A stretch of 64,000 nucleotides of DNA from an uncultured virus (IMG/VR IMGVR_UViG_3300050505_000328) (lineage: Duplodnaviria > Heunggongvirae > Uroviricota > Caudoviricetes). A model generated the notes under the pieces. It was given only the letters and a program-made list of their open reading frames with translations. It searched no databases and was not told the origin of the DNA. The DNA lies in the IMG/VR virus record IMGVR_UViG_3300050505_000328; one strand, 5' to 3'. The translations under genes and the position numbers were made by a program. Below, one piece after another: positions 1 to 64,000 of the stretch (position 1 is the first letter of the stretch; every line of letters starts with the position of its first letter).

Positions 1-1
1 C

Positions 2-301
2 ATCGCGCGCGCCGCGCGCTGGTGCGCGTGGGCGTTCAAGTCAGGCTACTCGACGGTCGCGGATTGGATCGTGCTCGCGAGCCAGCTCGACGAGTCGTAC
101 CGCGAGCAGGGCCTGCGCGCGGACTGCTCGCTCATCAAGCGCTGCGACGAGGTCTGGCTCGTGGGCGGTCGCATCTCCGACGGGATGCGCATCGAGGCCG
201 CGGCGGCCAAGCTCGTCGGCGTGCCCGTGAAGGACCTGACCTCGCTCGGCGAGGAACCGCCGGAAGAACTGATCAGTTCTCTGCAATGGGTGGCGCCGTG
301 A
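2..301 (+). CDS. 5'-truncated DUF4406 / nucleoside-deoxyribosyltransferase-like protein
   Basis: Frame open from base 2; 'LIKRCDEVWLVGGRISDGMRIE' fits the family C-terminal motif; stop overlaps the next GTG (GTGA). Confidence 0.6.
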   Translation: MARAARWCAWAFKSGYSTVADWIVLASQLDESYREQGLRADCSLIKRCDEVWLVGGRISDGMRIEAAAAKLVGVPVKDLTSLGEEPPEELISSLQWVAP

Positions 302-813
302 CCGAACTGAAGTGCGAGCGGTGCGGAGAGCCGGCGACCCACCACACGATCGACGGGATCGACAGCAAGTTGATCTGCGCGGACTATCCCGGCTGCAACC
401 TGATGCGCCGCGCCGCAGTAGCGTACGTCACCCGCGAAGACGGGCGCATGCTCGTCGTCTGGAACAAGCGCTACGGCGGCTGGACGATGCCGGGCGGTCT
501 CGTCGAGGAGGGTGAGACTCCGGGCGTGGCGTGCGCGCGCGAACTTCAAGAGGAGACCGGCTTGGTCTCGTTCACGTACAAGCAGATCTATGAAGCGCCG
601 ACTGAGCCGCACTTCAACGACGGGCGCGGCACGTACTGTCTCGTGTTCCGCGTGCAGACGAGGAAGTTTGACGCGGTCGGCGACGACGAGCACCCGCGCG
701 AGTGCGAGCTCGGCTGCCCAGTGACCTGGTTCACGCGCGAGGAGTTCCTGAGGTGGTGCCCGTTCGCGAAGTTCTACGAGAAGATGTTCGCAGCGTTGGA
801 GAGCACGACTTGA
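298..813 (+). CDS. NUDIX hydrolase with N-terminal Cys-rich (Zn-binding-like) segment
   Basis: NUDIX box GGLVEEGETPGVACARELQEETG; GTG start overlaps the upstream stop. Confidence 0.85.
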   Translation: MTELKCERCGEPATHHTIDGIDSKLICADYPGCNLMRRAAVAYVTREDGRMLVVWNKRYGGWTMPGGLVEEGETPGVACARELQEETGLVSFTYKQIYEAPTEPHFNDGRGTYCLVFRVQTRKFDAVGDDEHPRECELGCPVTWFTREEFLRWCPFAKFYEKMFAALESTT

Positions 814-887
814 CCGACTACGACAGCAGGTGCGACGCGCGCATGCGCGCGAAGCTGTCGCCCATGGAGTACGAGAAGGAGGAGACC

Positions 888-1199
888 ATGCGACCCAAAC
901 AAGTGGCCATCATCGGTTCGAGCAAGTTCAAGTTGCAGCAGCTCGGAGTGGCGCAGCGCGAGACGCTGCGCGGGAAGATCGTCCTGCTGCCCGGCTTCTG
1001 GCACCACGTCGACATGGTGCCGATCAGCGACGAGCAGAAGGCGATGATCGACGATCTCACGCTCAAGAAGATCGAGCAGGCCGACGAGGTGATCGTCGTG
1101 AACGTGAACACGTACGTCGGTCAGTCCACGCGACGCGGCATCGAGCACGCGAAGAAGCTGGACAAGCCGATCACCTACCTCGAGCCGCCGCGCGAGTGA
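888..1199 (+). CDS. DUF4406 / nucleoside-deoxyribosyltransferase-like protein
   Basis: 'IIGSSKF...KKIEQADEVIVVN...YVGQSTRRGIEHAKKLDKPI'; AAGGAGGAG RBS; alternative TTG start at 810. Confidence 0.6.
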   Translation: MRPKQVAIIGSSKFKLQQLGVAQRETLRGKIVLLPGFWHHVDMVPISDEQKAMIDDLTLKKIEQADEVIVVNVNTYVGQSTRRGIEHAKKLDKPITYLEPPRE

Positions 1200-1203
1200 C
1201 CTG

Positions 1204-1593
1204 ATGTGGACGCCCGAACTCCGCAAAGAAGTCGTCGAGCTGTTCGACGAGGCGCAGCGCCTGAACCTGAAGCGCAACCACGCCGGTTGGTTGAGCAAGA
1301 CGCAGGGCCTGTCGATGTACCGGAGCCCGAACGGGTTGAGGGGGACGATCGACGGGCTTACCGTGCTGCAGTTCGCGTTCTTGGTGGAGCTCGCGAGCGA
1401 CGGCCGGGTCTCGAGGGCCGTGCGCAGAATGTGCCTCGGCTACCGCTCCGGCTCAAAAGTCGCGAATGCCCTCATGCGGGAGGGGTACGTCCGACTCGAT
1501 CACGGAAGGCTCGGGTGCTCGCAGCTTTTTGCGACTTTGACCGTGAAAGGTTGGGACTTCATCGCCGCCCTGCCCGACCCCGCCGACAACTGA
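1204..1593 (+). CDS. Hypothetical protein, possible winged-helix DNA-binding C-terminus
   Basis: 'VANALMREGYVR...LTVKGW' resembles a MarR-type wHTH. Confidence 0.45.
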   Translation: MWTPELRKEVVELFDEAQRLNLKRNHAGWLSKTQGLSMYRSPNGLRGTIDGLTVLQFAFLVELASDGRVSRAVRRMCLGYRSGSKVANALMREGYVRLDHGRLGCSQLFATLTVKGWDFIAALPDPADN

Positions 1594-1681
1594 AACTTGA
1601 CTGGGGCCGGCCAGTGCTTGCATATTCCTCCGTGTCACCACCTGGGCACACGAGTGTCAGGCAGTGCGCGGAGGAAACGGC

Positions 1682-2152
1682 ATGAAGATCATCGAGTCGC
1701 TCGAACTCTCGAACGGCAACGTCATCCGGTCGGGCGACAAGCTGCGCGACGCCGAGGGCAAGGAGGTGCACGTTCGCCTGAGCAAGGAGGACCCGGCCAG
1801 CTACCCGGTGCTCCTGTCGGTCATCTGCTTCGTGCCCCAGCTCGAGATCACGGACGATGACGACGACATCCAGTCGACGCCGGCGCACTACCAGTTGCTC
1901 TACTGGATCATCCTGCCGAAGAAGCAGGACGCCCCCGACGGCACCTTCAACGGCCTGCCGTTCGGCACGGTCGAGGTCGTGTGGTTGAAGGACGTCACGC
2001 GCGTCCGCGAGACGTGGATCAAGGAAGACGTCGCGGTCGCGACCGCGGAGTGGTTCAACAGCGAGAACGACGAACCGGACGAAGAAGAGCAGGCGGCCCA
2101 GCCACCCAACGGTTCCCAAGTGGACCCGCCAGTGCAGTCCGCTACGACCTGA
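1682..2152 (+). CDS. Hypothetical protein with acidic tail
   Basis: GGAGG RBS; typical codon usage. Confidence 0.6.
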   Translation: MKIIESLELSNGNVIRSGDKLRDAEGKEVHVRLSKEDPASYPVLLSVICFVPQLEITDDDDDIQSTPAHYQLLYWIILPKKQDAPDGTFNGLPFGTVEVVWLKDVTRVRETWIKEDVAVATAEWFNSENDEPDEEEQAAQPPNGSQVDPPVQSATT

Positions 2153-2158
2153 GGCGAG

Positions 2159-2389
2159 ATGTCCGAGGACGAGAGCCCCGCCAAGAAGACTCGACTGGTG
2201 GTCTATTTGAAGACCGAGCAGTATGAGAGGGTCGACGTGGTGAGCAAGCAACTAGGTGTCCCGTACTCCTCGATCGTCGCGCAGGCTCTGCACGAGTGGC
2301 TAAGCAAGGACCCGGTGTTTCGTTCGTTGAACGATCCTGAGCCGGCAGCGAAGAAGAGGAACGGCAAGAGCAAAGAGCAGGAGACCTGA
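2159..2389 (+). CDS. Ribbon-helix-helix (CopG/Arc-like) DNA-binding protein
   Basis: 'RLVVYLKTEQYERVDVVSKQLGVPYSSIVAQALHEWL' strand-helix-helix pattern. Confidence 0.65.
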   Translation: MSEDESPAKKTRLVVYLKTEQYERVDVVSKQLGVPYSSIVAQALHEWLSKDPVFRSLNDPEPAAKKRNGKSKEQET

Positions 2390-2712
2390 TGTCCTTCCAA
2401 GCCGTACTCAGCTACACGTGCCTCGTCGGATACCAACCGATTAACAAGACGCGCCTGCGCGTGTTGAACACGCAACTCGAGGTCGCCGCGACTGCCCAAG
2501 CGCTGGGCTTCGACGTCACCGGAAGTTCGACGACGGCCGTCGGCTCGACCATCGTGAGGGAGATCACGCTCACGACCAACGCGCTTGGTAACCGACTCTG
2601 GTACACGGCGGCGCAGGTCGAGGCGATCGTGACCAAGCTCTTCCGGGGCGCTCTGAACATGAAGGTACCGAGTTTCGTGAGCGCGGCGACGCCGGTCGTC
2701 ACCGCGGTCTGA
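2389..2712 (+). CDS. Hypothetical protein
   Basis: TGATG coupling; AGGAG RBS. Confidence 0.6.
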   Translation: MSFQAVLSYTCLVGYQPINKTRLRVLNTQLEVAATAQALGFDVTGSSTTAVGSTIVREITLTTNALGNRLWYTAAQVEAIVTKLFRGALNMKVPSFVSAATPVVTAV

Positions 2713-2717
2713 ATGAC

Positions 2718-4322
2718 ATGGCCGACGAAGAGAAACAGAAGCCGAAGAAGAAACGGGAGAAGACTCCTACGAGGCGGGCCGACATCAAGCCGGGACCGAT
2801 GTACCCGCCTGGAACTCCGGTAAATCCGCAGACAGGACTCCCGTACTCGAACGTTCCGATCGACCCGAGCGTCGCGAACAACATCGGCTACGATCCAGAG
2901 AGTGCGCGACTGAACCAGGTGATGAACCACGTGGCAAAAAGAAAAGCAGCAGGCGATACGAACATTCGATTCGACGCTCCGGACCCGCACAAGTACGAGA
3001 TGGCGGCGCGCGAGAATCCCGGGGCGTACGTGCGCTTCCAGCAGATCGAGCCCGTCACGGACGACCGCGTCCCGACGAAGGCCGTCGCGGCGATCGACAC
3101 TTGGCCGAAGATGGTCGACCACCTGGCGAACAACCACTGGAGGGGCGCTCGGGCGGTCTACAAGTGGTGGATCTGCGACAGCACGAACTATCAGAAAGCC
3201 ACCGGCAAGGTGAACTTCGCCGAGCGCGAGGAGGTTGACGACGTGTCGAACCAGAATCAACCGCCTCCCGGTTACGGGTACCCGGGTTACGGCCCGATGA
3301 TGCCGAACCCGATGCAGGGCCCACCGCCGCAGCAGGGTTGGCCGCAGCAGCAACCGCCGCCGTGGGGCTACGGCATGCCGCAGCAGATGATGCCGCAGAT
3401 GATGCCGATGCCGTACCCGATGCCGATGCCGATGCCGATGCCGATGCAGCAGCCTCAGCAAGCGCAACCGCCGCCAGCACCTCAGCCGCAGGCACCGCAG
3501 ATGCCGCAGATGCCGCAGATGCCTTACCCGATGGCGCCCGGCATGATGGACCCGAACGTGGTCGCGATGCTCATGCAGCTCACGCGCGAGAACGCGAGCT
3601 TGATCGAGGAGGTCAAGCGCGCGGCGCAGCAGCCGCAGCAGGCGCAGCCGCAGATCCCGCCGCACCTCCTGCCGTTCCTGCCCTACATGATGAGCATGTA
3701 CCAGAACCCGTACATGGGGATGATGTACCCGGGTTACGGCCAGCAGCAGCAACCGCCCCCTCCGAAGCCGGAGGAGAAGAAGCCTGACCCGCCGTCGCCA
3801 ATCGAGCAGTTTCAATCGACGCTCGCGATGGCCTCCGAGATGGCAAGCCTCGGTCGTCGCTACGTGAAGACGTTCGCGCCTCCCGAGCGCGAAGAACCAG
3901 AGCCGCCGACGAAGGACGAGGAGAACGTCCTGCCGCACGTGATCAAGGAGCTCCCGCACATGCGCGCGGTCTTCGACAAGGCCACCGGCTCGCCGGTCGA
4001 CGCGGTCACGATGGCCATGTACAACGGCGACAAGCTCGCCGAGGCCGGGCGCGGCATCCTGAAAGAGGCGCGCGGGATCGTCAAAGAGTTCCGAGAGGAG
4101 CGCAACACGATGGTGCAGCAGCGCCGCGAGACGCAGCGGGAGCAGGCGGAGGCCGAGGAGGCCGCGCTACAGCGCGCCGAACGCTTCGTGCAGCTGTCGA
4201 AGCAGATGACTCCCGAGATGCAGCAGGCGATGAGCCAGCAGCAGCCCCCGCCGCAGGTCGCCGCGACGAACCCGCAGTCGAACGTCTCCGTCGTAGGACC
4301 GAACGGCGGACCCGTCTCCTAA
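2718..4322 (+). CDS. Pro/Gln/Met-rich low-complexity protein with C-terminal coiled coil
   Basis: 534 aa; long central P/Q/M/G/Y tract; charged helical C-terminal part. Confidence 0.75.
   Translation: MADEEKQKPKKKREKTPTRRADIKPGPMYPPGTPVNPQTGLPYSNVPIDPSVANNIGYDPESARLNQVMNHVAKRKAAGDTNIRFDAPDPHKYEMAARENPGAYVRFQQIEPVTDDRVPTKAVAAIDTWPKMVDHLANNHWRGARAVYKWWICDSTNYQKATGKVNFAEREEVDDVSNQNQPPPGYGYPGYGPMMPNPMQGPPPQQGWPQQQPPPWGYGMPQQMMPQMMPMPYPMPMPMPMPMQQPQQAQPPPAPQPQAPQMPQMPQMPYPMAPGMMDPNVVAMLMQLTRENASLIEEVKRAAQQPQQAQPQIPPHLLPFLPYMMSMYQNPYMGMMYPGYGQQQQPPPPKPEEKKPDPPSPIEQFQSTLAMASEMASLGRRYVKTFAPPEREEPEPPTKDEENVLPHVIKELPHMRAVFDKATGSPVDAVTMAMYNGDKLAEAGRGILKEARGIVKEFREERNTMVQQRRETQREQAEAEEAALQRAERFVQLSKQMTPEMQQAMSQQQPPPQVAATNPQSNVSVVGPNGGPVS
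3375..3530 (+). repeat. Coding tandem repeats (ATGCCG)n and (CAGATGCCG)n
   Basis: (ATGCCG)4 at 3420-3443 plus PQM triplet repeats near 3496-3523. Confidence 0.8.
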
Positions 4323-4377
4323 TTCACAACTGTGCCTAAAAGTGCACGCGCCGAGCGGTGAGCGGAAACGCGACACG

Positions 4378-4407
4378 TTGCAGGCGGGAGAGAGGCGAGG
4401 GCATACT
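4378..4407 (+). promoter_or_regulatory. Putative sigma70-type (near-)leaderless promoter for the transglutaminase-like gene
   Basis: TTGCAG-18-CATACT-8-ATG(4416), same spacing as the promoter at 24500. Confidence 0.4.
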
Positions 4408-4415
4408 GACTCGCG

Positions 4416-5336
4416 ATGCCGCCGCGCCCGTTCGTCTCCGACGTGAGGTCGCACCCGTACGGAGAGCAGGGTACGCGCACCTCGCTCGACCGCGTGGCCG
4501 AGTTCGTCGCGGAGGGAATGAGCAACGCCTACGTGCGGAGCTGGGCGATCGACCGCCTCGACGAGGCGAGGAACCTGGGGCAGGCCGTCGACTCGCCGTC
4601 GGCGCGGGCGCGCGTGATCTTGAAGGCCGCGCAGACCAAGCTCTGGGTGCCTGACCCGATCAACGCGGAATACATCCCCAAGGCGCATCTACTCGCTTGC
4701 GACCCGGCGAAGCCCCACCACGACGAGCTCGGCAACGAGATCCCGTGCCTGAAGGGCGACGACTGCGACGGACTGCTCGTGCTCTGCGCGTCGGCGTTCG
4801 GTTCCGTCGGAATGCACGTGGCGATCGTAGGTCACGGGTACGGCGGCGACGTCATCGAGCACGTGCTCTGCGTCGTCTGGTTCAACGACAAGTGGAACTA
4901 CGCGGACCCGAGCCTGTCCGAGCTCCGACTCGGTGAGTGCGTGCCGTTCCAGCGCGAGCGTGTCGTCAGCGTGCCGAACATCAAGGTGCTGTGCGACGCG
5001 CACGCCTGCTTCAGCGGCGCGCAGACACAGTTCAATCCCGAACAGCACAACTTCGTCGACCGCGGGATCTTCGTCGGCGTCGGAGCCCCGCCTACCAGCA
5101 CCGCGGGGCTCACCACCAGGGTGATCTGGGAGACGAAACCGAAGCCGGTCGTCTGGACCAAGCCTCGCATGCAGTGGCTGGGGCAGACGCAGACCGAGCA
5201 GGAGCGCGAGGCAGCGCAGAAGAGCGAGCACTTCACGACGCTCGAGAAGATCTTGATCGGGGGACTCGCGATCAGCGCGGCGACGCTCGGTCTGAACCTC
5301 TACGATCGCATGTCGAAGATGAGGACTACCCAATGA
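4416..5336 (+). CDS. Transglutaminase-like (papain-fold) Cys-His-Asp enzyme with C-terminal TM anchor
   Basis: GDDCDG (Cys), EHVL (His), WNYADPS (Asp); then VVWTKPRMQWLGQ tag and a hydrophobic helix. Confidence 0.8.
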   Translation: MPPRPFVSDVRSHPYGEQGTRTSLDRVAEFVAEGMSNAYVRSWAIDRLDEARNLGQAVDSPSARARVILKAAQTKLWVPDPINAEYIPKAHLLACDPAKPHHDELGNEIPCLKGDDCDGLLVLCASAFGSVGMHVAIVGHGYGGDVIEHVLCVVWFNDKWNYADPSLSELRLGECVPFQRERVVSVPNIKVLCDAHACFSGAQTQFNPEQHNFVDRGIFVGVGAPPTSTAGLTTRVIWETKPKPVVWTKPRMQWLGQTQTEQEREAAQKSEHFTTLEKILIGGLAISAATLGLNLYDRMSKMRTTQ

Positions 5337-6202
5337 CGACGACGAAATGGGCTAACCCGCTGCAGATCCCCGTCGCGCTGAAGCGCATGCTCGGGCAACC
5401 GGCGGACCCGAACCTGGACGCTTGGACCGCGCTCATCACCGCGCTGCGCGACAGCACGCAGGCGTCGCGCGACGCCATGGTGAAGTCCTATCTCGGACTG
5501 AAGAAGGTGCGCGAGGACCTCGGGCTGCCGTTCATGTCCGGCACCGGCGGCGAGGGCGGCGCAGTCGATCCAGGAGCTTGGGGTCCTGACCTCGACCAGC
5601 AGGCAGTGGACCTGGTCGCGATGGGCAAGATCGCGGTCGACGGCGCGAGCGACGTGCTCGCGAACAAGCGCAAGTTGATCTACAGCAATCAGCTTCAAGA
5701 TTTCGTGGTCGAGGCGTTGCCGACCGACGCGATGCGCGTGGGCGTGGTGGGCGGCAAGCCCGTGCTCCTCGACGCGACGTCGGGCAACACCGCGCACGGT
5801 TCAGGAACAGTCGGCATCCTGCCGCTCCTCATCGCCGGCGGCATCGTCGGTAACGGGCTCATCGCGCTCGCCGCGTACGGGATCGTCAAGGAGTCGTTCG
5901 CGCTCGCGTCAACGGTCTCCACGAACAAGATGCTGCGCACGCTCTCGAACAATCAGACGGAGCTCGTGACGAGCGGCAAGGCCACGCCCGAGCAGGCTGC
6001 CGCGCAGACGAAGGCCCTGCTCGACGGCGCTGAGTCGGTGAAGCTCGCCGCCGCCGCGGAGAAGAACGCCGGAGCGCCGGCGGTCAACGACTACACGAAG
6101 CTCATCGCGACGGTCGGCATCATCGGCCTGGTCGGGTTCGGCCTCTACCTCGTGGGCTCGTCGATGTCGATGAAGCGCGCGCTAGCCTCGGCGACACCCT
6201 GA
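5333..6202 (+). CDS. Putative virion membrane protein (2 TM)
   Basis: ATGA coupling; N-terminal TKWANP...MLGQ; two hydrophobic helices. Confidence 0.7.
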   Translation: MTTTKWANPLQIPVALKRMLGQPADPNLDAWTALITALRDSTQASRDAMVKSYLGLKKVREDLGLPFMSGTGGEGGAVDPGAWGPDLDQQAVDLVAMGKIAVDGASDVLANKRKLIYSNQLQDFVVEALPTDAMRVGVVGGKPVLLDATSGNTAHGSGTVGILPLLIAGGIVGNGLIALAAYGIVKESFALASTVSTNKMLRTLSNNQTELVTSGKATPEQAAAQTKALLDGAESVKLAAAAEKNAGAPAVNDYTKLIATVGIIGLVGFGLYLVGSSMSMKRALASATP

Positions 6203-6744
6203 TGACGTCCCGAATTGCACAAGCGACAGTCTGCAACACCGGCTACTGCAAGACCGGCTCGCTGCTCGTGCGCTCGACCCACCTCGAGTTCGTGAGCGTC
6301 GAGCAAGTGAGGCGCGTCGGCAGGCATAAACTCGACTACTACGGGATGCCGAGCGACATCAAGATTCCGCCGGAATTCGTGCTGGTTCACGACACGGAGG
6401 GGCGCCTGCTCAGTCGCTGCGACATGCACATCGTTCGCGACAAGCGCGGGCGCACGTCGCGTGCACAAGTGTCACCAGTTGTGCTGCAGGACGCGCGCGT
6501 GTACTTCGGCAACGGTCAGCCCTTGCCGATCGGTCGTATCGACATTCCAAAAGGCTCGTGGCATCGTGTCGGCAAGGTCGCTTTCATTCGCTACCGACGC
6601 GCGGGACATGCACGAGGGTTTTACGAGCACGAGTTCTCTCATCCGGTTGACCTGTTGGTCACCGGTCAAGGGACACCACTCGCGTGGCGCATGCCGCTCC
6701 CGTCAGGATGCGTCGTTGACAGCCGAGGCTTTGTTTCGCCATGA
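6202..6744 (+). CDS. Hypothetical protein
   Basis: Coupled on both sides (TGATG, ATGA). Confidence 0.6.
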   Translation: MTSRIAQATVCNTGYCKTGSLLVRSTHLEFVSVEQVRRVGRHKLDYYGMPSDIKIPPEFVLVHDTEGRLLSRCDMHIVRDKRGRTSRAQVSPVVLQDARVYFGNGQPLPIGRIDIPKGSWHRVGKVAFIRYRRAGHARGFYEHEFSHPVDLLVTGQGTPLAWRMPLPSGCVVDSRGFVSP

Positions 6745-8600
6745 TGCACGAGCCGACCAAGACCGCGCTGCGTTTTCAGAAACGTCTCGCCGACTACTTG
6801 AAGAAAAAAACTCCGCGTGCGTCGCACGCGCCTGTGATTGAGGAGAACCCGGTGGCCAAAGTGTTGAAGGACAATCCCCGGAAGAAGAAGCGCTCAGCGG
6901 CGCAGATCGCGGCGTTCAAGAAGATGCGTTCGGCGCTCAAGAGCAAGTACGGCACGTCGAACATCGGCAAGATCTCGAAGATGAAGAAACGACCGGCACG
7001 CCGGCAAGAGTTGACCGCGAACCCCAAACTTTCAGAGAATCGTGGCCGGGGTCACCGGTACGAGGAGAATGAGGAGCAAGAACAAATGGCACTTTCGGAA
7101 AACCCCTCCAAGAAGCGCAAGCGTAAGGGCAAGAAGGGCAAGCGGAAGGCCAAGCGCAGGGCTAAGCGGTCTCGTCGCATGACTCCGCTCATGGCCATGG
7201 CTATGGGAGCGGGCGGCGCGAAACGCCGCCGGAAGCGCAAGCACACGAAGAAGGCGAAACGGCGCAGTCACGGCAAGAAGCGCAGCCACGCGAAGAAGCG
7301 TCGTCGCAGCCGTCGCTCGACCGTCGCCAAGACTCACATCGTTCGTCTCCCCGCGGCCAAGGCCGCCCAGGTGCAGGTCGTCGAGGTCACTCGACGCCGC
7401 CGGCACAAGCGGAAGGGCGGGGGTCGCCGGCGCATGATGCAGGAGAACCCCATCGGGCTCGGACTCGTGTCGGGTCACGCTCCGGTGCTCTACGAGAACG
7501 CCGACGGAGCATTCAGCATGAGCTCGATCCGGGCGTACGGCGTCGCGGCCATCGCGGTGTTCATCGGCCTCACGGCCGCTGACGTCGCCGACCGCCTCGT
7601 CGCGACGCGCAAGCCGAAGGACGGGACGAACCCGTACTACGGCAAGGACGCGGCGGCAGCCTACCGCATGAAGCCGGACGCTTGGCGCCTCGCCACGCAG
7701 CTCGGTGGAGCCGCGGCTGGCATGGCCGGCACGTACTTCACGCGCGGCCGCGGGCTCATCCCGTGGGTGCTCGGCGGCGTCGCCGTCGGCTTCGGCGCGA
7801 ACGGCCTGAAGATGCTCTGGGACTGGTACGCAGCCCCGGCGATCTTCAAGGTCAACGCGGCGGACGCGGGCAAGGCCACTTTCGGAAACCGCGCCTACCC
7901 GATGGAGCAGGCGTACATCCAGGAGAACGTCGCGAAGCTCTTCGCCACGCGCCCCTTCATCCCGCAGCTCGCTCCGGGCCAGCAGACTCCGCCCGTCATC
8001 CAGTCGCCGATGGGCGCCGGTGGCGGATCGATCTACCAGCTCGGCGACGCGAACGGCGTCGGCCGTCCGGGTCAGCAAGCTCGCACGTTCGTCAACACCG
8101 GTCGCTTGGGCAACTGCACGGAGTGCGGTGGCTTCAACGGCTGCTACTCGAACTGCGAGACGCTCTGCCCGAACTGCGCCAAGTACAACAACAACACCGA
8201 GTGTCGTCACGTCGTCCAGGCGGGCGAGGACCTCAGCGCTCTCGCGGCTGCTGGAGGCGTCAGCATCGACGCCATCAGCGCCATGAACGGCGGCGGGGAC
8301 CCGAGCTCGTACTGGCAACCCGGCAACGCGGTCATGCTCCCCTACGGAGTGTGCCTCGTGATCGAGAAGCAACCGCCGACTGGCGTCCCGGTGACGAACG
8401 CGCTGCCTCCGCCCGGATACTCGGGCGTGCAGCCGCTCATGCCGGGTGCCGGTCCCGTGCCGGTCGAGGTGTTCACCGACGTGCAGCCGACTGTCCCGCA
8501 GGCGGCACCGCCCGCGGTCATCGCCGGAGCTCGCTCGAACGGCAACATGGACGACATGACGCGCCGGTCGCTGGAGTTCTCCGGAGCGAATCGCCAGTAA
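6741..8600 (+). CDS. K/R-rich putative nucleic-acid-binding membrane protein with ENP repeats, Cys cluster and LysM domain
   Basis: Very basic N-terminal ~250 aa with ~8 xxENP-like motifs; up to three hydrophobic helices; CxxC cluster; LysM-like HVVQAGEDLSALA...VSIDAISAMN...QPGNAVMLP. Confidence 0.75.
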   Translation: MMHEPTKTALRFQKRLADYLKKKTPRASHAPVIEENPVAKVLKDNPRKKKRSAAQIAAFKKMRSALKSKYGTSNIGKISKMKKRPARRQELTANPKLSENRGRGHRYEENEEQEQMALSENPSKKRKRKGKKGKRKAKRRAKRSRRMTPLMAMAMGAGGAKRRRKRKHTKKAKRRSHGKKRSHAKKRRRSRRSTVAKTHIVRLPAAKAAQVQVVEVTRRRRHKRKGGGRRRMMQENPIGLGLVSGHAPVLYENADGAFSMSSIRAYGVAAIAVFIGLTAADVADRLVATRKPKDGTNPYYGKDAAAAYRMKPDAWRLATQLGGAAAGMAGTYFTRGRGLIPWVLGGVAVGFGANGLKMLWDWYAAPAIFKVNAADAGKATFGNRAYPMEQAYIQENVAKLFATRPFIPQLAPGQQTPPVIQSPMGAGGGSIYQLGDANGVGRPGQQARTFVNTGRLGNCTECGGFNGCYSNCETLCPNCAKYNNNTECRHVVQAGEDLSALAAAGGVSIDAISAMNGGGDPSSYWQPGNAVMLPYGVCLVIEKQPPTGVPVTNALPPPGYSGVQPLMPGAGPVPVEVFTDVQPTVPQAAPPAVIAGARSNGNMDDMTRRSLEFSGANRQ

Positions 8601-8692
8601 ACCACGACAGAAAAAACTAACCCCGAAACCAAAGTTTGTTTGAGCGGCCGGAGCGGATGACCCGCGGTCGGTCGGAAGGAAAAAGAGAGAAC

Positions 8693-9904
8693 ATGGCCAA
8701 CGTCACCAACAACGCACAAGCCTGGAAGAAGGTCTCGAGCATCGGCGAGGCAGTGAACCTCCCGTGGACCGCCATCACGGCGATCATCAGCGACCAGACC
8801 CAGTTGAAGATGCCACTCACCCCGGCCGAGTTCGCTCGGTTCGAGGCGGGCCTCCAGTTCTTCAACGTCGACACCGAGGCGGAAGCCTGTCCCGGTCGTC
8901 AGATCACCGGCGCCTTCACCGGCGCGCGCGTCGAGACGCCGTTCTTGGCCCTCGGCGCGTTCTTGACCTTCATCGCTGAGGGTCGCCAGTTCGCGCTCCC
9001 CGGCGCGCTGGTCACCGAGCCCGACGCGGGTTCGGCCACGCCGTGCTTCGACGGTTGCGTTCCTGTCGGCGGACTCGCCGGCGACGCTGCCGCGCGCAAT
9101 GCGGCGCTCGACTGGGGTGGTCCCGGGCAGATCTTCGGCGAGAACTTCGTCCAGGCGTATCGCCTGCAGATCCGCATGGGCCGCCGCATCGTCGTCGTCG
9201 ACGAGCTCGCGAGCCACATCGGCGTCTGGCCGAAGCCCAACGTCTTCGGCGGTGCGGGCGACTCGCTCGCGGCCGCGCAGAAGTACGTCATCGCGACGAA
9301 CAGCGTGTTGCACGACAAGGGCTACGATCGGCTCTTCATCCCGCAGAACGTCGTCGTCGGCGACGCGGGCACCGAGTGCATCGGTGCACCGACTGCCGGC
9401 AACACCTACGGGCACTTCACCGGAACCGGCCTCGGGCACAAGATGTACTGCTTCCAGCGCCCGCTGCTCTACGTCCCGACGACCACGATCCGCATCGGGC
9501 TGTCGCGCGTCGAGCAGGACTGCTGCTTCCTCGAAGCGATGCGTCGCGAGGGCGTGCTCGACCTGGAGACCATCCCGTCTCCGGCGCCGGGCATCCTGAC
9601 CGAGGACACCGCGTGCGGCGTCGGCTACTCGTCGGCGTACACCATCCCCGGCGGGTGCTTCTCGTTCGGCGTGGGCCTGTTCGGAGTCGAGCTCTTCCCG
9701 AGCGCGTGCATCGACTACCTGAACTACGTCTACCCGGACTCGCTGCAGTTCCAGATGTTGCTCGAGTCGAGCTACATCCAGGGCCTGCTCCAGCAGAGCG
9801 CGCTCAAGGGTACGGCCCACCTCTCGGGCCTCACCAAGCAGGGCAAGGAGAACCTCAAGATCCTGCTCGAGAACCGCAAGGCGACCGTCAACCCCGACGA
9901 GTGA
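8693..9904 (+). CDS. Candidate major capsid protein (fold unverified)
   Basis: 403 aa, no TM; purine-rich RBS; strongly biased codons; followed by a hairpin; central position in the structural block. No recognisable sequence motif. Confidence 0.45.
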   Translation: MANVTNNAQAWKKVSSIGEAVNLPWTAITAIISDQTQLKMPLTPAEFARFEAGLQFFNVDTEAEACPGRQITGAFTGARVETPFLALGAFLTFIAEGRQFALPGALVTEPDAGSATPCFDGCVPVGGLAGDAAARNAALDWGGPGQIFGENFVQAYRLQIRMGRRIVVVDELASHIGVWPKPNVFGGAGDSLAAAQKYVIATNSVLHDKGYDRLFIPQNVVVGDAGTECIGAPTAGNTYGHFTGTGLGHKMYCFQRPLLYVPTTTIRIGLSRVEQDCCFLEAMRREGVLDLETIPSPAPGILTEDTACGVGYSSAYTIPGGCFSFGVGLFGVELFPSACIDYLNYVYPDSLQFQMLLESSYIQGLLQQSALKGTAHLSGLTKQGKENLKILLENRKATVNPDE

Positions 9905-9919
9905 TCGGACTAACGGCGA

Positions 9920-9949
9920 GGGGTGCTCGGGCTCACGCTCGGGCACCCC
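9920..9949 (+). terminator. GC-rich stem-loop after the candidate capsid gene
   Basis: GGGGTGCTCGGGC-TCAC-GCTCGGGCACCCC, 13-bp stem with 2 G-U pairs; pyrimidine-rich tail but no immediate U-run. Confidence 0.5.
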
Positions 9950-9991
9950 GCACCGCCTCTTCACTCACTCTCTTTTGGATTCGAGGTCACA

Positions 9992-10612
9992 GTGCGAAAG
10001 ACAGCCCCCCGCCAGTTCACGTTGGGCGAGATTGCGGAGTTCGATCCGAAGCTCGCTGCGACGCTCCTGTACTCCGGAGCGAGCGCGCGCGGCATCGTCT
10101 CGAGCGCGATCGGCGGTTGGGAGATCTTGAACCTCCGCGCCTCGTTCACGAGCGCGACCGCCAACCAACCCTTGCCCGTCAAGTTCGAGGAGCTCGCCGA
10201 GGTCGACGTCTGGTTGAAGGACGTCCAGGCGACCGTCCGCCGGCCGAACTACTTTCCCGGCAACCCTCTCCGCGACATCGCGAACACCGCATACGCGCAG
10301 AACCCGGACATCGACATCACGCTGCAGATCCGCACGTGGTGCAACTTCGTCATCTCCAGCGACCCGACCCCGCTCGGCAACTTCGAGGAGGCGTTCAGCT
10401 GCGTCTGCCCGGTGGGCCTCGTGCTCACGTGCGGGGCGTCGGCCATCGCCACCTTCACGAACACCCGCGCCCTCGTCGACCCCGACGAGATCCCGACCGA
10501 GGTCATCGTCAGCCTCCACGTCATGCGTCTCCCGCGCAGCAACTGCTACGCGCAGATCTCGATCCAGGACGCGCTCGCGGTCCTCAAGGAAAAGGGCATC
10601 TGTCCGCCCTGA
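9992..10612 (+). CDS. Putative structural protein (beta-rich; minor capsid candidate)
   Basis: GTG start after GAGG; alternating hydrophobic pattern; no TM. Confidence 0.5.
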   Translation: MRKTAPRQFTLGEIAEFDPKLAATLLYSGASARGIVSSAIGGWEILNLRASFTSATANQPLPVKFEELAEVDVWLKDVQATVRRPNYFPGNPLRDIANTAYAQNPDIDITLQIRTWCNFVISSDPTPLGNFEEAFSCVCPVGLVLTCGASAIATFTNTRALVDPDEIPTEVIVSLHVMRLPRSNCYAQISIQDALAVLKEKGICPP

Positions 10613-10628
10613 GCGAAGGGTGTGACGG

Positions 10629-11510
10629 ATGGAACTTGAGAAGATCGGACCCGCAACCGCAGCACAGACCGAGATCGCGCACGTAGGCGCTGACCACCGG
10701 CACTGGCTCTGCGGCTGCCCGGTGCTGCTCGACGTGGTGTCGAGCGCGTTCCAACTGCGCAACATCGCGGTCGGTTCGTCCCCGTACGTCGGCGACATGA
10801 GCTCGACGGGCATCGAGGTGCCGCTCGCCCCGACCACGGACCAGTACCACCGGTACCTGTTCCGGCTCGTCGTCGTCGACATCCCGAACCATGGCGCGAT
10901 CGTCGTGCGTGCCGTGCACACGGCGCAGACGCTCGCCGGCCTCCTCACGGGCGCGAACCCCGACTGCCCCGGGCGGCCGTTCGAGATCTTGATCCGCGAG
11001 CCGTTCTGGCAGCCGCCGGGCGGCAACATCTCGTGGCACCTCCGCCACCAGCTCCTCGGCCAGGCCGGGAACCGCTTCAGCGACGCGAGCATGGGCGGCG
11101 GGCGCGACGTCTCGTTCGAGGGGAACGACACCGCGCTGCTCTACCGCCCGCCGCTCGTCCCGTACGTGCCACCGAACAGCGGCATGCCCCTCGAGCCGGG
11201 GCTCGGCATGCTGGGCACGTGGCGCGACAACCGCGACTTCGAGACGTACATCCCGGTCTACGGCCCCGGACGCGTGGTGCTCTACGCGAGCGTCAACCAG
11301 TTCGACCCCGCGGACATCTGCAGCGTGACGCCGCCCACGGACCTCGGCGCAATCGCGCAGGAGGACCGGTTCCTCTTCATGTTCCCGACCACGGCCCACT
11401 ACGGTCGCGTCGCCGGCGCGCTCACCGTCGAGCTCTGGCCCGACTGCAGTCAGCTGCCGACCCGGTCTGGCAAACTGTTTCAAAACTCGGACAGGAGATT
11501 GTTTACATGA
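10629..11510 (+). CDS. Putative structural protein (beta-rich)
   Basis: 293 aa, no TM; lies in the capsid-candidate block. Confidence 0.55.
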   Translation: MELEKIGPATAAQTEIAHVGADHRHWLCGCPVLLDVVSSAFQLRNIAVGSSPYVGDMSSTGIEVPLAPTTDQYHRYLFRLVVVDIPNHGAIVVRAVHTAQTLAGLLTGANPDCPGRPFEILIREPFWQPPGGNISWHLRHQLLGQAGNRFSDASMGGGRDVSFEGNDTALLYRPPLVPYVPPNSGMPLEPGLGMLGTWRDNRDFETYIPVYGPGRVVLYASVNQFDPADICSVTPPTDLGAIAQEDRFLFMFPTTAHYGRVAGALTVELWPDCSQLPTRSGKLFQNSDRRLFT

Positions 11511-12709
11511 AGCACGTGAACTGGACCAAACCGATGGCCGGAAAGCAAGGCCGACTCGGTCAACCGTACGACGCCGAGTCGTGGACGTTCACCGTGCGCG
11601 AGAAGTTCGGCAACGGATCGGTCGTGTACGCCTACACGCCGCCCGGGTGGATCACTCACCAGCAGGGCGTGAACCAGCTCCTGAGTCTCGGCCAGACCTA
11701 CGGCGCGAGCTACGTCACGTGCGGCGTCTACAAGAAGGCGTACCAGTACTACGGCCCCGGCACGAGCTACTGCACGTACGACGGCGGCGTCACGTACCAG
11801 GTCGGCGCGATGGTCCCGCCGCCGCCCGAGCCCGTGGCGACGGTGCCCATCCCGTTCTACACCCGGCAGTCGATCTTCCCGTTCGTCGAGACGCCGTTCA
11901 TCGTGCCCTTTGGACGTACCACCACGATCACGTGGACGAATCAGGCTCGGCCGATGCCCCCGTTCCACCCGATCTTCGGCGCGCGGCGCGTGCAATGGAT
12001 CGGACGAACCGGTCGACTCGGGCAAGGCGACTTGCACGATACGATCACCTACAAGTCTTGCTACAACATGTGCGCGCAGAAGTGCACGGCGCAGAATCAA
12101 AACAACCCCGCGGCGTTTGACGCTTGCGTCGTCGCCTGTGACCCCACGTGCCTGGCGCAAGCGGCGCTCGAGGGCGGGTCACCGACGAACGTCGGTGCGC
12201 TGCAGGCCAAGATCAACGCTGCGCTCGCGACGCAGAAGATCTGCCCGATCGGCGCGGACGGCAAGCTCGGTCCCACGACCTGCGCGGCGGCGATCTACGT
12301 GCAGACTTACCTCGACGGGTCCGTCGCCGTCCCGGCCCAGTGCGGGAGCATCGACCAGTCGAAGAGCGCGTTCAATCCGGACTGCAAGACCGGCACGCCC
12401 GGCCCCGCACCCGGTTGCACCGACAACGCTGGCTGCTCGCCTACGCAGGATTGCGTGAACGGCAAGTGCGTTGACAAGTGCCCGGCGAACTACACCCGCA
12501 ACGCTACGGGTGACTGCGTCGCCAACCCCGCCGTCTCGTCGACGTCGACCGGCCTCGGCGGCGTCGGAGCGCTCGCGCTCGCCGGTCTCGCGCTCGGCGC
12601 GTTCGCGTTCTTCGGGAAGCCCCCGAAGCTGCCGAAGTCCGCCGCGGGTCGTCTCCAGCAGAACCCGAAGCGCCGCCGGCACAAGAAGCGCGGTCGGTAC
12701 GCCGCCTGA
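11507..12709 (+). CDS. Cys-rich membrane-anchored virion protein with PG-binding-like segment
   Basis: Two W-tags (VNWTKP...GRLGQ; VQWIGRTGRLGQ); 'LQAKIN...GADGKLGPTT'; TM; LQQNP plus basic tail. Confidence 0.75.
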   Translation: MKHVNWTKPMAGKQGRLGQPYDAESWTFTVREKFGNGSVVYAYTPPGWITHQQGVNQLLSLGQTYGASYVTCGVYKKAYQYYGPGTSYCTYDGGVTYQVGAMVPPPPEPVATVPIPFYTRQSIFPFVETPFIVPFGRTTTITWTNQARPMPPFHPIFGARRVQWIGRTGRLGQGDLHDTITYKSCYNMCAQKCTAQNQNNPAAFDACVVACDPTCLAQAALEGGSPTNVGALQAKINAALATQKICPIGADGKLGPTTCAAAIYVQTYLDGSVAVPAQCGSIDQSKSAFNPDCKTGTPGPAPGCTDNAGCSPTQDCVNGKCVDKCPANYTRNATGDCVANPAVSSTSTGLGGVGALALAGLALGAFAFFGKPPKLPKSAAGRLQQNPKRRRHKKRGRYAA

Positions 12710-12724
12710 GGCGGAGGAGGCTAA

Positions 12725-13102
12725 GTGCGGGTCACTTGGGTCAAGCAGAGTGCTCACGGTGTTCAGTGGCTGGGTAAGCTGCCGAGCGGGCGCCTTGGTC
12801 TGACCAACGACGAGCGCTTCAAAGAAGCTGTGTCGTACTTCCCGCCCTGCTACACCAGCGAGTTCGACAACTGCGTCGAAAAAGGGATCGTCACCGCGTA
12901 CCCGAACTGCGCGCGGATCTTGGAACTGTTTGGGCCGGACAAGACCGACCCAGTCTCGATGCAGCTCGACAAGGAGATCGAGAAGATGCCGTTCTGCTCG
13001 GCGTCTGCCGGGAGTTCTGGTGACAACTCGATCGCGTTGCTGCTCGGCGTAGGTGTGGCCGCGCTCGCGCTCGGGTTCATCGCAGGAGGAGGGCTCCGGT
13101 GA
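12725..13102 (+). CDS. Tail-anchored membrane protein with WLG leader
   Basis: RVTWVKQSAHGVQWLGKLPSGRLG; 4 Cys; C-terminal TM; GGAGGAGG RBS. Confidence 0.75.
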   Translation: MRVTWVKQSAHGVQWLGKLPSGRLGLTNDERFKEAVSYFPPCYTSEFDNCVEKGIVTAYPNCARILELFGPDKTDPVSMQLDKEIEKMPFCSASAGSSGDNSIALLLGVGVAALALGFIAGGGLR

Positions 13103-13290
13103 GGGTCACTTGGGTCAAGCAGAGGACGCAGCGGGTCGAGTGGCTAGGCCGCGTGCCTGACACGCTCGGCGCCTCGGCGGCTGTCGAGACGTCGGGCGTT
13201 GTCCCGACGCTCTTCCTGCTCGGCTTGCTAGCTCTGGCGATCTACGGAGGGGTGAAAGCTGTAGGCTCGCTGAAGACGGGGAGGTTGTGA
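13099..13290 (+). CDS. Minimal membrane protein (WLG leader + TM only)
   Basis: RVTWVKQRTQRVEWLGRVPDTLG then TM. Confidence 0.75.
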   Translation: MRVTWVKQRTQRVEWLGRVPDTLGASAAVETSGVVPTLFLLGLLALAIYGGVKAVGSLKTGRL

Positions 13291-13291
13291 G

Positions 13292-13570
13292 GTGTCTGCC
13301 GTCACCTGGGTCAAACCGATGCGCGCGCCGAGCACGCTCGCCGGTCTCCCCTCGGGCGAGAGCGCCGAGGCGCTCGTCGCTGGCGACGTCTCAGCTATCC
13401 CGGTGATGATCTTCCACACGGCGATGCGCGCGGCGCTCGTCGGTGTGGGCATGTACGTAGTGGGGCTGAGAGGCCCGAACCTGATCAAGTACTCACTGGC
13501 CGGCGCGGCGAGCATCGAGGCGTTCGTGCTAGCGTGGGCGCTCTACGAGAACGGAAAGAAGAAGTCATGA
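13292..13570 (+). CDS. Small membrane protein with VTWVKP leader
   Basis: Leader motif; two hydrophobic helices. Confidence 0.7.
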   Translation: MSAVTWVKPMRAPSTLAGLPSGESAEALVAGDVSAIPVMIFHTAMRAALVGVGMYVVGLRGPNLIKYSLAGAASIEAFVLAWALYENGKKKS

Positions 13571-14466
13571 CGCAAGTGCAGTGGGTGAAGCGAGAACCGA
13601 GGACGCAGTGGCTCGGCCGCGTGCCCGGCACGCTCGGCGCGACCGAGGCGGAGATGGTCCAGATCAAGACCCTGCTCTCCGCGTGGGCGCAGGGCGAGGG
13701 GAATCAGTCGGCGGCGTTCCAGGACTACGGGACGAAGCCCGGGGACTTCCTTCCACCGTTCACCAAGATCCGCGACGGCGCGACGCTCGAGTCGTTCAGC
13801 GTCTGGTGGAACAGCGGAGGCAAGCCGCCACACCTCGCGACGGGCGTCGCTGGCGAGGGCGGGACCGTCGCCGCTCCCCCCGACGCGCCGCACCTGCAGG
13901 CGCTGCAGAACTGGGCCGTCAGCAAGGGGATCAACCCGAATCCCGGGCCGAGTCCTGACCCGGTGATCTGCGCGCAGAACTGCCAGCAGAAGTACGCTTT
14001 GGACCCGGTGAACCTCGCCACGTGCTTGTCGCTCTGTGCTGGACAGGCACCGCCGCCGATCATCGTCCCTCCGGTCATCATCCCACCGCCGGTAACACCT
14101 CCTCCCGTGACGCCGCCGCCGGTGACGCCCCCGCCCACGTCGCCGCCCGCGGAGAGCGCGTCGTCGAACACCGGTCTCTACATCGCCGGCGGGATCGCGG
14201 CGCTGGCCGTCGGTGCGCTGCTCCTGAGCAAGGCATCGCCGATGCTGCAGGCTAACCCGCCGCACCCGAAGTCCGGGTACGCCTACGCCTATCGCGGCAA
14301 GAACTGGCGCAACAGCTCCAGCGAGCCGTGGGACATTGTCATGATCACGCCCGCCAACGCGCGCTACATGTACGTGGGCAAGCGCCACATCGACGGGTCC
14401 GAAGTGAACGTCTGGAAGACCGGCCAGCGCTACGTCGCCCAGACCACGGTCATGACCGGAAGGTAA
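13567..14466 (+). CDS. Membrane protein: WLG leader, 4-Cys module, VTPPP linker, TM, LQANP + C-terminal domain
   Basis: Motifs read directly from the translation; ATGA coupling. Confidence 0.75.
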   Translation: MTQVQWVKREPRTQWLGRVPGTLGATEAEMVQIKTLLSAWAQGEGNQSAAFQDYGTKPGDFLPPFTKIRDGATLESFSVWWNSGGKPPHLATGVAGEGGTVAAPPDAPHLQALQNWAVSKGINPNPGPSPDPVICAQNCQQKYALDPVNLATCLSLCAGQAPPPIIVPPVIIPPPVTPPPVTPPPVTPPPTSPPAESASSNTGLYIAGGIAALAVGALLLSKASPMLQANPPHPKSGYAYAYRGKNWRNSSSEPWDIVMITPANARYMYVGKRHIDGSEVNVWKTGQRYVAQTTVMTGR

Positions 14467-14470
14467 GCCG

Positions 14471-15220
14471 ATGCAAGTTCAGTGGGTATCCAAGAAGAAA
14501 GTCTCGTGGCTCGGCGCGGTCTCGCGACTCGGCGAGGTGCCGGCGCTGCAGCTCAAGGCGAAGGCTCTCTTGCTGTCGTGGAAGAACCTGTACGGCAACG
14601 TGCCGGTCACCGACTACGGCACTTCGCAGGACCTGACGGGTTATTGGTCCGCACGCGACCAAGCCATGATGGACGCCTTCGTCGATTACTGGACGGCGCT
14701 CAATGGGCAACCCGTGACGTTCAAGCAATTGCCGGCGGACACGCCGACGACCGGTCAGGTCGCCGCGCTCGAGGCGTGGGCGAAGGGCTTCGTGCAGCCA
14801 GGGCAGTTTCCACCGTTCGGTGGTTCAGCACCGCTACCCGGAACACCGCCGCAGATCCCCGGCCTGCCCCAGGTTCCCGCCGGCTCGCAGGCGTGCGTCG
14901 ACACTTGCCTCCAGGCGACAGGCGTGCCGCCGAACTCGCCCGGTTACGTCTTCAACCTGGTCAATTGCATCGCGCAGTGCGGCGGACCTCAGCCGCCAGT
15001 CAACCCGGCCGACGTGCGCGTCACACCTAACCAGGCGCCGACGACACCGGCGACGGACACGTCGTCGAACACGCTGCCGCTGGTCATCGGCGGCCTCATC
15101 GTGGTCGGAATCGGCGCTGCCCTGTTCTTGGGCGCCCCGAAGCTGCAGGAGAACTTCTACGTCGGCGTCGGTGCGACGGCCGGCATGGGTAGGCCGCGCA
15201 AGCGTCGCAGGAAGCGCTGA
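14471..15220 (+). CDS. Membrane protein, paralogue of 13567..14466
   Basis: VQWVSKKKVSWLG...RLG; shared DYGT..D...RD..W and 4-Cys module; TM; LQENF + RKRRRKR. Confidence 0.75.
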   Translation: MQVQWVSKKKVSWLGAVSRLGEVPALQLKAKALLLSWKNLYGNVPVTDYGTSQDLTGYWSARDQAMMDAFVDYWTALNGQPVTFKQLPADTPTTGQVAALEAWAKGFVQPGQFPPFGGSAPLPGTPPQIPGLPQVPAGSQACVDTCLQATGVPPNSPGYVFNLVNCIAQCGGPQPPVNPADVRVTPNQAPTTPATDTSSNTLPLVIGGLIVVGIGAALFLGAPKLQENFYVGVGATAGMGRPRKRRRKR

Positions 15221-15223
15221 GCC

Positions 15224-15901
15224 GTGAAGGTGGAGTGGAGCAAGCCGATCGACGAGCGCGTGCGTGGCACGCTAGGCCAAGTTCTGCCCGCGGCTCCGGC
15301 CCCACCCGGCTGGACCGGTCCGTGGCCACCACCGAAGCCGCCGTTCTGGGACCTCACGGGAATGCAGTGGTTGCCGACCGGCGACTTCCCGAAGGACCCG
15401 CCCTTCGGTTGGTCCTTGACGGGGCAACCGTGGCCTCCGCCGCGCCCGCCAGGCTACCCGGCGGGCTGGGACTGGCCGTTGAAGCCGCCGCCTGGCTGGC
15501 TCGCGCCCCCGACTTCGGCACCGTCCTCGTCTCCCGGAACCCCCCCTCCCGCTAAGCCGGGGGCGGTGCCGTCCTCTTCTTCCGAGTCCGGCGACAGCAT
15601 GGTCTACGTCGTGGGCGGAGCGCTCGTCGTCGGCCTGTTCCTCATCCTGCTCGGAGGGAGCGGCGCGGCGTTGCAAGAGAACGCTGGCGAGCCGCAGTTC
15701 GACATCTACCTCGAACGCGTGCCTCTTAATCAAGGAGGCTACGACCGCCGCGGTCGATACTGGGGTGTCGGGGCGCCGCTCTACCGCTACTACGATGACG
15801 TCGGCGCGATCGACGGTTACGTCCGCGCGCACAGTCGCGAGGAAGCGAAAGCGAAGGCTCGCTACCAGTCGCCCGGCATGGTTCTCAAGTTCAAACGATA
15901 A
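15224..15901 (+). CDS. Pro/Trp-rich membrane protein with LQENA + C-terminal domain
   Basis: VEWSKP...TLGQ; PPGW/PWPPP repeats; TM. Confidence 0.75.
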   Translation: MKVEWSKPIDERVRGTLGQVLPAAPAPPGWTGPWPPPKPPFWDLTGMQWLPTGDFPKDPPFGWSLTGQPWPPPRPPGYPAGWDWPLKPPPGWLAPPTSAPSSSPGTPPPAKPGAVPSSSSESGDSMVYVVGGALVVGLFLILLGGSGAALQENAGEPQFDIYLERVPLNQGGYDRRGRYWGVGAPLYRYYDDVGAIDGYVRAHSREEAKAKARYQSPGMVLKFKR

Positions 15902-15905
15902 TGCG

Positions 15906-16610
15906 ATGCACCCGCTCGACTACATGCTCGGACTCGGCGCCGTCTCGACGCCGGCGCAGTGGTTCGAGTCCGGCTGCAGCGGCCCGCGAGCTCGCTGGAC
16001 ACCAGAGGGCCTCATCGAGATCGAGAACGAGGGCGCGAAGGCCCTGAAGCTCCCCGAGGAGGTGAAGCAGTGGCGCGCCATCGTCGACGCCGCGGCGGCC
16101 AAGTACAAGCTCTGGCCGCAGTTCGTCGACGGCGTGATGGCGACCGAGAGCGGCGGGAAGCAAGACGCGCACTCGTCGTGCTGCTACGGACTCATGGGGC
16201 TCCTGCCCGCTACCGCGAGCGACCAGGCGGGGAGGAAGGTGTCCGTCAACGAGCTCCTCAGTGACCCGGCGCTGAACGTCGACCTCGGCGCGAAGCTGCT
16301 GTCGGAACTCATGACCAAGTACGGCGGCAACCCGATCAAGACCGTGATCGCGTACAACGCCGGCAGCGTGAAGTGCGGCACCAGCAGCAAGTGCACAGCG
16401 CCTAATCGGTGGAACGTGATCGCGGACTGCTCGACCGGCGGCGTCTCCGCCGACTACCCGGGTCGCGCGTTCGGCTACAGCAACGCCGCGGCCGCTTGGC
16501 TCGGAGCGAACCCGCTGAGCTCGTCCGCGAGCTCGGGACCCGGACTCGGCACGCTCGCGCTCGGTGCCTTCGCGGTCGGCGGCGCGGCGTACCTCCTGGG
16601 GTGGATCTGA
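15906..16610 (+). CDS. Membrane-anchored lytic transglycosylase (SLT family)
   Basis: ATESGG (catalytic Glu), GLMGL, NVDLGAKLL, AYNAG; C-terminal TM. Confidence 0.85.
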   Translation: MHPLDYMLGLGAVSTPAQWFESGCSGPRARWTPEGLIEIENEGAKALKLPEEVKQWRAIVDAAAAKYKLWPQFVDGVMATESGGKQDAHSSCCYGLMGLLPATASDQAGRKVSVNELLSDPALNVDLGAKLLSELMTKYGGNPIKTVIAYNAGSVKCGTSSKCTAPNRWNVIADCSTGGVSADYPGRAFGYSNAAAAWLGANPLSSSASSGPGLGTLALGAFAVGGAAYLLGWI

Positions 16611-17185
16611 TGGCGCGCGTGCAGTGGCTCGGGGCCGTCGGGGACAAGCCCACGGTGCTCATCGGGGACTCGCTCGCCGTGGGCCTCGCCGTGCCCTTGA
16701 AGGAGGCGCTGGCGCCGGAGCCCTTCCAGGCGTTCGCCAAGACCGGGACGACGGTCGCGCAGTGGCTCGCGTCCGCCGACCTCGCGACGGCGCTCGCGCT
16801 GACCCCTAAGCGCGTGCTGGTCTCGCTGGGCACCAACGACACGAAGGGGAAGGTACCCGCGGCGACGCTGAAGGCGCAGGTCAACGAGCTCGCGGTGAAG
16901 ATCCGCGGCTCCGGCGCTGAGGTCGTCTGGCTCATGCCGGGAAAGCTCCCGTGGGAGTACCCCGAGCTCATCGCGGCGGTCATCGCCGCGAACGCGCGCA
17001 CGATCGACCAGCCGACCGTCGCCAAGGATGACGGCATCCACCCGACCGGTGACGGCTACAAGACCTGGGCCGCGTCTATCAAGGAGCAGCTCAATCCGCC
17101 GACGATCGCGACCGGCGCCAAGCAGTCGATCGCTCCCCTGCTCTTGATCGCCGCGATCGTCGGAGTCGCTTGGTGGGTGACATGA
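16610..17185 (+). CDS. Membrane-anchored SGNH/GDSL esterase
   Basis: IGDSL, SLGTND, DGIHP blocks; VQWLG leader; C-terminal TM. Confidence 0.88.
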   Translation: MARVQWLGAVGDKPTVLIGDSLAVGLAVPLKEALAPEPFQAFAKTGTTVAQWLASADLATALALTPKRVLVSLGTNDTKGKVPAATLKAQVNELAVKIRGSGAEVVWLMPGKLPWEYPELIAAVIAANARTIDQPTVAKDDGIHPTGDGYKTWAASIKEQLNPPTIATGAKQSIAPLLLIAAIVGVAWWVT

Positions 17186-18183
17186 ACGTCGAGTGGGTGA
17201 GGCCGCGGCGCGTGCTCTGGCTCGGGCGCGTCGGCGCATACACGGGCTACGACAAGCTCGAGAACAACGCGCTCACGAAGGAGGTCATCGCGCGGCGCGG
17301 CGCGATCGACGAGGAGTCTCTCAAGGCGTACGGCAAGGTCGGCGGCACGATCGCCGGTGCTGGACTGTGCGCGGCGGCCGGCCCCGCAGTCGCGGTCGGT
17401 TGCGGGATCATCGGTGGGATCATCGGCGAGTGGATCGGTAGCAAGATCCCGGTCGCGCACGGCTCCACGATGGAGGACCTCGTCGTCGACACGATGTCCT
17501 CGGTCGGGGCGAAGGCCAAGGTCTCGGCCCGGGCGATCTATTCGGTGCGCGCCTACCTCACGATGCGCGACCTCGCGATCACGAAGGGACTCGCGAGCGA
17601 CGCCTCGCTGACCGCGGCGGGCTGTCCGCCGGCGCCCGTGAACTCGCGCTGGGCACCGAGGCAGGTGCGGTACCTCGAGTCGAAGGAGAGCTACGACGCC
17701 GCGGGCGAGCAGACGCTCACGCCGACGTCTATCAAGGAGTGCGGCGCGGCGAAGAACATCGGCGTCGTCAACTCGAAGTTCACCTGCACCGACTACAACT
17801 ACGCGGTCTACTACAACGGCTACATCGGCCCGGTCGCCGCGCCGGGCGAGCCGATCGACTGGTCCGCGGTCGGGCAGGACGAGATCGCGTTCCAGAAGTT
17901 CAAGCTGAAGAAGGACTGCGAGTACTTCATCCGCGGCGCGCCGACGAACGAGCCGCAGCTCAGCTGCCCCACCAACGCTCCCACGACGCTCGCCAAGGCG
18001 TACATGGACAAGCTGAACGCGACCGTGAAGTGGCCGAAGGGGAACCTCGTCCCGGGCGTGCCCGACCTCTCGGACCAGTTGTTCGGCGGGTCGAGCTCGT
18101 CCTCCGGTTCCGGGACGTCGCCGGTCGTCGTTGTCGGGGGCCTCGCCGCGGTTGCTGCCGCAGTCTGGTACTTCCTCCTATGA
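17182..18183 (+). CDS. Membrane protein with WLG leader and glycine-zipper segment
   Basis: VEWVRPRRVLWLG; GGTIAGAG...CGIIGGIIG; C-terminal TM. Confidence 0.72.
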   Translation: MNVEWVRPRRVLWLGRVGAYTGYDKLENNALTKEVIARRGAIDEESLKAYGKVGGTIAGAGLCAAAGPAVAVGCGIIGGIIGEWIGSKIPVAHGSTMEDLVVDTMSSVGAKAKVSARAIYSVRAYLTMRDLAITKGLASDASLTAAGCPPAPVNSRWAPRQVRYLESKESYDAAGEQTLTPTSIKECGAAKNIGVVNSKFTCTDYNYAVYYNGYIGPVAAPGEPIDWSAVGQDEIAFQKFKLKKDCEYFIRGAPTNEPQLSCPTNAPTTLAKAYMDKLNATVKWPKGNLVPGVPDLSDQLFGGSSSSSGSGTSPVVVVGGLAAVAAAVWYFLL

Positions 18184-18806
18184 GCGTGCAGTGGGTGAAG
18201 CGCGGCGCGCGAGTGCAGTGGCTCGGAGCGGCGACGGTCGAACTCTTCCAGCCGACCAAGACGCTCGACGACCTCGTGCCCGCGGTGCGACCCAAGGTCG
18301 AGGCGCTGATCGCGTACGCCACCGCGCACGGCTGGTCGCCGAAGATCCGTTCCGTAGGTCGCACGTGCTCGGCGCAGCAGGAGCAGGTCGACCTCGGCTA
18401 TTCGCAGGCGGACTTCTGCCGCTCGATGCACACGCTCGGTCACGCGATCGACCTCGACCTCATCCCGAACACGTGCGAGACGCACACGAAGCTCGGCGAG
18501 TGGTGGGAATCGCAAGGCGGCGTGTGGGGCGGGCGCTGGAAGCAATTCGGCGCGTGCGGCGACATGGGCCACTACCACTTCGGGTTCAACGGCGCGCAGG
18601 CCGTGCCGACCTCGGTCTGCCCGAGCGGCGTCACGTACGAGCAGTGCGTGAAGGTCAGGCAGGAGTACCTGGAGAAGGCTTTCGCCGGTGCGGGCGCGAC
18701 GGGGCCGGGAGGTTCGGGCATGGGCATACTCTCGGGACTAGCGATCGTCGCCGTCGGCGTCGGGATCGTGTGGGCGACCGTGCGAGTGAAGCCGGGTGCT
18801 CGATGA
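18180..18806 (+). CDS. Membrane-anchored M15-family peptidoglycan peptidase
   Basis: R-T...Q, SMHTLGHAID, WGGRW, DMGH motifs; VQWVKR..VQWLG leader; TM. Confidence 0.85.
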   Translation: MSVQWVKRGARVQWLGAATVELFQPTKTLDDLVPAVRPKVEALIAYATAHGWSPKIRSVGRTCSAQQEQVDLGYSQADFCRSMHTLGHAIDLDLIPNTCETHTKLGEWWESQGGVWGGRWKQFGACGDMGHYHFGFNGAQAVPTSVCPSGVTYEQCVKVRQEYLEKAFAGAGATGPGGSGMGILSGLAIVAVGVGIVWATVRVKPGAR

Positions 18807-19627
18807 CCGACGGCGTGCTGTTCCTGAAGGCGACGCCTCCCTCGAAGGTCGCTTGGCCCGCCGGCACGAAGCTCGTGGGGCTCGACCCCGCCTCGCTCGG
18901 GTTCGTGTGCGGCGGCGAGGACAAGTACTGCTCGACGGCGTACGCGAACTTCTACAGCTCGTTCAAGGACGGCTCCGGCCGCGTCACGCCCAACATCCGC
19001 AAGAAGTACGGCATCGACGGCAAGCTCGTCTTCGTGAGCTACTCGGCGGGCCTCGGGTTCGTAAGCCCTCTTCTCAACAACGACGCGGACCGCGGCGACG
19101 TCGCCGGCGTCGTGCTCATGGACTCGACGTTCGGCTCCGGTTACACCGGCTACCAGAAGGCGGCGAAGGACGCCGCGGCGGGCAAGTTCAATCTCGTGAG
19201 TGTGACGAGCGACAAGGGCTCCACCGACTCGCACATGAACGGCGACTACGCCTTCCGCGAGGCCGTGCTCAAGCCCGCCGGCCTGATCGATCTGCCGGCC
19301 GCGAGCGCCGTCCCTCCGATGCCGAAGCCGGGCGAGGGCGTCTTCAACCAGGGAGCGCTCTGGTACTACCGCTACAAGGACGCGGAGTACCCGCACCAGT
19401 CGCTGGGCAAGCTCCTCGCGCCGGTCAGCGAGGCGCACGTCCTGCCCTGGCTGTCGGGCGCGTCGGTCAGCAGTGGGGCAGCCAGCGGCACGTCGCCGCT
19501 TCTGACGCTCGGCGTGATTGCCGGGCTCGCCGGCGGCGCCTATCTTGTTACGCGTGAGCGACCCAAAGTCCGAGCTAATCCGACGCGCCGAGGGCGCGAT
19601 AGTCGACGCCGTCGTCGCGTGGGCTGA
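18803..19627 (+). CDS. Membrane-anchored alpha/beta-hydrolase-like protein
   Basis: FVSYSAG nucleophile-elbow-like motif, VVLMDS, late His; TM; VRANP + Arg tail. Confidence 0.6.
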   Translation: MTDGVLFLKATPPSKVAWPAGTKLVGLDPASLGFVCGGEDKYCSTAYANFYSSFKDGSGRVTPNIRKKYGIDGKLVFVSYSAGLGFVSPLLNNDADRGDVAGVVLMDSTFGSGYTGYQKAAKDAAAGKFNLVSVTSDKGSTDSHMNGDYAFREAVLKPAGLIDLPAASAVPPMPKPGEGVFNQGALWYYRYKDAEYPHQSLGKLLAPVSEAHVLPWLSGASVSSGAASGTSPLLTLGVIAGLAGGAYLVTRERPKVRANPTRRGRDSRRRRRVG

Positions 19628-19757
19628 GAAGAAACCGTGGCAGGCAGGACCCATCACGCCGTTCGAGGAGGAGCTCAAGGGCCTCGCCTACGACCTCGAG
19701 CGCGCCCGCCGCGTCACCGGTCAGATCCGCATCCCCGCGAAAAAGCAAGAGGAATGA
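19554..19757 (+). CDS. Small hypothetical protein overlapping the upstream gene by 74 nt
   Basis: Plausible helical protein; fills the gap up to 19757. Confidence 0.4.
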   Translation: MSDPKSELIRRAEGAIVDAVVAWAEKKPWQAGPITPFEEELKGLAYDLERARRVTGQIRIPAKKQEE

Positions 19758-19767
19758 GTGTGGTAGG

Positions 19768-20049
19768 ATGTCAAGAGTGAAACTTCCAGCCCTGCTCGGC
19801 GCCTATCTCTTTACGATGGGTGTGCTGTACGGACTCACCGGCGCGAGCGCGGGTTGCGGCGCGACATCGCAGGAGCCGTGCACGGAGGCCGACCTCGGCA
19901 AGGTCGTCGCCGCGCACGAGGCGCGGCTCGCGATGAAGTGCGTGGGCCAGGGACCGGACTGCCCCGAGCGCAAGGCGGAGGACGCGCGGTTCAAGGAGGA
20001 GATCCGGACCTGGGTCCGCTGCGACAAGGAAAGTGAGCCACCGCGATGA
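19768..20049 (+). CDS. Putative lipoprotein (possible lysis accessory)
   Basis: Hydrophobic signal ending SAG-C lipobox; start may be GTG 19777. Confidence 0.55.
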   Translation: MSRVKLPALLGAYLFTMGVLYGLTGASAGCGATSQEPCTEADLGKVVAAHEARLAMKCVGQGPDCPERKAEDARFKEEIRTWVRCDKESEPPR

Positions 20050-20300
20050 GCGTGCCCGTACCGATCCAACCGAACCTGCTCCCGCTCGTGAACCTGCTCA
20101 CGACGCTCGCGGAGACCGAGCCCGTCGTCGCCGACCACATCGCGCCGATCATGGTCGACATGTTCGACTTCGCCATGACGAGCGGCAAGGTCGTCGACCC
20201 CAAGATGTGGGTGCGCGCGTTGAAGGGCGCCGTCGCGTATATCGAGACGAACCACCTCGACGACGAGTGGCTCGCGCGCACGCCGATCAACAAGGAGTGA
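20046..20300 (+). CDS. Hypothetical protein
   Basis: ATGA coupling. Confidence 0.55.
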   Translation: MSVPVPIQPNLLPLVNLLTTLAETEPVVADHIAPIMVDMFDFAMTSGKVVDPKMWVRALKGAVAYIETNHLDDEWLARTPINKE

Positions 20301-20806
20301 TCGTGGTCGACTGGATCACACCCGGTGACTTCGTTCCGCCGCCCGCGCCGCCGGCGGACATACTCCGCGCGCCCGAGGACGCGGGAGACGGCCGACTCGG
20401 CCTGCCGCGCGGGTTCGTCGCAGCCGGCAACGGGCTGCCCTGCGACGCGAGTTCGAGCGCGTTCGTGCGCGGCATCCTGATCGACACCGTGCTCTACAAC
20501 TCGATGTCGCCCGAGCAGCGACTCGCGCTGCAGGACCCGAACGTGCGCCCGCGTTGGCGCTTGTACGGAGGCCCGCTCAGCACGCGCGACCTCGCTCAGC
20601 AATGGGATCAGTTCTTATTCTTCTGGGCCTTCAACAACAACAAGACGTGGATCTCGCACGGCGAGGTGTGCATCGCGCCGCCGTGGGCCGTCTCGTGGCC
20701 GCCGGACTCGAGCATGCAGTGGAACTGGGAGTGGGACAACGGTGACCGCGTCGCGAGCCGCTACTGGGACCCGAACCAGGGCAAGAACGTCGTCGTGGTG
20801 ACGTGA
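20297..20806 (+). CDS. Trp-rich hypothetical protein
   Basis: GTGA coupling, AAGGAG RBS; N-terminal VDWITP resembles the W leader. Confidence 0.55.
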   Translation: MIVVDWITPGDFVPPPAPPADILRAPEDAGDGRLGLPRGFVAAGNGLPCDASSSAFVRGILIDTVLYNSMSPEQRLALQDPNVRPRWRLYGGPLSTRDLAQQWDQFLFFWAFNNNKTWISHGEVCIAPPWAVSWPPDSSMQWNWEWDNGDRVASRYWDPNQGKNVVVVT

Positions 20807-21633
20807 TGGGCATCCACGCCGACGAGAAGGTGTTCATCGACCTCGGGTTCAACCGGAACTTCGGGCGCCCGCCGTCGTTGGTCGAGTCGCAGGTCTGCCA
20901 GGGCGTCGACTTTCTCGAGACGCGCTACGGACGAGGCTGGAGCAGCGTCGAGGGCAGGATCTCGAGGAACCGCGGGGCCGTGCAAGCCGGCGTGCCCCCG
21001 TGCGACGCGCAGACCTCGTTCCTCTACAAGGACACGCACCCGAACGCGGACGGCACGTCCACGACGTACTCGGTCTGCTTCCGTAGCTACAGCAACGACG
21101 TCGACGCCTGCGCGGACATGGAGCGCTACATCGTCGGCACGGCGAGCAAGCCGAAGAACAACGTGCTCGATGCCTGCGCGCGCGGCGACCTCTGGGGCGT
21201 CAGCTCCGGCATGCACGCGAACCACTACTATGAGGGCTTTGGCAAGACGGTCGCCGATCGCATCACGAACCACATGAAAGCGCTCTCCGCCGCGATCAAG
21301 CGCCGCTGCGACGAGCTCGGCGAGCCGTTCCCGAGCGGCCAGCCCACGGTCGTGCAGAAACTCAAGCGCGTCGCGCAGGGCGTCTTCAACGCGCCGAAGC
21401 AGCCGACGCTGCGCCGCGGCTCGTTCGGCACCGCCGTGAAGGACTGGCAGCGCTTCCTCGGCATCGTCGCGGACGGCGCCTTCGGACCGCTCACCGAGCT
21501 CGCCACGATCGCGTGGCAGGGCAAGCACAAGGACGTCGTCACGGGCGAGGCACTCAAAGTGGACGGGGTGGTAGGGGCGAAGACGTGGGCCGCGGCAGAG
21601 GTCGAGGCAGCGACGCTCCCCGAGGCCGCGTGA
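20803..21633 (+). CDS. Endolysin: lysozyme/glucosaminidase-like N-terminus + PG_binding_1 domain
   Basis: PTLRRGSFGTAVKDWQRFL..ADGAFGPLT...LKVDGVVGAKTW; N-terminal LETRYG...N.GA. Confidence 0.78.
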   Translation: MMGIHADEKVFIDLGFNRNFGRPPSLVESQVCQGVDFLETRYGRGWSSVEGRISRNRGAVQAGVPPCDAQTSFLYKDTHPNADGTSTTYSVCFRSYSNDVDACADMERYIVGTASKPKNNVLDACARGDLWGVSSGMHANHYYEGFGKTVADRITNHMKALSAAIKRRCDELGEPFPSGQPTVVQKLKRVAQGVFNAPKQPTLRRGSFGTAVKDWQRFLGIVADGAFGPLTELATIAWQGKHKDVVTGEALKVDGVVGAKTWAAAEVEAATLPEAA

Positions 21634-21998
21634 CGCTGTGGCTGACAAGCCTAAGCTTCCTCCAAACGCCGGACGGTATCGCGTCGGGGGCGGAGAAGCT
21701 GGCGACGTCCGGCCTGCCGGGCCTCGCAATCGTCGTCCTGGCGAGCGTCGTGGTCTGGCTAACGATGAAACTTCTGTCCGAGAAGCAGGCGAGACTCGAC
21801 GACGCGAAGGCGAACACGGGCGAGATGTTGAAGCTAGCGGACAAGACGAACGCCGTCGTGGTCCAGGTGACCGGGGAATTGACGACGTCGCGCGAGACGC
21901 TGAAGCTCGTCTCCGAAAAGCTGGAAGAGACGACTCAGGCACTGAACGAGTCGAACGAGATCATGAGGACGCTCAAGGAGCAGCGAATGAGGAGGTGA
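21630..21998 (+). CDS. Holin-like protein (1 TM + coiled coil)
   Basis: Coupled to the endolysin; GLAIVVLASVVVWL followed by a heptad-rich helix. Confidence 0.5.
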   Translation: MTLWLTSLSFLQTPDGIASGAEKLATSGLPGLAIVVLASVVVWLTMKLLSEKQARLDDAKANTGEMLKLADKTNAVVVQVTGELTTSRETLKLVSEKLEETTQALNESNEIMRTLKEQRMRR

Positions 21999-22258
21999 TG
22001 GACATGGCAACGGACCCGGCTCTTGAATTACCCGACCCATTCCCCTCGGTGAGGCCGATCATTCCGGTCGACGAAGAAGACGAGGACGACCCCGTCACGT
22101 CCGAGGTGCAGGCGATCCGCGAGACGGACCCGCACGAGGCGATGAAGCTAGCGCGTCAGAAGATCCGAGCGAGCTCCCAAAAAATGGAGCGGGTCTCGCA
22201 GAAGTTGACGCCGAGCGGCGTCCAGAAAGTGCCCGACCCAAAGAAAAAAACGGACTAG
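21998..22258 (+). CDS. Hypothetical protein
   Basis: GGAGGT RBS; TGATG coupling. Confidence 0.55.
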   Translation: MDMATDPALELPDPFPSVRPIIPVDEEDEDDPVTSEVQAIRETDPHEAMKLARQKIRASSQKMERVSQKLTPSGVQKVPDPKKKTD

Positions 22259-22267
22259 ACTCCGGCC

Positions 22268-22564
22268 GTGGGCAAGCGACGCAAGGACAGCGACCGCTTC
22301 AAACTCGAGCGGCTGAAGCAGCCGGAGGCGCACCGCGACACGCTCTGCCCGTGCGACCCGTGCGGCGGGCGCGGTCACCGGGCCGTCAAGCGAGTCGTGG
22401 AGGTCGACGGCGCCTACCGGACCGTGGACGTGAACCTCGGTTGCAAGTGGTGCAGCGGCACGGGCTCGGTCACGAAGGCGGTGGCGCACGCTTTCGCGCG
22501 CTGGGTGCGCATCCTGCGCCGGAACCGCGCCGCGGGGCTGTGCCCGGCCGCGGATAAGGAGTAG
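22268..22564 (+). CDS. DnaJ-type zinc-finger protein
   Basis: CDPCGGRG and CKWCSGTG. Confidence 0.65.
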   Translation: MGKRRKDSDRFKLERLKQPEAHRDTLCPCDPCGGRGHRAVKRVVEVDGAYRTVDVNLGCKWCSGTGSVTKAVAHAFARWVRILRRNRAAGLCPAADKE

Positions 22565-22574
22565 ACTCCGGGTC

Positions 22575-22868
22575 ATGGCTAGCAAGCACCTCAGTCTCCT
22601 GAAAGCGGCCGGTGGCGAGATCTCGCTCCACTCGCCGCTCGGTCGCCACTACATGCGCGCCGCGCTGCTCGACACGCACCTCCTGCCCGACGCCGCCGCG
22701 CTCCACTCCTCGGCGATGTCCGTCGGTGGTCAGCAGTCGCTCCACTCCAAGGTCGGGCGCTTCATCACACGCACCGCCGCGCTCGGGACCGACACGGGCG
22801 AGTTCCGCACGGTCGACGGCGAGCAGAGTCTCCGCTCGGCGCTCGGCGCGTTCTACACGCCGACCTGA
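22575..22868 (+). CDS. Small protein built from SLH(S) repeats
   Basis: GGEISLHSPLG, AALHSSAM, GGQQSLHSKVG, DGEQSLRSALG. Confidence 0.7.
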   Translation: MASKHLSLLKAAGGEISLHSPLGRHYMRAALLDTHLLPDAAALHSSAMSVGGQQSLHSKVGRFITRTAALGTDTGEFRTVDGEQSLRSALGAFYTPT

Positions 22869-22870
22869 TC

Positions 22871-23041
22871 GTGCTGCTCTACGGTAACGGCAGTCACGAG
22901 GGCCCGCACGAGCCGGGCCCCGATGAACCCCAGCGCCCGACAGGGAAGGTGCGCTGGCTGGGCTTCGTGAATCACGAGCAGAAGAAGTACGAGGTCGCGG
23001 TCGACGACGCCGGCGTGTTCTGGGCTCGCCCTTTGACGTGA
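22871..23041 (+). CDS. 56-aa ORF containing VRWLG (below the ORF-track cutoff)
   Basis: Translated by hand: VLLYGNG...GKVRWLGFVNHEQKKYEVAVDDAGVFWARPLT*; fills the gap exactly. Confidence 0.55.
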   Translation: MLLYGNGSHEGPHEPGPDEPQRPTGKVRWLGFVNHEQKKYEVAVDDAGVFWARPLT

Positions 23042-23042
23042 G

Positions 23043-23597
23043 TCACGACCAGAGCGTGTCGGCGATCGTCTGCGCCCACATGTAGTAGCCCTTCGGCGTC
23101 GCGTGGATCTTGTCGCGCAGCATCGGGAGAGGTCCTGGGTCGATCGGGAAGACGCCGGTGACTTGCTTGACGGCGTCGCGCAGGTACGTCGTGTCGAACT
23201 TCATCGGCGGGGGCAGGAGCCACGACACGCTCACGCCGCTCTCGGACACCAGGCGCCGGATGTCGTCCGCGAGGCGCGGTCGCTCCGAGCGCGTGCAGTT
23301 CGTGCCGAGCGAGACCAGGAGCAGCGTCGCGTCCGGGTACTTCGCGAGCACCTCTCGCTGCACCCACTTCTTGACGAGCCACTGCCGCACGCTCGACCCG
23401 CCGTGCGCGACCACCGCGACGCGCCTGTCGTAGGCGTGCGCGACATCATGGAAGGCGCGGTTCATCATGTAGGCGTGGCTGTCGCCGATGAGCACGGTCC
23501 CGTCGACCGGCGGCGCGGCGACTCCCCGACTAGGGATCAGCGACGCCGTGCCGAGCAGGAAGGACCGGCGGGAGATCTCGATCACGATCGCCACCAC
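23043..23597 (-). CDS. SGNH/GDSL esterase with twin-arginine (Tat) signal
   Basis: SRRSFLL; IGDSH, SLGTN, DKIH. Confidence 0.82.
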   Translation of the reverse strand: MVAIVIEISRRSFLLGTASLIPSRGVAAPPVDGTVLIGDSHAYMMNRAFHDVAHAYDRRVAVVAHGGSSVRQWLVKKWVQREVLAKYPDATLLLVSLGTNCTRSERPRLADDIRRLVSESGVSVSWLLPPPMKFDTTYLRDAVKQVTGVFPIDPGPLPMLRDKIHATPKGYYMWAQTIADTLWS

Positions 23598-23713
23598 AGT
23601 ATCGTCAGCGACAGCATGAGCGAGATCGCGAACGCCAGGAGGACGATGCCCGCGACCGTGCAGCCCTCGTTGAGCAGCACGTCGCGGAACCGGTCGTCAC
23701 GCGGAGGGGGCAT
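23582..23713 (-). CDS. 43-aa single-TM protein
   Basis: Translated by hand: MPPPRDDRFRDVLLNEGCTVAGIVLLAFAISLMLSLTILWWRS*. Confidence 0.45.
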   Translation of the reverse strand: MPPPRDDRFRDVLLNEGCTVAGIVLLAFAISLMLSLTILWWRS

Positions 23714-24440
23714 CGGGGTCCCTCATCGCCGCCCGCACCTTCGGCAGGACCTTGCGGAACATCGCGGCGCGGATCGGTGCCTGCTTGAACGTCGACGACC
23801 CCGCGTAGGACGTCGCCACGCACTCGGGCCAGCTCGCTGCCGCGCGGCAGTTGCCGCGACTCGAGCTGATGATCTTGACCGCCTCGCGGCTCGCCTCGAA
23901 CACGTGCATCTCGCCGTCGCCGACTATCTCGCGGACGCGCTCGTTGGTCGCGACCTTCACCTGGAAGACCGTGTTCGACGTGAACACGACGAGGCCCCAC
24001 TTGGTCCTGCGCTCGACGCCGACCAGCGCCGGGGGCGCGTACCCGGACCGGAAGAGCTGCCCGTCGCAGCCGATCTGCGACGGCGCCGGACCCCACACGG
24101 CGCACCGGCCGGCCTGCACCTCCGGGTCGAGCTTGGACTCGAACCACCCGAGCGTCAGGGCGAACGCGGCGACCTCCTCGGCCGGCCCCGGCCACTTGCG
24201 CCGGCACTCGGAGTCGGCGGCGTAGTCCCCCTCGCAGGTGGCCTCCTGGGCCGCGCTGGCGAGCCCGCCGGCGAGCTTGCCCAGGAACGCGGCGCGCTCC
24301 ACGGCGGCCGTCTCGGCCTTGTCCGGGGGCGCGTACGGCGCGGGGAGCGCCTGGGCGACCACGAACAGGGCCCGGCTGAGCGGGGTCGCGGCCGCGGGCC
24401 ACGCGAGCAAGAAGACGAAGAGGAAGAGCAGGTATCTCAT
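23697..24440 (-). CDS. Secreted Cys-containing protein, possibly lysozyme-like
   Basis: Sec signal MRYLLFLFVFLLAWPAAA; 'GWFESKL' resembles an ES motif. Confidence 0.6.
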   Translation of the reverse strand: MRYLLFLFVFLLAWPAAATPLSRALFVVAQALPAPYAPPDKAETAAVERAAFLGKLAGGLASAAQEATCEGDYAADSECRRKWPGPAEEVAAFALTLGWFESKLDPEVQAGRCAVWGPAPSQIGCDGQLFRSGYAPPALVGVERRTKWGLVVFTSNTVFQVKVATNERVREIVGDGEMHVFEASREAVKIISSSRGNCRAAASWPECVATSYAGSSTFKQAPIRAAMFRKVLPKVRAAMRDPDAPSA

Positions 24441-24499
24441 CGCGGCACGGTAGCCCCGAGCAGTTTTCGCGGCAACCGTCGCTGGATTCCACACCGTCG

Positions 24500-24539
24500 T
24501 TGACAATCTGTGCGCATATTGCACATACTGCGCACAGAT
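24500..24539 (+). promoter_or_regulatory. Sigma70-like promoter with overlapping palindromic operator
   Basis: TTGACA(24500)-18-CATACT; perfect 11-bp inverted repeat ATCTGTGCGCA(24506-16)/TGCGCACAGAT(24529-39). Confidence 0.7.
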
Positions 24540-24705
24540 GTCGACCGAGAAGTGGACCGAGATCGAGATCCGGCGCGTCGCCGCCGAGTCGCTGGTCGAC
24601 GTCCGCACCGTCCGCAAGTACGTGGCCGGTGAGAAAGTGCGAGCGTCGGTCGTCGAGCGCATCAAGATGGCGGCGCAGCAGTTGAAGTTGAGGATTCACG
24701 CGTGA
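24538..24705 (+). CDS. 55-aa LacI/Cro-like HTH regulator (below the ORF-track cutoff)
   Basis: MSTEKWTEIEIRRVAAESLVDVRTVRKYVAGEKVRASVVERIKMAAQQLKLRIHA*; stop overlaps the next GTG. Confidence 0.72.
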   Translation: MSTEKWTEIEIRRVAAESLVDVRTVRKYVAGEKVRASVVERIKMAAQQLKLRIHA

Positions 24706-25061
24706 AGAAGCCCAAGCGAAAGAAGAACGGGCAGAGCGTGCGTCGCAAGCCGACGCCGGAGAAACCAAAGCGCGAGCCGAGCGAGCTGGAACTCCTGATC
24801 GCGCGCGGCATCGGCCGCGCCGTCGACTTCGCCGACAAGACGCTCGAGGTAGTCGAGCGCGACCCTGAGCGTGCCGTCGTCAGCGTCGAGCGCTTCCTGG
24901 AGGGCGTCGGCAAGATCGGCGACTTCGTGAAGAAGAACCCCGAGCGCGCGAAGGCCATCGCCGGCGGGCTCGCGGCGGAGGGCGTGAACCGGATCGGGTA
25001 CGCCGTGATCGCGGCCAGCGCGCGCCAGGCACGCAAGAAGCTCAAGGAGCAGAAGTCGTGA
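24702..25061 (+). CDS. Hypothetical protein
   Basis: Coupled ORF. Confidence 0.6.
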   Translation: MKKPKRKKNGQSVRRKPTPEKPKREPSELELLIARGIGRAVDFADKTLEVVERDPERAVVSVERFLEGVGKIGDFVKKNPERAKAIAGGLAAEGVNRIGYAVIAASARQARKKLKEQKS

Positions 25062-25510
25062 TCCGCGAGGCGCTCTTCTGGGCTTGGCTCGGCGGCGTGG
25101 TCGGCTTCACCGCGGCAGCCTCGAACACGGTGGAGATCCAGGCCGGTCTCCGCCGGACGATCCACCTGACGAAGGGCATGCGCTGGCCGCTGCGCTGGGC
25201 GTCGCGGGGCACGAACTACCTGGTCATGACGCTCGGCATGCTCGCGTGGCCGCTGCTCGTGGTCGTCCGGTTCACCGTCGGCGACTGGCTCGCCGACTTC
25301 ATCAACCGGAAGTACGACCGCGTGGACGTGTACTGCAACGTCTGCGGCCTGAAGGATCGCGTGAGCGTCCCGAAGAGGTCCACTTCTTGGACGAGCGTCC
25401 CGCACGAGTGGCTGATCAGCTCGAAGTTCGAGCTGGCCTGCTCGGCCGCGTGCGCGCACCACCTCGACCACTGCCCGGCGCACCCCGCGTCGGAGAACCA
25501 CCTGCACTGA
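25058..25510 (+). CDS. Membrane protein with C-terminal Cys/His zinc-finger-like motif
   Basis: Two hydrophobic segments; CNVC...CSAAC. Confidence 0.6.
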   Translation: MIREALFWAWLGGVVGFTAAASNTVEIQAGLRRTIHLTKGMRWPLRWASRGTNYLVMTLGMLAWPLLVVVRFTVGDWLADFINRKYDRVDVYCNVCGLKDRVSVPKRSTSWTSVPHEWLISSKFELACSAACAHHLDHCPAHPASENHLH

Positions 25511-25523
25511 AAGGAAGAGCGAC

Positions 25524-25814
25524 ATGAACCTGAGACCACTGCACGACCGCGTGCTCATCGAGCGCGTGAAGAACGAGGACAAGACTTCTGGCGGGATCAT
25601 CATCCCGGACATAGCGAAGGAGAAGCCGATCGAGGGCGTGGTCGTCGCCGTCGGACGCGGCAAGACGTTCGACAACGGGAAGCTCCGCGAGCCGTGCGTG
25701 AAGCCGGGCGACCGCGTCATGTTCGGCAAGTGGGCGGGCAACGAGCTCAAGCTCGACGGCCGCGAGCTGCTCGCAGTGCTCGAGGAAGACGTGCTCCTGG
25801 TGATCGAGGACTGA
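25524..25814 (+). CDS. groES: Co-chaperonin GroES
   Basis: LRPLHDRVLIE, KTSGGIIIPD, GVVVAVGRG, VKPGDRVMFGKWAG. Confidence 0.95.
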   Translation: MNLRPLHDRVLIERVKNEDKTSGGIIIPDIAKEKPIEGVVVAVGRGKTFDNGKLREPCVKPGDRVMFGKWAGNELKLDGRELLAVLEEDVLLVIED

Positions 25815-25817
25815 GCC

Positions 25818-26006
25818 GTGGGGAAGCCGCGAGCCAGGAAGTGGGAGAAGGCAGACAGGGAGAAGCACCGCGACGCGCGCCGGTTCATCGACTTGATCCG
25901 CGAAGTGTTCCGGCTCGAACCTCTGTACGGCGCTAAGAACATGACGCGGGGCAATCGCAAGTACGGGGTGGCAAAGAGGTTCGTGCAGGACTCGGTTCAA
26001 CTCTGA
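25818..26006 (+). CDS. Small basic hypothetical protein
   Basis: Fills the gap in the operon. Confidence 0.45.
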   Translation: MGKPRARKWEKADREKHRDARRFIDLIREVFRLEPLYGAKNMTRGNRKYGVAKRFVQDSVQL

Positions 26007-26018
26007 AGGAGGAAGACG

Positions 26019-26270
26019 ATGAAAGAAGAATTTGACTTCGGCGAGGCGCTCAAGCGATTGCGCGAGGGCAAGCGCGTCGAGCGCAACGGTTGGAACGGCA
26101 AGGGTATGTGGCTGATGTACGTGACAGCGGGCTGGAGTTCCGAAGAGACGGAGAACTTCGATGTCGCGAGGGCGCCGTTCATCGTTATGAAGACTGCTCA
26201 GAACGAGTTCGTCCCGTGGCTCGCGTCGCAGACGGACGTACTCGCCGAGGACTGGAGCGAGGCGGACTAG
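26019..26270 (+). CDS. DUF2829 / Tad2-like protein
   Basis: FGEALKRLREGKRVERNGWNGKGMWL...VPWLASQTDVLAEDW. Confidence 0.85.
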   Translation: MKEEFDFGEALKRLREGKRVERNGWNGKGMWLMYVTAGWSSEETENFDVARAPFIVMKTAQNEFVPWLASQTDVLAEDWSEAD

Positions 26271-26271
26271 G

Positions 26272-27432
26272 GTGACCGTCGTCCTATTCGAAACGCTCTT
26301 CGACCGGTTCTTCGACGGCTGGTGCATCGCCTCGCGCGCGTACGCCCGCGCGATGGAGCTCGGCGGGCTCGAGGTGCGCCTGCACTCGTGGCTGCCGCTG
26401 CTCGAGGAGCGCCACCCGGTCGTTGAGCGCGAGGTCGGGCACATGATCGGTCCCGGCCCGCGCCCCGCCGACGCCTACCTCTGGTCCGGCGCGTTCGGCG
26501 GGCCCGACTCGGGGCAGGTGAAGGTCCTGCAGCGCGTGATCAACTACCGCCAGCTCTACAAGAAGCCGGCGCTCTTCTACACCATGTTCGAGCGCCTGAA
26601 CGTGCAGCCCGAGCTCGTGCCGCTCCTGAACCAGCTCGACGGCGTGCTCGTCCCGTGCTCGGCGAACCTGCACGCCCTGCAGCGCGCGGGCGTGAAGAAC
26701 GCTCACTTCGTCCACGTCCCGTTCTTCGACCACGACCCGCACCTGGCCGAGCGCTGCCACGATGCCGAGTACGATCGGCCGGCCTTTTACTGGATCGGTC
26801 GTTGGGAGCCGCGCAAGGCCCCGCACAATTTGATCAAGGCGTTCATGCGAGCGTTCAGGCCGGGCGAGGCGACGCTCACGCTCAAGATCGGTCCGGCACC
26901 GTGGCGATACAGCTCGTACGCTTTGGCGGAGGAGGTCATCGCCCACGAGTGCGTCGAGAACAGGGGCTGGACGTACGCGGAGACCGATCGTGACATCCGC
27001 GTCATCCGCGACCTGCTCTCCCAGCACCAGATGGTCGTGCTGCACCACACGCACGACGTCTACGTCTCGGCGTCGCGCGGCGAGGGCATCGACATGCCGG
27101 CGTTCGCGGCGAAGCTCTCCGGAAACCGCGTCATCACGACGCCGTCCGGCGGGCCCACCGACTTCCTCGGCGACGACGACCGGCTCATCGTCGGCAACGG
27201 CACGGTGCTCCTGCCCGACTACGACGCGATCTGGGGGCGAGGCTCGACGTGCGTCGACTACCGCGTGGAGGACCTCTCCGCGGCGATGCAGCACATGGCG
27301 AAGAACCCGCGCCCGCCGCAGCGCACTTTCGGCAGCAAGGAGTGGCCGTGGCAGAACCACCACGCGCCGGCCGTCGGTCGCGAGGTGGCGCGGTGGGTGC
27401 GTTCAAAGCTGCCCCGCGCGGAGGTCGCGTGA
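26272..27432 (+). CDS. GT-B (family 4-like) glycosyltransferase
   Basis: YTMFE, IGRWEPRK, DVYVSASRGEGIDMP. Confidence 0.85.
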   Translation: MTVVLFETLFDRFFDGWCIASRAYARAMELGGLEVRLHSWLPLLEERHPVVEREVGHMIGPGPRPADAYLWSGAFGGPDSGQVKVLQRVINYRQLYKKPALFYTMFERLNVQPELVPLLNQLDGVLVPCSANLHALQRAGVKNAHFVHVPFFDHDPHLAERCHDAEYDRPAFYWIGRWEPRKAPHNLIKAFMRAFRPGEATLTLKIGPAPWRYSSYALAEEVIAHECVENRGWTYAETDRDIRVIRDLLSQHQMVVLHHTHDVYVSASRGEGIDMPAFAAKLSGNRVITTPSGGPTDFLGDDDRLIVGNGTVLLPDYDAIWGRGSTCVDYRVEDLSAAMQHMAKNPRPPQRTFGSKEWPWQNHHAPAVGREVARWVRSKLPRAEVA

Positions 27433-28661
27433 TGGCGATGCAGATCACGCGGCGCGCCCGTGCGCTGAGATACAAGCACGGCCCGAAGACGGCGCGGCCC
27501 AAGAAGAGGCCCGTCGCGCCGCAGGCCGCCGCGCTGCACCGCGCCCGAGACGGCCGGCCGCTCGTCGTGCTCGACTGCCCGTGGAACCGCCTGAACGTCG
27601 GCTGGGACATCCTGGCTCGGCGCTACGCCCGCGCGATGGTCGAGGCGGGGGTGGACGCGCGGCTCTACCCGGTGGTCCCCGAAGCCGGGCTGCTGCCGGA
27701 GGTCGCTGCCGAGGCCGCCGGCTTGTCGCGGAGCGCCGACACCCACGACGCCTACGTCTGGTCGACGTGCTTCCACCGCCCCGACGTGCTCATCCCGTGC
27801 ATCCGGCAGGTGCTCGACAGGAAGCCGCGGCCCCGCGTGTTCTACACGATGTTCGAGCGGCTCCGCGCGACGCCGGCCATCGCGCGCTACCTCAACACGC
27901 TCGAGGGCGTGTGGGTGCCGTGCACGGCGAACGAGAGGGCGCTGCGCGACGCCGGCTCGACGAATGTTCGGTGGGTGCCTGTCCCGTTCTTCGACGACGA
28001 CGCGCTCCTGCAGCTGCCCCCGCCGAGGAGCGTCCGGACCTTCTACTGGATCGGCGCGTGGGAGCAGCGGAAGGCTCCCGAGAACCTCATCCGCGCGTTC
28101 ATGCGCGCCTTCAAGCCGGGCCAGGCGCGGCTGTGGCTGAAGACCGCGACGGCGCAGGTCGGCTACCCCGCACCGGAGTACTTCATCCACGAGGCGACGT
28201 TCAGTCACGAGGCGGCGAGCAACGGCTGGACGTCCCGAAACTCCGCGATCGTCGTCGACCGGCGCGTCCTCACGCGGAAGCAGATGATCGAGGACATCCA
28301 CGGCAACGGCGACGTGTACGTGTCGGCGAGTCGCGGCGAGGGCGTCGACATGCCGCTCCTGGAAGCGAAGCTCGCGCGACGCCGCGTGATCACGACCGAC
28401 TCGGGCGGGCCCCGCGACTTCCTCGGCGAGGACGACATCCTGATCCCGCGCATGGGAGAGCAGGCGGTGCCGCCGACCTACCACTGGGAGCCGACTGCGA
28501 CGCAGGCCGACTACTCGCTCGACGCGCTCGTCGAGGCCATGCAGCGCGTGCACCGCGAGCCGGTCAAGTCCCGAGTCGACTGGCCGCGCGAGACGTTCCA
28601 CTCGAGCAACGTGGGCAGGTTGCTGCGTGACTGGTTCGCGGAGATGAGGGCGCGTGGTTGA
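27432..28661 (+). CDS. GT-B (family 4-like) glycosyltransferase, paralogue
   Basis: YTMFE, IGAWEQRK, DVYVSASRGEGVDMPLLEA. Confidence 0.85.
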   Translation: MAMQITRRARALRYKHGPKTARPKKRPVAPQAAALHRARDGRPLVVLDCPWNRLNVGWDILARRYARAMVEAGVDARLYPVVPEAGLLPEVAAEAAGLSRSADTHDAYVWSTCFHRPDVLIPCIRQVLDRKPRPRVFYTMFERLRATPAIARYLNTLEGVWVPCTANERALRDAGSTNVRWVPVPFFDDDALLQLPPPRSVRTFYWIGAWEQRKAPENLIRAFMRAFKPGQARLWLKTATAQVGYPAPEYFIHEATFSHEAASNGWTSRNSAIVVDRRVLTRKQMIEDIHGNGDVYVSASRGEGVDMPLLEAKLARRRVITTDSGGPRDFLGEDDILIPRMGEQAVPPTYHWEPTATQADYSLDALVEAMQRVHREPVKSRVDWPRETFHSSNVGRLLRDWFAEMRARG

Positions 28662-28872
28662 GTTCGAAGACGTCACCGGCCAGCCAAGACCGGAGGAAGA
28701 CATCCGCGCGGCGATCGAGTGCCTGAAGTCGGAGGTCATCTACAACCCGATGGGAATGTCTCGGTCGGGGCAGCCGCTCACGATCCACTACGTCGTCGTG
28801 CTGGACGCGATGCGCGAGCTGCTCGCACTGCGCGCGCTCGTCGAACGAGCCCGAGAGGCGGCGAAGAAGTGA
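28654..28872 (+). CDS. Hypothetical protein
   Basis: Coupled ORF. Confidence 0.5.
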   Translation: MVEFEDVTGQPRPEEDIRAAIECLKSEVIYNPMGMSRSGQPLTIHYVVVLDAMRELLALRALVERAREAAKK

Positions 28873-29549
28873 CGCGCGTCGTCCTCGGCGTGCCGTGCGT
28901 GCGGCGGCTCGACCTCCTGCAGGAGCTCTACCGCTCCGCCGCGCTCGGCTCGCGCCCGCCGGACTTGTTTACGATCGTGGACAACGGGGCTGACGTCCGG
29001 AAGGTGTTCAACGTGGAGGCGCACGCCTCGATCCCTTTCAGCGTGTTCAACTACGAGAAGCGGACCAACCTGGGCGTCAGCGCGTCGTGGAACCTGCTGT
29101 TCAACTTCTACGACGACGGCGACACCCTGATCATCATCTCGAACGACGACGTGCGCCTGCACGAGAACACGATCGCCGAGATGGTGCACGAGGCGGTCAC
29201 CACCGACGCCGAGTTCATCTTCCCGAAGACCGTGACGCACACGACGTTCTGCGTGTTCCTCCTGAAGCACGCGGCGTGGAGGAGGGTCGGGCCGTTCGAC
29301 GAGGGGTTCTGGCCGGCGTACTACGAGGACGTCGACTACTGGCACCGCATGCGCCACGCGGGCGTGAAGATGCGCGAGATCGACACGACGTGCTACGACC
29401 ACGTCTTGAACGGTTACCTGAAGGCGATGACGCCCGAGGAGAACAAGATCTTCCACGGGTACATGCAGGCGAACTACCGCCGGTACGTCCGCAAGTGGGG
29501 CGGCGCGCCGGGGAGCGAGACTAGAAAAACCCCGCTGGAGCTGCCGTGA
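28869..29549 (+). CDS. GT-A (family 2) glycosyltransferase
   Basis: IVDNG, NLGVSASWN, SNDD, VGPFDE.F.PAYYEDVDY. Confidence 0.88.
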   Translation: MTRVVLGVPCVRRLDLLQELYRSAALGSRPPDLFTIVDNGADVRKVFNVEAHASIPFSVFNYEKRTNLGVSASWNLLFNFYDDGDTLIIISNDDVRLHENTIAEMVHEAVTTDAEFIFPKTVTHTTFCVFLLKHAAWRRVGPFDEGFWPAYYEDVDYWHRMRHAGVKMREIDTTCYDHVLNGYLKAMTPEENKIFHGYMQANYRRYVRKWGGAPGSETRKTPLELP

Positions 29550-30187
29550 TGGATACGATCGACAAGTTGCGAGCTAGGGCGCCCGAGCAGTTCTCGGTCG
29601 CGGTGCAGGAGATCCGGGACGCGGGCACGGACAGCCTCGCGCACTTCGGCAACGGGTACGCGAAAGAGGGCGGCCTGTCGCTGCAGCAGAACCCGGACGA
29701 GTTCGGCGCGCTGCTCGTGCTCCTGAACCGGCTCTCGCACGGCGACGAGACCTACCTCGAGATCGGGTCGGCGAGTGGCGGCGCCGCGGTGATGATCTCC
29801 CGCTGGTGCGGATACTGGGAGATGCACTCGATCGACGACGGCCAGCACCCCCGCTACCCCGAGCTCGTCGCTAACTTCGATGACATCCTGATCGAGCACC
29901 TGCGCTGCGACAGCCACGGCCCCGAGGCGCGCGAGTTCCTGGACGGGCTCGAGGTGGACGTGGCGTTCATCGACGGCGACCACAGCGAGGTCGGCGTGTG
30001 GCAGGACATCGAGCTCGTGCGCGAGCACTGGCGGCCCGGCTCGCTCGTGATCCTGCACGACACGCTCGCTTGTCCTGGAGTCGCGAAAGCCTGGCGGAGG
30101 GGACGCGACGAGGGTCTCTGGATACCGATCGCCGACTACATCGGCGTCGAGAAGCCTCTCGGCATCGGCGTGGGGCTCGTGCTGTGA
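29546..30187 (+). CDS. Class I SAM methyltransferase (Methyltransf_24-like)
   Basis: LEIGSASGG, FIDGDH, ILHDT. Confidence 0.85.
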   Translation: MMDTIDKLRARAPEQFSVAVQEIRDAGTDSLAHFGNGYAKEGGLSLQQNPDEFGALLVLLNRLSHGDETYLEIGSASGGAAVMISRWCGYWEMHSIDDGQHPRYPELVANFDDILIEHLRCDSHGPEAREFLDGLEVDVAFIDGDHSEVGVWQDIELVREHWRPGSLVILHDTLACPGVAKAWRRGRDEGLWIPIADYIGVEKPLGIGVGLVL

Positions 30188-31017
30188 GACTCCGCCTCTG
30201 CGTCGTCACGTGCATGCCCGACCTGTTCCGGGAGTCAGTCGGCCTCGCGCTCGAGAACGCCGACAACCCGGTCCAGCTCATCGGCGTCGGCAACGGTTGC
30301 TTCGCGAGCACGCACGGGCTGCCCAAGGAGAAGCTCGCCGACCGCTCGATCGTCACCGGCGAGCAGAACAACCGCGGCATCCCGTGGGCGCTGCACGAGC
30401 TCTACGAGGCCGCTTGCGCTCGACCCGACGCGAGCGACAGCGACGTCCTGGTCTACATCCACGACGACTTCCTCATCCAGGAGAAGGGGTGGGACACGCG
30501 CGTGCTAGCCGCGTTCCAGCACGACGAGCGGCTCGGCTTAGCAGGGTTCGGCGGCTCGACCGGGCTCGGCCGACCGGGGCTCTACAAGGCGCCGTACGCC
30601 TGGCAGCAGGTCTGCCGCACCGACTTCTGGTCGAACATGCGGGACGCCGAGACGCACGGCCAGCGCACGACGACGGAGCGCCCGATCGTGTACACGGACG
30701 GGCAGTCAATGCTCGTGCGACGCGCCCTGCTCGACCAGGTCAACGGCTGGAGCTGGTGGCCGTTCACGATCGTGCACCACGGCTACGACTACGGTCTCGC
30801 GTGCATGGCGCGTCGGCACGGCTGGAACGGCCTCCTCATCCCGATCGCGTGCGAGCACAAGACCAACGCGAACGGCGGCATCGGCGCCGTCACGCGCGAC
30901 TCGGAGATCTACGCCCAACTCGCGAACTCGTTCGGCGGCGACAACGAGGTCTTCGCCCGAGCCCACCGCTTCGTGTACGACAACTTCCGGGACGTGCTCC
31001 CACTGAGGCTGCCATGA
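30184..31017 (+). CDS. GT-A-like glycosyltransferase
   Basis: VYIHDDF, GLAGFGG, HHGYD. Confidence 0.7.
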   Translation: MRLRLCVVTCMPDLFRESVGLALENADNPVQLIGVGNGCFASTHGLPKEKLADRSIVTGEQNNRGIPWALHELYEAACARPDASDSDVLVYIHDDFLIQEKGWDTRVLAAFQHDERLGLAGFGGSTGLGRPGLYKAPYAWQQVCRTDFWSNMRDAETHGQRTTTERPIVYTDGQSMLVRRALLDQVNGWSWWPFTIVHHGYDYGLACMARRHGWNGLLIPIACEHKTNANGGIGAVTRDSEIYAQLANSFGGDNEVFARAHRFVYDNFRDVLPLRLP

Positions 31018-32249
31018 CAAGACGCTGCCGTTTCTGCAAGGTCGAGCTCGCCGCCGAGCAGGGCGCGGACGTGGTCCTCGACCTCGGCGCGATCCCGCTC
31101 GCGAACGACCTCCACGCCGACCACTCCTCCGCCGTGCACGCTGAGCGCTACCCACTGTGCATGGTCAAGTGCGGGGCGTGCGGCCTGCACCAGCTCACGA
31201 TCGCGGTCGACGGGGCGAAGCTCTTCAGCGAGTACGCTTACGCGACGCCGGACATGCCGTCGCTGAGTCAGCACTACGAACGCGTGCACCGGTTCCTCAG
31301 CGAATACCCGTACGCGAAGATCCTCGAGATCGGCGGGAACAACGGCGCGTTCCTGCGGACCTTCAGGGGGCTGCACCACGTGAAGGTGAACGTCGATCCC
31401 GCCCAGAACATCCACAGCGACGTGGGGGACTGCGACATCGGCCTGAGCATCCCGGCGTTCTTCGACGCCGCCATCGCGCGGAAGCTGGTCGAAGACTTCG
31501 GGAAGTTCGATCAGGTCATCGCCCGGCACTGCTTCGCGCACATCGACGACCTGGACGCAGTCCTGGAGGGCGTCAAGACGCTGCTCGACCCGGACACGGG
31601 CGTCTTCTACATCGAGAACGCCTACGTCGTGGACACGATGGTCGGCGGCCAGTTCGACCAGATCTACCACGAGCACGTGAGCTACCTCAGCATCGACCCG
31701 GTGCGGAAGTTCCTGAAGCGCCACGGCATGCGTTTGATCGATGTCGACTACGCGGAGATCCACGGCGGGTCGCTCATGCTCGTCGCGTGCCTCGACTCCG
31801 CGGTCTACGACGACGACGACGTGTACCGGTGCGTGTCCGGCGAGCGCATCGACTTGTTCCAGGGGCTCGAGGCGAAGTTCGTGAAGCAGGCGTGGGAGAC
31901 CATCCACGGCCTCGCGAGCATGCTCACCGAGCTCGCGGAGCAGGGCAAGACCGTGGACCTCTACGGCGCGACGGCCAAGAGCACCACGCTCATGAACGCG
32001 GTCGTGCTCGAGGCCCGGCGCGTGAGTGTGCGGCGCTGCTACGACCGGGCGCCGCTGAAGATCGGCAAGTTCCTGCCCGGCACGGGCGTCTGGATCGTAT
32101 CGGAAGGGTGGATGCACGACTCGCCGCCCGACTACTGCCTCATCACGGCCTGGAACTACGCGGACGAGATCATGGAGCGCGAGCAGTGGTTCACGGAGCA
32201 GGGCGGTAAGTGGATCGTCCCGCTGCCGAGACCGAGGGTGATAGGCTGA
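31014..32249 (+). CDS. NDP-hexose C-methyltransferase
   Basis: N-terminal CRFC...CGAC, EIGGNNG, HCFAHI, FDQIYHEH, IHGGS, YGATAK, AWNYADEI. Confidence 0.9.
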   Translation: MTRRCRFCKVELAAEQGADVVLDLGAIPLANDLHADHSSAVHAERYPLCMVKCGACGLHQLTIAVDGAKLFSEYAYATPDMPSLSQHYERVHRFLSEYPYAKILEIGGNNGAFLRTFRGLHHVKVNVDPAQNIHSDVGDCDIGLSIPAFFDAAIARKLVEDFGKFDQVIARHCFAHIDDLDAVLEGVKTLLDPDTGVFYIENAYVVDTMVGGQFDQIYHEHVSYLSIDPVRKFLKRHGMRLIDVDYAEIHGGSLMLVACLDSAVYDDDDVYRCVSGERIDLFQGLEAKFVKQAWETIHGLASMLTELAEQGKTVDLYGATAKSTTLMNAVVLEARRVSVRRCYDRAPLKIGKFLPGTGVWIVSEGWMHDSPPDYCLITAWNYADEIMEREQWFTEQGGKWIVPLPRPRVIG

Positions 32250-33256
32250 TGCGCGTGCTGATCACCGGCCTCTGCGGCTTCATCGGGCACCACGTGGCCG
32301 AGCACCTGCTCGGGCGCACGGACTGGGATCTGGTCGGACTCGACCGCATCGACGCGACGAGCACGCTCCACCGCCTGCGGCACCTCGAGTGCTGGCCCGA
32401 GTGCGGCAAGCGCGTCACGTTCGTGTGGCACGACCTGCGCGCGCCGATCAACGCTACGGTCGACCGGCAACTGGGCCACGTGGACGCCGTCCTCCACCTC
32501 GCCGCCAGCACGCACGTGACCCGGAGCATCACCGAGCCCCTGATGTTTATCCACGACAACGTGATCGGGACCGCGCACCTGCTCGAGTGGTGGCGCACGC
32601 AAGCGGTGCATCGCATCCCCTCCCCGTACTTCCTCTACTTCTCGACGGATGAGGTCTTCGGCCCGGCCAATGCCGGCGAACTCTTCACCGAGTTCGACCG
32701 CTACCGCTCGACGAACCCCTACAGCGCGTCGAAGGCCGCCGGCGAGGAGCTCGCCTGCGCGTACTCGAACACCTACGGCCTGCACTCGAGCGCTGTCCAC
32801 GTCATGAACGTGATCGCCGAGCGCCAGCACCCGGAGAAGTTCCTGCCGATGACCATCCGCAAGGTGCTGCGCGGCGAGCTCGTGACCATCCACGCCGACG
32901 ACACCGGCACGAAGCCCTCGAGCCGCTTCTACACCTACGCCGCGAACATCGCGCACGCGCTGCGCTGGATACTCGAGCACCGCAGCGAGCATCCGCGCTT
33001 CGACAAGTGGAACATCGTGGGCGAGCGCGAGGTCACGAACCTCGAGCTCTGCCAGCGCGTCGCCGACATCGTGGGCAGGCCGCTGAGCTACGAGCTCGTC
33101 TCGTTCGCTAAGGAGCGCCCCGGCTACGACTTCCGCTACGCCATGAGCGGGGCGAAGCTCAAGGCCGCCGGCTTCGACATGCCGTACACCTTCGAGCAGG
33201 GCGTCGAGCGCACCGTCCGATGGTTCCTCGACAACCCGGAGTGGTTGGAGGGATGA
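32249..33256 (+). CDS. rmlB: dTDP-glucose 4,6-dehydratase-like
   Basis: TGLCGFIG, HLAASTHV.RSI, STDEVFG, PYSASK, QHPEKFLP, RPGYDFRY. Confidence 0.88.
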   Translation: MRVLITGLCGFIGHHVAEHLLGRTDWDLVGLDRIDATSTLHRLRHLECWPECGKRVTFVWHDLRAPINATVDRQLGHVDAVLHLAASTHVTRSITEPLMFIHDNVIGTAHLLEWWRTQAVHRIPSPYFLYFSTDEVFGPANAGELFTEFDRYRSTNPYSASKAAGEELACAYSNTYGLHSSAVHVMNVIAERQHPEKFLPMTIRKVLRGELVTIHADDTGTKPSSRFYTYAANIAHALRWILEHRSEHPRFDKWNIVGEREVTNLELCQRVADIVGRPLSYELVSFAKERPGYDFRYAMSGAKLKAAGFDMPYTFEQGVERTVRWFLDNPEWLEG

Positions 33257-33432
33257 ACGGCGAGGGGTTCTTCTTCGGCGTGGGAATGTTCGTCATTGGC
33301 GCCATGGTCGGAGCCTGGCTCACGTGTGATCGAGTGATCGAGTGCGAGAGCGGGTTCTGGTGCGGTGGCGCCGTGAACCCGTGCAACGACGCCGGGCTCC
33401 CGACGTGGAACAACCGGGACGGTGGAGAGTGA
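33253..33432 (+). CDS. Small TM protein
   Basis: Coupled on both sides; hydrophobic N-terminus. Confidence 0.5.
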   Translation: MNGEGFFFGVGMFVIGAMVGAWLTCDRVIECESGFWCGGAVNPCNDAGLPTWNNRDGGE

Positions 33433-33947
33433 TCGTCCGCGAGATGAAGTGCGGCGCCAAGCTCCTGCGCCCGCACTGGGCACACGACGAACGTGGCTAC
33501 TGCGCGGAGTACGCGCTCGATCACGCCGGTTGTTTGCCGATCGTCCGCGAGCTCAGCGTGAGGTCGTACGCGAACGTCCTCCGCGGCCTTCACTTCCAGG
33601 ACCCCTTCGAGGCGCCGCTCACGAAGGTCGTGCGCTGCGTGCGCGGGCGCATCCTGGAAGCAGTCGTCGACATGCGGACCGGCGAGGCGGACTTCTTGAC
33701 CGTGCTCGAGGCCGAGGAGGGGTGCGCGCTGGTCATCCCGCCCTGGTGCGCGCACGGCTACTACGTTCTCTCGGACGACTTCGCGACCGTGCACTATGGC
33801 TTCGACGGCCCCCGCCTGCCCGCGCACGAGTGGCGCGTCAAGTGGGACTCGGCCGGCATCGGCTGGGGCAAGTTAGTCAAGGACCCGATCCTCTCGACGC
33901 TCGACCGCGACGCGCCGACGCTCGAGGAAGTCATGAGGACGCTGTGA
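33429..33947 (+). CDS. rmlC: dTDP-4-dehydrorhamnose 3,5-epimerase-like
   Basis: DERG, NVLRGLHFQ, KVVRCVRG, VVDMR, IPP.CAHGY. Confidence 0.88.
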   Translation: MIVREMKCGAKLLRPHWAHDERGYCAEYALDHAGCLPIVRELSVRSYANVLRGLHFQDPFEAPLTKVVRCVRGRILEAVVDMRTGEADFLTVLEAEEGCALVIPPWCAHGYYVLSDDFATVHYGFDGPRLPAHEWRVKWDSAGIGWGKLVKDPILSTLDRDAPTLEEVMRTL

Positions 33948-34052
33948 CCGAGCGCTGCGCGTGGAACGCGCTCACCGCGGGCAAGCGCTGCCGGCGCGTG
34001 GGGCGGCAATGCGTCGGCCTCCAGTACTGCTACTGCACCCAGCACGAGCGCG

Positions 34053-35027
34053 CTATTCGCGCGGCGCTGTTTGGACCGCGCATTCGCCTAGGTCGTGCAC
34101 GACCATCCGGCGCACGAGCTCGTGGAAGCGGACGGTAGGCTGCCAGCCGAGCTCAGCCAACGCGCGCGTAGCGTCCCCGCACAGGTACGGCACCTCCGCC
34201 GGCCGCTTGAACTTCTGGTCGATGCGCACGTACTTGTCCCAGTCCATGCGCTTGCCGGTGACGTCCTCCGCGCAACGGAACGCGAGGATCACGAAGTCGC
34301 GCACCGTGAACGTCTCACCTGTCGCGATCACGTAGTCCTTGGGCACGTTCTGCTGCAGCATGCGCCACATGGCTTCTACGTAATCGCCGGCGAAGCCCCA
34401 GTCACGGCTGGCGTCGAGGTTGCCGAGCACGAGTTCGTCCTGCAGGCCGAGCGCGATGCGCGCGACCGATCGACTGATCTTGCGAGTGACGAAGTTCGCC
34501 GGGCGACGCGGTGATTCGTGGTTGAACAGGATGCCGCTGACGACGTAGAGCCCGTACTTGCGGTAGAGCTGGATCGCGTGGTGCGCGGCGACCTTCGCGA
34601 TGGCGTACGGCGACTGCGGGGCGAACGGCGTGTGCTCGCTCTGTGGCGGGAGCTCGGTGCCGAACATCTCGCTAGACGACGCCTGGTACAGTCGAGTGTG
34701 CGGGGCACGCGCCCGAATGTGCTCCAGCATCGTGAAGACGGGCGTGGCCGTGACGGCGAAGGTGTAGGCGGGCTCGTCGAAGCTCACGGCGACGTGGCTC
34801 TGGGCTCCGAGGTTGTACACCTCGCTCGGCTCGACCTCGGACAGGGCCGCCCGGAGCGCCGCGGAGTCGCACAAGTCCCCGTAGTGCATCGCCACGCGGG
34901 GATCCGGGGCCCGCGAGCCGCGGCGAGCGAAGCCGTGGACTTCGTAGCCCTTTTCGAGTAGTAGCTCGGAAAGGTACGAGCCGTCCTGGCCGGTGACGCC
35001 CGTGATGAGTGCTCGTAACTGCGGCAT
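34053..35027 (-). CDS. gmd: GDP-mannose 4,6-dehydratase
   Basis: ITGVTGQDGSYL, YNLGAQSHVAVSF, YQASSSEMFG, GILFNHESPRR, RDWGFAGDY. Confidence 0.95.
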   Translation of the reverse strand: MPQLRALITGVTGQDGSYLSELLLEKGYEVHGFARRGSRAPDPRVAMHYGDLCDSAALRAALSEVEPSEVYNLGAQSHVAVSFDEPAYTFAVTATPVFTMLEHIRARAPHTRLYQASSSEMFGTELPPQSEHTPFAPQSPYAIAKVAAHHAIQLYRKYGLYVVSGILFNHESPRRPANFVTRKISRSVARIALGLQDELVLGNLDASRDWGFAGDYVEAMWRMLQQNVPKDYVIATGETFTVRDFVILAFRCAEDVTGKRMDWDKYVRIDQKFKRPAEVPYLCGDATRALAELGWQPTVRFHELVRRMVVHDLGECAVQTAPRE

Positions 35028-35057
35028 CGGGTTAGGATAAACCGAAATCGGACCACG

Positions 35058-36494
35058 ATGGGCAGGATCCTCTCACTCCTGAAAGCAGCCGCGAGCGAGA
35101 GATCGCTCCACGGCAAACTGGGCGCGTGGCGCCTCGCTATCTCGCAGAAGGTCGACGACTTCGTCGCTTCCGCGGGCAACACGCTCGCCTTCCTGAACCA
35201 GGGCGCGCCGATCGGGTCGTTCACGACCGTGAACTTCGTCGGCGCCGGGGTCTCGGCCGCCGTGGGACCGGGGCGGGTCGACGTCACGATCCCCGGGGGA
35301 GGCTCCGCGAGCCTGTGCGGCGTCAACGCTTACGTGCTGCAGGCCACGTGGTTCGTCAACGCCGTGACCGGCAGCGACATCAACGACGGCTTCACACCCG
35401 CCACGGCGCTCCTGACCGTGACCGAGCTCGCGTGCCGTCTGAACGACAGGTCGATCCTGCAGGACACGACCATCACGCTCGAGGGTGACTTCTCGCTCCA
35501 GGACCTGCACGTGCGCCTCGCGCCCGCGCCGAACACGACGACCACGATCGTGGGCACGCCCAGCGCTTCCGCAACGCGCACGGTCTCCGCTTTCACGCCG
35601 TACGACGAGACCGCGCACACGGCCGCGGTGCTCGACACCACGCCCGGCGTCCTGAACACGTTCCCGAACCAGCGCGTGCGCGACAGCGCGACCGGCGCCG
35701 TAGGCTGGCTGCTCGCCTTCCCCTCGGCGACGACCGCGACCACGAGCTACTTCACGGACATCTTCAACACCGACACGGTGCTGAACCCCGGCGACACCGA
35801 GTTCATCGAGGACGTGACCGCGACGCAGCTCGGCTGGATCGACGTCGAGAACGTGGGCTCGGGCGACGTCGTGATCCGCGACCTGGCGATCGTTCCGCAG
35901 GTCGACAAGCCGATGACCGCCAAGGGCGGAGTGGCGACCAACGCCTCGTCGCTCGGTCGCCTGACCTTCTTCGGTGTCCAATTCCCGTTCAACGTGGGTC
36001 AGGCGTCTTTCCAGGACTCGAACGCGGACTTCCTCGGCTGCATGTGGGTGTCCGGCGTGCCGACGTTCTCGACGGGCGTCTACCGAATGGGAGGGCCCGC
36101 GTTCCAGTCGTGCACGCCGATCCTACAGGCCGGCTGCTGGGCGACCATGGACCGCGTCGTCAACCGCGCGGGCGGCTTCCAGATGACCGGCGGCGCGCAG
36201 GCGACGGTCACGAACCACGGTTTCATCACGGTCGGCGGCTCGGGCGGCGTGGACATCGGCGATATGGCCTTCTACCGCTTCACCGGGCGCATGTGGCAGA
36301 CCGCGGCGTTCATCGCGCCCGTGTCCTACGGCATCGACGTGCACAACGGCGGCGGCGTGTACTACGGCGCGAACAAGCCCGAGCTCACGGGTGCCGTCTC
36401 GGACACGCACGTGGGAGGCACTGACAAGCTCTACGCCGCGATCCCGTACACGGATGCTCTGAACCTCTCGCGGATCGTGGCGAGCACGACATGA
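35058..36494 (+). CDS. Putative fibre/spike protein 1
   Basis: G/A/T/V-rich; WFVNAVTGSDINDG motif; SLLKAA..ERSLH leader. Confidence 0.65.
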   Translation: MGRILSLLKAAASERSLHGKLGAWRLAISQKVDDFVASAGNTLAFLNQGAPIGSFTTVNFVGAGVSAAVGPGRVDVTIPGGGSASLCGVNAYVLQATWFVNAVTGSDINDGFTPATALLTVTELACRLNDRSILQDTTITLEGDFSLQDLHVRLAPAPNTTTTIVGTPSASATRTVSAFTPYDETAHTAAVLDTTPGVLNTFPNQRVRDSATGAVGWLLAFPSATTATTSYFTDIFNTDTVLNPGDTEFIEDVTATQLGWIDVENVGSGDVVIRDLAIVPQVDKPMTAKGGVATNASSLGRLTFFGVQFPFNVGQASFQDSNADFLGCMWVSGVPTFSTGVYRMGGPAFQSCTPILQAGCWATMDRVVNRAGGFQMTGGAQATVTNHGFITVGGSGGVDIGDMAFYRFTGRMWQTAAFIAPVSYGIDVHNGGGVYYGANKPELTGAVSDTHVGGTDKLYAAIPYTDALNLSRIVASTT

Positions 36495-38167
36495 GGAACT
36501 TCTGGGACAAGACCCCGTACTCGCCCGGCGGCGGCGGAGGCCCCGGTGGCGTCCTCCCGCTCGGGATCGACATCGGCGACATCTTGTTCTGGGACGGCTC
36601 GGCGTGGGTCGCGAACGCGGTCCCGCCAGCGCCTGGCAACACTCTTGTCTGGAACGGCACGAAGTGGATCCCGATCGCGCTGCCCGGTGGCGTCTTACCT
36701 CCTGGTGTCGAGCTCGGCGACATCCTGGTCTGGGATGGCGTGAGTGCGTGGGTGCCGAACGCGCTGCCACCAGCGGTCGGCGACACGCTCGTCTGGAACG
36801 GCGCGACGTGGGTGCCGACTGTTCAAGGCGCGCCTGGTGGCGGGCTCCCGCCCGGCCTCTTCGCGGGCGACATCCTGGTCTGGACCGGCGCGGCGTGGGT
36901 GCGTGACTTCACGCTACCGTTCCTAACGCAGGCCGCGTGGTTCGTGAACTCGGCGACGGGCAACGACGCGAACGACGGCTCGACGGCGCTCACGCCACTC
37001 TTGACGATCGGCGAATTGAATCGCCGGTTCATGGGCAGGACTTTCTCGCCCGCTCTCACGTCGATCACGGTCACGCTCGCCGGGACTTTCCCGACTCAGG
37101 ACCTCGTGCTCTTCGCGAACTGGTCGTGCGCGGGAACTGCGTTCACCGGCGGCGGCCAGATGAATATCCAGGGCACGATGACCCAGGTGGGCGCCGGTAC
37201 AATCACCGGTTACACCGCCGAGAACGCCGCGACCGGTACTCGAACGCAACTCGTCGACGCCGCGCAGAACTTCGGCCCACACGTCAATCGCCGCATCCGC
37301 ATGACCAGCGGCACGAACGCTGGCGCTGTGACCTTCATCACCTCGAGTCCCGGGGCGACCACCGCGAACGTCGGGACCTTCCAACTCATCGCACCGGTCG
37401 TCTTTGCCGGCTCGGTATCTAACGTCAACCCGGCCATCGGAGACAGCTACGTAATAGAGACTTTCGACACGCAGCTCCAAGCTTTCAACGTTCAAATTCT
37501 CGGGAACTGTATCTACCGACTGCGCGACGTCTCGATCGGCTCCGCCGCGAACACGATCATCCCGCACTCCTACATGCTCGGCGGTCGTGCTTCGGTCGCC
37601 CAGGTCTTCGGCGCTCAGTTCATCCAAGTCGCGGGCGGCACGCACATCGTCGAGGGCACGTTCAACCTGAACGGCGTCCAGGTCATCGGCGGCAGCTCCT
37701 TCTCCTTCGGGAAGGGTAACTTCTTCTGCCAGGGCGTCTGCCAGTGCACCGAGATGCAGACGCTCGAGGGTGCGGACATCATCAGCAATCGATGGTTGCA
37801 GGACGGTAACGGGGTCAACAACGCGGCCTTCTTGCTGGGCAACGGCTCCTCGCTCGAGGACATCAACCCGCGGGCGTGCTTCGGTGTGGTCAACGGCTTC
37901 CTCACCGAACTGATGCGAGTGGAAGACTTCGCAATGTGGGTCATGTCGACTAGCGGAGCGATCTTCTACGGCGCGGCAGGGAATACGGTGACGAACGCGC
38001 TCCGCGTGCGCAACGGCTGCGGTGTCATGTACGTGACCAAGCCCACGGCGACCGGCGCTACACCAGGACTCGACGTCGTACTCGCCGGCGCCGCCGCCAT
38101 TGACTGGGCGACTGCACCGGCAGTGGCCGCGCCTCCCAACAATGCCTTCATCAACGTGAGGCAGTGA
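36491..38167 (+). CDS. Putative fibre/spike protein 2 with N-terminal shaft-like repeats
   Basis: Repeats of GDIL.W.G..WV and G.TLVWNG..W; WFVNSATGNDANDG. Confidence 0.68.
   Translation: MRNFWDKTPYSPGGGGGPGGVLPLGIDIGDILFWDGSAWVANAVPPAPGNTLVWNGTKWIPIALPGGVLPPGVELGDILVWDGVSAWVPNALPPAVGDTLVWNGATWVPTVQGAPGGGLPPGLFAGDILVWTGAAWVRDFTLPFLTQAAWFVNSATGNDANDGSTALTPLLTIGELNRRFMGRTFSPALTSITVTLAGTFPTQDLVLFANWSCAGTAFTGGGQMNIQGTMTQVGAGTITGYTAENAATGTRTQLVDAAQNFGPHVNRRIRMTSGTNAGAVTFITSSPGATTANVGTFQLIAPVVFAGSVSNVNPAIGDSYVIETFDTQLQAFNVQILGNCIYRLRDVSIGSAANTIIPHSYMLGGRASVAQVFGAQFIQVAGGTHIVEGTFNLNGVQVIGGSSFSFGKGNFFCQGVCQCTEMQTLEGADIISNRWLQDGNGVNNAAFLLGNGSSLEDINPRACFGVVNGFLTELMRVEDFAMWVMSTSGAIFYGAAGNTVTNALRVRNGCGVMYVTKPTATGATPGLDVVLAGAAAIDWATAPAVAAPPNNAFINVRQ
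36545..36905 (+). repeat. About 2.5 imperfect coding repeats of ~47-48 aa
   Basis: GGVLPLGIDIGDILFWDG / GGVLPPGVELGDILVWDG / GGLPPGLFAGDILVWTG. Confidence 0.75.
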
Positions 38168-38168
38168 G

Positions 38169-39434
38169 ATGACGACGGGACAAGTTCTTCTCTCTCCGAA
38201 CACCAACCTCGCCGTGGTGACAGGCGTGGGAACGGACGAGGGTTACCTCACGCAGATCGATTGGGGAGTGAGCAGTACGACTGGCAACGACAACAACGTC
38301 GGTACGGCCGCTTCCCCTCTATTGACCTTGGCCGAACTTGCTCGGCGGTGGAACGGTCGATCCTTCGCGCCAGGAATCGGCACGATCAGCGTCGCGTTGA
38401 CCGGGGACTTTCCAACTCAGTTCATCGACGCTCTCGTCGACGTCTCGAACCAGCGAATCAATTGGACCGGTACTCCGACACTGCAAGCGACCGGCGTCGT
38501 CACTGCGTTCACGGCGACGAACGCGGCGACCAGTCAAGACGCGCGACTGGCGGACACGACTACTCCTATTGTCTGGGCTGCTCACGTTCAGCGGCGCGTG
38601 CGACTCACGAGCGGGGCCAACTCCGGCGCCTTCGCGTGGGTTCTGGCTGATCTCGGGGCGAACACCGCGCGTGTGTCTCAATTCATCAGCCCGACGACGC
38701 TGGCCGCCGTCTCTCCGGCCGTCAATGACACGTTCGCTATCGAGACCCTTGGCACCCGCATAGCGGGGATCGATTGCCTGCTGTTCAACGGGGTGGGATC
38801 GGTAGAAAACTTAGCGATTGAGGCGGACGCCCCCGGCGGACGCTTGTCCTTCGCGCAGTGCCCAGGATCAGCGAGCCAGTTCTTGGTGACCGGCTGTCGC
38901 ATGCAGACTCAGCAACTGGGTTTCGTTATTGGCAGTAACCCACGTCTGAACGGCTGTTCTAACGTGGCCACACTGTCGAGCGGTCTAGCCACTCTCATTA
39001 TCTCCGGCCATGCGGCTTTCGCGACAGTCTTGGCTAACCAGGGACGCATCATCTTTGCAGTAGCCCCGTCGTTCCTACAGAACGCGCAGATACAGGCGAA
39101 CTTGGGTGCGTTCGTTTCTGTCCAAGCTGCCGTCGGTAGTTTCGACCGGACCGGTGTTGGTTCGTTCAACGTCGTGATCGACGTCCTCGCGCAGATGGAC
39201 AATACCGCGATTCTTTGGGGTCTAAACAACACGAACACCGGCGGCGCGGTGCAGGTGCGATCGAGGGGAGGCATCTCCTGGAACAGCGCTGGTAACCAAC
39301 CGACGATCACATCGACCGGCGGCGACGTCGTGCTCGGTGGAGCCGCGGCGGTGACGTGGGCAACGGTCGCGGCCGCCGCTCAGAGCTCGATGTGGAATCT
39401 CAATAACGGAGCGATGGCGGGGTTGCGCTCATGA
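38169..39434 (+). CDS. Putative fibre/spike protein 3
   Basis: Paralogue motifs STTGNDNNVG, RVRLTSG, DTFAIET; more A/T-ending codons. Confidence 0.65.
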   Translation: MTTGQVLLSPNTNLAVVTGVGTDEGYLTQIDWGVSSTTGNDNNVGTAASPLLTLAELARRWNGRSFAPGIGTISVALTGDFPTQFIDALVDVSNQRINWTGTPTLQATGVVTAFTATNAATSQDARLADTTTPIVWAAHVQRRVRLTSGANSGAFAWVLADLGANTARVSQFISPTTLAAVSPAVNDTFAIETLGTRIAGIDCLLFNGVGSVENLAIEADAPGGRLSFAQCPGSASQFLVTGCRMQTQQLGFVIGSNPRLNGCSNVATLSSGLATLIISGHAAFATVLANQGRIIFAVAPSFLQNAQIQANLGAFVSVQAAVGSFDRTGVGSFNVVIDVLAQMDNTAILWGLNNTNTGGAVQVRSRGGISWNSAGNQPTITSTGGDVVLGGAAAVTWATVAAAAQSSMWNLNNGAMAGLRS

Positions 39435-40726
39435 CGACTCCGCAAGTCATCCTCTCCCCGAACGCGAATCTCAATGTCTCGGTGGGCGTGGCACCGCTCA
39501 CGGGCGCGTCCTCGACGCAGACCGCGTGGTTCATCGACCCGGTCGCAGGACTCGACACGAACACCGGCCTCACCTCCGGCACCGCGCTGAAGACCGACGC
39601 CGAGCGCCAGCGCCGCGTGGGCGTGGTCTGGAACATCGTCGGGGACACGACCGTCACGTACTTGACCGACGTGCCATCGACCGACCCGTGCATCTTCACG
39701 TTCACGCTCGGCTCCGCCGGTTGCCTCCGAATCAAGGGCGTCGCCACGACGACCTATACGTCTCCCGGCGGCGGGTTCTCCGCCGTCACGGCCTTGAACC
39801 GCGCGACGAACACGCCGAGCTCGGTCACCGAGGCCGGCATGGGAGCCGGTCGCACCGGTCAACGCGTTCGACTGACGAGTGGCACCGTGGGGGCGCTCGC
39901 CTGGCTCGACAAGGACGGCGGGGGCGGAGTGTACCGCACGAGCCCGTGGGGCAGCGTGAACCTCGCCGCGAGCCCCATCCCTGGAAACCCGACCGCCGCC
40001 GCGGCCGCCGCGGGTAACACGTTCGTGATCGAGAGCCTCACTCAGATCGGGTACCTCGCGATCAACAACCTGTCCGCTCAGTTCGGCGGAGCGCTCACCA
40101 CGAACGGTACTCAGATCGTCGTGTCGGACTTGTACCTTACGCAAGCCGACGTGTGCGTCTCGGTCCTGCCGCTCGCGACGGTCACCAACTCGCCGCTCTT
40201 CTACGGCTGCCGCGTCCACTGTCCCGTGAGCGCGGTCATGTGTGAGTGCTTCATCGACACGGGCGTCATCCACGCCGCCCCGGGCAGCACCGTGGCCTAC
40301 TTCGGCTGCCTATGTCGGTCTCGCCCGACCTTTCAAAACGGCACGGTCGCCTTCCTCGATTACGACACGCTGTTTTCGCAGTCTGGCAACAACGGCTGGC
40401 GCTGTCGCTACGGTGGCGTCGCCCGCGTCGGTACTGCGGCAGTGTTCGACGCCACGAGCGATGCCGTACTCGTCGAGGACGGCGAGGTGAGGTGCGATGC
40501 TTTCTTGAGTGGCAACGATCTACTCTGGGGCACGGGAAGCGGTGGAACCGGAGTCCGCACGCGGTCGGGAGGAAAGCTCACGTTCAACGCCACACCGACC
40601 ATCACGGGCGCGTCTGACGCGATCATCGGCGGGACCGCAGCCGTGACCTGGGCGACCATCGTCGCCGCCCCGCAGAGCTCTATCCTGAACGCCAACAACG
40701 GCGCCTCGATCGGATTGTTCTCCTAA
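39431..40726 (+). CDS. Putative fibre/spike protein 4
   Basis: WFIDPVAGLDTNTG, RVRLTSG, NTFVIES; termini match protein 3. Confidence 0.65.
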   Translation: MTTPQVILSPNANLNVSVGVAPLTGASSTQTAWFIDPVAGLDTNTGLTSGTALKTDAERQRRVGVVWNIVGDTTVTYLTDVPSTDPCIFTFTLGSAGCLRIKGVATTTYTSPGGGFSAVTALNRATNTPSSVTEAGMGAGRTGQRVRLTSGTVGALAWLDKDGGGGVYRTSPWGSVNLAASPIPGNPTAAAAAAGNTFVIESLTQIGYLAINNLSAQFGGALTTNGTQIVVSDLYLTQADVCVSVLPLATVTNSPLFYGCRVHCPVSAVMCECFIDTGVIHAAPGSTVAYFGCLCRSRPTFQNGTVAFLDYDTLFSQSGNNGWRCRYGGVARVGTAAVFDATSDAVLVEDGEVRCDAFLSGNDLLWGTGSGGTGVRTRSGGKLTFNATPTITGASDAIIGGTAAVTWATIVAAPQSSILNANNGASIGLFS

Positions 40727-41562
40727 TGCCCATCACCGTACACGACGACGCTGTCGGCGAGCGCTCACTAGTAGCGGGCAACGCTGTCACCATCACCGGG
40801 GCGACCATCGGCGCGAACGTTCCCGACTTTGCCGCGCTGCCGGCAGCCGTCGCGACGGCGCTGAAGGGTAGAACTTTTCGTTATATCGCGCCGACGAGCG
40901 CGGCGGGCGGCACTATCAGCAATCTCGCGATCGTCAGCAACACTCTTTCCGGTTCGAATACCCCAGCGTTGACGAACGCGGATCTCCGCACCGCTTCATC
41001 GCGCGTGAACACGACGACCAGCACGGCCAACGTGCTTGTCGGGCACAACTTCACCGACCCAGGAATGTGCCGCGGAGCGGTGGCAGGAGTCGGAGGGTTT
41101 TTCTTCTGCCATCGTTTGGCGATCGTCGCACTGACGGCAGACGCGGTCGTTTCGATCGGAACCAACAACGCGGTTATCGGCGGCGGCGCCGATCCTGCTG
41201 CCACCGGCAATCGAATCGTTCTCGGAGCGAGCACGGGCGATACCGACCTAACGATCATCTCAACAGACAATGCGGCGACGGCGACCAAGAGCGCGGCAGT
41301 GATCAGTAAGGCGAACGCGATCATCGGTGACCCGACCACTGGCGGGCCTCGCGTGATGGAGGTTCGCATGTATGCGCTGCCCAACGACACCAAGGTTCAC
41401 GTCCAGGTTCTCGACATCAGCAACGGAACCACGCTCTTCGATGGCGACATCACGCTGACGCTGCCACTGAACACAACGAACCTGCGCCCGACGGCTGTGC
41501 TCGGCCCGAAGTCGAACGCCAATTGCCAAGTCGACTACATATTCTTTTACGGATACTGGTGA
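40726..41562 (+). CDS. Putative receptor-binding / beta-sandwich protein
   Basis: T/A/N-rich; aromatic C-terminus; atypical codon usage. Confidence 0.55.
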   Translation: MPITVHDDAVGERSLVAGNAVTITGATIGANVPDFAALPAAVATALKGRTFRYIAPTSAAGGTISNLAIVSNTLSGSNTPALTNADLRTASSRVNTTTSTANVLVGHNFTDPGMCRGAVAGVGGFFFCHRLAIVALTADAVVSIGTNNAVIGGGADPAATGNRIVLGASTGDTDLTIISTDNAATATKSAAVISKANAIIGDPTTGGPRVMEVRMYALPNDTKVHVQVLDISNGTTLFDGDITLTLPLNTTNLRPTAVLGPKSNANCQVDYIFFYGYW

Positions 41563-41567
41563 GCGGC

Positions 41568-41858
41568 ATGGGATACGAGATCACCGTCGTGGGCAAGAAG
41601 ACGAAGCCAAAGTTGGTCGAGGGCACGGATCCGAGCGACATCCTGCACGAAGCCGCGCGCGACGTCGGGTACATGGGCAGTCTCCACGTGCACCTGATCG
41701 ACACAACCGGCGAGTGCCGCGGGTACACCGACGAAGGTTGGACCGCGGCTCGGCGCGAACTCCCGCGCGAGACCGAGGACCCCGACGAAAGACCGAAGTT
41801 CACCTACGACGACCCGGACGGGGAGCTCGCGCTGGTCGTCGCGGTGCCTGTGAAGTAA
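41568..41858 (+). CDS. Hypothetical protein
   Basis: ORF with typical codons. Confidence 0.55.
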   Translation: MGYEITVVGKKTKPKLVEGTDPSDILHEAARDVGYMGSLHVHLIDTTGECRGYTDEGWTAARRELPRETEDPDERPKFTYDDPDGELALVVAVPVK

Positions 41859-41867
41859 AGGAACGAG

Positions 41868-42242
41868 ATGGCCATCGAACAAAAAGGATTGCAAGGCAAA
41901 GAGAAGGAGCAGTTCCGAGACATGCTCCCGCCCGACGACTACGAGCCTGACTGGAAGAAGCAGTTCAAGCTCATGGACCGGCACACGAACGCTCGGAAGA
42001 CCGCCGAGCGCCTGCTCGTCTTCGCCGCGGGCTTCGCCCTCTCCGGCTTCGTGCCCGGCGCTCACGCGCCCAAGGCAGCGTTCCTGGCGATGCTCCTGAT
42101 CTGGTTCGCTGTATCGGTCGTCGTAGCCGTCAGGACCCAGCTCGCCGCGCGCGCCATCGACAAGAAGCTCGACGAGGACGTGCGGATCGAGAAAGAGGCG
42201 GCGGCAGCAGCTGCTGCAGCCAACATCGAAGCGAAGGCGTGA
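41868..42242 (+). CDS. 2-TM membrane protein
   Basis: Two hydrophobic helices; AAGGA RBS. Confidence 0.6.
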   Translation: MAIEQKGLQGKEKEQFRDMLPPDDYEPDWKKQFKLMDRHTNARKTAERLLVFAAGFALSGFVPGAHAPKAAFLAMLLIWFAVSVVVAVRTQLAARAIDKKLDEDVRIEKEAAAAAAAANIEAKA

Positions 42243-42244
42243 GC

Positions 42245-42793
42245 ATGGCTCGTTCTAAACTCCATGGTCTGGCGATGCAGGTCGCCTCGCAGTTTGGTCT
42301 CGGCAGCCCGATCGGGCAGTGGATCCTCGGCGTCTCGCAGCAGTCCTCGCACCCGTCGCAGGCGGTCGCCAAGGACTACGTGCAGACCTCATACTCGGCC
42401 GGTGGTGGGCAGTCGCTCGCCGCCAACACCGACATCGTGATGGACACGCCCGGTTACGGCGACATCCCGTACAACCCGCTGAACGGCGTGTTCACTCTCA
42501 CGGGGAACAAGAACTACCGGCTCACCGCGCACTTCACGCTCGCGAACTACACGGGCGAGACGACCAATATCGGGATCGAGTGGGTGGACGCGAACACGAA
42601 CGCCGTGCTGCACGCCGATCACGGCGCGTTCCTCACGCCGGTCACCAACACGAACAACGAGAACTTCCAGCCGACTGCCGAGACCTTCCACACGCCCAGC
42701 GTCAACCAGACGGTGAAGCTCCGCGTGACCGGCGCCACCGGCACGGCCGACGCGCTCGGCGGGCTCTCGTACGCGCTCGTGCAGGAAGTGTGA
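42245..42793 (+). CDS. Putative C1q/BclA-CTD-like beta-sandwich virion protein
   Basis: YNPLNGVFTL...YRLTAH pattern; leader shared with 46506..47063; GTG 42239 is an alternative start. Confidence 0.55.
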   Translation: MARSKLHGLAMQVASQFGLGSPIGQWILGVSQQSSHPSQAVAKDYVQTSYSAGGGQSLAANTDIVMDTPGYGDIPYNPLNGVFTLTGNKNYRLTAHFTLANYTGETTNIGIEWVDANTNAVLHADHGAFLTPVTNTNNENFQPTAETFHTPSVNQTVKLRVTGATGTADALGGLSYALVQEV

Positions 42794-42796
42794 GCC

Positions 42797-44152
42797 GTGG
42801 CCGAGGAGGCGGACGTCCTGATCGCCTGGAATCACGGCGGCATACCCGTGAACCAGGTGAAGTCCGCCTTCAAGCGCCCGACGAAGTTCGTCAACCTGCC
42901 GAACCCCGACTCGTGGGCGCAGTCGCTCGCGCCGTACGGGGGCGGCGTGCGAGCGATGATCGCGAAGTACGCGCCGGGCGTGACGCCGCTGCGAGTCGGG
43001 CTGCTCGGGTTCAGCGCGAGCTGCCAGGGCGTCGCGCAGGTGCTCTCGTCGAGCGACGGCGGGCGCGTCGACGCGGTCGTCGCCGTCGACGGGATCCACG
43101 TCGGCTACCTCGACAAGGTCAAGCACGTCTTGAACCCGGCCGGGATGAAGCCGTGGCTCGACTTCGCGGCGCTCGCCGCAAACAACGAGCGCCTGTTCCT
43201 CGACTCGTACTCGAGCGTGGTCCCGCCCTACGCGAGCACGACCGAGACCGCGAACTGGCTCTGGGAGAAGCTCACGAGCAACACCGAAGCCTATGCAGCC
43301 GACACACCGGTGCCCGAGATCAACGTGCCGGCGACGTCGGTGCACGTGGGCGTGCCGCCGGCGACGACGCCTTACTCGATCGACTACCCGGCCCCGCCGT
43401 GGAAGGCGAAGCGCCGGCGCGGCGGACTCATCATGGTCGGCTGCACCGACCTCGACCCGCAGGGCTACGCTGACCACATCTACCAGGGCTCGCGCATGCT
43501 GCCCGTGCTGCTCGCGGCGGTCCTCGCGGAGAGGTGGAACGCGATGGACCCAAAAGCGCCGGGGGCGTCCTGTTTCATAGCGGGCGCCCCCCACCCGGCT
43601 GACTTCTTCACGCTCGGCGCGTCGTGCGCCAAAGGCGTGGTCCTGCCGGCGGACTACATGAGCACGAACGAGGCGGCGCCGCTGCCGAGCTCGGGGATCT
43701 CGACAGCGACACCAAGTCCTGGCTTGGGATCGACCGAGAGCTCAGGCTTCCCGTGGGGCGCTGTCGCGCTCGCGGGCGTCGCCGCGGTCGTGGTCGGGGG
43801 CATCGTCGTCGGCGCGCCCAAGGCAGCGTCCGGCCTCTCCCTGCAGCAGAACCCGCTCGCGTACACGGTCACCTTCACGAACGGGAACAAGACCGCGCTC
43901 ATCAAGTACGGCTCTGCAGACGACCCGGGGCGCGTGTTCACGCTTCGTGTCCACAAGCACGCCACTTGGGAACTAATCAACCCAGATGGGTACAGGGTCA
44001 GCGAGGGCACGGTGCAGTACGGCCAACTGGGGTATGCTCGGGGAACGGCACTGGAGCACACCGTGGACAAGGCCGAAAAAGTTTTTCGACAGACCGGGAT
44101 CTGGGCCTACAGCTCTCCGAACAAGGAGCGCTGGGGAGTGAACCAACCGTAA
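42797..44152 (+). CDS. Alpha/beta-hydrolase-like domain + HPADFF + TM + LQQNP + C-terminal domain
   Basis: LLGFSASC, VVAVDGIH, late DH; motifs read from the translation. Confidence 0.65.
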   Translation: MAEEADVLIAWNHGGIPVNQVKSAFKRPTKFVNLPNPDSWAQSLAPYGGGVRAMIAKYAPGVTPLRVGLLGFSASCQGVAQVLSSSDGGRVDAVVAVDGIHVGYLDKVKHVLNPAGMKPWLDFAALAANNERLFLDSYSSVVPPYASTTETANWLWEKLTSNTEAYAADTPVPEINVPATSVHVGVPPATTPYSIDYPAPPWKAKRRRGGLIMVGCTDLDPQGYADHIYQGSRMLPVLLAAVLAERWNAMDPKAPGASCFIAGAPHPADFFTLGASCAKGVVLPADYMSTNEAAPLPSSGISTATPSPGLGSTESSGFPWGAVALAGVAAVVVGGIVVGAPKAASGLSLQQNPLAYTVTFTNGNKTALIKYGSADDPGRVFTLRVHKHATWELINPDGYRVSEGTVQYGQLGYARGTALEHTVDKAEKVFRQTGIWAYSSPNKERWGVNQP

Positions 44153-44577
44153 TGGCGACCAACTGGGTCCCGTGGGCGGTCGGCGCTGGCGTACTGGGCG
44201 CGTGGTGGCTGCTGTCAGGAACGAGCAAGGGCGCGAGCTCCAGCGCTGAGCCGATCCAACCCCTGCCTGGCAGCTGCCTACCCATCGACAAGACGAAGTT
44301 CGAGGCGTGGCTCGTCGAGAAGCAGCTCGCCGGCAACACCACGAACATCACGCTGCCGTTCCCCTCGACCTACGAGTTCCTCGTCACCACCAAGCTCGCG
44401 CCGGCCGACCTCCCGTTCGGCAGGCCGTACGTGCTGGTGCTCGGAAACGGCGAGTTCTGGTACTACAAGGACAAGAACAGCGCGCCGGTCAAGAGTCCGA
44501 ACCTGATGAACCAGTACTGCGCTTACGTGAAGTCGCTCGCCGGTGCGCGTCACCCAGCCGACTTCTTCATGGTGTAA
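44152..44577 (+). CDS. N-anchored membrane protein ending HPADFFMV
   Basis: TAATG coupling; N-terminal TM; GEFWYY...YC. Confidence 0.72.
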   Translation: MATNWVPWAVGAGVLGAWWLLSGTSKGASSSAEPIQPLPGSCLPIDKTKFEAWLVEKQLAGNTTNITLPFPSTYEFLVTTKLAPADLPFGRPYVLVLGNGEFWYYKDKNSAPVKSPNLMNQYCAYVKSLAGARHPADFFMV

Positions 44578-44579
44578 CG

Positions 44580-45167
44580 ATGGCGAGGCGTCAAAGTGTC
44601 GTGCAGGTCGGGAACGGGATCACGATCCGTTACTCGAACGTGAACCAGGCGTACTTCGTCATGTGGCACAACCAAGTGCTGCGCGTCTTCAATCGATACG
44701 CGGACGCCGAGAGGTACGCGGACGAGATCGCTGGCAACAAGTCTCTCCAGGAGAACCCGAGCGCGCTGCCGTGGATCATTGGCGGAGGTCTCCTCGCGGC
44801 CGGGATCTGGTGGTGGATGTCGCGCGACACCGAGGCGAAGGCCGAGACGCCGAGCGCTCTCCCGTGCCCGATCACGGACGCGATGCTCACGACGTACGTC
44901 AAGTCGAAGCCCACGACGTACAAGCTGTACGTGCCGCCGGACAAGACCCAACCGGTTGCGCAGTGGCCCGCTCCGAAGGCCGACTACGTCTCGAACAAGA
45001 ACGCGCACACGTTCTCGACCGTCGATTGCGGCTTCTACAAGTGGAACGGCACGAAGTGGGTCTCGGACGACGCCGAGAACGCCGCGCTGGCGAAGTTCGT
45101 CGGCGCGAGCGTGACCAAGGGCACGCCAGCTCTCAACGGACACCCCGCCGACTTCTTCATGGTGTGA
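44580..45167 (+). CDS. Small domain + LQENP + TM + domain ending HPADFFMV
   Basis: Motifs read from the translation. Confidence 0.72.
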   Translation: MARRQSVVQVGNGITIRYSNVNQAYFVMWHNQVLRVFNRYADAERYADEIAGNKSLQENPSALPWIIGGGLLAAGIWWWMSRDTEAKAETPSALPCPITDAMLTTYVKSKPTTYKLYVPPDKTQPVAQWPAPKADYVSNKNAHTFSTVDCGFYKWNGTKWVSDDAENAALAKFVGASVTKGTPALNGHPADFFMV

Positions 45168-45170
45168 TCC

Positions 45171-45872
45171 ATGTCAGCAACACGTCGACTTCTAGGTTTG
45201 CTTTCAGCTTCCGGCGGCGAGAAGTCGCTTCACTCTGCGATGGGCAATTGGCGCAGGGGACTAAAAGAAACGGCGGCGACGACGCTCAGCCTCCTGAACG
45301 TGCTCGGCAACATCAACTTCTACACGTCGCAGAACGGCGGGTGGAGGGACATGGTCGGGCAGATCTACACGCCCGGCACGGACATCAGTGACCCGACGCG
45401 ACAGAGCATCGGCGGCAGCGCGTTTCGCGCGTACGCTTTCGCGCTCGGCCGGAGCGTCGACATCGTCTACCACTTCCAGCACGACTACGCGCTCAACTCG
45501 CCGGTCTTCCTGCACGCGCACTGGCTCACGGACGGCACGGAAACGAACGAGGTCACCTGGAGCTACACCTGGACGTACGCGAAGGGTTTCAACCAGCAGA
45601 ACTACGACCTCACGGGCACGACCGTCTTCACCACCGAGGCGCCGCCTGGCTCAGCTTTCCGGCACATGACGAGCGAGATCCCCGGCCCCCTCGACCCGAC
45701 GAACTTCGAGCCCGACGGCATCCTGCTCCTCTCGCTGCAGCGCACCAACAACCCCGTCAATCCGGACAACGGGGACACGGTCTACCTGCTCACGGCCGAC
45801 TGTCACTACCAGGCGAACACGATCGCGACGCTCCATCGACAGCCAAACTTTTACTCTGGACCCGGACCATGA
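45171..45872 (+). CDS. Putative virion beta-sandwich protein with SLH leader
   Basis: LLGLLSASGGEKSLHSAMGNW; aromatic beta-rich body. Confidence 0.62.
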   Translation: MSATRRLLGLLSASGGEKSLHSAMGNWRRGLKETAATTLSLLNVLGNINFYTSQNGGWRDMVGQIYTPGTDISDPTRQSIGGSAFRAYAFALGRSVDIVYHFQHDYALNSPVFLHAHWLTDGTETNEVTWSYTWTYAKGFNQQNYDLTGTTVFTTEAPPGSAFRHMTSEIPGPLDPTNFEPDGILLLSLQRTNNPVNPDNGDTVYLLTADCHYQANTIATLHRQPNFYSGPGP

Positions 45873-46495
45873 AGATGCAAACCAACCCGCGAAGACCGCC
45901 GAAGAAGTGGATGCGCGACTGCGTGCGCGGCGCGTCACAGTCGGCGCAGAACCCGGGCGCGGTCTGCGGCGCGCTCTGGTACCACAAGATGTCGCCCTCC
46001 GCGAAGCGAGCCGCGCTCGCGCGTGAGGGCAAGCTCCAGGCGAACCCGAGCGCCGCGCCTTGGGTGCTCGGAGCGCTCGCTCTCGGCGCAGCCGCGATCT
46101 GGTACCTGAACAAGGACAAGACCGCGTCCACGACGACGACCGCCACGCCCCCGCCTCTCCCACCTGCCGCCGTGTGCACCGTGGACCAGGTCAAGCTCAC
46201 GCAGTGGGGCTTCACCGCGGGTGTGGTCGCTGTCCAGGTCCCGACCGCGTTTCCGGGCGGCACCCCACCCATGCCGAACCAGCTGAAGGCGATGCTCCCG
46301 CCCGCGATGCAAGCGCAGCTCGACGCGCTGTCGTCGGGCCAGGCCGTCGTCGTCGTGCTGCAGGACGGCAGCTTCTGGTACTACGCGAACGACGCGAGCG
46401 CGCCCGTCCGGCGCGACGACCTGCACGCCGACTATTGCCAGAAGTACGGCTCGGCGACGCTGCAGGGGCACCCGATCAACCTGTTCATGATCTGA
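45869..46495 (+). CDS. MQTNP-domain-LQANP + TM + domain ending HPINLFMI
   Basis: GSFWYY...YC matches 44152..44577. Confidence 0.72.
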   Translation: MKMQTNPRRPPKKWMRDCVRGASQSAQNPGAVCGALWYHKMSPSAKRAALAREGKLQANPSAAPWVLGALALGAAAIWYLNKDKTASTTTTATPPPLPPAAVCTVDQVKLTQWGFTAGVVAVQVPTAFPGGTPPMPNQLKAMLPPAMQAQLDALSSGQAVVVVLQDGSFWYYANDASAPVRRDDLHADYCQKYGSATLQGHPINLFMI

Positions 46496-46505
46496 GGAGA
46501 TGACG

Positions 46506-47063
46506 ATGGCCAGCAAACTTCACAGCCGAGCGATGGCGGTCGCCTCGCAGTTCGGCCTCAGCAGCCCGATCGGGCAGTTCGTGCTCAACCTCGCCGCCGT
46601 GATCGACGGACTCACGTCGAGCGGCGCTGACTCTCCGCAATATTACGAGGCGAAGAACACCGTCCCTCAAAACATCGGCGGTGTGACTAACTTCCACTTC
46701 GACACGGCAACCGCCGCGCGCGGGATCACTCAGCCCGACAACGAGTCGTTCCAGTTGACGGTCGGCAAGACCTACCACCTGATCTTCCACGGCCACGCGG
46801 ACGGGTTCGGTGGTGTCGGCGACTCGATCGACTTCAGGTGGGTGGACAACAACCTCACCCCGATCCCCCAGGCCGACTCCATCAAGGGTGTGATGCGTCC
46901 CGCTACGAGCACAGACGCTTCGAGCAACGACGGCTTCGTGGACTGCATCTACACGGTCCCGCCAGGCGGGGATGTCGTCCACGTTCGCGTCACCGACGTC
47001 ACGGGCTCGTGCGTGATCTCGTCCGGCAGCGTGCAAGTGTCTATCATCGAGATCCCGGGCTAA
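46506..47063 (+). CDS. Paralogue of 42245..42793
   Basis: SKLHSRAMAVASQFGLSSPIGQF; FQLTVGKTYHL; FRWVD; ATG 46500 is an alternative start. Confidence 0.62.
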   Translation: MASKLHSRAMAVASQFGLSSPIGQFVLNLAAVIDGLTSSGADSPQYYEAKNTVPQNIGGVTNFHFDTATAARGITQPDNESFQLTVGKTYHLIFHGHADGFGGVGDSIDFRWVDNNLTPIPQADSIKGVMRPATSTDASSNDGFVDCIYTVPPGGDVVHVRVTDVTGSCVISSGSVQVSIIEIPG

Positions 47064-47416
47064 TTGCACGCCTGCCAGATGAAGCGATCGAGCCCGCGGT
47101 GGTGCGGCCGCGGCACGTCGCAGAGTCTGGTCCAGGCGTACGCCTCGTGCTCGTCGCTGAGCTCGGGCTTGAACTCCTTCTCGACCTCGCCGACGTAGAG
47201 GCGGTACGCGCCGATATGCGAGGCGGCGCGGCTCATCCGGAGCGTGCCGTAGAACCCGGTCTCCTCCACGAGCTCGCGCAGCGCCGCGTCCTCGGCGTCC
47301 TCCCCGGGCTCGATCCCGCCCCCGGGCACGTTCCAGGTGCCGTCCGCCTCGCGCAGGAACAGGTAGCGGCCCGTCGAGCGGGCCCGGAGCAGTACGCCGG
47401 CGGCGCGGGCCGTCAT
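47060..47416 (-). CDS. NUDIX hydrolase
   Basis: GGGIEPGEDAEDAALRELVEETG; LSDEHEAYAW. Confidence 0.9.
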   Translation of the reverse strand: MTARAAGVLLRARSTGRYLFLREADGTWNVPGGGIEPGEDAEDAALRELVEETGFYGTLRMSRAASHIGAYRLYVGEVEKEFKPELSDEHEAYAWTRLCDVPRPHHRGLDRFIWQACN

Positions 47417-47418
47417 GG

Positions 47419-48330
47419 CTAACCCAGCGCCGCGAAGTGCTGCCACTCCTCGACCGGGAGCTCGCGCTTCTCGGTCGGCGTGTGGCCTGGATCGAATATC
47501 ACGAGCGAGTCAGGCGCCTCGTCGCCGTCGACCTCCTCGAACACGCGCCAGCCCACGTTCCCGAGGTGCGTATCGCGCAGCACGAGGTCGTTGTCGAGCA
47601 GCATGCCCAGCGACTCACCGAGCGGCCCGCCGATGGGGCCGCCGAACTTTCGATTCAGGACGTTCTGCAGACGATCGCGTATCTCGTCGCGACGACTCAT
47701 GTGCAGCCGCTCGTACCACTGCCTGCCGATGCCCTTGTACTCGACGAGGCCCTCCATCGCGTTCGCGAACTCGTCGATGTTCGACTTCACCCAGAGCGGT
47801 TTAGCCGCCGAAGAGGTGTCTAGCTGCTTCAGCTCCTTGTAGTTGAAGTTCGCGACATAGTTGTCGGGCACCTCGATGCCGAGTCTGCGCAGCGTGTGCA
47901 CGGTCGGCGCCGCGCTCTGGCGCCGGTCCCACCTCAGCGCCGGCGCGATCTTCTCGCGCACGATGCCGTAGACGCGCTTCATGCGCCCGCCGTAGCGGAT
48001 GCCGGGCTTCAACTCGAAGATGCGCTTGAGTCGCGTGAAGCCGTCCTGCCCGTAGACCTCGTCGGCCTGGAGCTCCGTGATCCTCGCCCAGATGTGCGCC
48101 TCGGTCGGGTCGATCGTGAGCTTCAGCACCCACGGGTCGGCCATGTCCACGACGCAGCCCCAGTGCCCGCAGCCGAGCACGGCGCCGAGCTTCCCGCCGG
48201 CGGCGTTCTCCAGGTTCTCGCGGTGGTCGAGCAGGACCTGCACCCACTTCTTCACGCGCGGGTTGTCGCGGAGCTCGATGCGCGGCTTGCCCTCGAACCG
48301 GGGCACGAACTGGTCCCAGAACGAGGTCAA
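47419..48330 (-). CDS. Protein-kinase-like fold enzyme
   Basis: LGCGHWGCV Gly loop, VLKLT, RDTHLGNVG, IFDPG; TTG start after GGAGGG. Confidence 0.75.
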   Translation of the reverse strand: MTSFWDQFVPRFEGKPRIELRDNPRVKKWVQVLLDHRENLENAAGGKLGAVLGCGHWGCVVDMADPWVLKLTIDPTEAHIWARITELQADEVYGQDGFTRLKRIFELKPGIRYGGRMKRVYGIVREKIAPALRWDRRQSAAPTVHTLRRLGIEVPDNYVANFNYKELKQLDTSSAAKPLWVKSNIDEFANAMEGLVEYKGIGRQWYERLHMSRRDEIRDRLQNVLNRKFGGPIGGPLGESLGMLLDNDLVLRDTHLGNVGWRVFEEVDGDEAPDSLVIFDPGHTPTEKRELPVEEWQHFAALG

Positions 48331-48650
48331 GAGTCCCTCCGTCGCTCGCGAGCCCAGAAGACGTTCTCTCCCGCGGCGAAGCGCGTCGCGCACTCGCACG
48401 GCGAGTGCCCGGTCTCGCGCTCGCACAGCGCTCGGACTGCGGGCCACCTCAGTGCTCGAACCTCGGCGTGCGTGGCTCTGCGACGTTTCTGCTGGGCTTG
48501 CATCCACTCGACCGTCTCGTCCATCTGCACGCGCTGCTGAACGCGCCACTGGTCCTCTCGCCGAGCTTCTCGTCGGTCGAACAGCACGAGCGACCCGATG
48601 ACAGAGCTGACGAAGCCTAGGCCGAGTATCAAGAAGACGTACTCGGTCAC
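48327..48650 (-). CDS. N-anchored membrane protein
   Basis: N-terminal TM; coupled. Confidence 0.55.
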   Translation of the reverse strand: MTEYVFLILGLGFVSSVIGSLVLFDRREARREDQWRVQQRVQMDETVEWMQAQQKRRRATHAEVRALRWPAVRALCERETGHSPCECATRFAAGENVFWARERRRDS

Positions 48651-48880
48651 CGCCGCACCCACCACACGCGCCCCGCGCGCCGCTCCTTGCGTCGCAGCGG
48701 CAGCTGGACACCCTGCAGGTCAGGTTTTCGGCGCTTTCGGAGGTCGAGCTCGGCGGCGCGCGCCGCGAGGTGCCCGAGCGCGTAGTCGCCGGCCTTGAGC
48801 CCGAGCGAGTGCGCGACGTGCTCGAGTCGCTCGCCGTAGAACAGGCGCTCGCGCGCGAGCTTGATGAGCTGCTCGATCAC
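48647..48880 (-). CDS. Hypothetical protein
   Basis: GTGA coupling on both sides. Confidence 0.5.
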   Translation of the reverse strand: MIEQLIKLARERLFYGERLEHVAHSLGLKAGDYALGHLAARAAELDLRKRRKPDLQGVQLPLRRKERRAGRVWWVRR

Positions 48881-49140
48881 GGTTCTACCCGCTTGAACCT
48901 GAAGTCGAGCAGGCCGTGCGTCTCCCACTTGACCTTCTCTATCCACGACGAGAGCTCGCGCACGCGCACGCCACTCTCCGGGTGCCCGTAAGGCACGTAC
49001 GCGACGAAGGGCTCGTTCGTCTCGTGGTGCGTCGTCACGAACAGCGCCATGTAGTACCCGCCCTTGTGGTGCTGGTAGAGGCCCTGGCCCGGGAACTCGG
49101 ACAGCGCCGGGAACGCGGACTTCTGCGCGCCCTCGTCCAT
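48877..49140 (-). CDS. DUF1653-family protein
   Basis: GLYQHHKGGYY...HHETNEPFVAY...VRELSSW...RFKRV. Confidence 0.75.
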   Translation of the reverse strand: MDEGAQKSAFPALSEFPGQGLYQHHKGGYYMALFVTTHHETNEPFVAYVPYGHPESGVRVRELSSWIEKVKWETHGLLDFRFKRVEP

Positions 49141-49580
49141 CACCGGCAGTAGCTCCGGTCGCCGACGCCCGGCACTGGCGAACCGACGCCGTGCTTTCGC
49201 GCGAACGCGGGCGTGAGCGTGCGCCCGAACACCTCGCGGTAGACCTGCGGGAGCTCGCGGCAGTTCAACTCCTCTTCCGTCGCATCGGGGAAGGCGTGGT
49301 GCAGGTTCTCGTGCACGTACACGAGCCAGTAGCCCATCGCGGTCATGTGCGCGTTCATCCAGATCGTGTTGCCGCGGATGAACGTGAAGCCGTGGCCGGC
49401 GCCGCGCCGCCGTCCCTCGATGATCTGCGTGTGCGTCATGCACTTCACGCGCGTCGGCCACCGCCCCTTGCGCCAGGGCGCCATCCGGTTCAGCGCCTCG
49501 AACGTCGCCGGCAGGTGCACCGAGAGCTGGCGCACCTTGGCGTCGTCGAAGCACCGGTCGAAGTGGACGTGGCGCGCCAT
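49140..49580 (-). CDS. HExxH zinc-metallopeptidase-like protein
   Basis: IWMN...YVHENLHHAFPD..EE. Confidence 0.6.
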   Translation of the reverse strand: MARHVHFDRCFDDAKVRQLSVHLPATFEALNRMAPWRKGRWPTRVKCMTHTQIIEGRRRGAGHGFTFIRGNTIWMNAHMTAMGYWLVYVHENLHHAFPDATEEELNCRELPQVYREVFGRTLTPAFARKHGVGSPVPGVGDRSYCR

Positions 49581-49777
49581 CAGAGCTCCGAGAAGCGCGG
49601 GTCCTCGGCCCGGCCCTCCGCGCGGTAGATGACCCCGTCGCGCAGCGCGCGCACGAGCACCGACTCACCCTTGAAGCCCACGACCTCGTACCGGTCGGCG
49701 AAGAACAGTCGGAACTTCCGGACCCAGTCCCCCCTGCCGGGGAGGTCGGTCACGGTCGGCTTCTCGTACCGTCGCAT
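49580..49777 (-). CDS. Hypothetical protein
   Basis: Coupled ORF. Confidence 0.45.
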   Translation of the reverse strand: MRRYEKPTVTDLPGRGDWVRKFRLFFADRYEVVGFKGESVLVRALRDGVIYRAEGRAEDPRFSEL

Positions 49778-49793
49778 CGAGCAATTCTAGTCG

Positions 49794-49976
49794 CTAGTTC
49801 GGCCCGCCGGCAAGCAGGCGCCGACTCTGCTCGAGGAGCTTGTCGAATTCGGTCTTCGTGCGGTGTCGCCCGCACTGCGCGGCCGAGATCTGGCATTGCT
49901 CGCACTTCTGCTGGCGCTCGTACAGCTTGATCCACTGGGCGAGCGCCGCGCGCGCCATCTTCTCGCCGTGGGTCAC
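49794..49976 (-). CDS. Hypothetical protein (CxxC...CxxH)
   Basis: Coupled ORF. Confidence 0.5.
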   Translation of the reverse strand: MTHGEKMARAALAQWIKLYERQQKCEQCQISAAQCGRHRTKTEFDKLLEQSRRLLAGGPN

Positions 49977-50371
49977 GGCTTGTCCCGGTACTGGCTCTCG
50001 CGCTGCTCGTTCAAGCGGGCGCGCTCGAGTTCGACTCGCCGCGCTCTCTCAGCCTCTTCTCGAGCCTCGTACTCCAACCAGTCGTCGTGCGCGGTGCTGG
50101 CTTTCTTCAGAGCCTTCTCCGCCTTCTCGAGCGCGAGCCTCGCTTCCTCGACGTTGAGCTGTTTCTCGGCCACGAGTTTATCGAACGCTCGCTTCGGCGT
50201 GTCCGCGAGCGTCGCCTCGAGCACGACCTCTTCGCGTTCACCGTACTTGCTGATCCTCACGACGCCTTCCGCCACGACCGTCCCGTGCATCTCTTCGCAC
50301 TTGTAGCGCGTCGGTCCCGAAAACCCGTTCTTGTAGTACTCGCCGAGCTTGTAGAACGTCTTCGTTGTCAT
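49973..50371 (-). CDS. Coiled-coil hypothetical protein
   Basis: GAGGA RBS; E/K/A-rich C-terminus. Confidence 0.55.
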   Translation of the reverse strand: MTTKTFYKLGEYYKNGFSGPTRYKCEEMHGTVVAEGVVRISKYGEREEVVLEATLADTPKRAFDKLVAEKQLNVEEARLALEKAEKALKKASTAHDDWLEYEAREEAERARRVELERARLNEQRESQYRDKP

Positions 50372-50634
50372 CGCTTCCTCTTCTTGAACTCGGCCTCGGT
50401 CTGCGTCGGGACGTCTCGGAAGTGCCCCTTGACGATGATGAACGACTTCAGTCGGTAGCTCTCGCGCGCCGCGAGCGCGCCGCCCGTGTCGCGGTAGAAC
50501 GAGTCGGTGCGCTCGTGCGAGTCCGAGTAGTGGAGCGCGTCCTCGCGCGTGGTCCCGTAGAAAGCGTGGTCGAGAACGAGCACCCACTTGCCGTCCTGCA
50601 TCTCGTGCGTTCGGACTTCGAGTTTCCAACTCAC
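50368..50634 (-). CDS. Hypothetical protein
   Basis: Coupled ORF. Confidence 0.5.
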   Translation of the reverse strand: MSWKLEVRTHEMQDGKWVLVLDHAFYGTTREDALHYSDSHERTDSFYRDTGGALAARESYRLKSFIIVKGHFRDVPTQTEAEFKKRKR

Positions 50635-50933
50635 GACTCACCTCGCGGTCGGAGTCTCTGGTCGAACGGCACGGCACTCGTCGGGTACCCGCAGATCTGA
50701 ATGAAGTCCTCGGTGTGCTCGTACGAGTAGAAGATGTTCATGCGCCGGTGCGTGACGAGCTCCCCGCAGTCGGCGCAGAACACGAGCATGACCTCGGCGA
50801 TGCCGGGCTCGCGGAAGTCGAAGGCGTTGAAGTCGGCGACCGGGTTGCCGTGGTTGAAGTTGCACGGCCGCCGCGACGTGAGCTCGTGCCCGCGCGAGTC
50901 GGCGAGCGCCGCGATGAAGGCTTCGGCGTGCAT
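50631..50933 (-). CDS. Hypothetical protein (CxxC)
   Basis: Coupled ORF. Confidence 0.5.
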   Translation of the reverse strand: MHAEAFIAALADSRGHELTSRRPCNFNHGNPVADFNAFDFREPGIAEVMLVFCADCGELVTHRRMNIFYSYEHTEDFIQICGYPTSAVPFDQRLRPRGES

Positions 50934-51361
50934 TAATCCTCGCCCTTGTAGGTCGGGTGCTTCGTCTGCATGTGCCTCATGAGATTAGTGAAGGACCGAT
51001 TGCAGCACGGGCAGACGCCGTTGCCCACCCGGGTCTTCACGTGGTTCAGCTTGCCCTTGTACGAGGCTGCGCTGCGCTGCGCGCGCTTCGTGTTCTCGCG
51101 TTCGTGGGCTGCGCGCTTCTCGGCCCACTCCACGCGCTTCTTCCCGTTCTCGATGAAGCGGTCCTTCTCGGCGAGCTGTTCCTTCAGCGCCTCGATGTCG
51201 CTCTTTCCTGCGAAGTATCGGCAGTGCCCGTTCGGGCAGTACCACTCTTCGTGGGTCTTTCGCCAACGCTCGACGACTTGTCTCGGAACGGCAAACACGA
51301 TGTCGCACTGACCGCACGCGACGGTCTCGTACGCGACGCTCGCGAACGCTAGCTCACCCAT
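50933..51361 (-). CDS. Zn-finger / coiled-coil / C2H2-like protein
   Basis: CGQC...YCPNGH; CPCCNRSF.NL.RHMQTKH. Confidence 0.7.
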   Translation of the reverse strand: MGELAFASVAYETVACGQCDIVFAVPRQVVERWRKTHEEWYCPNGHCRYFAGKSDIEALKEQLAEKDRFIENGKKRVEWAEKRAAHERENTKRAQRSAASYKGKLNHVKTRVGNGVCPCCNRSFTNLMRHMQTKHPTYKGED

Positions 51362-52931
51362 GCCCGTCTCCCTTCTTCGGCATCAGCTTCCCGGCGACGA
51401 GCCGCGCGGCTCGGCCACCCATGTCCGTGCGGTTGTCGTCGTAGACCATCGTCGTCTTCGGGTCGCCGTGGCGCGCGAACTGCTGGGCCATCCGCACGTC
51501 GCCGTCGCTCGCGTCGAGCGACGCGGTGATCCCCGCGTGGCGCAAAGCGTGCGGCCAGACTCGCACGCCGGCGCGCTCGCCGATCTTCGTCACGATGTTG
51601 TAGACGCCCTTGCGCGTGAGCGCCTCGCCGAACGTCCGCGGCGAGAGCGACAGGAAGACCGAGTCGTTGTCCTCGCCGACGATCGTCTTGGGCGCGTTGA
51701 GCCACGCGACCAGCGCGTCGTACACTTCTTCAGGCGCGCCGACCCACGAGTTCTTCCCGCCCTTGCCGCGCACGAACACGCGGCGCCGGTCGCGGTCGAA
51801 GTCCTGGAGACGGAACGCGGCGAGCTCGCGCCGGCGGAACGCCATGAGCACGGCGAGCAGGACGAGCGCGCGATTGCGCAGGCCCTCGAGCCCGTCGCCG
51901 CACGCGAGCAGGAGCTTGTGGAACTCGTGCTCCGTCGGGCCGGCCGTGTCGCGGTACGCCTCCGCCTTCGGCGAGTCGACGTCGAGCGACCACTCGACGG
52001 CGCCCAGGCGACGCGCCATGCGCACGACCGAGCGGAGCGCGGAGAGCCGGCGCTTGCGCGTCGCCGGCGCGAGCTCGCGCATGCTGTCGAGCCACTCGAT
52101 GACGAGAGCGTTCGCGGGGCCGAGGCCGTGGCCGAGCAGGCGCCCGACTGCGTCGTCGGAGCTCACGCCGAGCCACGCCGCGAAGGCGTCGACGTCGGCC
52201 TTGTACGCCTTCAGCGTGTCGTCCGAGCGGTTCATGAGGAAGCGCTTGAACACCTCCTCGGGCCCGTAGCTCTGCTTCGGCGCGTCGGCGTCGAGCGCGC
52301 CCCCCGTCACGCGGACGAGGGGCGCTGGTTCATGAAGTCCGTTTCGGGGGTCCCGATCTTTGGCATCGACATCACCTCCTCTCGAGATCTCGCCCGGCGG
52401 GGCGGACGTTGGGCTGCTCTGCAGAGCTGGCCGAAGCCACGCAACGTCCGTCGCTCCCCCGCCGGCCGGTGTTGGCGCAACCCCGAAGAGCCGCGTTGCT
52501 CCGTGACCTTGCGAATCAGTCGCGAGTTCTAGTTCTGGCTCGTCGAGCCAGTCGAGCAATGCCTGGTCCTTCGCGAACGCCAGAGCCCGAGCACGCGCGA
52601 CGTCGATGCGCGCGAGGTCGGCTTCAGTCAGCTCGATCGAGTCATCGTCCCACGCCGCCCTGCAGGCCGCGTCGAACTCGTTCGCCCGCAGCCGCTCCAG
52701 GTCCGCCGGGCTGCGCAGGTTCAGGGGAGAGGGGACGCTCGGCTTGGTCGGCGCCTCCTGAGCCGCGAACGCTGCCGGCGGCTCGGACGACCCGTTCTTC
52801 GTCGGTGCCGGCTCGGGCGCGGCAGAATCGATCCTCGCGGCAGCGTCGGGCGTTTTCGCGCCGTTGGCCTCCTTGGCCTGGTGACGCCTTTCCAATAGGC
52901 GCGTAATCGACGGCCGGCGCGACTTCTTCAC
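51354..52931 (-). CDS. Tyrosine recombinase (XerC-like) with long N-terminal extension
   Basis: RNRALV...FRRREL, RGKGGK, HALRH, RHGD, TTMVY; SAM-like TLKAYKADV, RRLSALRS. Confidence 0.9.
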   Translation of the reverse strand: MKKSRRPSITRLLERRHQAKEANGAKTPDAAARIDSAAPEPAPTKNGSSEPPAAFAAQEAPTKPSVPSPLNLRSPADLERLRANEFDAACRAAWDDDSIELTEADLARIDVARARALAFAKDQALLDWLDEPELELATDSQGHGATRLFGVAPTPAGGGATDVAWLRPALQSSPTSAPPGEISRGGDVDAKDRDPRNGLHEPAPLVRVTGGALDADAPKQSYGPEEVFKRFLMNRSDDTLKAYKADVDAFAAWLGVSSDDAVGRLLGHGLGPANALVIEWLDSMRELAPATRKRRLSALRSVVRMARRLGAVEWSLDVDSPKAEAYRDTAGPTEHEFHKLLLACGDGLEGLRNRALVLLAVLMAFRRRELAAFRLQDFDRDRRRVFVRGKGGKNSWVGAPEEVYDALVAWLNAPKTIVGEDNDSVFLSLSPRTFGEALTRKGVYNIVTKIGERAGVRVWPHALRHAGITASLDASDGDVRMAQQFARHGDPKTTMVYDDNRTDMGGRAARLVAGKLMPKKGDGHG

Positions 52932-52938
52932 ATGGGCA

Positions 52939-52967
52939 ATAATGCTAGTTTCCGTCTATAAGGTCAA
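52939..52967 (-). promoter_or_regulatory. Putative leaderless promoter of the recombinase
   Basis: On the - strand TTGACC-17-CATTAT-7-GTG(52931). Confidence 0.55.
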
Positions 52968-53254
52968 CCCGGAATGAGCTCGCAGACCAGCCCGAGGTCC
53001 CCGAGGCTCACGAAAACGTCAAACGCGCGCTCCCTGAGCAGCCTGCGGCGCGCGATCGGCGCTGCCTCGACCACGCGACCCGCCTGGACTGCGAACGCGA
53101 ACACGGGCCGGCTGCGGTGGAAGCGCCCCTGGGCGTCGTCCACGCGGTACCAGCGCAGCGGCTGCGGACCGCAGCCTCGGGGACCTCAGGCGCTCTTTCG
53201 CTGCACGGGTTTTAGGCTCCTATGTGCCGAACGCGACGAATTCTGTCGCTCTCG

Positions 53255-53767
53255 TCACTTGTCCCCGTCTTTTTCCGGGTGCGAGCGGCGGCTAGCCTCG
53301 ATGCGAAGCCGATCCGTCGGGACTTTTTTGGTCAGCCGGCTGTCGCTGGAGACGGGGTCGGTCGGCGCCTCTTCCGGCTGGAACGCCTCCCCCGTGAACT
53401 TCACGCGCGGGGCGTGGATCTGCGCGTTGGGGACCGTCATCGTCGCGTTCTCAATCGATAAAAGCGCGCCGCGCGTGTCGAGCTTCTCCCAGACCGCGAC
53501 GAAGAGCAGGGCCGCGCACCCGCTCACCGAACCGACGCCGAGCAGGCGAACCAGGCTCGAGAGGTCCGTCAACAGGTCACCCCCAACGTGTGGAAAACCT
53601 GAGAAAAGCAGCGACATCCCCATGCCCACCCAGACGCCCGTGCAGAGCGCGCAGCTCGCGAGCTCGCGCCAGAGCCAGGGACCGCGCCGGAGGAACTTGA
53701 AGATCGTCCCCTGCGTGAAGACCACCGTGATCGCGGCGGAAAACAGGACTACTTGGTACGTCGGCAT
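53255..53767 (-). CDS. Membrane protein with CxxC (DUF1360-like)
   Basis: IFKFLR...ELASCALCTGVWVG; three hydrophobic segments. Confidence 0.6.
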   Translation of the reverse strand: MPTYQVVLFSAAITVVFTQGTIFKFLRRGPWLWRELASCALCTGVWVGMGMSLLFSGFPHVGGDLLTDLSSLVRLLGVGSVSGCAALLFVAVWEKLDTRGALLSIENATMTVPNAQIHAPRVKFTGEAFQPEEAPTDPVSSDSRLTKKVPTDRLRIEASRRSHPEKDGDK

Positions 53768-53836
53768 GCTCGCCGTCCAGGATATCCGCGGCTCGGGGCT
53801 CGTCAACGCGCCGGCGGAAAAGCCGCGTTAGGCGCC

Positions 53837-54037
53837 CTAGAAACCCTTCTGTTCGAGCCACTTCTTCAGCTCGCTCGCCTGCTCGGCGTCGAAGGCGATC
53901 TCGGCGTCGTGACCCGTGTCGAACACGAGCACGCTGCCGTCCTCGCGCAGGCGAATCGCCGGGCATTTCTGCTTGCCGCAGCACATCTCGTACGTGTCCG
54001 GCAGCTCGATGTCGCGCACGCTCAAGTCGTCGTCCAT
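53837..54037 (-). CDS. Small Cys-containing protein
   Basis: CCGKQKCP...FDAEQASEL. Confidence 0.55.
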   Translation of the reverse strand: MDDDLSVRDIELPDTYEMCCGKQKCPAIRLREDGSVLVFDTGHDAEIAFDAEQASELKKWLEQKGF

Positions 54038-54199
54038 GTCAAGTGTCTAGCACGGTCACGCGCGGGTCCACAAGCGGGTCGTTCTCGCCCGTGAACGGGG
54101 TGCACTGCGAGCGCGCAGCGTGCCGCGTTACGGCCACTTTTTGGCCCTGGATGGATTGATCGCCGTAGAGATATCGAGGACTTACGAATAAACAAACGA

Positions 54200-54340
54200 G
54201 GTAATCAATCTCAGATCTCTAACCCGGAGAACATTCGAGTGAATCAATCGAGCTTTTTCAGAGAGAAAACAGTCGAAAAGCTCAATCGAGCTTTTCGAGA
54301 GAGAAAACAATCGCAACGATCAATCGACACAATCAATCGC
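54200..54340. repeat. AT-rich direct and inverted repeats; candidate origin or att-related site
   Basis: 28-nt direct repeat at 54244 and 54282 (26/28 identical); 11-bp hairpin 54273-54298; at least 7 CAATC. Confidence 0.75.
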
Positions 54341-54961
54341 GAGAGCCGTTTTCTTGTGTCTCCGTCCGATCCGAGTCTCGATCCGGCGCACGAGCTCGAA
54401 GATCGCGAACGTCGGAGAACCCTCGACGGTCAAGAGTGTTTTTCCGTCCGGGTCGAGCAGGACCGCGCACGCTGGTCGGCCGCCGTACACGATCGCGTGC
54501 GTGTTTCGGAACAGCCACGCGAGCCGTCGGTTTGCCCAGCCGACCAAGTCGAGCATCGCCTCGGTCTCCTCTTGACTCGAGACGATGCGAGCTCGCTGCG
54601 CGACGACGCGCTGGCGCACGGTCAGGTAGTCGCGCACGTTCTCCGCGCGTTGCTCGGCCTGCTCAGCGCGGTCGGGTGGCGCGCCGGCGCTCGATTGCTC
54701 GATCGTCAAGAGCAAGTAGCCGTCTAGCTCGCCGAAGTCCGGTAACGGCGTCCAACCGTAGAACCATGGCTGCTTCGATTGGAAGTAGCCGGCCCAGTCG
54801 ACAACGCCGCGCCGCACGCGCACGCATGCGATCCATGGGTCGCGCCAGCCGGCGCGCTCGTGTTCGCGCTCGGCCGCGCGCTTGATCCGCTTGGCTTCCA
54901 GCCTGTTCGGCTCCGAAGCCAGGTAGAACCGGTGAGAAACTGACTCGGTGCATGCTCCCAT
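54320..54961 (-). CDS. Hypothetical protein
   Basis: 213-aa ORF; less typical codon usage. Confidence 0.4.
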   Translation of the reverse strand: MGACTESVSHRFYLASEPNRLEAKRIKRAAEREHERAGWRDPWIACVRVRRGVVDWAGYFQSKQPWFYGWTPLPDFGELDGYLLLTIEQSSAGAPPDRAEQAEQRAENVRDYLTVRQRVVAQRARIVSSQEETEAMLDLVGWANRRLAWLFRNTHAIVYGGRPACAVLLDPDGKTLLTVEGSPTFAIFELVRRIETRIGRRHKKTALAIDCVD

Positions 54962-55005
54962 GGCCGGATGACGCCGACCGGGGGCGAGATCTGACAGCTA
55001 GCAGC

Positions 55006-55220
55006 CATTACAGTGTCCCTGTAAAGGGTAACCCCCCGGGTAACCCTTACAGCCTGACTGTAATGCTGGGTAGGGCTTTTCGCGCCCGGTGCGAAGCCTA
55101 CACACAGGTCAGTAGGGTCTAAACGACCGGATTCACGGTCTTTTTGACCTAGACCCCCCAAAAAAGCGGGCTTTTTGCCAGGTCAAAACGACCGGGGGGT
55201 TTCCCCGGGGGTTGGCCCCA
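55006..55220. other. Hairpin-rich non-coding segment in the divergent control region
   Basis: Nested inverted repeats at 55006-55065 and about 55114-55156; G/C runs. Confidence 0.55.
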
Positions 55221-56099
55221 AACATGCAATAACCCTTGGCGAGCCCGGACGGCCAGTCCGAGCAGTCCAGATCTCTGAAAACACGGCTCCCACCCCCCGC
55301 GGGTTCTCTCGCGGGCGCTGGAAAGCCCGATTGGATGCGCGCCCGGTGAACGCGCGCCGATCGAGAACACGGTTCGGGAAACCGTACACGGGAAACCCGA
55401 GCGGCCCACACTGGGCCGCGACGTCGCAAGTCGACCGCGCGCGGAGATCAACGCCCCCGGAAGGGGTGGCATTGCCGCGCCCACGCGTAGGAGCCGAAAG
55501 GGTAAGTGTCCAGGGACACGCCGAACGCGGGTGCGTCGACCGAATGCGAGCAAGGATAGGCCAGACCGGGGCTATCGCGCGTGACAGGCGCGATCGTCTC
55601 GGGCCGACCGTCGCGTTGATGACGCGGCGGAAAGTCGAACGGGTAACGGACTGAGGTAGGTAACGCGAGCGCGTAGTGGCGAGTCGCGCCAGGAACCTCG
55701 GTAGCGCCAACGAATCGATCGGACGGCCTAGCAGCGGACGACACGGCGACCGGGCGCCGCGCTACCCTTGCCAAGCGACGAAAACCTAAACCCCCTACTT
55801 CCTCTCCAATCGTTCGCAAAACGATTGACTGAGCTTTTTTCACATTGCACCGGCGCGGACTTCGAAGAGCCGCGCGAGCCACTACTCGCGCGTGGGCGCG
55901 AAGCGAGCGCCGGTAACACCGTTTTTATGGCACGGACTTGCCTGGAGAAAAGTCCACGTCTGCAAAACCTATTCTGTCCACGCGGCGACGGGCCGCATTC
56001 GGCGCGTTCTTTCGAGCGCGTCATTCTTGTGCGCTGGTTACTTCCAGCTTTCGCGCCGTGAGCCACGCGGTTCGCGGCGCGAGTGAAGGGAGCAATCGA

Positions 56100-56336
56100 A
56101 TGAAGTGTAAGATTCAGTGGATCGACAAGTTCGGCACGCCTACGCCCGACGAAAACCAAGCCGTAGGCGTCGCAACGTGCACGTTCTTTCACGCGACCGG
56201 GACGCAAGAGGGAAAGTCTTTTCCGATCTGCGAGGCGCACCTAGCCCGCATGCCCGTCGAAAGAAACTTCTTCCAGGGCGAACCGATCAGTGAATGGTCG
56301 TTCGACCCGTATCAGCTCGCTTGCGAGGCGCTCTAG
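56100..56336 (+). CDS. Small early-type protein
   Basis: AAGGGAG RBS; first ORF of the + block. Confidence 0.55.
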   Translation: MKCKIQWIDKFGTPTPDENQAVGVATCTFFHATGTQEGKSFPICEAHLARMPVERNFFQGEPISEWSFDPYQLACEAL

Positions 56337-56385
56337 TTTCATCCGGCTCCCTGGGCACGAGCGCGCTCGCGCCCGGTGGGCTGCC

Positions 56386-56643
56386 ATGAAAAGAAAGTTT
56401 GACAAGCGCACGCGCGCGTACCGTCTCGCGAAAGATGACGCGCTCTACGCGCTGAAGTGTTTCTGCGAGATGTTTCGGGCGATCCACAGCGCCCCGCATG
56501 AGTCGCGCGGCTCGACCAAGTCTGGCCGGCGCTACTGGCTGGCGACCGCGAGCACCCCGCTCGACGTCGCCGCGTTTTTCGCGCGCGAGTCGGCCGACAA
56601 CGCCGAACGCGCGTGGGCCTTCTTTGCGGAGATTGCAGAATGA
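56386..56643 (+). CDS. Hypothetical protein
   Basis: Coupled to the next ORF. Confidence 0.45.
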   Translation: MKRKFDKRTRAYRLAKDDALYALKCFCEMFRAIHSAPHESRGSTKSGRRYWLATASTPLDVAAFFARESADNAERAWAFFAEIAE

Positions 56644-57047
56644 AGATCATTCGCGACGGGATATGGCTCTGCGTCGACTGCTTGCTCGCGGCCGTCAACG
56701 GCGACGTGTCGGGCATCGACTACTACCTCTCGGACGACGCGCGCGACAAGCGCGTGGCCGAGATCTGGGCCGGCTTGGAAAAGCTCGGCCCGCACCTAGT
56801 CCCGGACTTCGATACCGAGGGCGAGGAGAACGACGAGGGCGAGACCGTCTTCCACACTTCCGACGGCGACGACGGTCACCGCGAGTTTTCCGCGTGCGGG
56901 TGCGACGCTTGCGGCTCGCGACTCGCGGGCGAATTCCATCGCTTCGCGATCTTGGGCAACGACGACGATCCGCCGATCGACGACGTCACGCAGTTTTCGG
57001 AGTGCGTCGACGCGCTGCAAACCGGCTTGCGCTCTCTAGGAGGATGA
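56640..57047 (+). CDS. Acidic Cys-containing early-type protein
   Basis: CVDC...FSACGCDACGSRLAG. Confidence 0.6.
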   Translation: MKIIRDGIWLCVDCLLAAVNGDVSGIDYYLSDDARDKRVAEIWAGLEKLGPHLVPDFDTEGEENDEGETVFHTSDGDDGHREFSACGCDACGSRLAGEFHRFAILGNDDDPPIDDVTQFSECVDALQTGLRSLGG

Positions 57048-57051
57048 ACCG

Positions 57052-57648
57052 ATGAAAAAGTGGATCGAGCTGTGCTCGGACGTCAATTGGGAAGACTACG
57101 GCGGCATGTGGGCACGCAAGGCGCCCGACGGCTCGTGGTACGTTCTCCAGTGGACGAACCTCTGGGACGCGGCCGGCGAGGATTCCGGGCTCCCTCAATT
57201 CGAGTGCGACGTCAAGCGCGTCGAGCTGTTTAATCTGCCCGAAGCCGAGATCACGAGCGCGATGCGCTGCGTCGGTCTCGCGTGGGTTCCGGACGGCCAC
57301 AACGGCGAGATCATGACCGAGAGCGGCGACATCGTCGCCGACACTGAAGAACGCACGGCTCTCGTTCTCGTGGAAGCCTGCGTCCAGTACGGTCTCGGCG
57401 CTCCGCTCCAGTCGTTCTCGGGTGACAAGTACCCGAAACGGATCCGCGCGCGAGCGCGGCGCTACGCTGAGGAGTGCATGCGCGACGACGCGCTACTCGA
57501 GCGCCAGCTCGATCGACCGGTCAACAAGATCGGCTCGACCGCGCGTGAGTACGGGCGCGGCGACATCGACTCGGCACTGCACCGCGGCCCGTTCGACACG
57601 GGCAAGCAGATCATTCGCAAGCTGCACGGCTTGCCTCCCGGGGAGTGA
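57052..57648 (+). CDS. Hypothetical protein
   Basis: AGGAGG RBS. Confidence 0.6.
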   Translation: MKKWIELCSDVNWEDYGGMWARKAPDGSWYVLQWTNLWDAAGEDSGLPQFECDVKRVELFNLPEAEITSAMRCVGLAWVPDGHNGEIMTESGDIVADTEERTALVLVEACVQYGLGAPLQSFSGDKYPKRIRARARRYAEECMRDDALLERQLDRPVNKIGSTAREYGRGDIDSALHRGPFDTGKQIIRKLHGLPPGE

Positions 57649-57651
57649 ACG

Positions 57652-58041
57652 ATGAAAAAGTACATCCGCGTCCGCTACCAGGTCCTCTCGCTCGACGTGT
57701 GGGGCAACGCCAAGGACGGGTTCGAGATCAACGCGATCTATCGGACCCGTGACGAGGTCGAGTGCACGGCCGTGCTCAAGCGTTACAACGAGGGCCGGCC
57801 CGGGGAATTCTACCAGTACGAGCCCGAAGACAAGTACATGGTGCGCGCGCTCAAGCAGGCCGACCTGCTTCGCAAGGGCACGCACGTGACGAGCCTGGCG
57901 ATCGACGGTGAGAACGACGCGACGCTCTACATCGAGGACGCGCGCACCGGCGAGCCGCTCTGGCACCTGGAGTGCCTCGAGCCGGAAAAGGTCGCGAGCG
58001 TGGAAGTGACGCCTTACCCCGTGAAGGAGACTGGCACGTGA
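57652..58041 (+). CDS. Hypothetical protein
   Basis: LDVWGNAKDGFEIN motif; GGAG RBS. Confidence 0.6.
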   Translation: MKKYIRVRYQVLSLDVWGNAKDGFEINAIYRTRDEVECTAVLKRYNEGRPGEFYQYEPEDKYMVRALKQADLLRKGTHVTSLAIDGENDATLYIEDARTGEPLWHLECLEPEKVASVEVTPYPVKETGT

Positions 58042-58319
58042 GACACTACGAATCTTTCCTGAAGTTCTGCGAGCGCGTGGGTTCCTCCGACGTGAAGCAG
58101 GACACCTTCGACTCGGTCTTTGACGAGCTGACCGACCGCAAGCCGGTCGGCGAGGGGTTCGACTCGGCTGACGCGGTCGACCTGCTCGTGGACTGGTACA
58201 AGTCCGCCGCGCGCTACGAAAAGCGCCCGCTCAATATCATCGAGAGCTTCAAGCGCCCGCGCGTGTGGGCGATGTTTCTCGCGTGGGAGCACGCGCGCAA
58301 AGCAAGGAAACGAGCATGA
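58038..58319 (+). CDS. Hypothetical protein
   Basis: GTGA coupling; AAGGAG. Confidence 0.55.
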   Translation: MRHYESFLKFCERVGSSDVKQDTFDSVFDELTDRKPVGEGFDSADAVDLLVDWYKSAARYEKRPLNIIESFKRPRVWAMFLAWEHARKARKRA

Positions 58320-58510
58320 AAAACCAAAGACGCAACGACGACGAACGGCGCCTGTGGGTCCTGAACGACGAGGGCCTCTACAACATGCAGCGTGGCTCGC
58401 GCCAGTCCGTGCGCGCGTTCGTGCGCGAGAACCGCGCCATGATCGACGAGCACATTGACGCCGCCCTGGCGCCTCCCAAGCCCAAGGCTTGGTGGGAGTA
58501 CCGAGCATGA
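58316..58510 (+). CDS. Hypothetical protein
   Basis: LWVLNDEGLY motif; coupled. Confidence 0.55.
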   Translation: MKNQRRNDDERRLWVLNDEGLYNMQRGSRQSVRAFVRENRAMIDEHIDAALAPPKPKAWWEYRA

Positions 58511-58710
58511 CCGATTACCACCGCTGGCAGATCGTCAACACGTGGAACGGCGGGGCCGGGGGCCGCGTGCGCGTGTTCCTCTCGGAGCGCGGCGGCGACG
58601 CTGGGCACAACGAGTGCTTCGAATGGGTGCTGCGCAACACGCCCTTCTCTTTCGAGGAAGCGACGACGCGCCAAGGCTACAAGATCGAACCGTACAAGGA
58701 GAGCCCGTGA
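58507..58710 (+). CDS. Hypothetical protein
   Basis: Coupled ORF. Confidence 0.5.
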   Translation: MTDYHRWQIVNTWNGGAGGRVRVFLSERGGDAGHNECFEWVLRNTPFSFEEATTRQGYKIEPYKESP

Positions 58711-58880
58711 CCCCGACCCTGATCAACCCGACTCTCATCAGCTACCACACGCCGCGCGACCGCGCGCGTGCGCGTCTCAAGCGGAGAGCGAGCGCGCTCG
58801 TGACCCCGTTCTTCGCCGTCTCGTGGTTCCTGATCGGCGGCCTCGCGTCGCTGCACTTCTGCTCGTGGGTGGCGCTGTGA
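58707..58880 (+). CDS. Small TM protein
   Basis: AAGGAG RBS; hydrophobic C-terminus. Confidence 0.5.
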   Translation: MTPTLINPTLISYHTPRDRARARLKRRASALVTPFFAVSWFLIGGLASLHFCSWVAL

Positions 58881-59299
58881 ACTCGTGGGTCAAGGCTGAG
58901 TACCGGCGACTCCGCGCCAAGGACTGGCCCGCGCACGAGGCTCTCCGCGCGGCGCGCGTCAAGGACGCATGGGACGACGCCGAGGCCGAGGGCTTGGTGC
59001 GCGCCGTCTGCGAGCCCGAGATTGACTACTACGACGACTCGTACGTCGACACGTGGGACGTCTCGGACGCGCGCAAGGCGCGAGCCAAGGCGGACATCGC
59101 CGCGCGCATCGAGCGCGACGGCCACTGGATGTACGCGACGGAGTACCTCGACCCGGTCGACGGCTGGACCGTGGCCGACGCTTGCGGCGGGTTCGTCGGA
59201 GAGGACTTCGAAGACTCCGGCTACGATACGGACATGAGAGAGGCCGCGCTGAAGGCGCTCGCCGAAGTCGACCCGAAACTCTGCCAAGGGTGGTGCTGA
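58877..59299 (+). CDS. Acidic hypothetical protein
   Basis: Coupled; DACGGFVG motif. Confidence 0.55.
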   Translation: MNSWVKAEYRRLRAKDWPAHEALRAARVKDAWDDAEAEGLVRAVCEPEIDYYDDSYVDTWDVSDARKARAKADIAARIERDGHWMYATEYLDPVDGWTVADACGGFVGEDFEDSGYDTDMREAALKALAEVDPKLCQGWC

Positions 59300-59300
59300 C

Positions 59301-59819
59301 ATGGCCGAAAAAGACTCCTGCGAATTCGTCAACGGCATGGCCGAGTGTTTCTGGGCCAGCGCCTGGGCGGACCACTGCGAGGAGAAAGGCTGCACGAACC
59401 TGAGCGGCTGCGAGATCACGGAGTGCATGCCCGAGGTCCCCGAGCTGGCCTACCGACTCGCCCACCGCGTCGCGGGGCGCATCGAGGTCCGCGCCAAGCA
59501 CGGGCTCGCGTCCCTGTTCGCGCTGGCGTGGAAGGCGGACGGCCTCGACCCGGAAGGCGTGGAGTACCGCGGCGAGCTCGCCAACCGGTTCGGCTGGTGC
59601 CTCGCTTACAAGGCGATGGGCGCGGGCGTGTCGTGGTTCGACGATCACGAGTCGTTCCCGGAGCTCGCCGACGCCGACCTGTTCGGCTGCGAGGGGTGCG
59701 GGGAAGTCCAACTGGACCTCCAGTGCTACGCCGACGACACGTGCGAGGAAGAGCACGACGACGGGATGAGTGACGAAGAAGAACGCGCGCATGAGCGCAA
59801 GCAGATGGGGATCACATGA
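59301..59819 (+). CDS. Acidic hypothetical protein
   Basis: 172-aa ORF; GAGVSWFDD. Confidence 0.6.
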   Translation: MAEKDSCEFVNGMAECFWASAWADHCEEKGCTNLSGCEITECMPEVPELAYRLAHRVAGRIEVRAKHGLASLFALAWKADGLDPEGVEYRGELANRFGWCLAYKAMGAGVSWFDDHESFPELADADLFGCEGCGEVQLDLQCYADDTCEEEHDDGMSDEEERAHERKQMGIT

Positions 59820-60346
59820 CCAACAACATCGCCGAAGCCGACACCGAACCCCCGCCCGTCGTGCAGATGGTCGACCTCTGCAAGGAGCGCGACGTGGGCA
59901 TCGTGACCGTGTGCGAGGGCCTGCAACCGCCGGGCGAGTGGGGATTCCAACACTTCCTCTGGCGCGTGACCCTGCTCTACAAGGGCCGCTCGTTGAAGAC
60001 TGACTTCAAGTGCGGCGTCGCCCACGTGTACCCGCCAAAGAGCCCGCGCGGCGGTCACAAGCCCGACTGCACGAGCGACCACGTCTTCATGGGACGCGAG
60101 AACGGTACGAGACTCTGCGGACCCGGAAAACCCAAGCCGCCCGACGCGGCTGACGTGCTCTCGTGCCTGTGCTCGGACGCGACCAGTGCCGACCGCGTCA
60201 CGTTCGAGGACTGGTGCTCGGACCTCGGCTACGACACGGACAGTCGCAAGGCCGAGAAGATCTATCTCGCGTGCGTCGAGACGAACGCGAAGCTACACGC
60301 CTTCCTCGGCGAGGACTTCGACCTGTTCGCCGGAGCGGAGCACTGA
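59816..60346 (+). CDS. Hypothetical protein
   Basis: DVLSCL..D...FEDWCSDLGYDTDSRKA.KIY. Confidence 0.6.
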   Translation: MTNNIAEADTEPPPVVQMVDLCKERDVGIVTVCEGLQPPGEWGFQHFLWRVTLLYKGRSLKTDFKCGVAHVYPPKSPRGGHKPDCTSDHVFMGRENGTRLCGPGKPKPPDAADVLSCLCSDATSADRVTFEDWCSDLGYDTDSRKAEKIYLACVETNAKLHAFLGEDFDLFAGAEH

Positions 60347-60382
60347 CAATCAGACAAGAACCCCAAACACAGGAGAACGGGG

Positions 60383-60841
60383 ATGAACAAGAGACAAGAA
60401 CTGGAAGCGAGACTGAAGAAGGCCGATCGTGACCTGGCGGAAGCCGTCATGGTCGTCGCGCGCTGCGCCCAAGAGGTGAGCGACTGCGCCGACAACAAGC
60501 GACTCTGCGACGCCTTCGCCGTCAACCCCGAGGAGATGGTCGAGCTCCGGAACGCCCTCACGCACTGGCAGGCGTGCACGCAGAAGTTCCTGAAAGTGGT
60601 CGACGAGGTCGGCGAGTTCAACCGCACAGCGCTCGGCACGGCCGTGCACGAGGTCGTGCTCGGTCGGCTCGAACCTCTGCCACTTACCGACAACCTGCAC
60701 CTCCAAGCAGCGCGGCGCGCCTGGGCTGCAAACAACGCCGAGGCTGCCCATCACGATTACGGCGAAGTCTTCAACGACACGCTGCTGTCCTTCGACCGGG
60801 ACCTCGTCGCGTTCGCCAAGAGCTACGGAGAGAACAAGTGA
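60383..60841 (+). CDS. Helical hypothetical protein
   Basis: AGGAG RBS. Confidence 0.55.
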   Translation: MNKRQELEARLKKADRDLAEAVMVVARCAQEVSDCADNKRLCDAFAVNPEEMVELRNALTHWQACTQKFLKVVDEVGEFNRTALGTAVHEVVLGRLEPLPLTDNLHLQAARRAWAANNAEAAHHDYGEVFNDTLLSFDRDLVAFAKSYGENK

Positions 60842-62304
60842 CCCGAGTCTGGAGCGCCTACCAGCAGGCCGTCTTCGACGACGCCCGGAGCGGCGAGGGC
60901 CACACCGTGGTCGAGGCCGTACCCGGGAGCGGGAAGACGACCACGGGCACCGAGATGCTGCGCCACATCCCGAGCGGGCTGTCCGTGTGGATGGGCGCGT
61001 TCAACAAGGAGATCGCCGACGCCCTGCTCGGCCGCGTGCCCCCCGGCACCCGCACCAGCACGTTCCACAGCTTCGCGTTCGGCGCGACGACGCGCGCGCT
61101 CGGGCGCGTGAAGGTCGACCGCGACCGCATGTACCACGTGCTCGACGCCTACTTCGAATCGCGCGGGCTCGAGGTCTCGGGCGAGTGGGCGGGCGCGCTC
61201 TGCAAGGCCGTGAGCCTGGCCAAGGGCACGCTCGCGTGGACCGAGACGGACGTCGACCTCCTGCTCGACACCTACGGCATCGCGGTGCCGTACAAGACCA
61301 AGGAGGAGGACACGAAACAACTCGAGCGCCAGCACTTCTGCGAGCAGGCGGCGAAACTTCTCCAGCTCGCCAAGGAGGTGAAGGGCGAGGTCGACTTCGA
61401 CGACATGATCTGGTTGCCGGTCGCGCTCGACCTGCCGCTGCCGCGCTTCGACCGCGTCGTGGTCGACGAGACTCAGGACCTGAACCCCTGCCAGCTCGCG
61501 GTCATGGAGCGCGCGATCAAGCCGGGCGGGCGCATCACGGCCATCGGTGATCGCCGGCAGAGCATCTACGCCTTCCGCGGCGCGGACGCGCGGGCGATCG
61601 ACAACATCATCGAGAGGTTCAACGCGAAGGTCCTGCCGCTTTCGATCAGCTACCGCTGCCCGCGGCTCGTGGTCGAGCTCGCGAAGACGCTCGTCCCCCA
61701 GATCGAAGCCGCGCCGGGTGCACAGGACGGCGTCGTCGAGGACCGCGAGCCCGAGGAGATGTGGGACGAGCTCCGCTCGGGCGACTTCGTGATCAGCCGC
61801 GTGAACGCGCCGCTCGTGAGCCTGTGCTGGCGCCTGCTCTCCGCGGGCCGGCCCGCCCACATCCAGGGCCGGGACATCGGCACGAAGCTCGCGAGCTTCG
61901 TAGAGAAGAGCGACTGCAAGACCGTCGAGGAGTTCCGCGCGTACGTGGACAAGTGGCACGCGCACGAGTGCCGCCGGCTCACGAGCAAGAAACCTCCGCG
62001 CCCGACGGACAACGTCGACGACCAGGCCGAGTGCCTGCTCGCGCTGAGCGAGGGCGTGAGAACGATCCGCGACCTGCTCGGCAAGATCGACAAGCTCTTC
62101 TCGGACCGCAAGGGCGAGCCGAAGATCATCCTGACGAGCACGCACAAGGCGAAGGGACTCGAGGCCGACCGCGTGTGGATGCTCGAGGACACGTACATGA
62201 AGCGCGACGGCGTCGAGGAGATCAACCTCAAGTACGTCGCGATTACAAGGAGCAAGCGCGAGCTGTACCTCGTGAATGGGTTCAACAAGTGGAGGCGGTC
62301 ATGA
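60838..62304 (+). CDS. UvrD/Rep-like superfamily 1 helicase
   Basis: AVPGSGKTT, STFHS, DETQD, GDRRQSIYAFRGA, SYRCP, THKAKGLE, YVAITR. Confidence 0.93.
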   Translation: MTRVWSAYQQAVFDDARSGEGHTVVEAVPGSGKTTTGTEMLRHIPSGLSVWMGAFNKEIADALLGRVPPGTRTSTFHSFAFGATTRALGRVKVDRDRMYHVLDAYFESRGLEVSGEWAGALCKAVSLAKGTLAWTETDVDLLLDTYGIAVPYKTKEEDTKQLERQHFCEQAAKLLQLAKEVKGEVDFDDMIWLPVALDLPLPRFDRVVVDETQDLNPCQLAVMERAIKPGGRITAIGDRRQSIYAFRGADARAIDNIIERFNAKVLPLSISYRCPRLVVELAKTLVPQIEAAPGAQDGVVEDREPEEMWDELRSGDFVISRVNAPLVSLCWRLLSAGRPAHIQGRDIGTKLASFVEKSDCKTVEEFRAYVDKWHAHECRRLTSKKPPRPTDNVDDQAECLLALSEGVRTIRDLLGKIDKLFSDRKGEPKIILTSTHKAKGLEADRVWMLEDTYMKRDGVEEINLKYVAITRSKRELYLVNGFNKWRRS

Positions 62305-62666
62305 CCCCGACGAAGGAAGAGTACACGGCCGAGCGCTGGCGCTGCGCGAACTGCAAGAAGACGCACGGCAAGGAAGTCCAGGCGATCAACTGTTGCATGT
62401 GCGCGTCCTGCGACAAGCGCCAGGCGACGCGCCGCACGAACCACTGGTCGAGCGGCAACGACATCTGCGACGCTTGCTTCCTCCGCGCCGAGCGCGAGAA
62501 GGCTCGCAAAGTGATGAAGGCGGCCCACGAACACGTAGCCGAAAAACGTCGGCAACTGGAAGCGTCTGAAGCGGACCTGCGAATCAAGACGCAACTGTTC
62601 GAGATCGCCGCCGCTGCCTGCAAGCCCAAGAAGAAAGAGACCGAGGAGCAACCATGCCCGAAGTGA
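62301..62666 (+). CDS. Multi-CxxC zinc-binding protein with coiled coil
   Basis: CANC, CCMCASC, CDAC; GGAGG RBS. Confidence 0.55.
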   Translation: MTPTKEEYTAERWRCANCKKTHGKEVQAINCCMCASCDKRQATRRTNHWSSGNDICDACFLRAEREKARKVMKAAHEHVAEKRRQLEASEADLRIKTQLFEIAAAACKPKKKETEEQPCPK

Positions 62667-63466
62667 TCACGACCCACGAAGAGAAGAGAGGCTGCGGCTA
62701 CCGCAAGCCGTCGAAGTCCGGCGTCGGCATCTACCTGGTCGGGCCCGCGTTCGACGCGCCGTGCGGGCGCATGCCCTTCAGGCTGGAGCGCTGCCCGACC
62801 TGCAACGAAGGCATCAAGCCATCGCGCGGATGGAACTGGATCACGCCGAGCAAGCTGTTCGGGCCCGAGGCGGAGCACCCGCTCTCGTACGCGCTCCAGG
62901 AGTGCAAGCTCAACGCATCCTTCACTCACCGATTGCCAGTGGCACCGAACACGGTCAGCGTAGCTGTGAGCCCGACGTGCCAGAGCTGCCCGCTCGGCGG
63001 CGCTATCCCCGAGGGCAAGCACGGTCTCATCTGGATCGGCGAGGGTCACTACCCGACGCCCGAGGACTTCCTCGCCGAGGCGCGGCGCATGGGCCTGTCC
63101 AGAAAGATCGGCGCGCTACCGAAGGGCTTCGAGCTCGGGAAGACGGTCGTGTACCTCGCGCACCGGAAGGCGATCAAGGTCCGGCCAGTTCTGGATCTCG
63201 CGTCGACACCAGCACCTGACAACGAAGACGGACCGTGCATCATGTCGCAAGTCTCAAAAACTTTAGACGAACCGTCGTTCCTCCCCGGCATCTTCGCCAC
63301 GTTCAAGCCCACGGGCGTGGACCTGGTGATCGCCGACGCGGAGGCCGTGCCCGAGCGCGCGACGAAGCTGGCCGAGCAGGTCGGCGACGGCGCGCGCATC
63401 GTCAAGGTGATCCCGAAGGGCGAGCAGGTGAGCCTACCGATCGTGCAGGACGAGGCGAGCCCGTGA
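62654..63466 (+). CDS. Cys-containing hypothetical protein
   Basis: RGCGYRK, CPTC, WIGEGHY, EARRMGLSR. Confidence 0.65.
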   Translation: MPEVITTHEEKRGCGYRKPSKSGVGIYLVGPAFDAPCGRMPFRLERCPTCNEGIKPSRGWNWITPSKLFGPEAEHPLSYALQECKLNASFTHRLPVAPNTVSVAVSPTCQSCPLGGAIPEGKHGLIWIGEGHYPTPEDFLAEARRMGLSRKIGALPKGFELGKTVVYLAHRKAIKVRPVLDLASTPAPDNEDGPCIMSQVSKTLDEPSFLPGIFATFKPTGVDLVIADAEAVPERATKLAEQVGDGARIVKVIPKGEQVSLPIVQDEASP

Positions 63467-63561
63467 ACGAGCACAAGCTCCTCGGCCTCCTGCGCGAGGC
63501 CAAGTAACCGCGAGCTGGTCTACGACCTCGAGTTAGAATTCCCGCACCTCGTGAGGAAGCA

Positions 63562-63948
63562 ATGCCGAACATCTGCAACACCCCCGGATGGCCCGTCGAG
63601 CTCGACGAGCTCAAGAGGCAGTCACCGAAAGCCGGCCGTCTCCGGCGTCCATTCCGCCCCGGGGACGGGGCCCACTACTACTTCAACGGCGACAGCTACC
63701 CGGTCACGGTCCGGCGAGTGAGCAGGACCGGTCACCAGGTCTGGGTGACGCACGACGTGACCAAGGCCCCGAACCTGTTCGTTCCGCTGAGTGCGAAGGA
63801 GGTCGCGCGACTCTTCGCCGACCCCGACGGCTACGAGGCGCGGCGCAAGCTCCGCAAGTTCACGCGGCGCAAGGACGGGCGCTATTTCAACCGCGGCACG
63901 TGGGTGCTCGGCCACGGGCGTGAGCACCAGTGGAGCAGGGAGTTCTAG
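63562..63948 (+). CDS. Hypothetical protein
   Basis: GAGGA RBS; GDGA...DSYPVTV...FTRRKDGRY. Confidence 0.6.
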   Translation: MPNICNTPGWPVELDELKRQSPKAGRLRRPFRPGDGAHYYFNGDSYPVTVRRVSRTGHQVWVTHDVTKAPNLFVPLSAKEVARLFADPDGYEARRKLRKFTRRKDGRYFNRGTWVLGHGREHQWSREF

Positions 63949-64000
63949 ATGAAGATCAAGATCGTCAACAAGACCGACTGGCACACCGCGGACCTGAAGA
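63949..64000 (+). CDS. 3'-truncated ORF
   Basis: MKIKIVNKTDWHTADLK runs off the window. Confidence 0.45.
   Translation, partial: MKIKIVNKTDWHTADLK

Follow-up and report, generated by a model that had tools for sequence, protein, structure and literature searches.

What joins the membrane anchors of this virus to the varied sequences that they carry? About nine membrane-anchored proteins in the 93-kb genome of an uncultured bacterial virus (IMG/VR IMGVR_UViG_3300050505_000328), of which our window is a stretch of 64,000 nucleotides, have in common a Leu-x-x-Asn-Pro joint beside a membrane span. A preliminary description proposed that this motif links transmembrane anchors to basic tails or small domains, and we found this to be the case, with a conserved joint and a variable passenger beyond it. 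Its interpretation, a cleavage or packaging site that loads small effector domains into the virion interior for delivery at infection, is partly supported. The proteins discussed are the following:

4416–5336, + strand: membrane-anchored transglutaminase-like (papain-fold) protein, so assigned via a homologue in the relative L010.
6741–8600, + strand: 619-aa protein; its N-terminal region (230 aa) is rich in Arg/Lys and is followed by membrane spans and a Cys-rich, LysM-like C-terminal part (the LysM match is weak).
11537–12709, + strand: Cys-rich ectodomain (18 Cys), single span, LQQNP at 12653–12667, 14-aa Arg/Lys tail.
13567–14466, + strand: ectodomain (4 Cys), Pro-rich stalk, span at about 14167–14232, LQANP at 14245–14259, "SGYAY" beta module at 14260–14466.
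14471–15220, + strand: paralogue of the 13567–14466 protein, with a span, LQENF at 15143–15157 and a tail with a terminal Arg/Lys run.
15224–15901, + strand: Pro-rich N-terminal part, span, LQENA at 15671–15685, 71-aa aromatic module at 15686–15901.
18803–19627, + strand: alpha/beta-hydrolase-like domain, span, VRANP at 19568–19582, Arg-rich tail; by reading of the sequences, a probable paralogue of the 42797–44152 protein.
42797–44152, + strand: conserved hydrolase-like domain (aa 1–260), span at about 43745–43822, LQQNP at 43841–43855, 98-aa module at 43856–44152.
44580–45167, + strand: reverse order, with a 55-aa N-terminal module at 44580–44744, LQENP at 44745–44759, span and C-terminal domain.
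45869–46495, + strand: MQTNP at 45875–45889, 48-aa basic module at 45890–46033, LQANP at 46034–46048, span, shared C-terminal domain.
47419–48330, − strand: soluble protein, LRDNP at residue 20 (48259–48273), no membrane span.

A six-frame scan with the pattern [LMVI][QR]xN[PFA] returned 12 matches in plus frames and 3 in minus frames. It recovered every individually listed copy (12653, 14245, 15143, 15671, 19568, 43841, 44745, 45875 and 46034 on the plus strand, 48273 on the minus strand) and added one at 7437 inside the 6741–8600 protein and an LQQNP at 29681, absent from the earlier list, which sits in a methyltransferase and is probably part of the enzyme's own fold. The earlier count of about eight copies in the 6741–8600 protein holds loosely: there are five Phi-x-x-Asn-Pro copies (Phi, hydrophobic), a conserved DGTNP and two Asn-Arg or Asn-Ala variants, and Phi-x-x-Asn-Pro/Arg copies in the basic N-terminal region lie at 6837, 6864, 7011, 7029, 7092 and 7437. 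Because the 47419–48330 protein has no membrane span, its membership in the motif set is uncertain; the kinase identity once given to it was not borne out by Pfam, PHROG or NCBIfam, which returned no match, the kinase-like motifs being visible by eye only.

Could so short a motif reflect chance or composition, or could it be set at the DNA level, say as a recombination or restriction-type site (CTGCAG...AACCC)? G+C content is 66%, Leu, Gln and Pro are common, and the 14-nt string CTGCAGCAGAACCC is shared by two motif copies. Against this, L[QR]xNP was observed 8 times versus 0.48 ± 0.66 expected from 500 within-protein shuffles (maximum 4), and [LMV][QR]xN[PFA] 13 times versus 3.3 ± 1.8 (maximum 10), both over the 138 predicted proteins (27,306 aa) of the whole genome; the looser [LMVIYF]xxNP was found 36 times versus 15.6 ± 3.8 (maximum 30 of 1000). 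Motif codons differ between copies (CTC/CTG/TTG/CTT, CAG/CAA, AAC/AAT, CCG/CCC) and so do the flanks, indicating that selection acts on the peptide, and the motif persists in homologues down to about 40–50% identity. Shuffles, codon variation and conservation in relatives contradict an origin by chance or at the DNA level, which we consider extremely improbable. Phi-x-x-Asn-Pro is a short, linear joint on which selection acts at the protein level, and it marks the border between a membrane anchor and the sequence attached to it.

Where does the joint sit? The motif overlaps the single predicted span or trails it by at most 12 residues in the proteins at 11537–12709, 13567–14466, 14471–15220, 15224–15901, 18803–19627 and 42797–44152, and it stands 0–2 residues ahead of the span in those at 44580–45167 and 45869–46495, which share their C-terminal domain with the 44152–44577 protein. 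Six L[QR]xNP copies are found within a few residues of a single span, each on its Cys-free side (basic in most); throughout, the motif side of the span has no Cys and, in most cases, a net positive charge. Span-adjacent motifs were found in at least five mutually dissimilar anchor families and in both orders (span then motif, motif then span), and only some of the predicted span-bearing proteins carry the motif.

The motif is also wider than the preliminary description claimed and recurs in relatives. Phi-x-x-Asn-x follows the span in all 18 long homologues of the 42797–44152 protein (Asn-Pro in 14), and in 9 of the 18 the tail is swapped for other sequence; the enzyme domain occurs alone in 39 of 60 homologues. 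A search with the 13567–14466 protein gave 54 metagenomic matches whose last span leaves at least 30 aa after it, and Asn-Pro lies within 30 aa after the span in 43 of them, a count for which Pro after Asn is part of the selection criterion, versus 9/54 for Pro-Asn after the span and 4/54 for Asn-Pro before it. The median distance from span to Asn in the Asn-Pro instances is 9 residues. Asn-Gln, Asn-Ser, Asn-Ala, Asn-Tyr and Asn-Arg also occur at the joint in relatives, and the sequence past the motif differs among them. In four proteins (P0006, P0007, P0008 and P0010) a DUF5661 module follows the joint and is succeeded by a second L-P-N-x joint and then the usual tail; several multi-module proteins have Asn-Pro both before and after the SGYAY module; and in the L006 relative the N-terminal module of the 44580–45167 protein is exchanged for an SGYAY module or others.

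The attached domains are as varied as first described. No BLASTP pair among the four small domains (14260–14466, 15686–15901, 43856–44152 and 44580–44744) falls below E 0.3, and nearly all modules here lack a Pfam family. The expectation that such domains would have stand-alone homologues was realised for one: the 14260–14466 module was recognised in 81 of 132 HMM matches, 36 of them stand-alone proteins of at most 125 aa, whereas the 15686–15901 and 44580–44744 modules have no relatives outside this genome among the sequences compared. The SGYAY module occurs at N-terminal, internal or C-terminal positions of unrelated proteins and is a widespread small beta module, and the N-terminal basic module of the 45869–46495 protein recurs in another context, after an Asn-Pro joint, in P0112. 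Since modules recur elsewhere and tails are replaced, the 14260–14466 module, the 45869–46495 N-terminal module and the 42797–44152 tail do not occur only as fixed parts of these proteins. Asn-Pro lies within 20 aa upstream of the SGYAY module in only 26/68 cases and downstream in 5/23; it is therefore not a universal module separator.

Is the joint then a matter of shape alone? Asn-Pro might serve as a passive hinge, a helix-capping, chain-breaking dipeptide that closes the membrane-proximal segment and is inherited with each anchor, tail-swapping recombination falling past the last conserved residues. In the AlphaFold2 (AF2) model of the 14260–14466 module (pLDDT 91.1), residues 1–12, which include the motif, form a coil without secondary structure ahead of a five-stranded fold, as a hinge would predict; the exchange of sequences past the motif, its non-essential nature in orthologues and the partial enrichment near SGYAY modules fit as well. 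Position preferences are harder to accommodate. Among 55 motif instances, selected in part for Pro after Asn, residue −3 is hydrophobic in 31 (background 0.26) and −1 is Glu, Ala, Ser or Asp in 38 (Glu in 12); at least two Lys/Arg fall within +2 to +7 in 28, positions +2 and +3 after the Asn are mostly Arg, Lys, Ala, Gly or Ser, and Thr-His never follows Asn-Pro. A hinge explains neither the −3 and −1 preferences, nor the occurrence beside unrelated spans on either side, nor the recurrence of the motif within the basic regions of the 6741–8600 protein and its homologues. In this family (the protein and 10 homologues) each member has 1–14 Asn-Pro copies, at least three in 9/11, with Asn-Arg and Asn-Lys variants besides; their positions do not align, and Lys/Arg runs follow each. 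Subsite preference, unrelated spans and repeated basic-region copies thus point to recognition beyond shape, and we hold a mere hinge to be unlikely.

What recognises the joint? The membrane-side joint with swappable tails resembles a cut-or-dock site for passenger domains. We favour, with a probability of about 40%, the reading that Phi-x-x-Asn-Pro is a proteolytic release (processing) site. An endopeptidase, viral or host, would recognise the hydrophobic −3, the small or acidic −1 and the Asn, and cut there, so that small folded modules and Arg/Lys peptides would lose their membrane tether; the protamine-like N-terminal region of the 6741–8600 protein would be chopped into basic peptides. 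The Cys-free, mostly basic motif side would face the cytoplasm or, in a virion, the DNA; these proteins may reside in the virion, and the freed modules may be delivered alongside the DNA. In favour of processing stand the excess over chance, the placement beside unrelated spans in both orders, the conservation in relatives, the subsite-like preferences, the modules bracketed by joints, the many copies in the 6741–8600 family, the unstructured setting of the motif in the AF2 model and a G003 protein that terminates precisely at ...A-N-P. Copies at the extreme N terminus, as at residue 3 of the 45869–46495 protein and in stand-alone SGYAY proteins that start M-x-N-P, would be odd cut sites. The motif is also dispensable, which counts against processing: the orthologue of the 11537–12709 protein in the relative G003 keeps the basic tail and lacks the motif, and few copies occur in L010, a distant relative.

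Alternatively, the motif may be an uncleaved docking peptide on the inner membrane face, bound by a viral core, matrix, capsid or DNA-condensing protein; binding would recruit anchors with their tails to the assembling particle or assembly site. Docking would also account for conservation tied to position, whichever the orientation and on anchors that are not homologous. The N-terminal copies and the G003 protein that terminates at the motif suit a binding tag, motif frequency varies between related genomes, as expected with a co-evolving reader protein, and Pfam, PHROG and NCBIfam searches found no protease. However, tandem copies in one basic region and copies flanking inserted modules fit cut sites more easily. 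We regard docking as possible, if on the improbable side.

If processing is the function, which enzyme would perform it? Within the conserved structural core, only the 4416–5336 protein was recognised as a protease-like candidate. Its L010 homologue (36–38% identical) matches Pfam Transglut_core (E 5.3e-5, 23.9 bits, cut-off 23), while the protein itself has no match to that Pfam model. The flank with the catalytic part is predicted to point away from the motif, which counts against a protease role, and one of two G003 copies lacks Cys and His. Self-cleavage by Asn cyclisation, in the style of YscU/FlhB, would dispense with a separate protease and would suit the failure to find a protease gene and a constant Asn followed by a variable residue (Pro, Phe, Ala, Gln, Ser, Tyr or Arg). 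Known Asn-Pro self-cleaving sites have a fixed NPTH turn and belong to a folded domain. PMC3189125, on YscU, FlhB and EscU, describes Asn-Pro auto-cleavage in type III secretion membrane proteins, on the cytoplasmic side, a likeness to the cleavage proposed here. Unlike them, the joint lacks the NPTH tetrapeptide, having Arg, Lys, Ala, Gly or Ser after Asn-Pro; it lies in a linker predicted to be unstructured (AF2), not in a folded domain; and it has many copies on many unrelated carriers, in tandem within a low-complexity basic region. Self-cleavage is in our view very unlikely.

Processing directed by a short motif has precedents. One is the T4 prohead protease gp21 with its capsid-targeting sequences. 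Substrates of prohead proteases (T4 gp21, gp245 of the giant phage SPN3US) resemble the present proteins in that one short motif recurs across many virion proteins otherwise unrelated, but those motifs end in Glu (L/I-x-E or A/S/G-x-E at P1) whereas Asn is constant here, so the joint does not qualify as such a site; moreover, the known substrates are soluble tailed-phage head proteins, whereas here the motif lies beside the span of single-span membrane proteins. Parts of PMC10052503 describe how one SPN3US protease cleaves many head and ejection proteins by motif, with several copies in one propeptide, the products including passenger proteins that end up inside the host. The polyvalent proteins that Iyer et al. 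(2017) describe in phages and conjugative elements consist, according to sections of PMC5512222, of small, mutually unrelated domains in strings that are shuffled between elements; they are proposed to accompany the DNA, and some undergo proteolytic processing. Those sections attribute processing to peptidase domains within the proteins themselves, of which there are none here, and mention no shared junction motif, and the word "transmembrane" does not occur in the text of PMC5512222. Multi-module proteins do appear among the SGYAY matches, but only 2 of 94 scanned carry a domain typical of the polyvalent class, a RadC-type JAB domain fused to the SGYAY module.

The adenovirus protease cuts basic core-protein precursors into DNA-condensing peptides, and the 6741–8600 protein offers an analogy: it too would be a precursor rich in Arg/Lys that bears one short motif several times. 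The adenoviral motif and enzyme family are different, however, the virus is eukaryotic, and Pfam detected no adenain-like gene in this genome. Tripartite C-terminal sorting signals (sortase LPXTG, exosortase PEP-CTERM) comprise a signature, a hydrophobic span and a basic cluster at the protein end. The same three elements stand close together at protein ends here, but the signature is on the basic, Cys-free side rather than the exported side and may precede an N-terminal span, and no curated sorting-domain model of NCBIfam matched among 10 + 30 proteins.

What kind of virus carries this joint? The genome is complete, its structural block encodes many single-span proteins, and Pfam, PHROG and NCBIfam searches of 96 + 44 ORFs recognised no prohead protease, portal, terminase or HK97 capsid gene, although very divergent genes may escape such searches. 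These two features make the carrier worth attention as a possible new virion type. As to internal-membrane jelly-roll phages (tectivirus- or sphaerolipovirus-like) as the virus type, the AF2 model of 8693–9904, examined as a candidate for a jelly-roll major capsid protein (pLDDT 72.6), gave VIA-align Z scores of 5.7 to the SPV1 capsid protein (137 aligned, rmsd 3.7), 5.2 to HCIV-1, 5.1 to HHIV-2 and 4.8 to PRD1 P3, all below 8 and tied with non-viral beta-sandwiches (best Z 6.0, also below 8), and no Foldseek match at E ≤ 0.001. A pattern search of the structural region returned no Walker-A protein, and family searches no match, for an FtsK/HerA-type packaging ATPase. We offer as a rather unlikely, speculative reading an undescribed lineage of 73–93 kb membrane-bearing, non-tailed dsDNA bacterial viruses, with hosts perhaps among the Gemmatimonadota. 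Their surface would bear cell-wall enzymes and Cys-rich ectodomains, and the inner membrane face would tether rapidly shuffled passenger modules and protamine-like peptides, freed at Phi-x-x-Asn-Pro and carried together with the DNA into the next host.

Should the joint prove to be a site of cutting or docking, we know of no earlier case in which such passengers are tethered by a membrane span and not packed free in the head. It would then offer a simple sequence-based way to find passenger proteins in the large amount of sequence from uncultured viruses; the Asn-Pro search, with Pro part of the criterion, took in 43 of 54 diverse metagenomic proteins, nearly all of which lack a family assignment. 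The passengers found in this way would likely be early-acting, host-directed factors.

The Phi-x-x-Asn-Pro motif (LQENP type) is in clear excess over chance in the genome. Each copy placed by the preliminary description was found at its position, and within-protein shuffles gave 0.48 ± 0.66 expected copies of L[QR]xNP against 8 observed, 3.3 ± 1.8 against 13 for [LMV][QR]xN[PFA], and 15.6 ± 3.8 against 36 for [LMVIYF]xxNP. Because codons and flanks vary among 17 motif copies, a DNA-level element was rejected, and we allow almost nothing for the motif being a product of chance or a DNA element. In eight proteins, named here by window coordinates, it adjoins a single predicted membrane span, in either of two orders.

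Membrane proteins with a motif beside the span
11537-12709: ectodomain, span, motif, tail
13567-14466: ectodomain, span, motif, tail
14471-15220: ectodomain, span, motif, tail
15224-15901: ectodomain, span, motif, tail
18803-19627: ectodomain, span, motif, tail
42797-44152: ectodomain, span, motif, tail
44580-45167: module, motif, span, C-terminal domain
45869-46495: module, motif, span, C-terminal domain

Read by eye, all eight sequences lack a classical signal peptide. The motif side of the span is mostly basic (net charge up to +8 per 20 residues), with 42797-44152 (neutral), 15224-15901 and 44580-45167 (both acidic) as exceptions. This side is also free of cysteine, except for two in the N-terminal module of 45869-46495, and all remaining cysteines lie on the far side (18, 4, 4 and 4 in four ectodomains). 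This asymmetry of charge and cysteine across the span suggests a motif turned towards the cytoplasm, or towards the DNA side of a particle, and large domains turned outward. An N-glycosylation sequon was rejected by eye: Pro follows Asn, and S/T at +2 is not regular. A C-terminal domain ending H-P-A-D-F-F-M-V or similar is common to the 44152, 44580 and 45869 proteins. Three motif copies lie in soluble proteins, namely a methyltransferase at 29681, where the copy probably belongs to the enzyme's fold, a kinase-like protein at 48273, for which five related records yielded no homologue, and a protein of 166 aa encoded beyond the window.

Is the joint conserved? The 42797-44152 protein has 60 homologues, 39 of which are 250–274-aa proteins covering the enzyme domain alone; 23 were retrieved, and the window copy was aligned with 18 long ones. 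In all 18 the span is followed by Phi-x-x-N-x, the Asn preceding Pro in 14 and Gln, Ser or Tyr in 4. The window's 98-aa tail is retained in nine and replaced by other sequence in nine. Four homologues carry a DUF5661 module (a family for which our literature search found no papers) inserted after the joint, then a second joint, L-P-N-x, and then the usual tail. With 13567-14466 as the query, an exhaustive HMMER search collected 133 proteins, the query among them. Among the 54 matches whose last span is followed by 30 or more residues, N-P occurs within 30 residues past that span in 43, against 9 for P-N and 4 for N-P in the 30 residues upstream of the span. The same count for 42797 homologues gave 12/26 against 2 for P-N, with a denominator raised by spans falsely predicted in the enzyme core. 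A per-genome census of N-P near spans was too noisy to be of use, because the lenient predictor took hydrophobic beta-strands for spans.

We then compiled residue preferences over 55 instances, a set in which N and P are fixed by selection. The distance from span to Asn has a median of 9 residues (range 2–19). A hydrophobic residue fills position -3 in 31 instances (background 0.26), E, A, S or D fills position -1 in 38, and 28 carry two or more K/R across +2 to +7. The signature of 2A 'stop-go' peptides is N-P-G-P; since Gly follows N-P in just 5 of the 55, a 2A-like peptide was rejected. Self-cleavage at the motif seems quite improbable. The sequence after the joint differs in nearly every protein and belongs to a Pfam family in almost none. 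The motif could also be read as a passive hinge at a recombination boundary, which we consider unlikely.

The four mini-domains on the motif side had been described as unrelated to one another, and they are. Stand-alone homologues, which were proposed as a sign of cargo fusion where they lie in early regions of other phages, exist for the SGYAY module (named for its first residues), the beta module that forms the C-terminal part of 13567-14466 (14260-14466): an HMM detected it in 81 of 132 matches, and 36 are stand-alone proteins of at most 125 aa. The module is also found N-terminal, in the middle or C-terminal in unrelated proteins, and in the related record L006 it takes the place of the 44580-type N-terminal module, joined to the span by L-L-E-N-Q. 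The metagenomic match P0112 also contains the basic N-terminal module of 45869-46495, placed downstream of an SGYAY module and an N-P joint. Two others, P0161 and P0191, fuse SGYAY to a RadC-type JAB domain, a domain typical of phage and plasmid 'polyvalent proteins' (PMC5512222). N-P stands within 20 residues upstream of SGYAY in 26/68 cases (P-N in 11; background 8.4% per window) and within 20 residues downstream in 5/23 (P-N in none). From these counts, N-P is enriched around SGYAY but far from universal; its tight association is with the span.

AlphaFold2 models SGYAY confidently (pLDDT 91.1) as a small fold of five strands, preceded by 12 unstructured residues that hold the motif. Foldseek returned no match, the best VIA score (Z = 3.7) was to SH3b-like domains, and no solved structure matches convincingly. 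The ESM Atlas gave SH3-like leads alone, all below 0.9, and the profile found a single weak uL24 stretch among PDB sequences (E 0.014). PHROGs holds no family for it. A scan of the viral collection produced nothing beyond an 18-residue match, attributed to chance, in a 288-kb contig of low GC content, and the alignment was too variable to build a pattern scan.

Repeated motifs occur in one further protein.

6741-8600: 619-aa protein with a 230-residue Arg/Lys-rich N-terminus, then spans, then a Cys-rich LysM-like part

The 'about 8 copies' counted there resolve into five Phi-x-x-N-P plus N-R and N-A variants. The basic N-terminal region is present in all 10 homologues, with 1–14 N-P copies each and numerous N-R/N-K variants, and the positions of these motifs cannot be aligned.

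The conserved core of the genome (2718-11510) is common to the related contig G003 and the distant G004, and contains one protease-like protein.

4416-5336: membrane-anchored transglutaminase-like protein, Cys/His/Asp triad apparent by eye

Its homologue in the related record L010 exceeds the Pfam Transglut_core threshold, and G003 has two copies, one intact and one degenerate. By sequence, neither this protein nor 8693-9904 has a PDB match, and single-protein scans of the viral collection with 10629-11510 and 47419-48330 gave nothing. In 2718-4322 (534 aa), the central ~200 residues are almost solely Pro, Gln, Met, Gly and Tyr. The protein is conserved in G003 and G004 and might be disordered, with a scaffold- or matrix-like role.

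A second short motif (hydrophobic, x, Trp, V/T/S, Lys/Arg, a short gap, then (W)-L-G) sits at the extreme N-terminal end of eight or more membrane proteins in a row, all without signal peptides, and is family-wide among metagenomic homologues.

Second motif
11537-18183 region: N-termini of the proteins at 11537, 12725, 13099, 13292, 13567, 14471, 15224 and 17173
4416-5336: internal copy at about aa 243-256, between catalytic part and span
4416-6202 region: possible copy in the protein at 5333

This motif may tag proteins for export, assembly or cross-linking, and its conserved Lys beside a transglutaminase-like enzyme is suggestive.

What kind of virus carries these proteins? The record is 97,101 bases long, with 3,726 bases present at both ends (3,725 of them identical). 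Counting that overlap once leaves a unit genome of 93,375 bases, which is probably complete. The window (63–69% G+C) differs from the record at three single bases (4517, 16833 and 45685). A codon-bias script predicted 96 genes for the window and 143 for the entire record. They lie on the plus strand from 1 to ~47,000, on the minus strand to ~55,000 (with an integrase at 51354-52895) and then on the plus strand again. Pfam, PHROGs and NCBIfam recognised replication genes, in the right of the window and outside it, and the following.

Genes with family matches
15906: lytic transglycosylase, cell-wall enzyme
16601: GDSL lipase, cell-wall enzyme
18180: M15-like peptidase, cell-wall enzyme
20803: PG-binding protein, listed with the cell-wall enzymes
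25524-25814: GroES
26019-26270: Tad2-like anti-Thoeris protein
26019-35027 region (~26–35 kb): 9-kb sugar block of glycosyltransferases, methyltransferases and dTDP/GDP-sugar enzymes

We speculate that the Pro/Thr/Ser-rich stalks of the membrane proteins are targets of the sugar block. The stretch 35058-41562 encodes five fibre-like proteins rich in Ala, Gly and Thr; an N-terminal anchor is common to the proteins at 35058 and 45171, and those at 42275 and 46533 are paralogues. Among cultured phages megablast found no close relative, nor did tblastn when queried with SGYAY or with the hydrolase domain. The relatives are uncultured contigs only, of 73–78 kb and rated complete, one with terminal repeats; one copy (L012) is binned in a Gemmatimonadaceae MAG, a weak pointer to a host of that type. 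A literature search on membrane-bearing Gemmatimonadota phages yielded nothing relevant.

The same three family collections recognised no terminase, portal, HK97-type capsid, tail tube or tape-measure protein in the 93 kb. This absence of tailed-phage hallmarks, the many single-span proteins in the structural block, the membrane-anchored wall enzymes here and in relatives, and the protamine-like membrane protein keep a membrane-bearing, non-tailed virion among the options. Its probability is low, because no packaging-ATPase family was found in the genome either; a pattern scan restricted Walker-A to the helicase, the primase-helicase and one small protein. The conserved 8693-9904 protein was modelled with moderate confidence (pLDDT 72.6, pTM 0.72) as a beta-rich sandwich with weak likeness to jelly-roll capsid proteins. 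These fill its weak top Foldseek rows at very low TM-scores, with no match at E ≤ 0.001 and none in the ESM Atlas. VIA-align scored the SPV1 capsid at Z 5.7, PRD1 P3 at 4.8 and the internal-membrane viruses HCIV-1 and HHIV-2 at 5.2 and 5.1, all under its meaningful level and equalled by unrelated beta-sandwiches (best Z 6.0). On these results 8693-9904 is no more than a possible jelly-roll capsid protein.

What is the function of the joint? We put the probability that it is a proteolytic processing site at about 0.4. A single short motif in many unrelated carriers, with subsite-like residue preferences and a location in coil, argues for cleavage, as do the inserted modules bracketed by it, the tandem copies between K/R runs in the protamine-like region, and a G003 protein that terminates exactly at A-N-P. 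There is also a precedent in a single phage protease that uses a short motif to process a large set of head and ejection proteins (PMC10052503). However, no protease acting on the joint was found: flank charges place the catalytic part of 4416-5336 on the span side away from the motif, and one of its two G003 copies has lost Cys and His. Moreover, the G003 orthologue of 11537-12709 lacks the motif and retains its basic tail, the motif is scarce in the distant L010, and the soluble-protein copies are of uncertain meaning. A cut would remove almost nothing from 45869-46495, where the motif is at residue 3, and equally little from some stand-alone SGYAY proteins that carry it directly after the start. 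The motif may instead serve uncleaved as a docking site, a less likely alternative, and readings beyond those considered here have a very small share. Cleavage, packaging and delivery stay tentative in the earlier proposal that the joint is a cleavage or packaging site loading small effector domains into the virion for delivery at infection, a proposal partly supported by the architecture and by one passenger with many stand-alone relatives. The underlying observation is confirmed and generalised: the modular architecture of anchor, joint and passenger is real.
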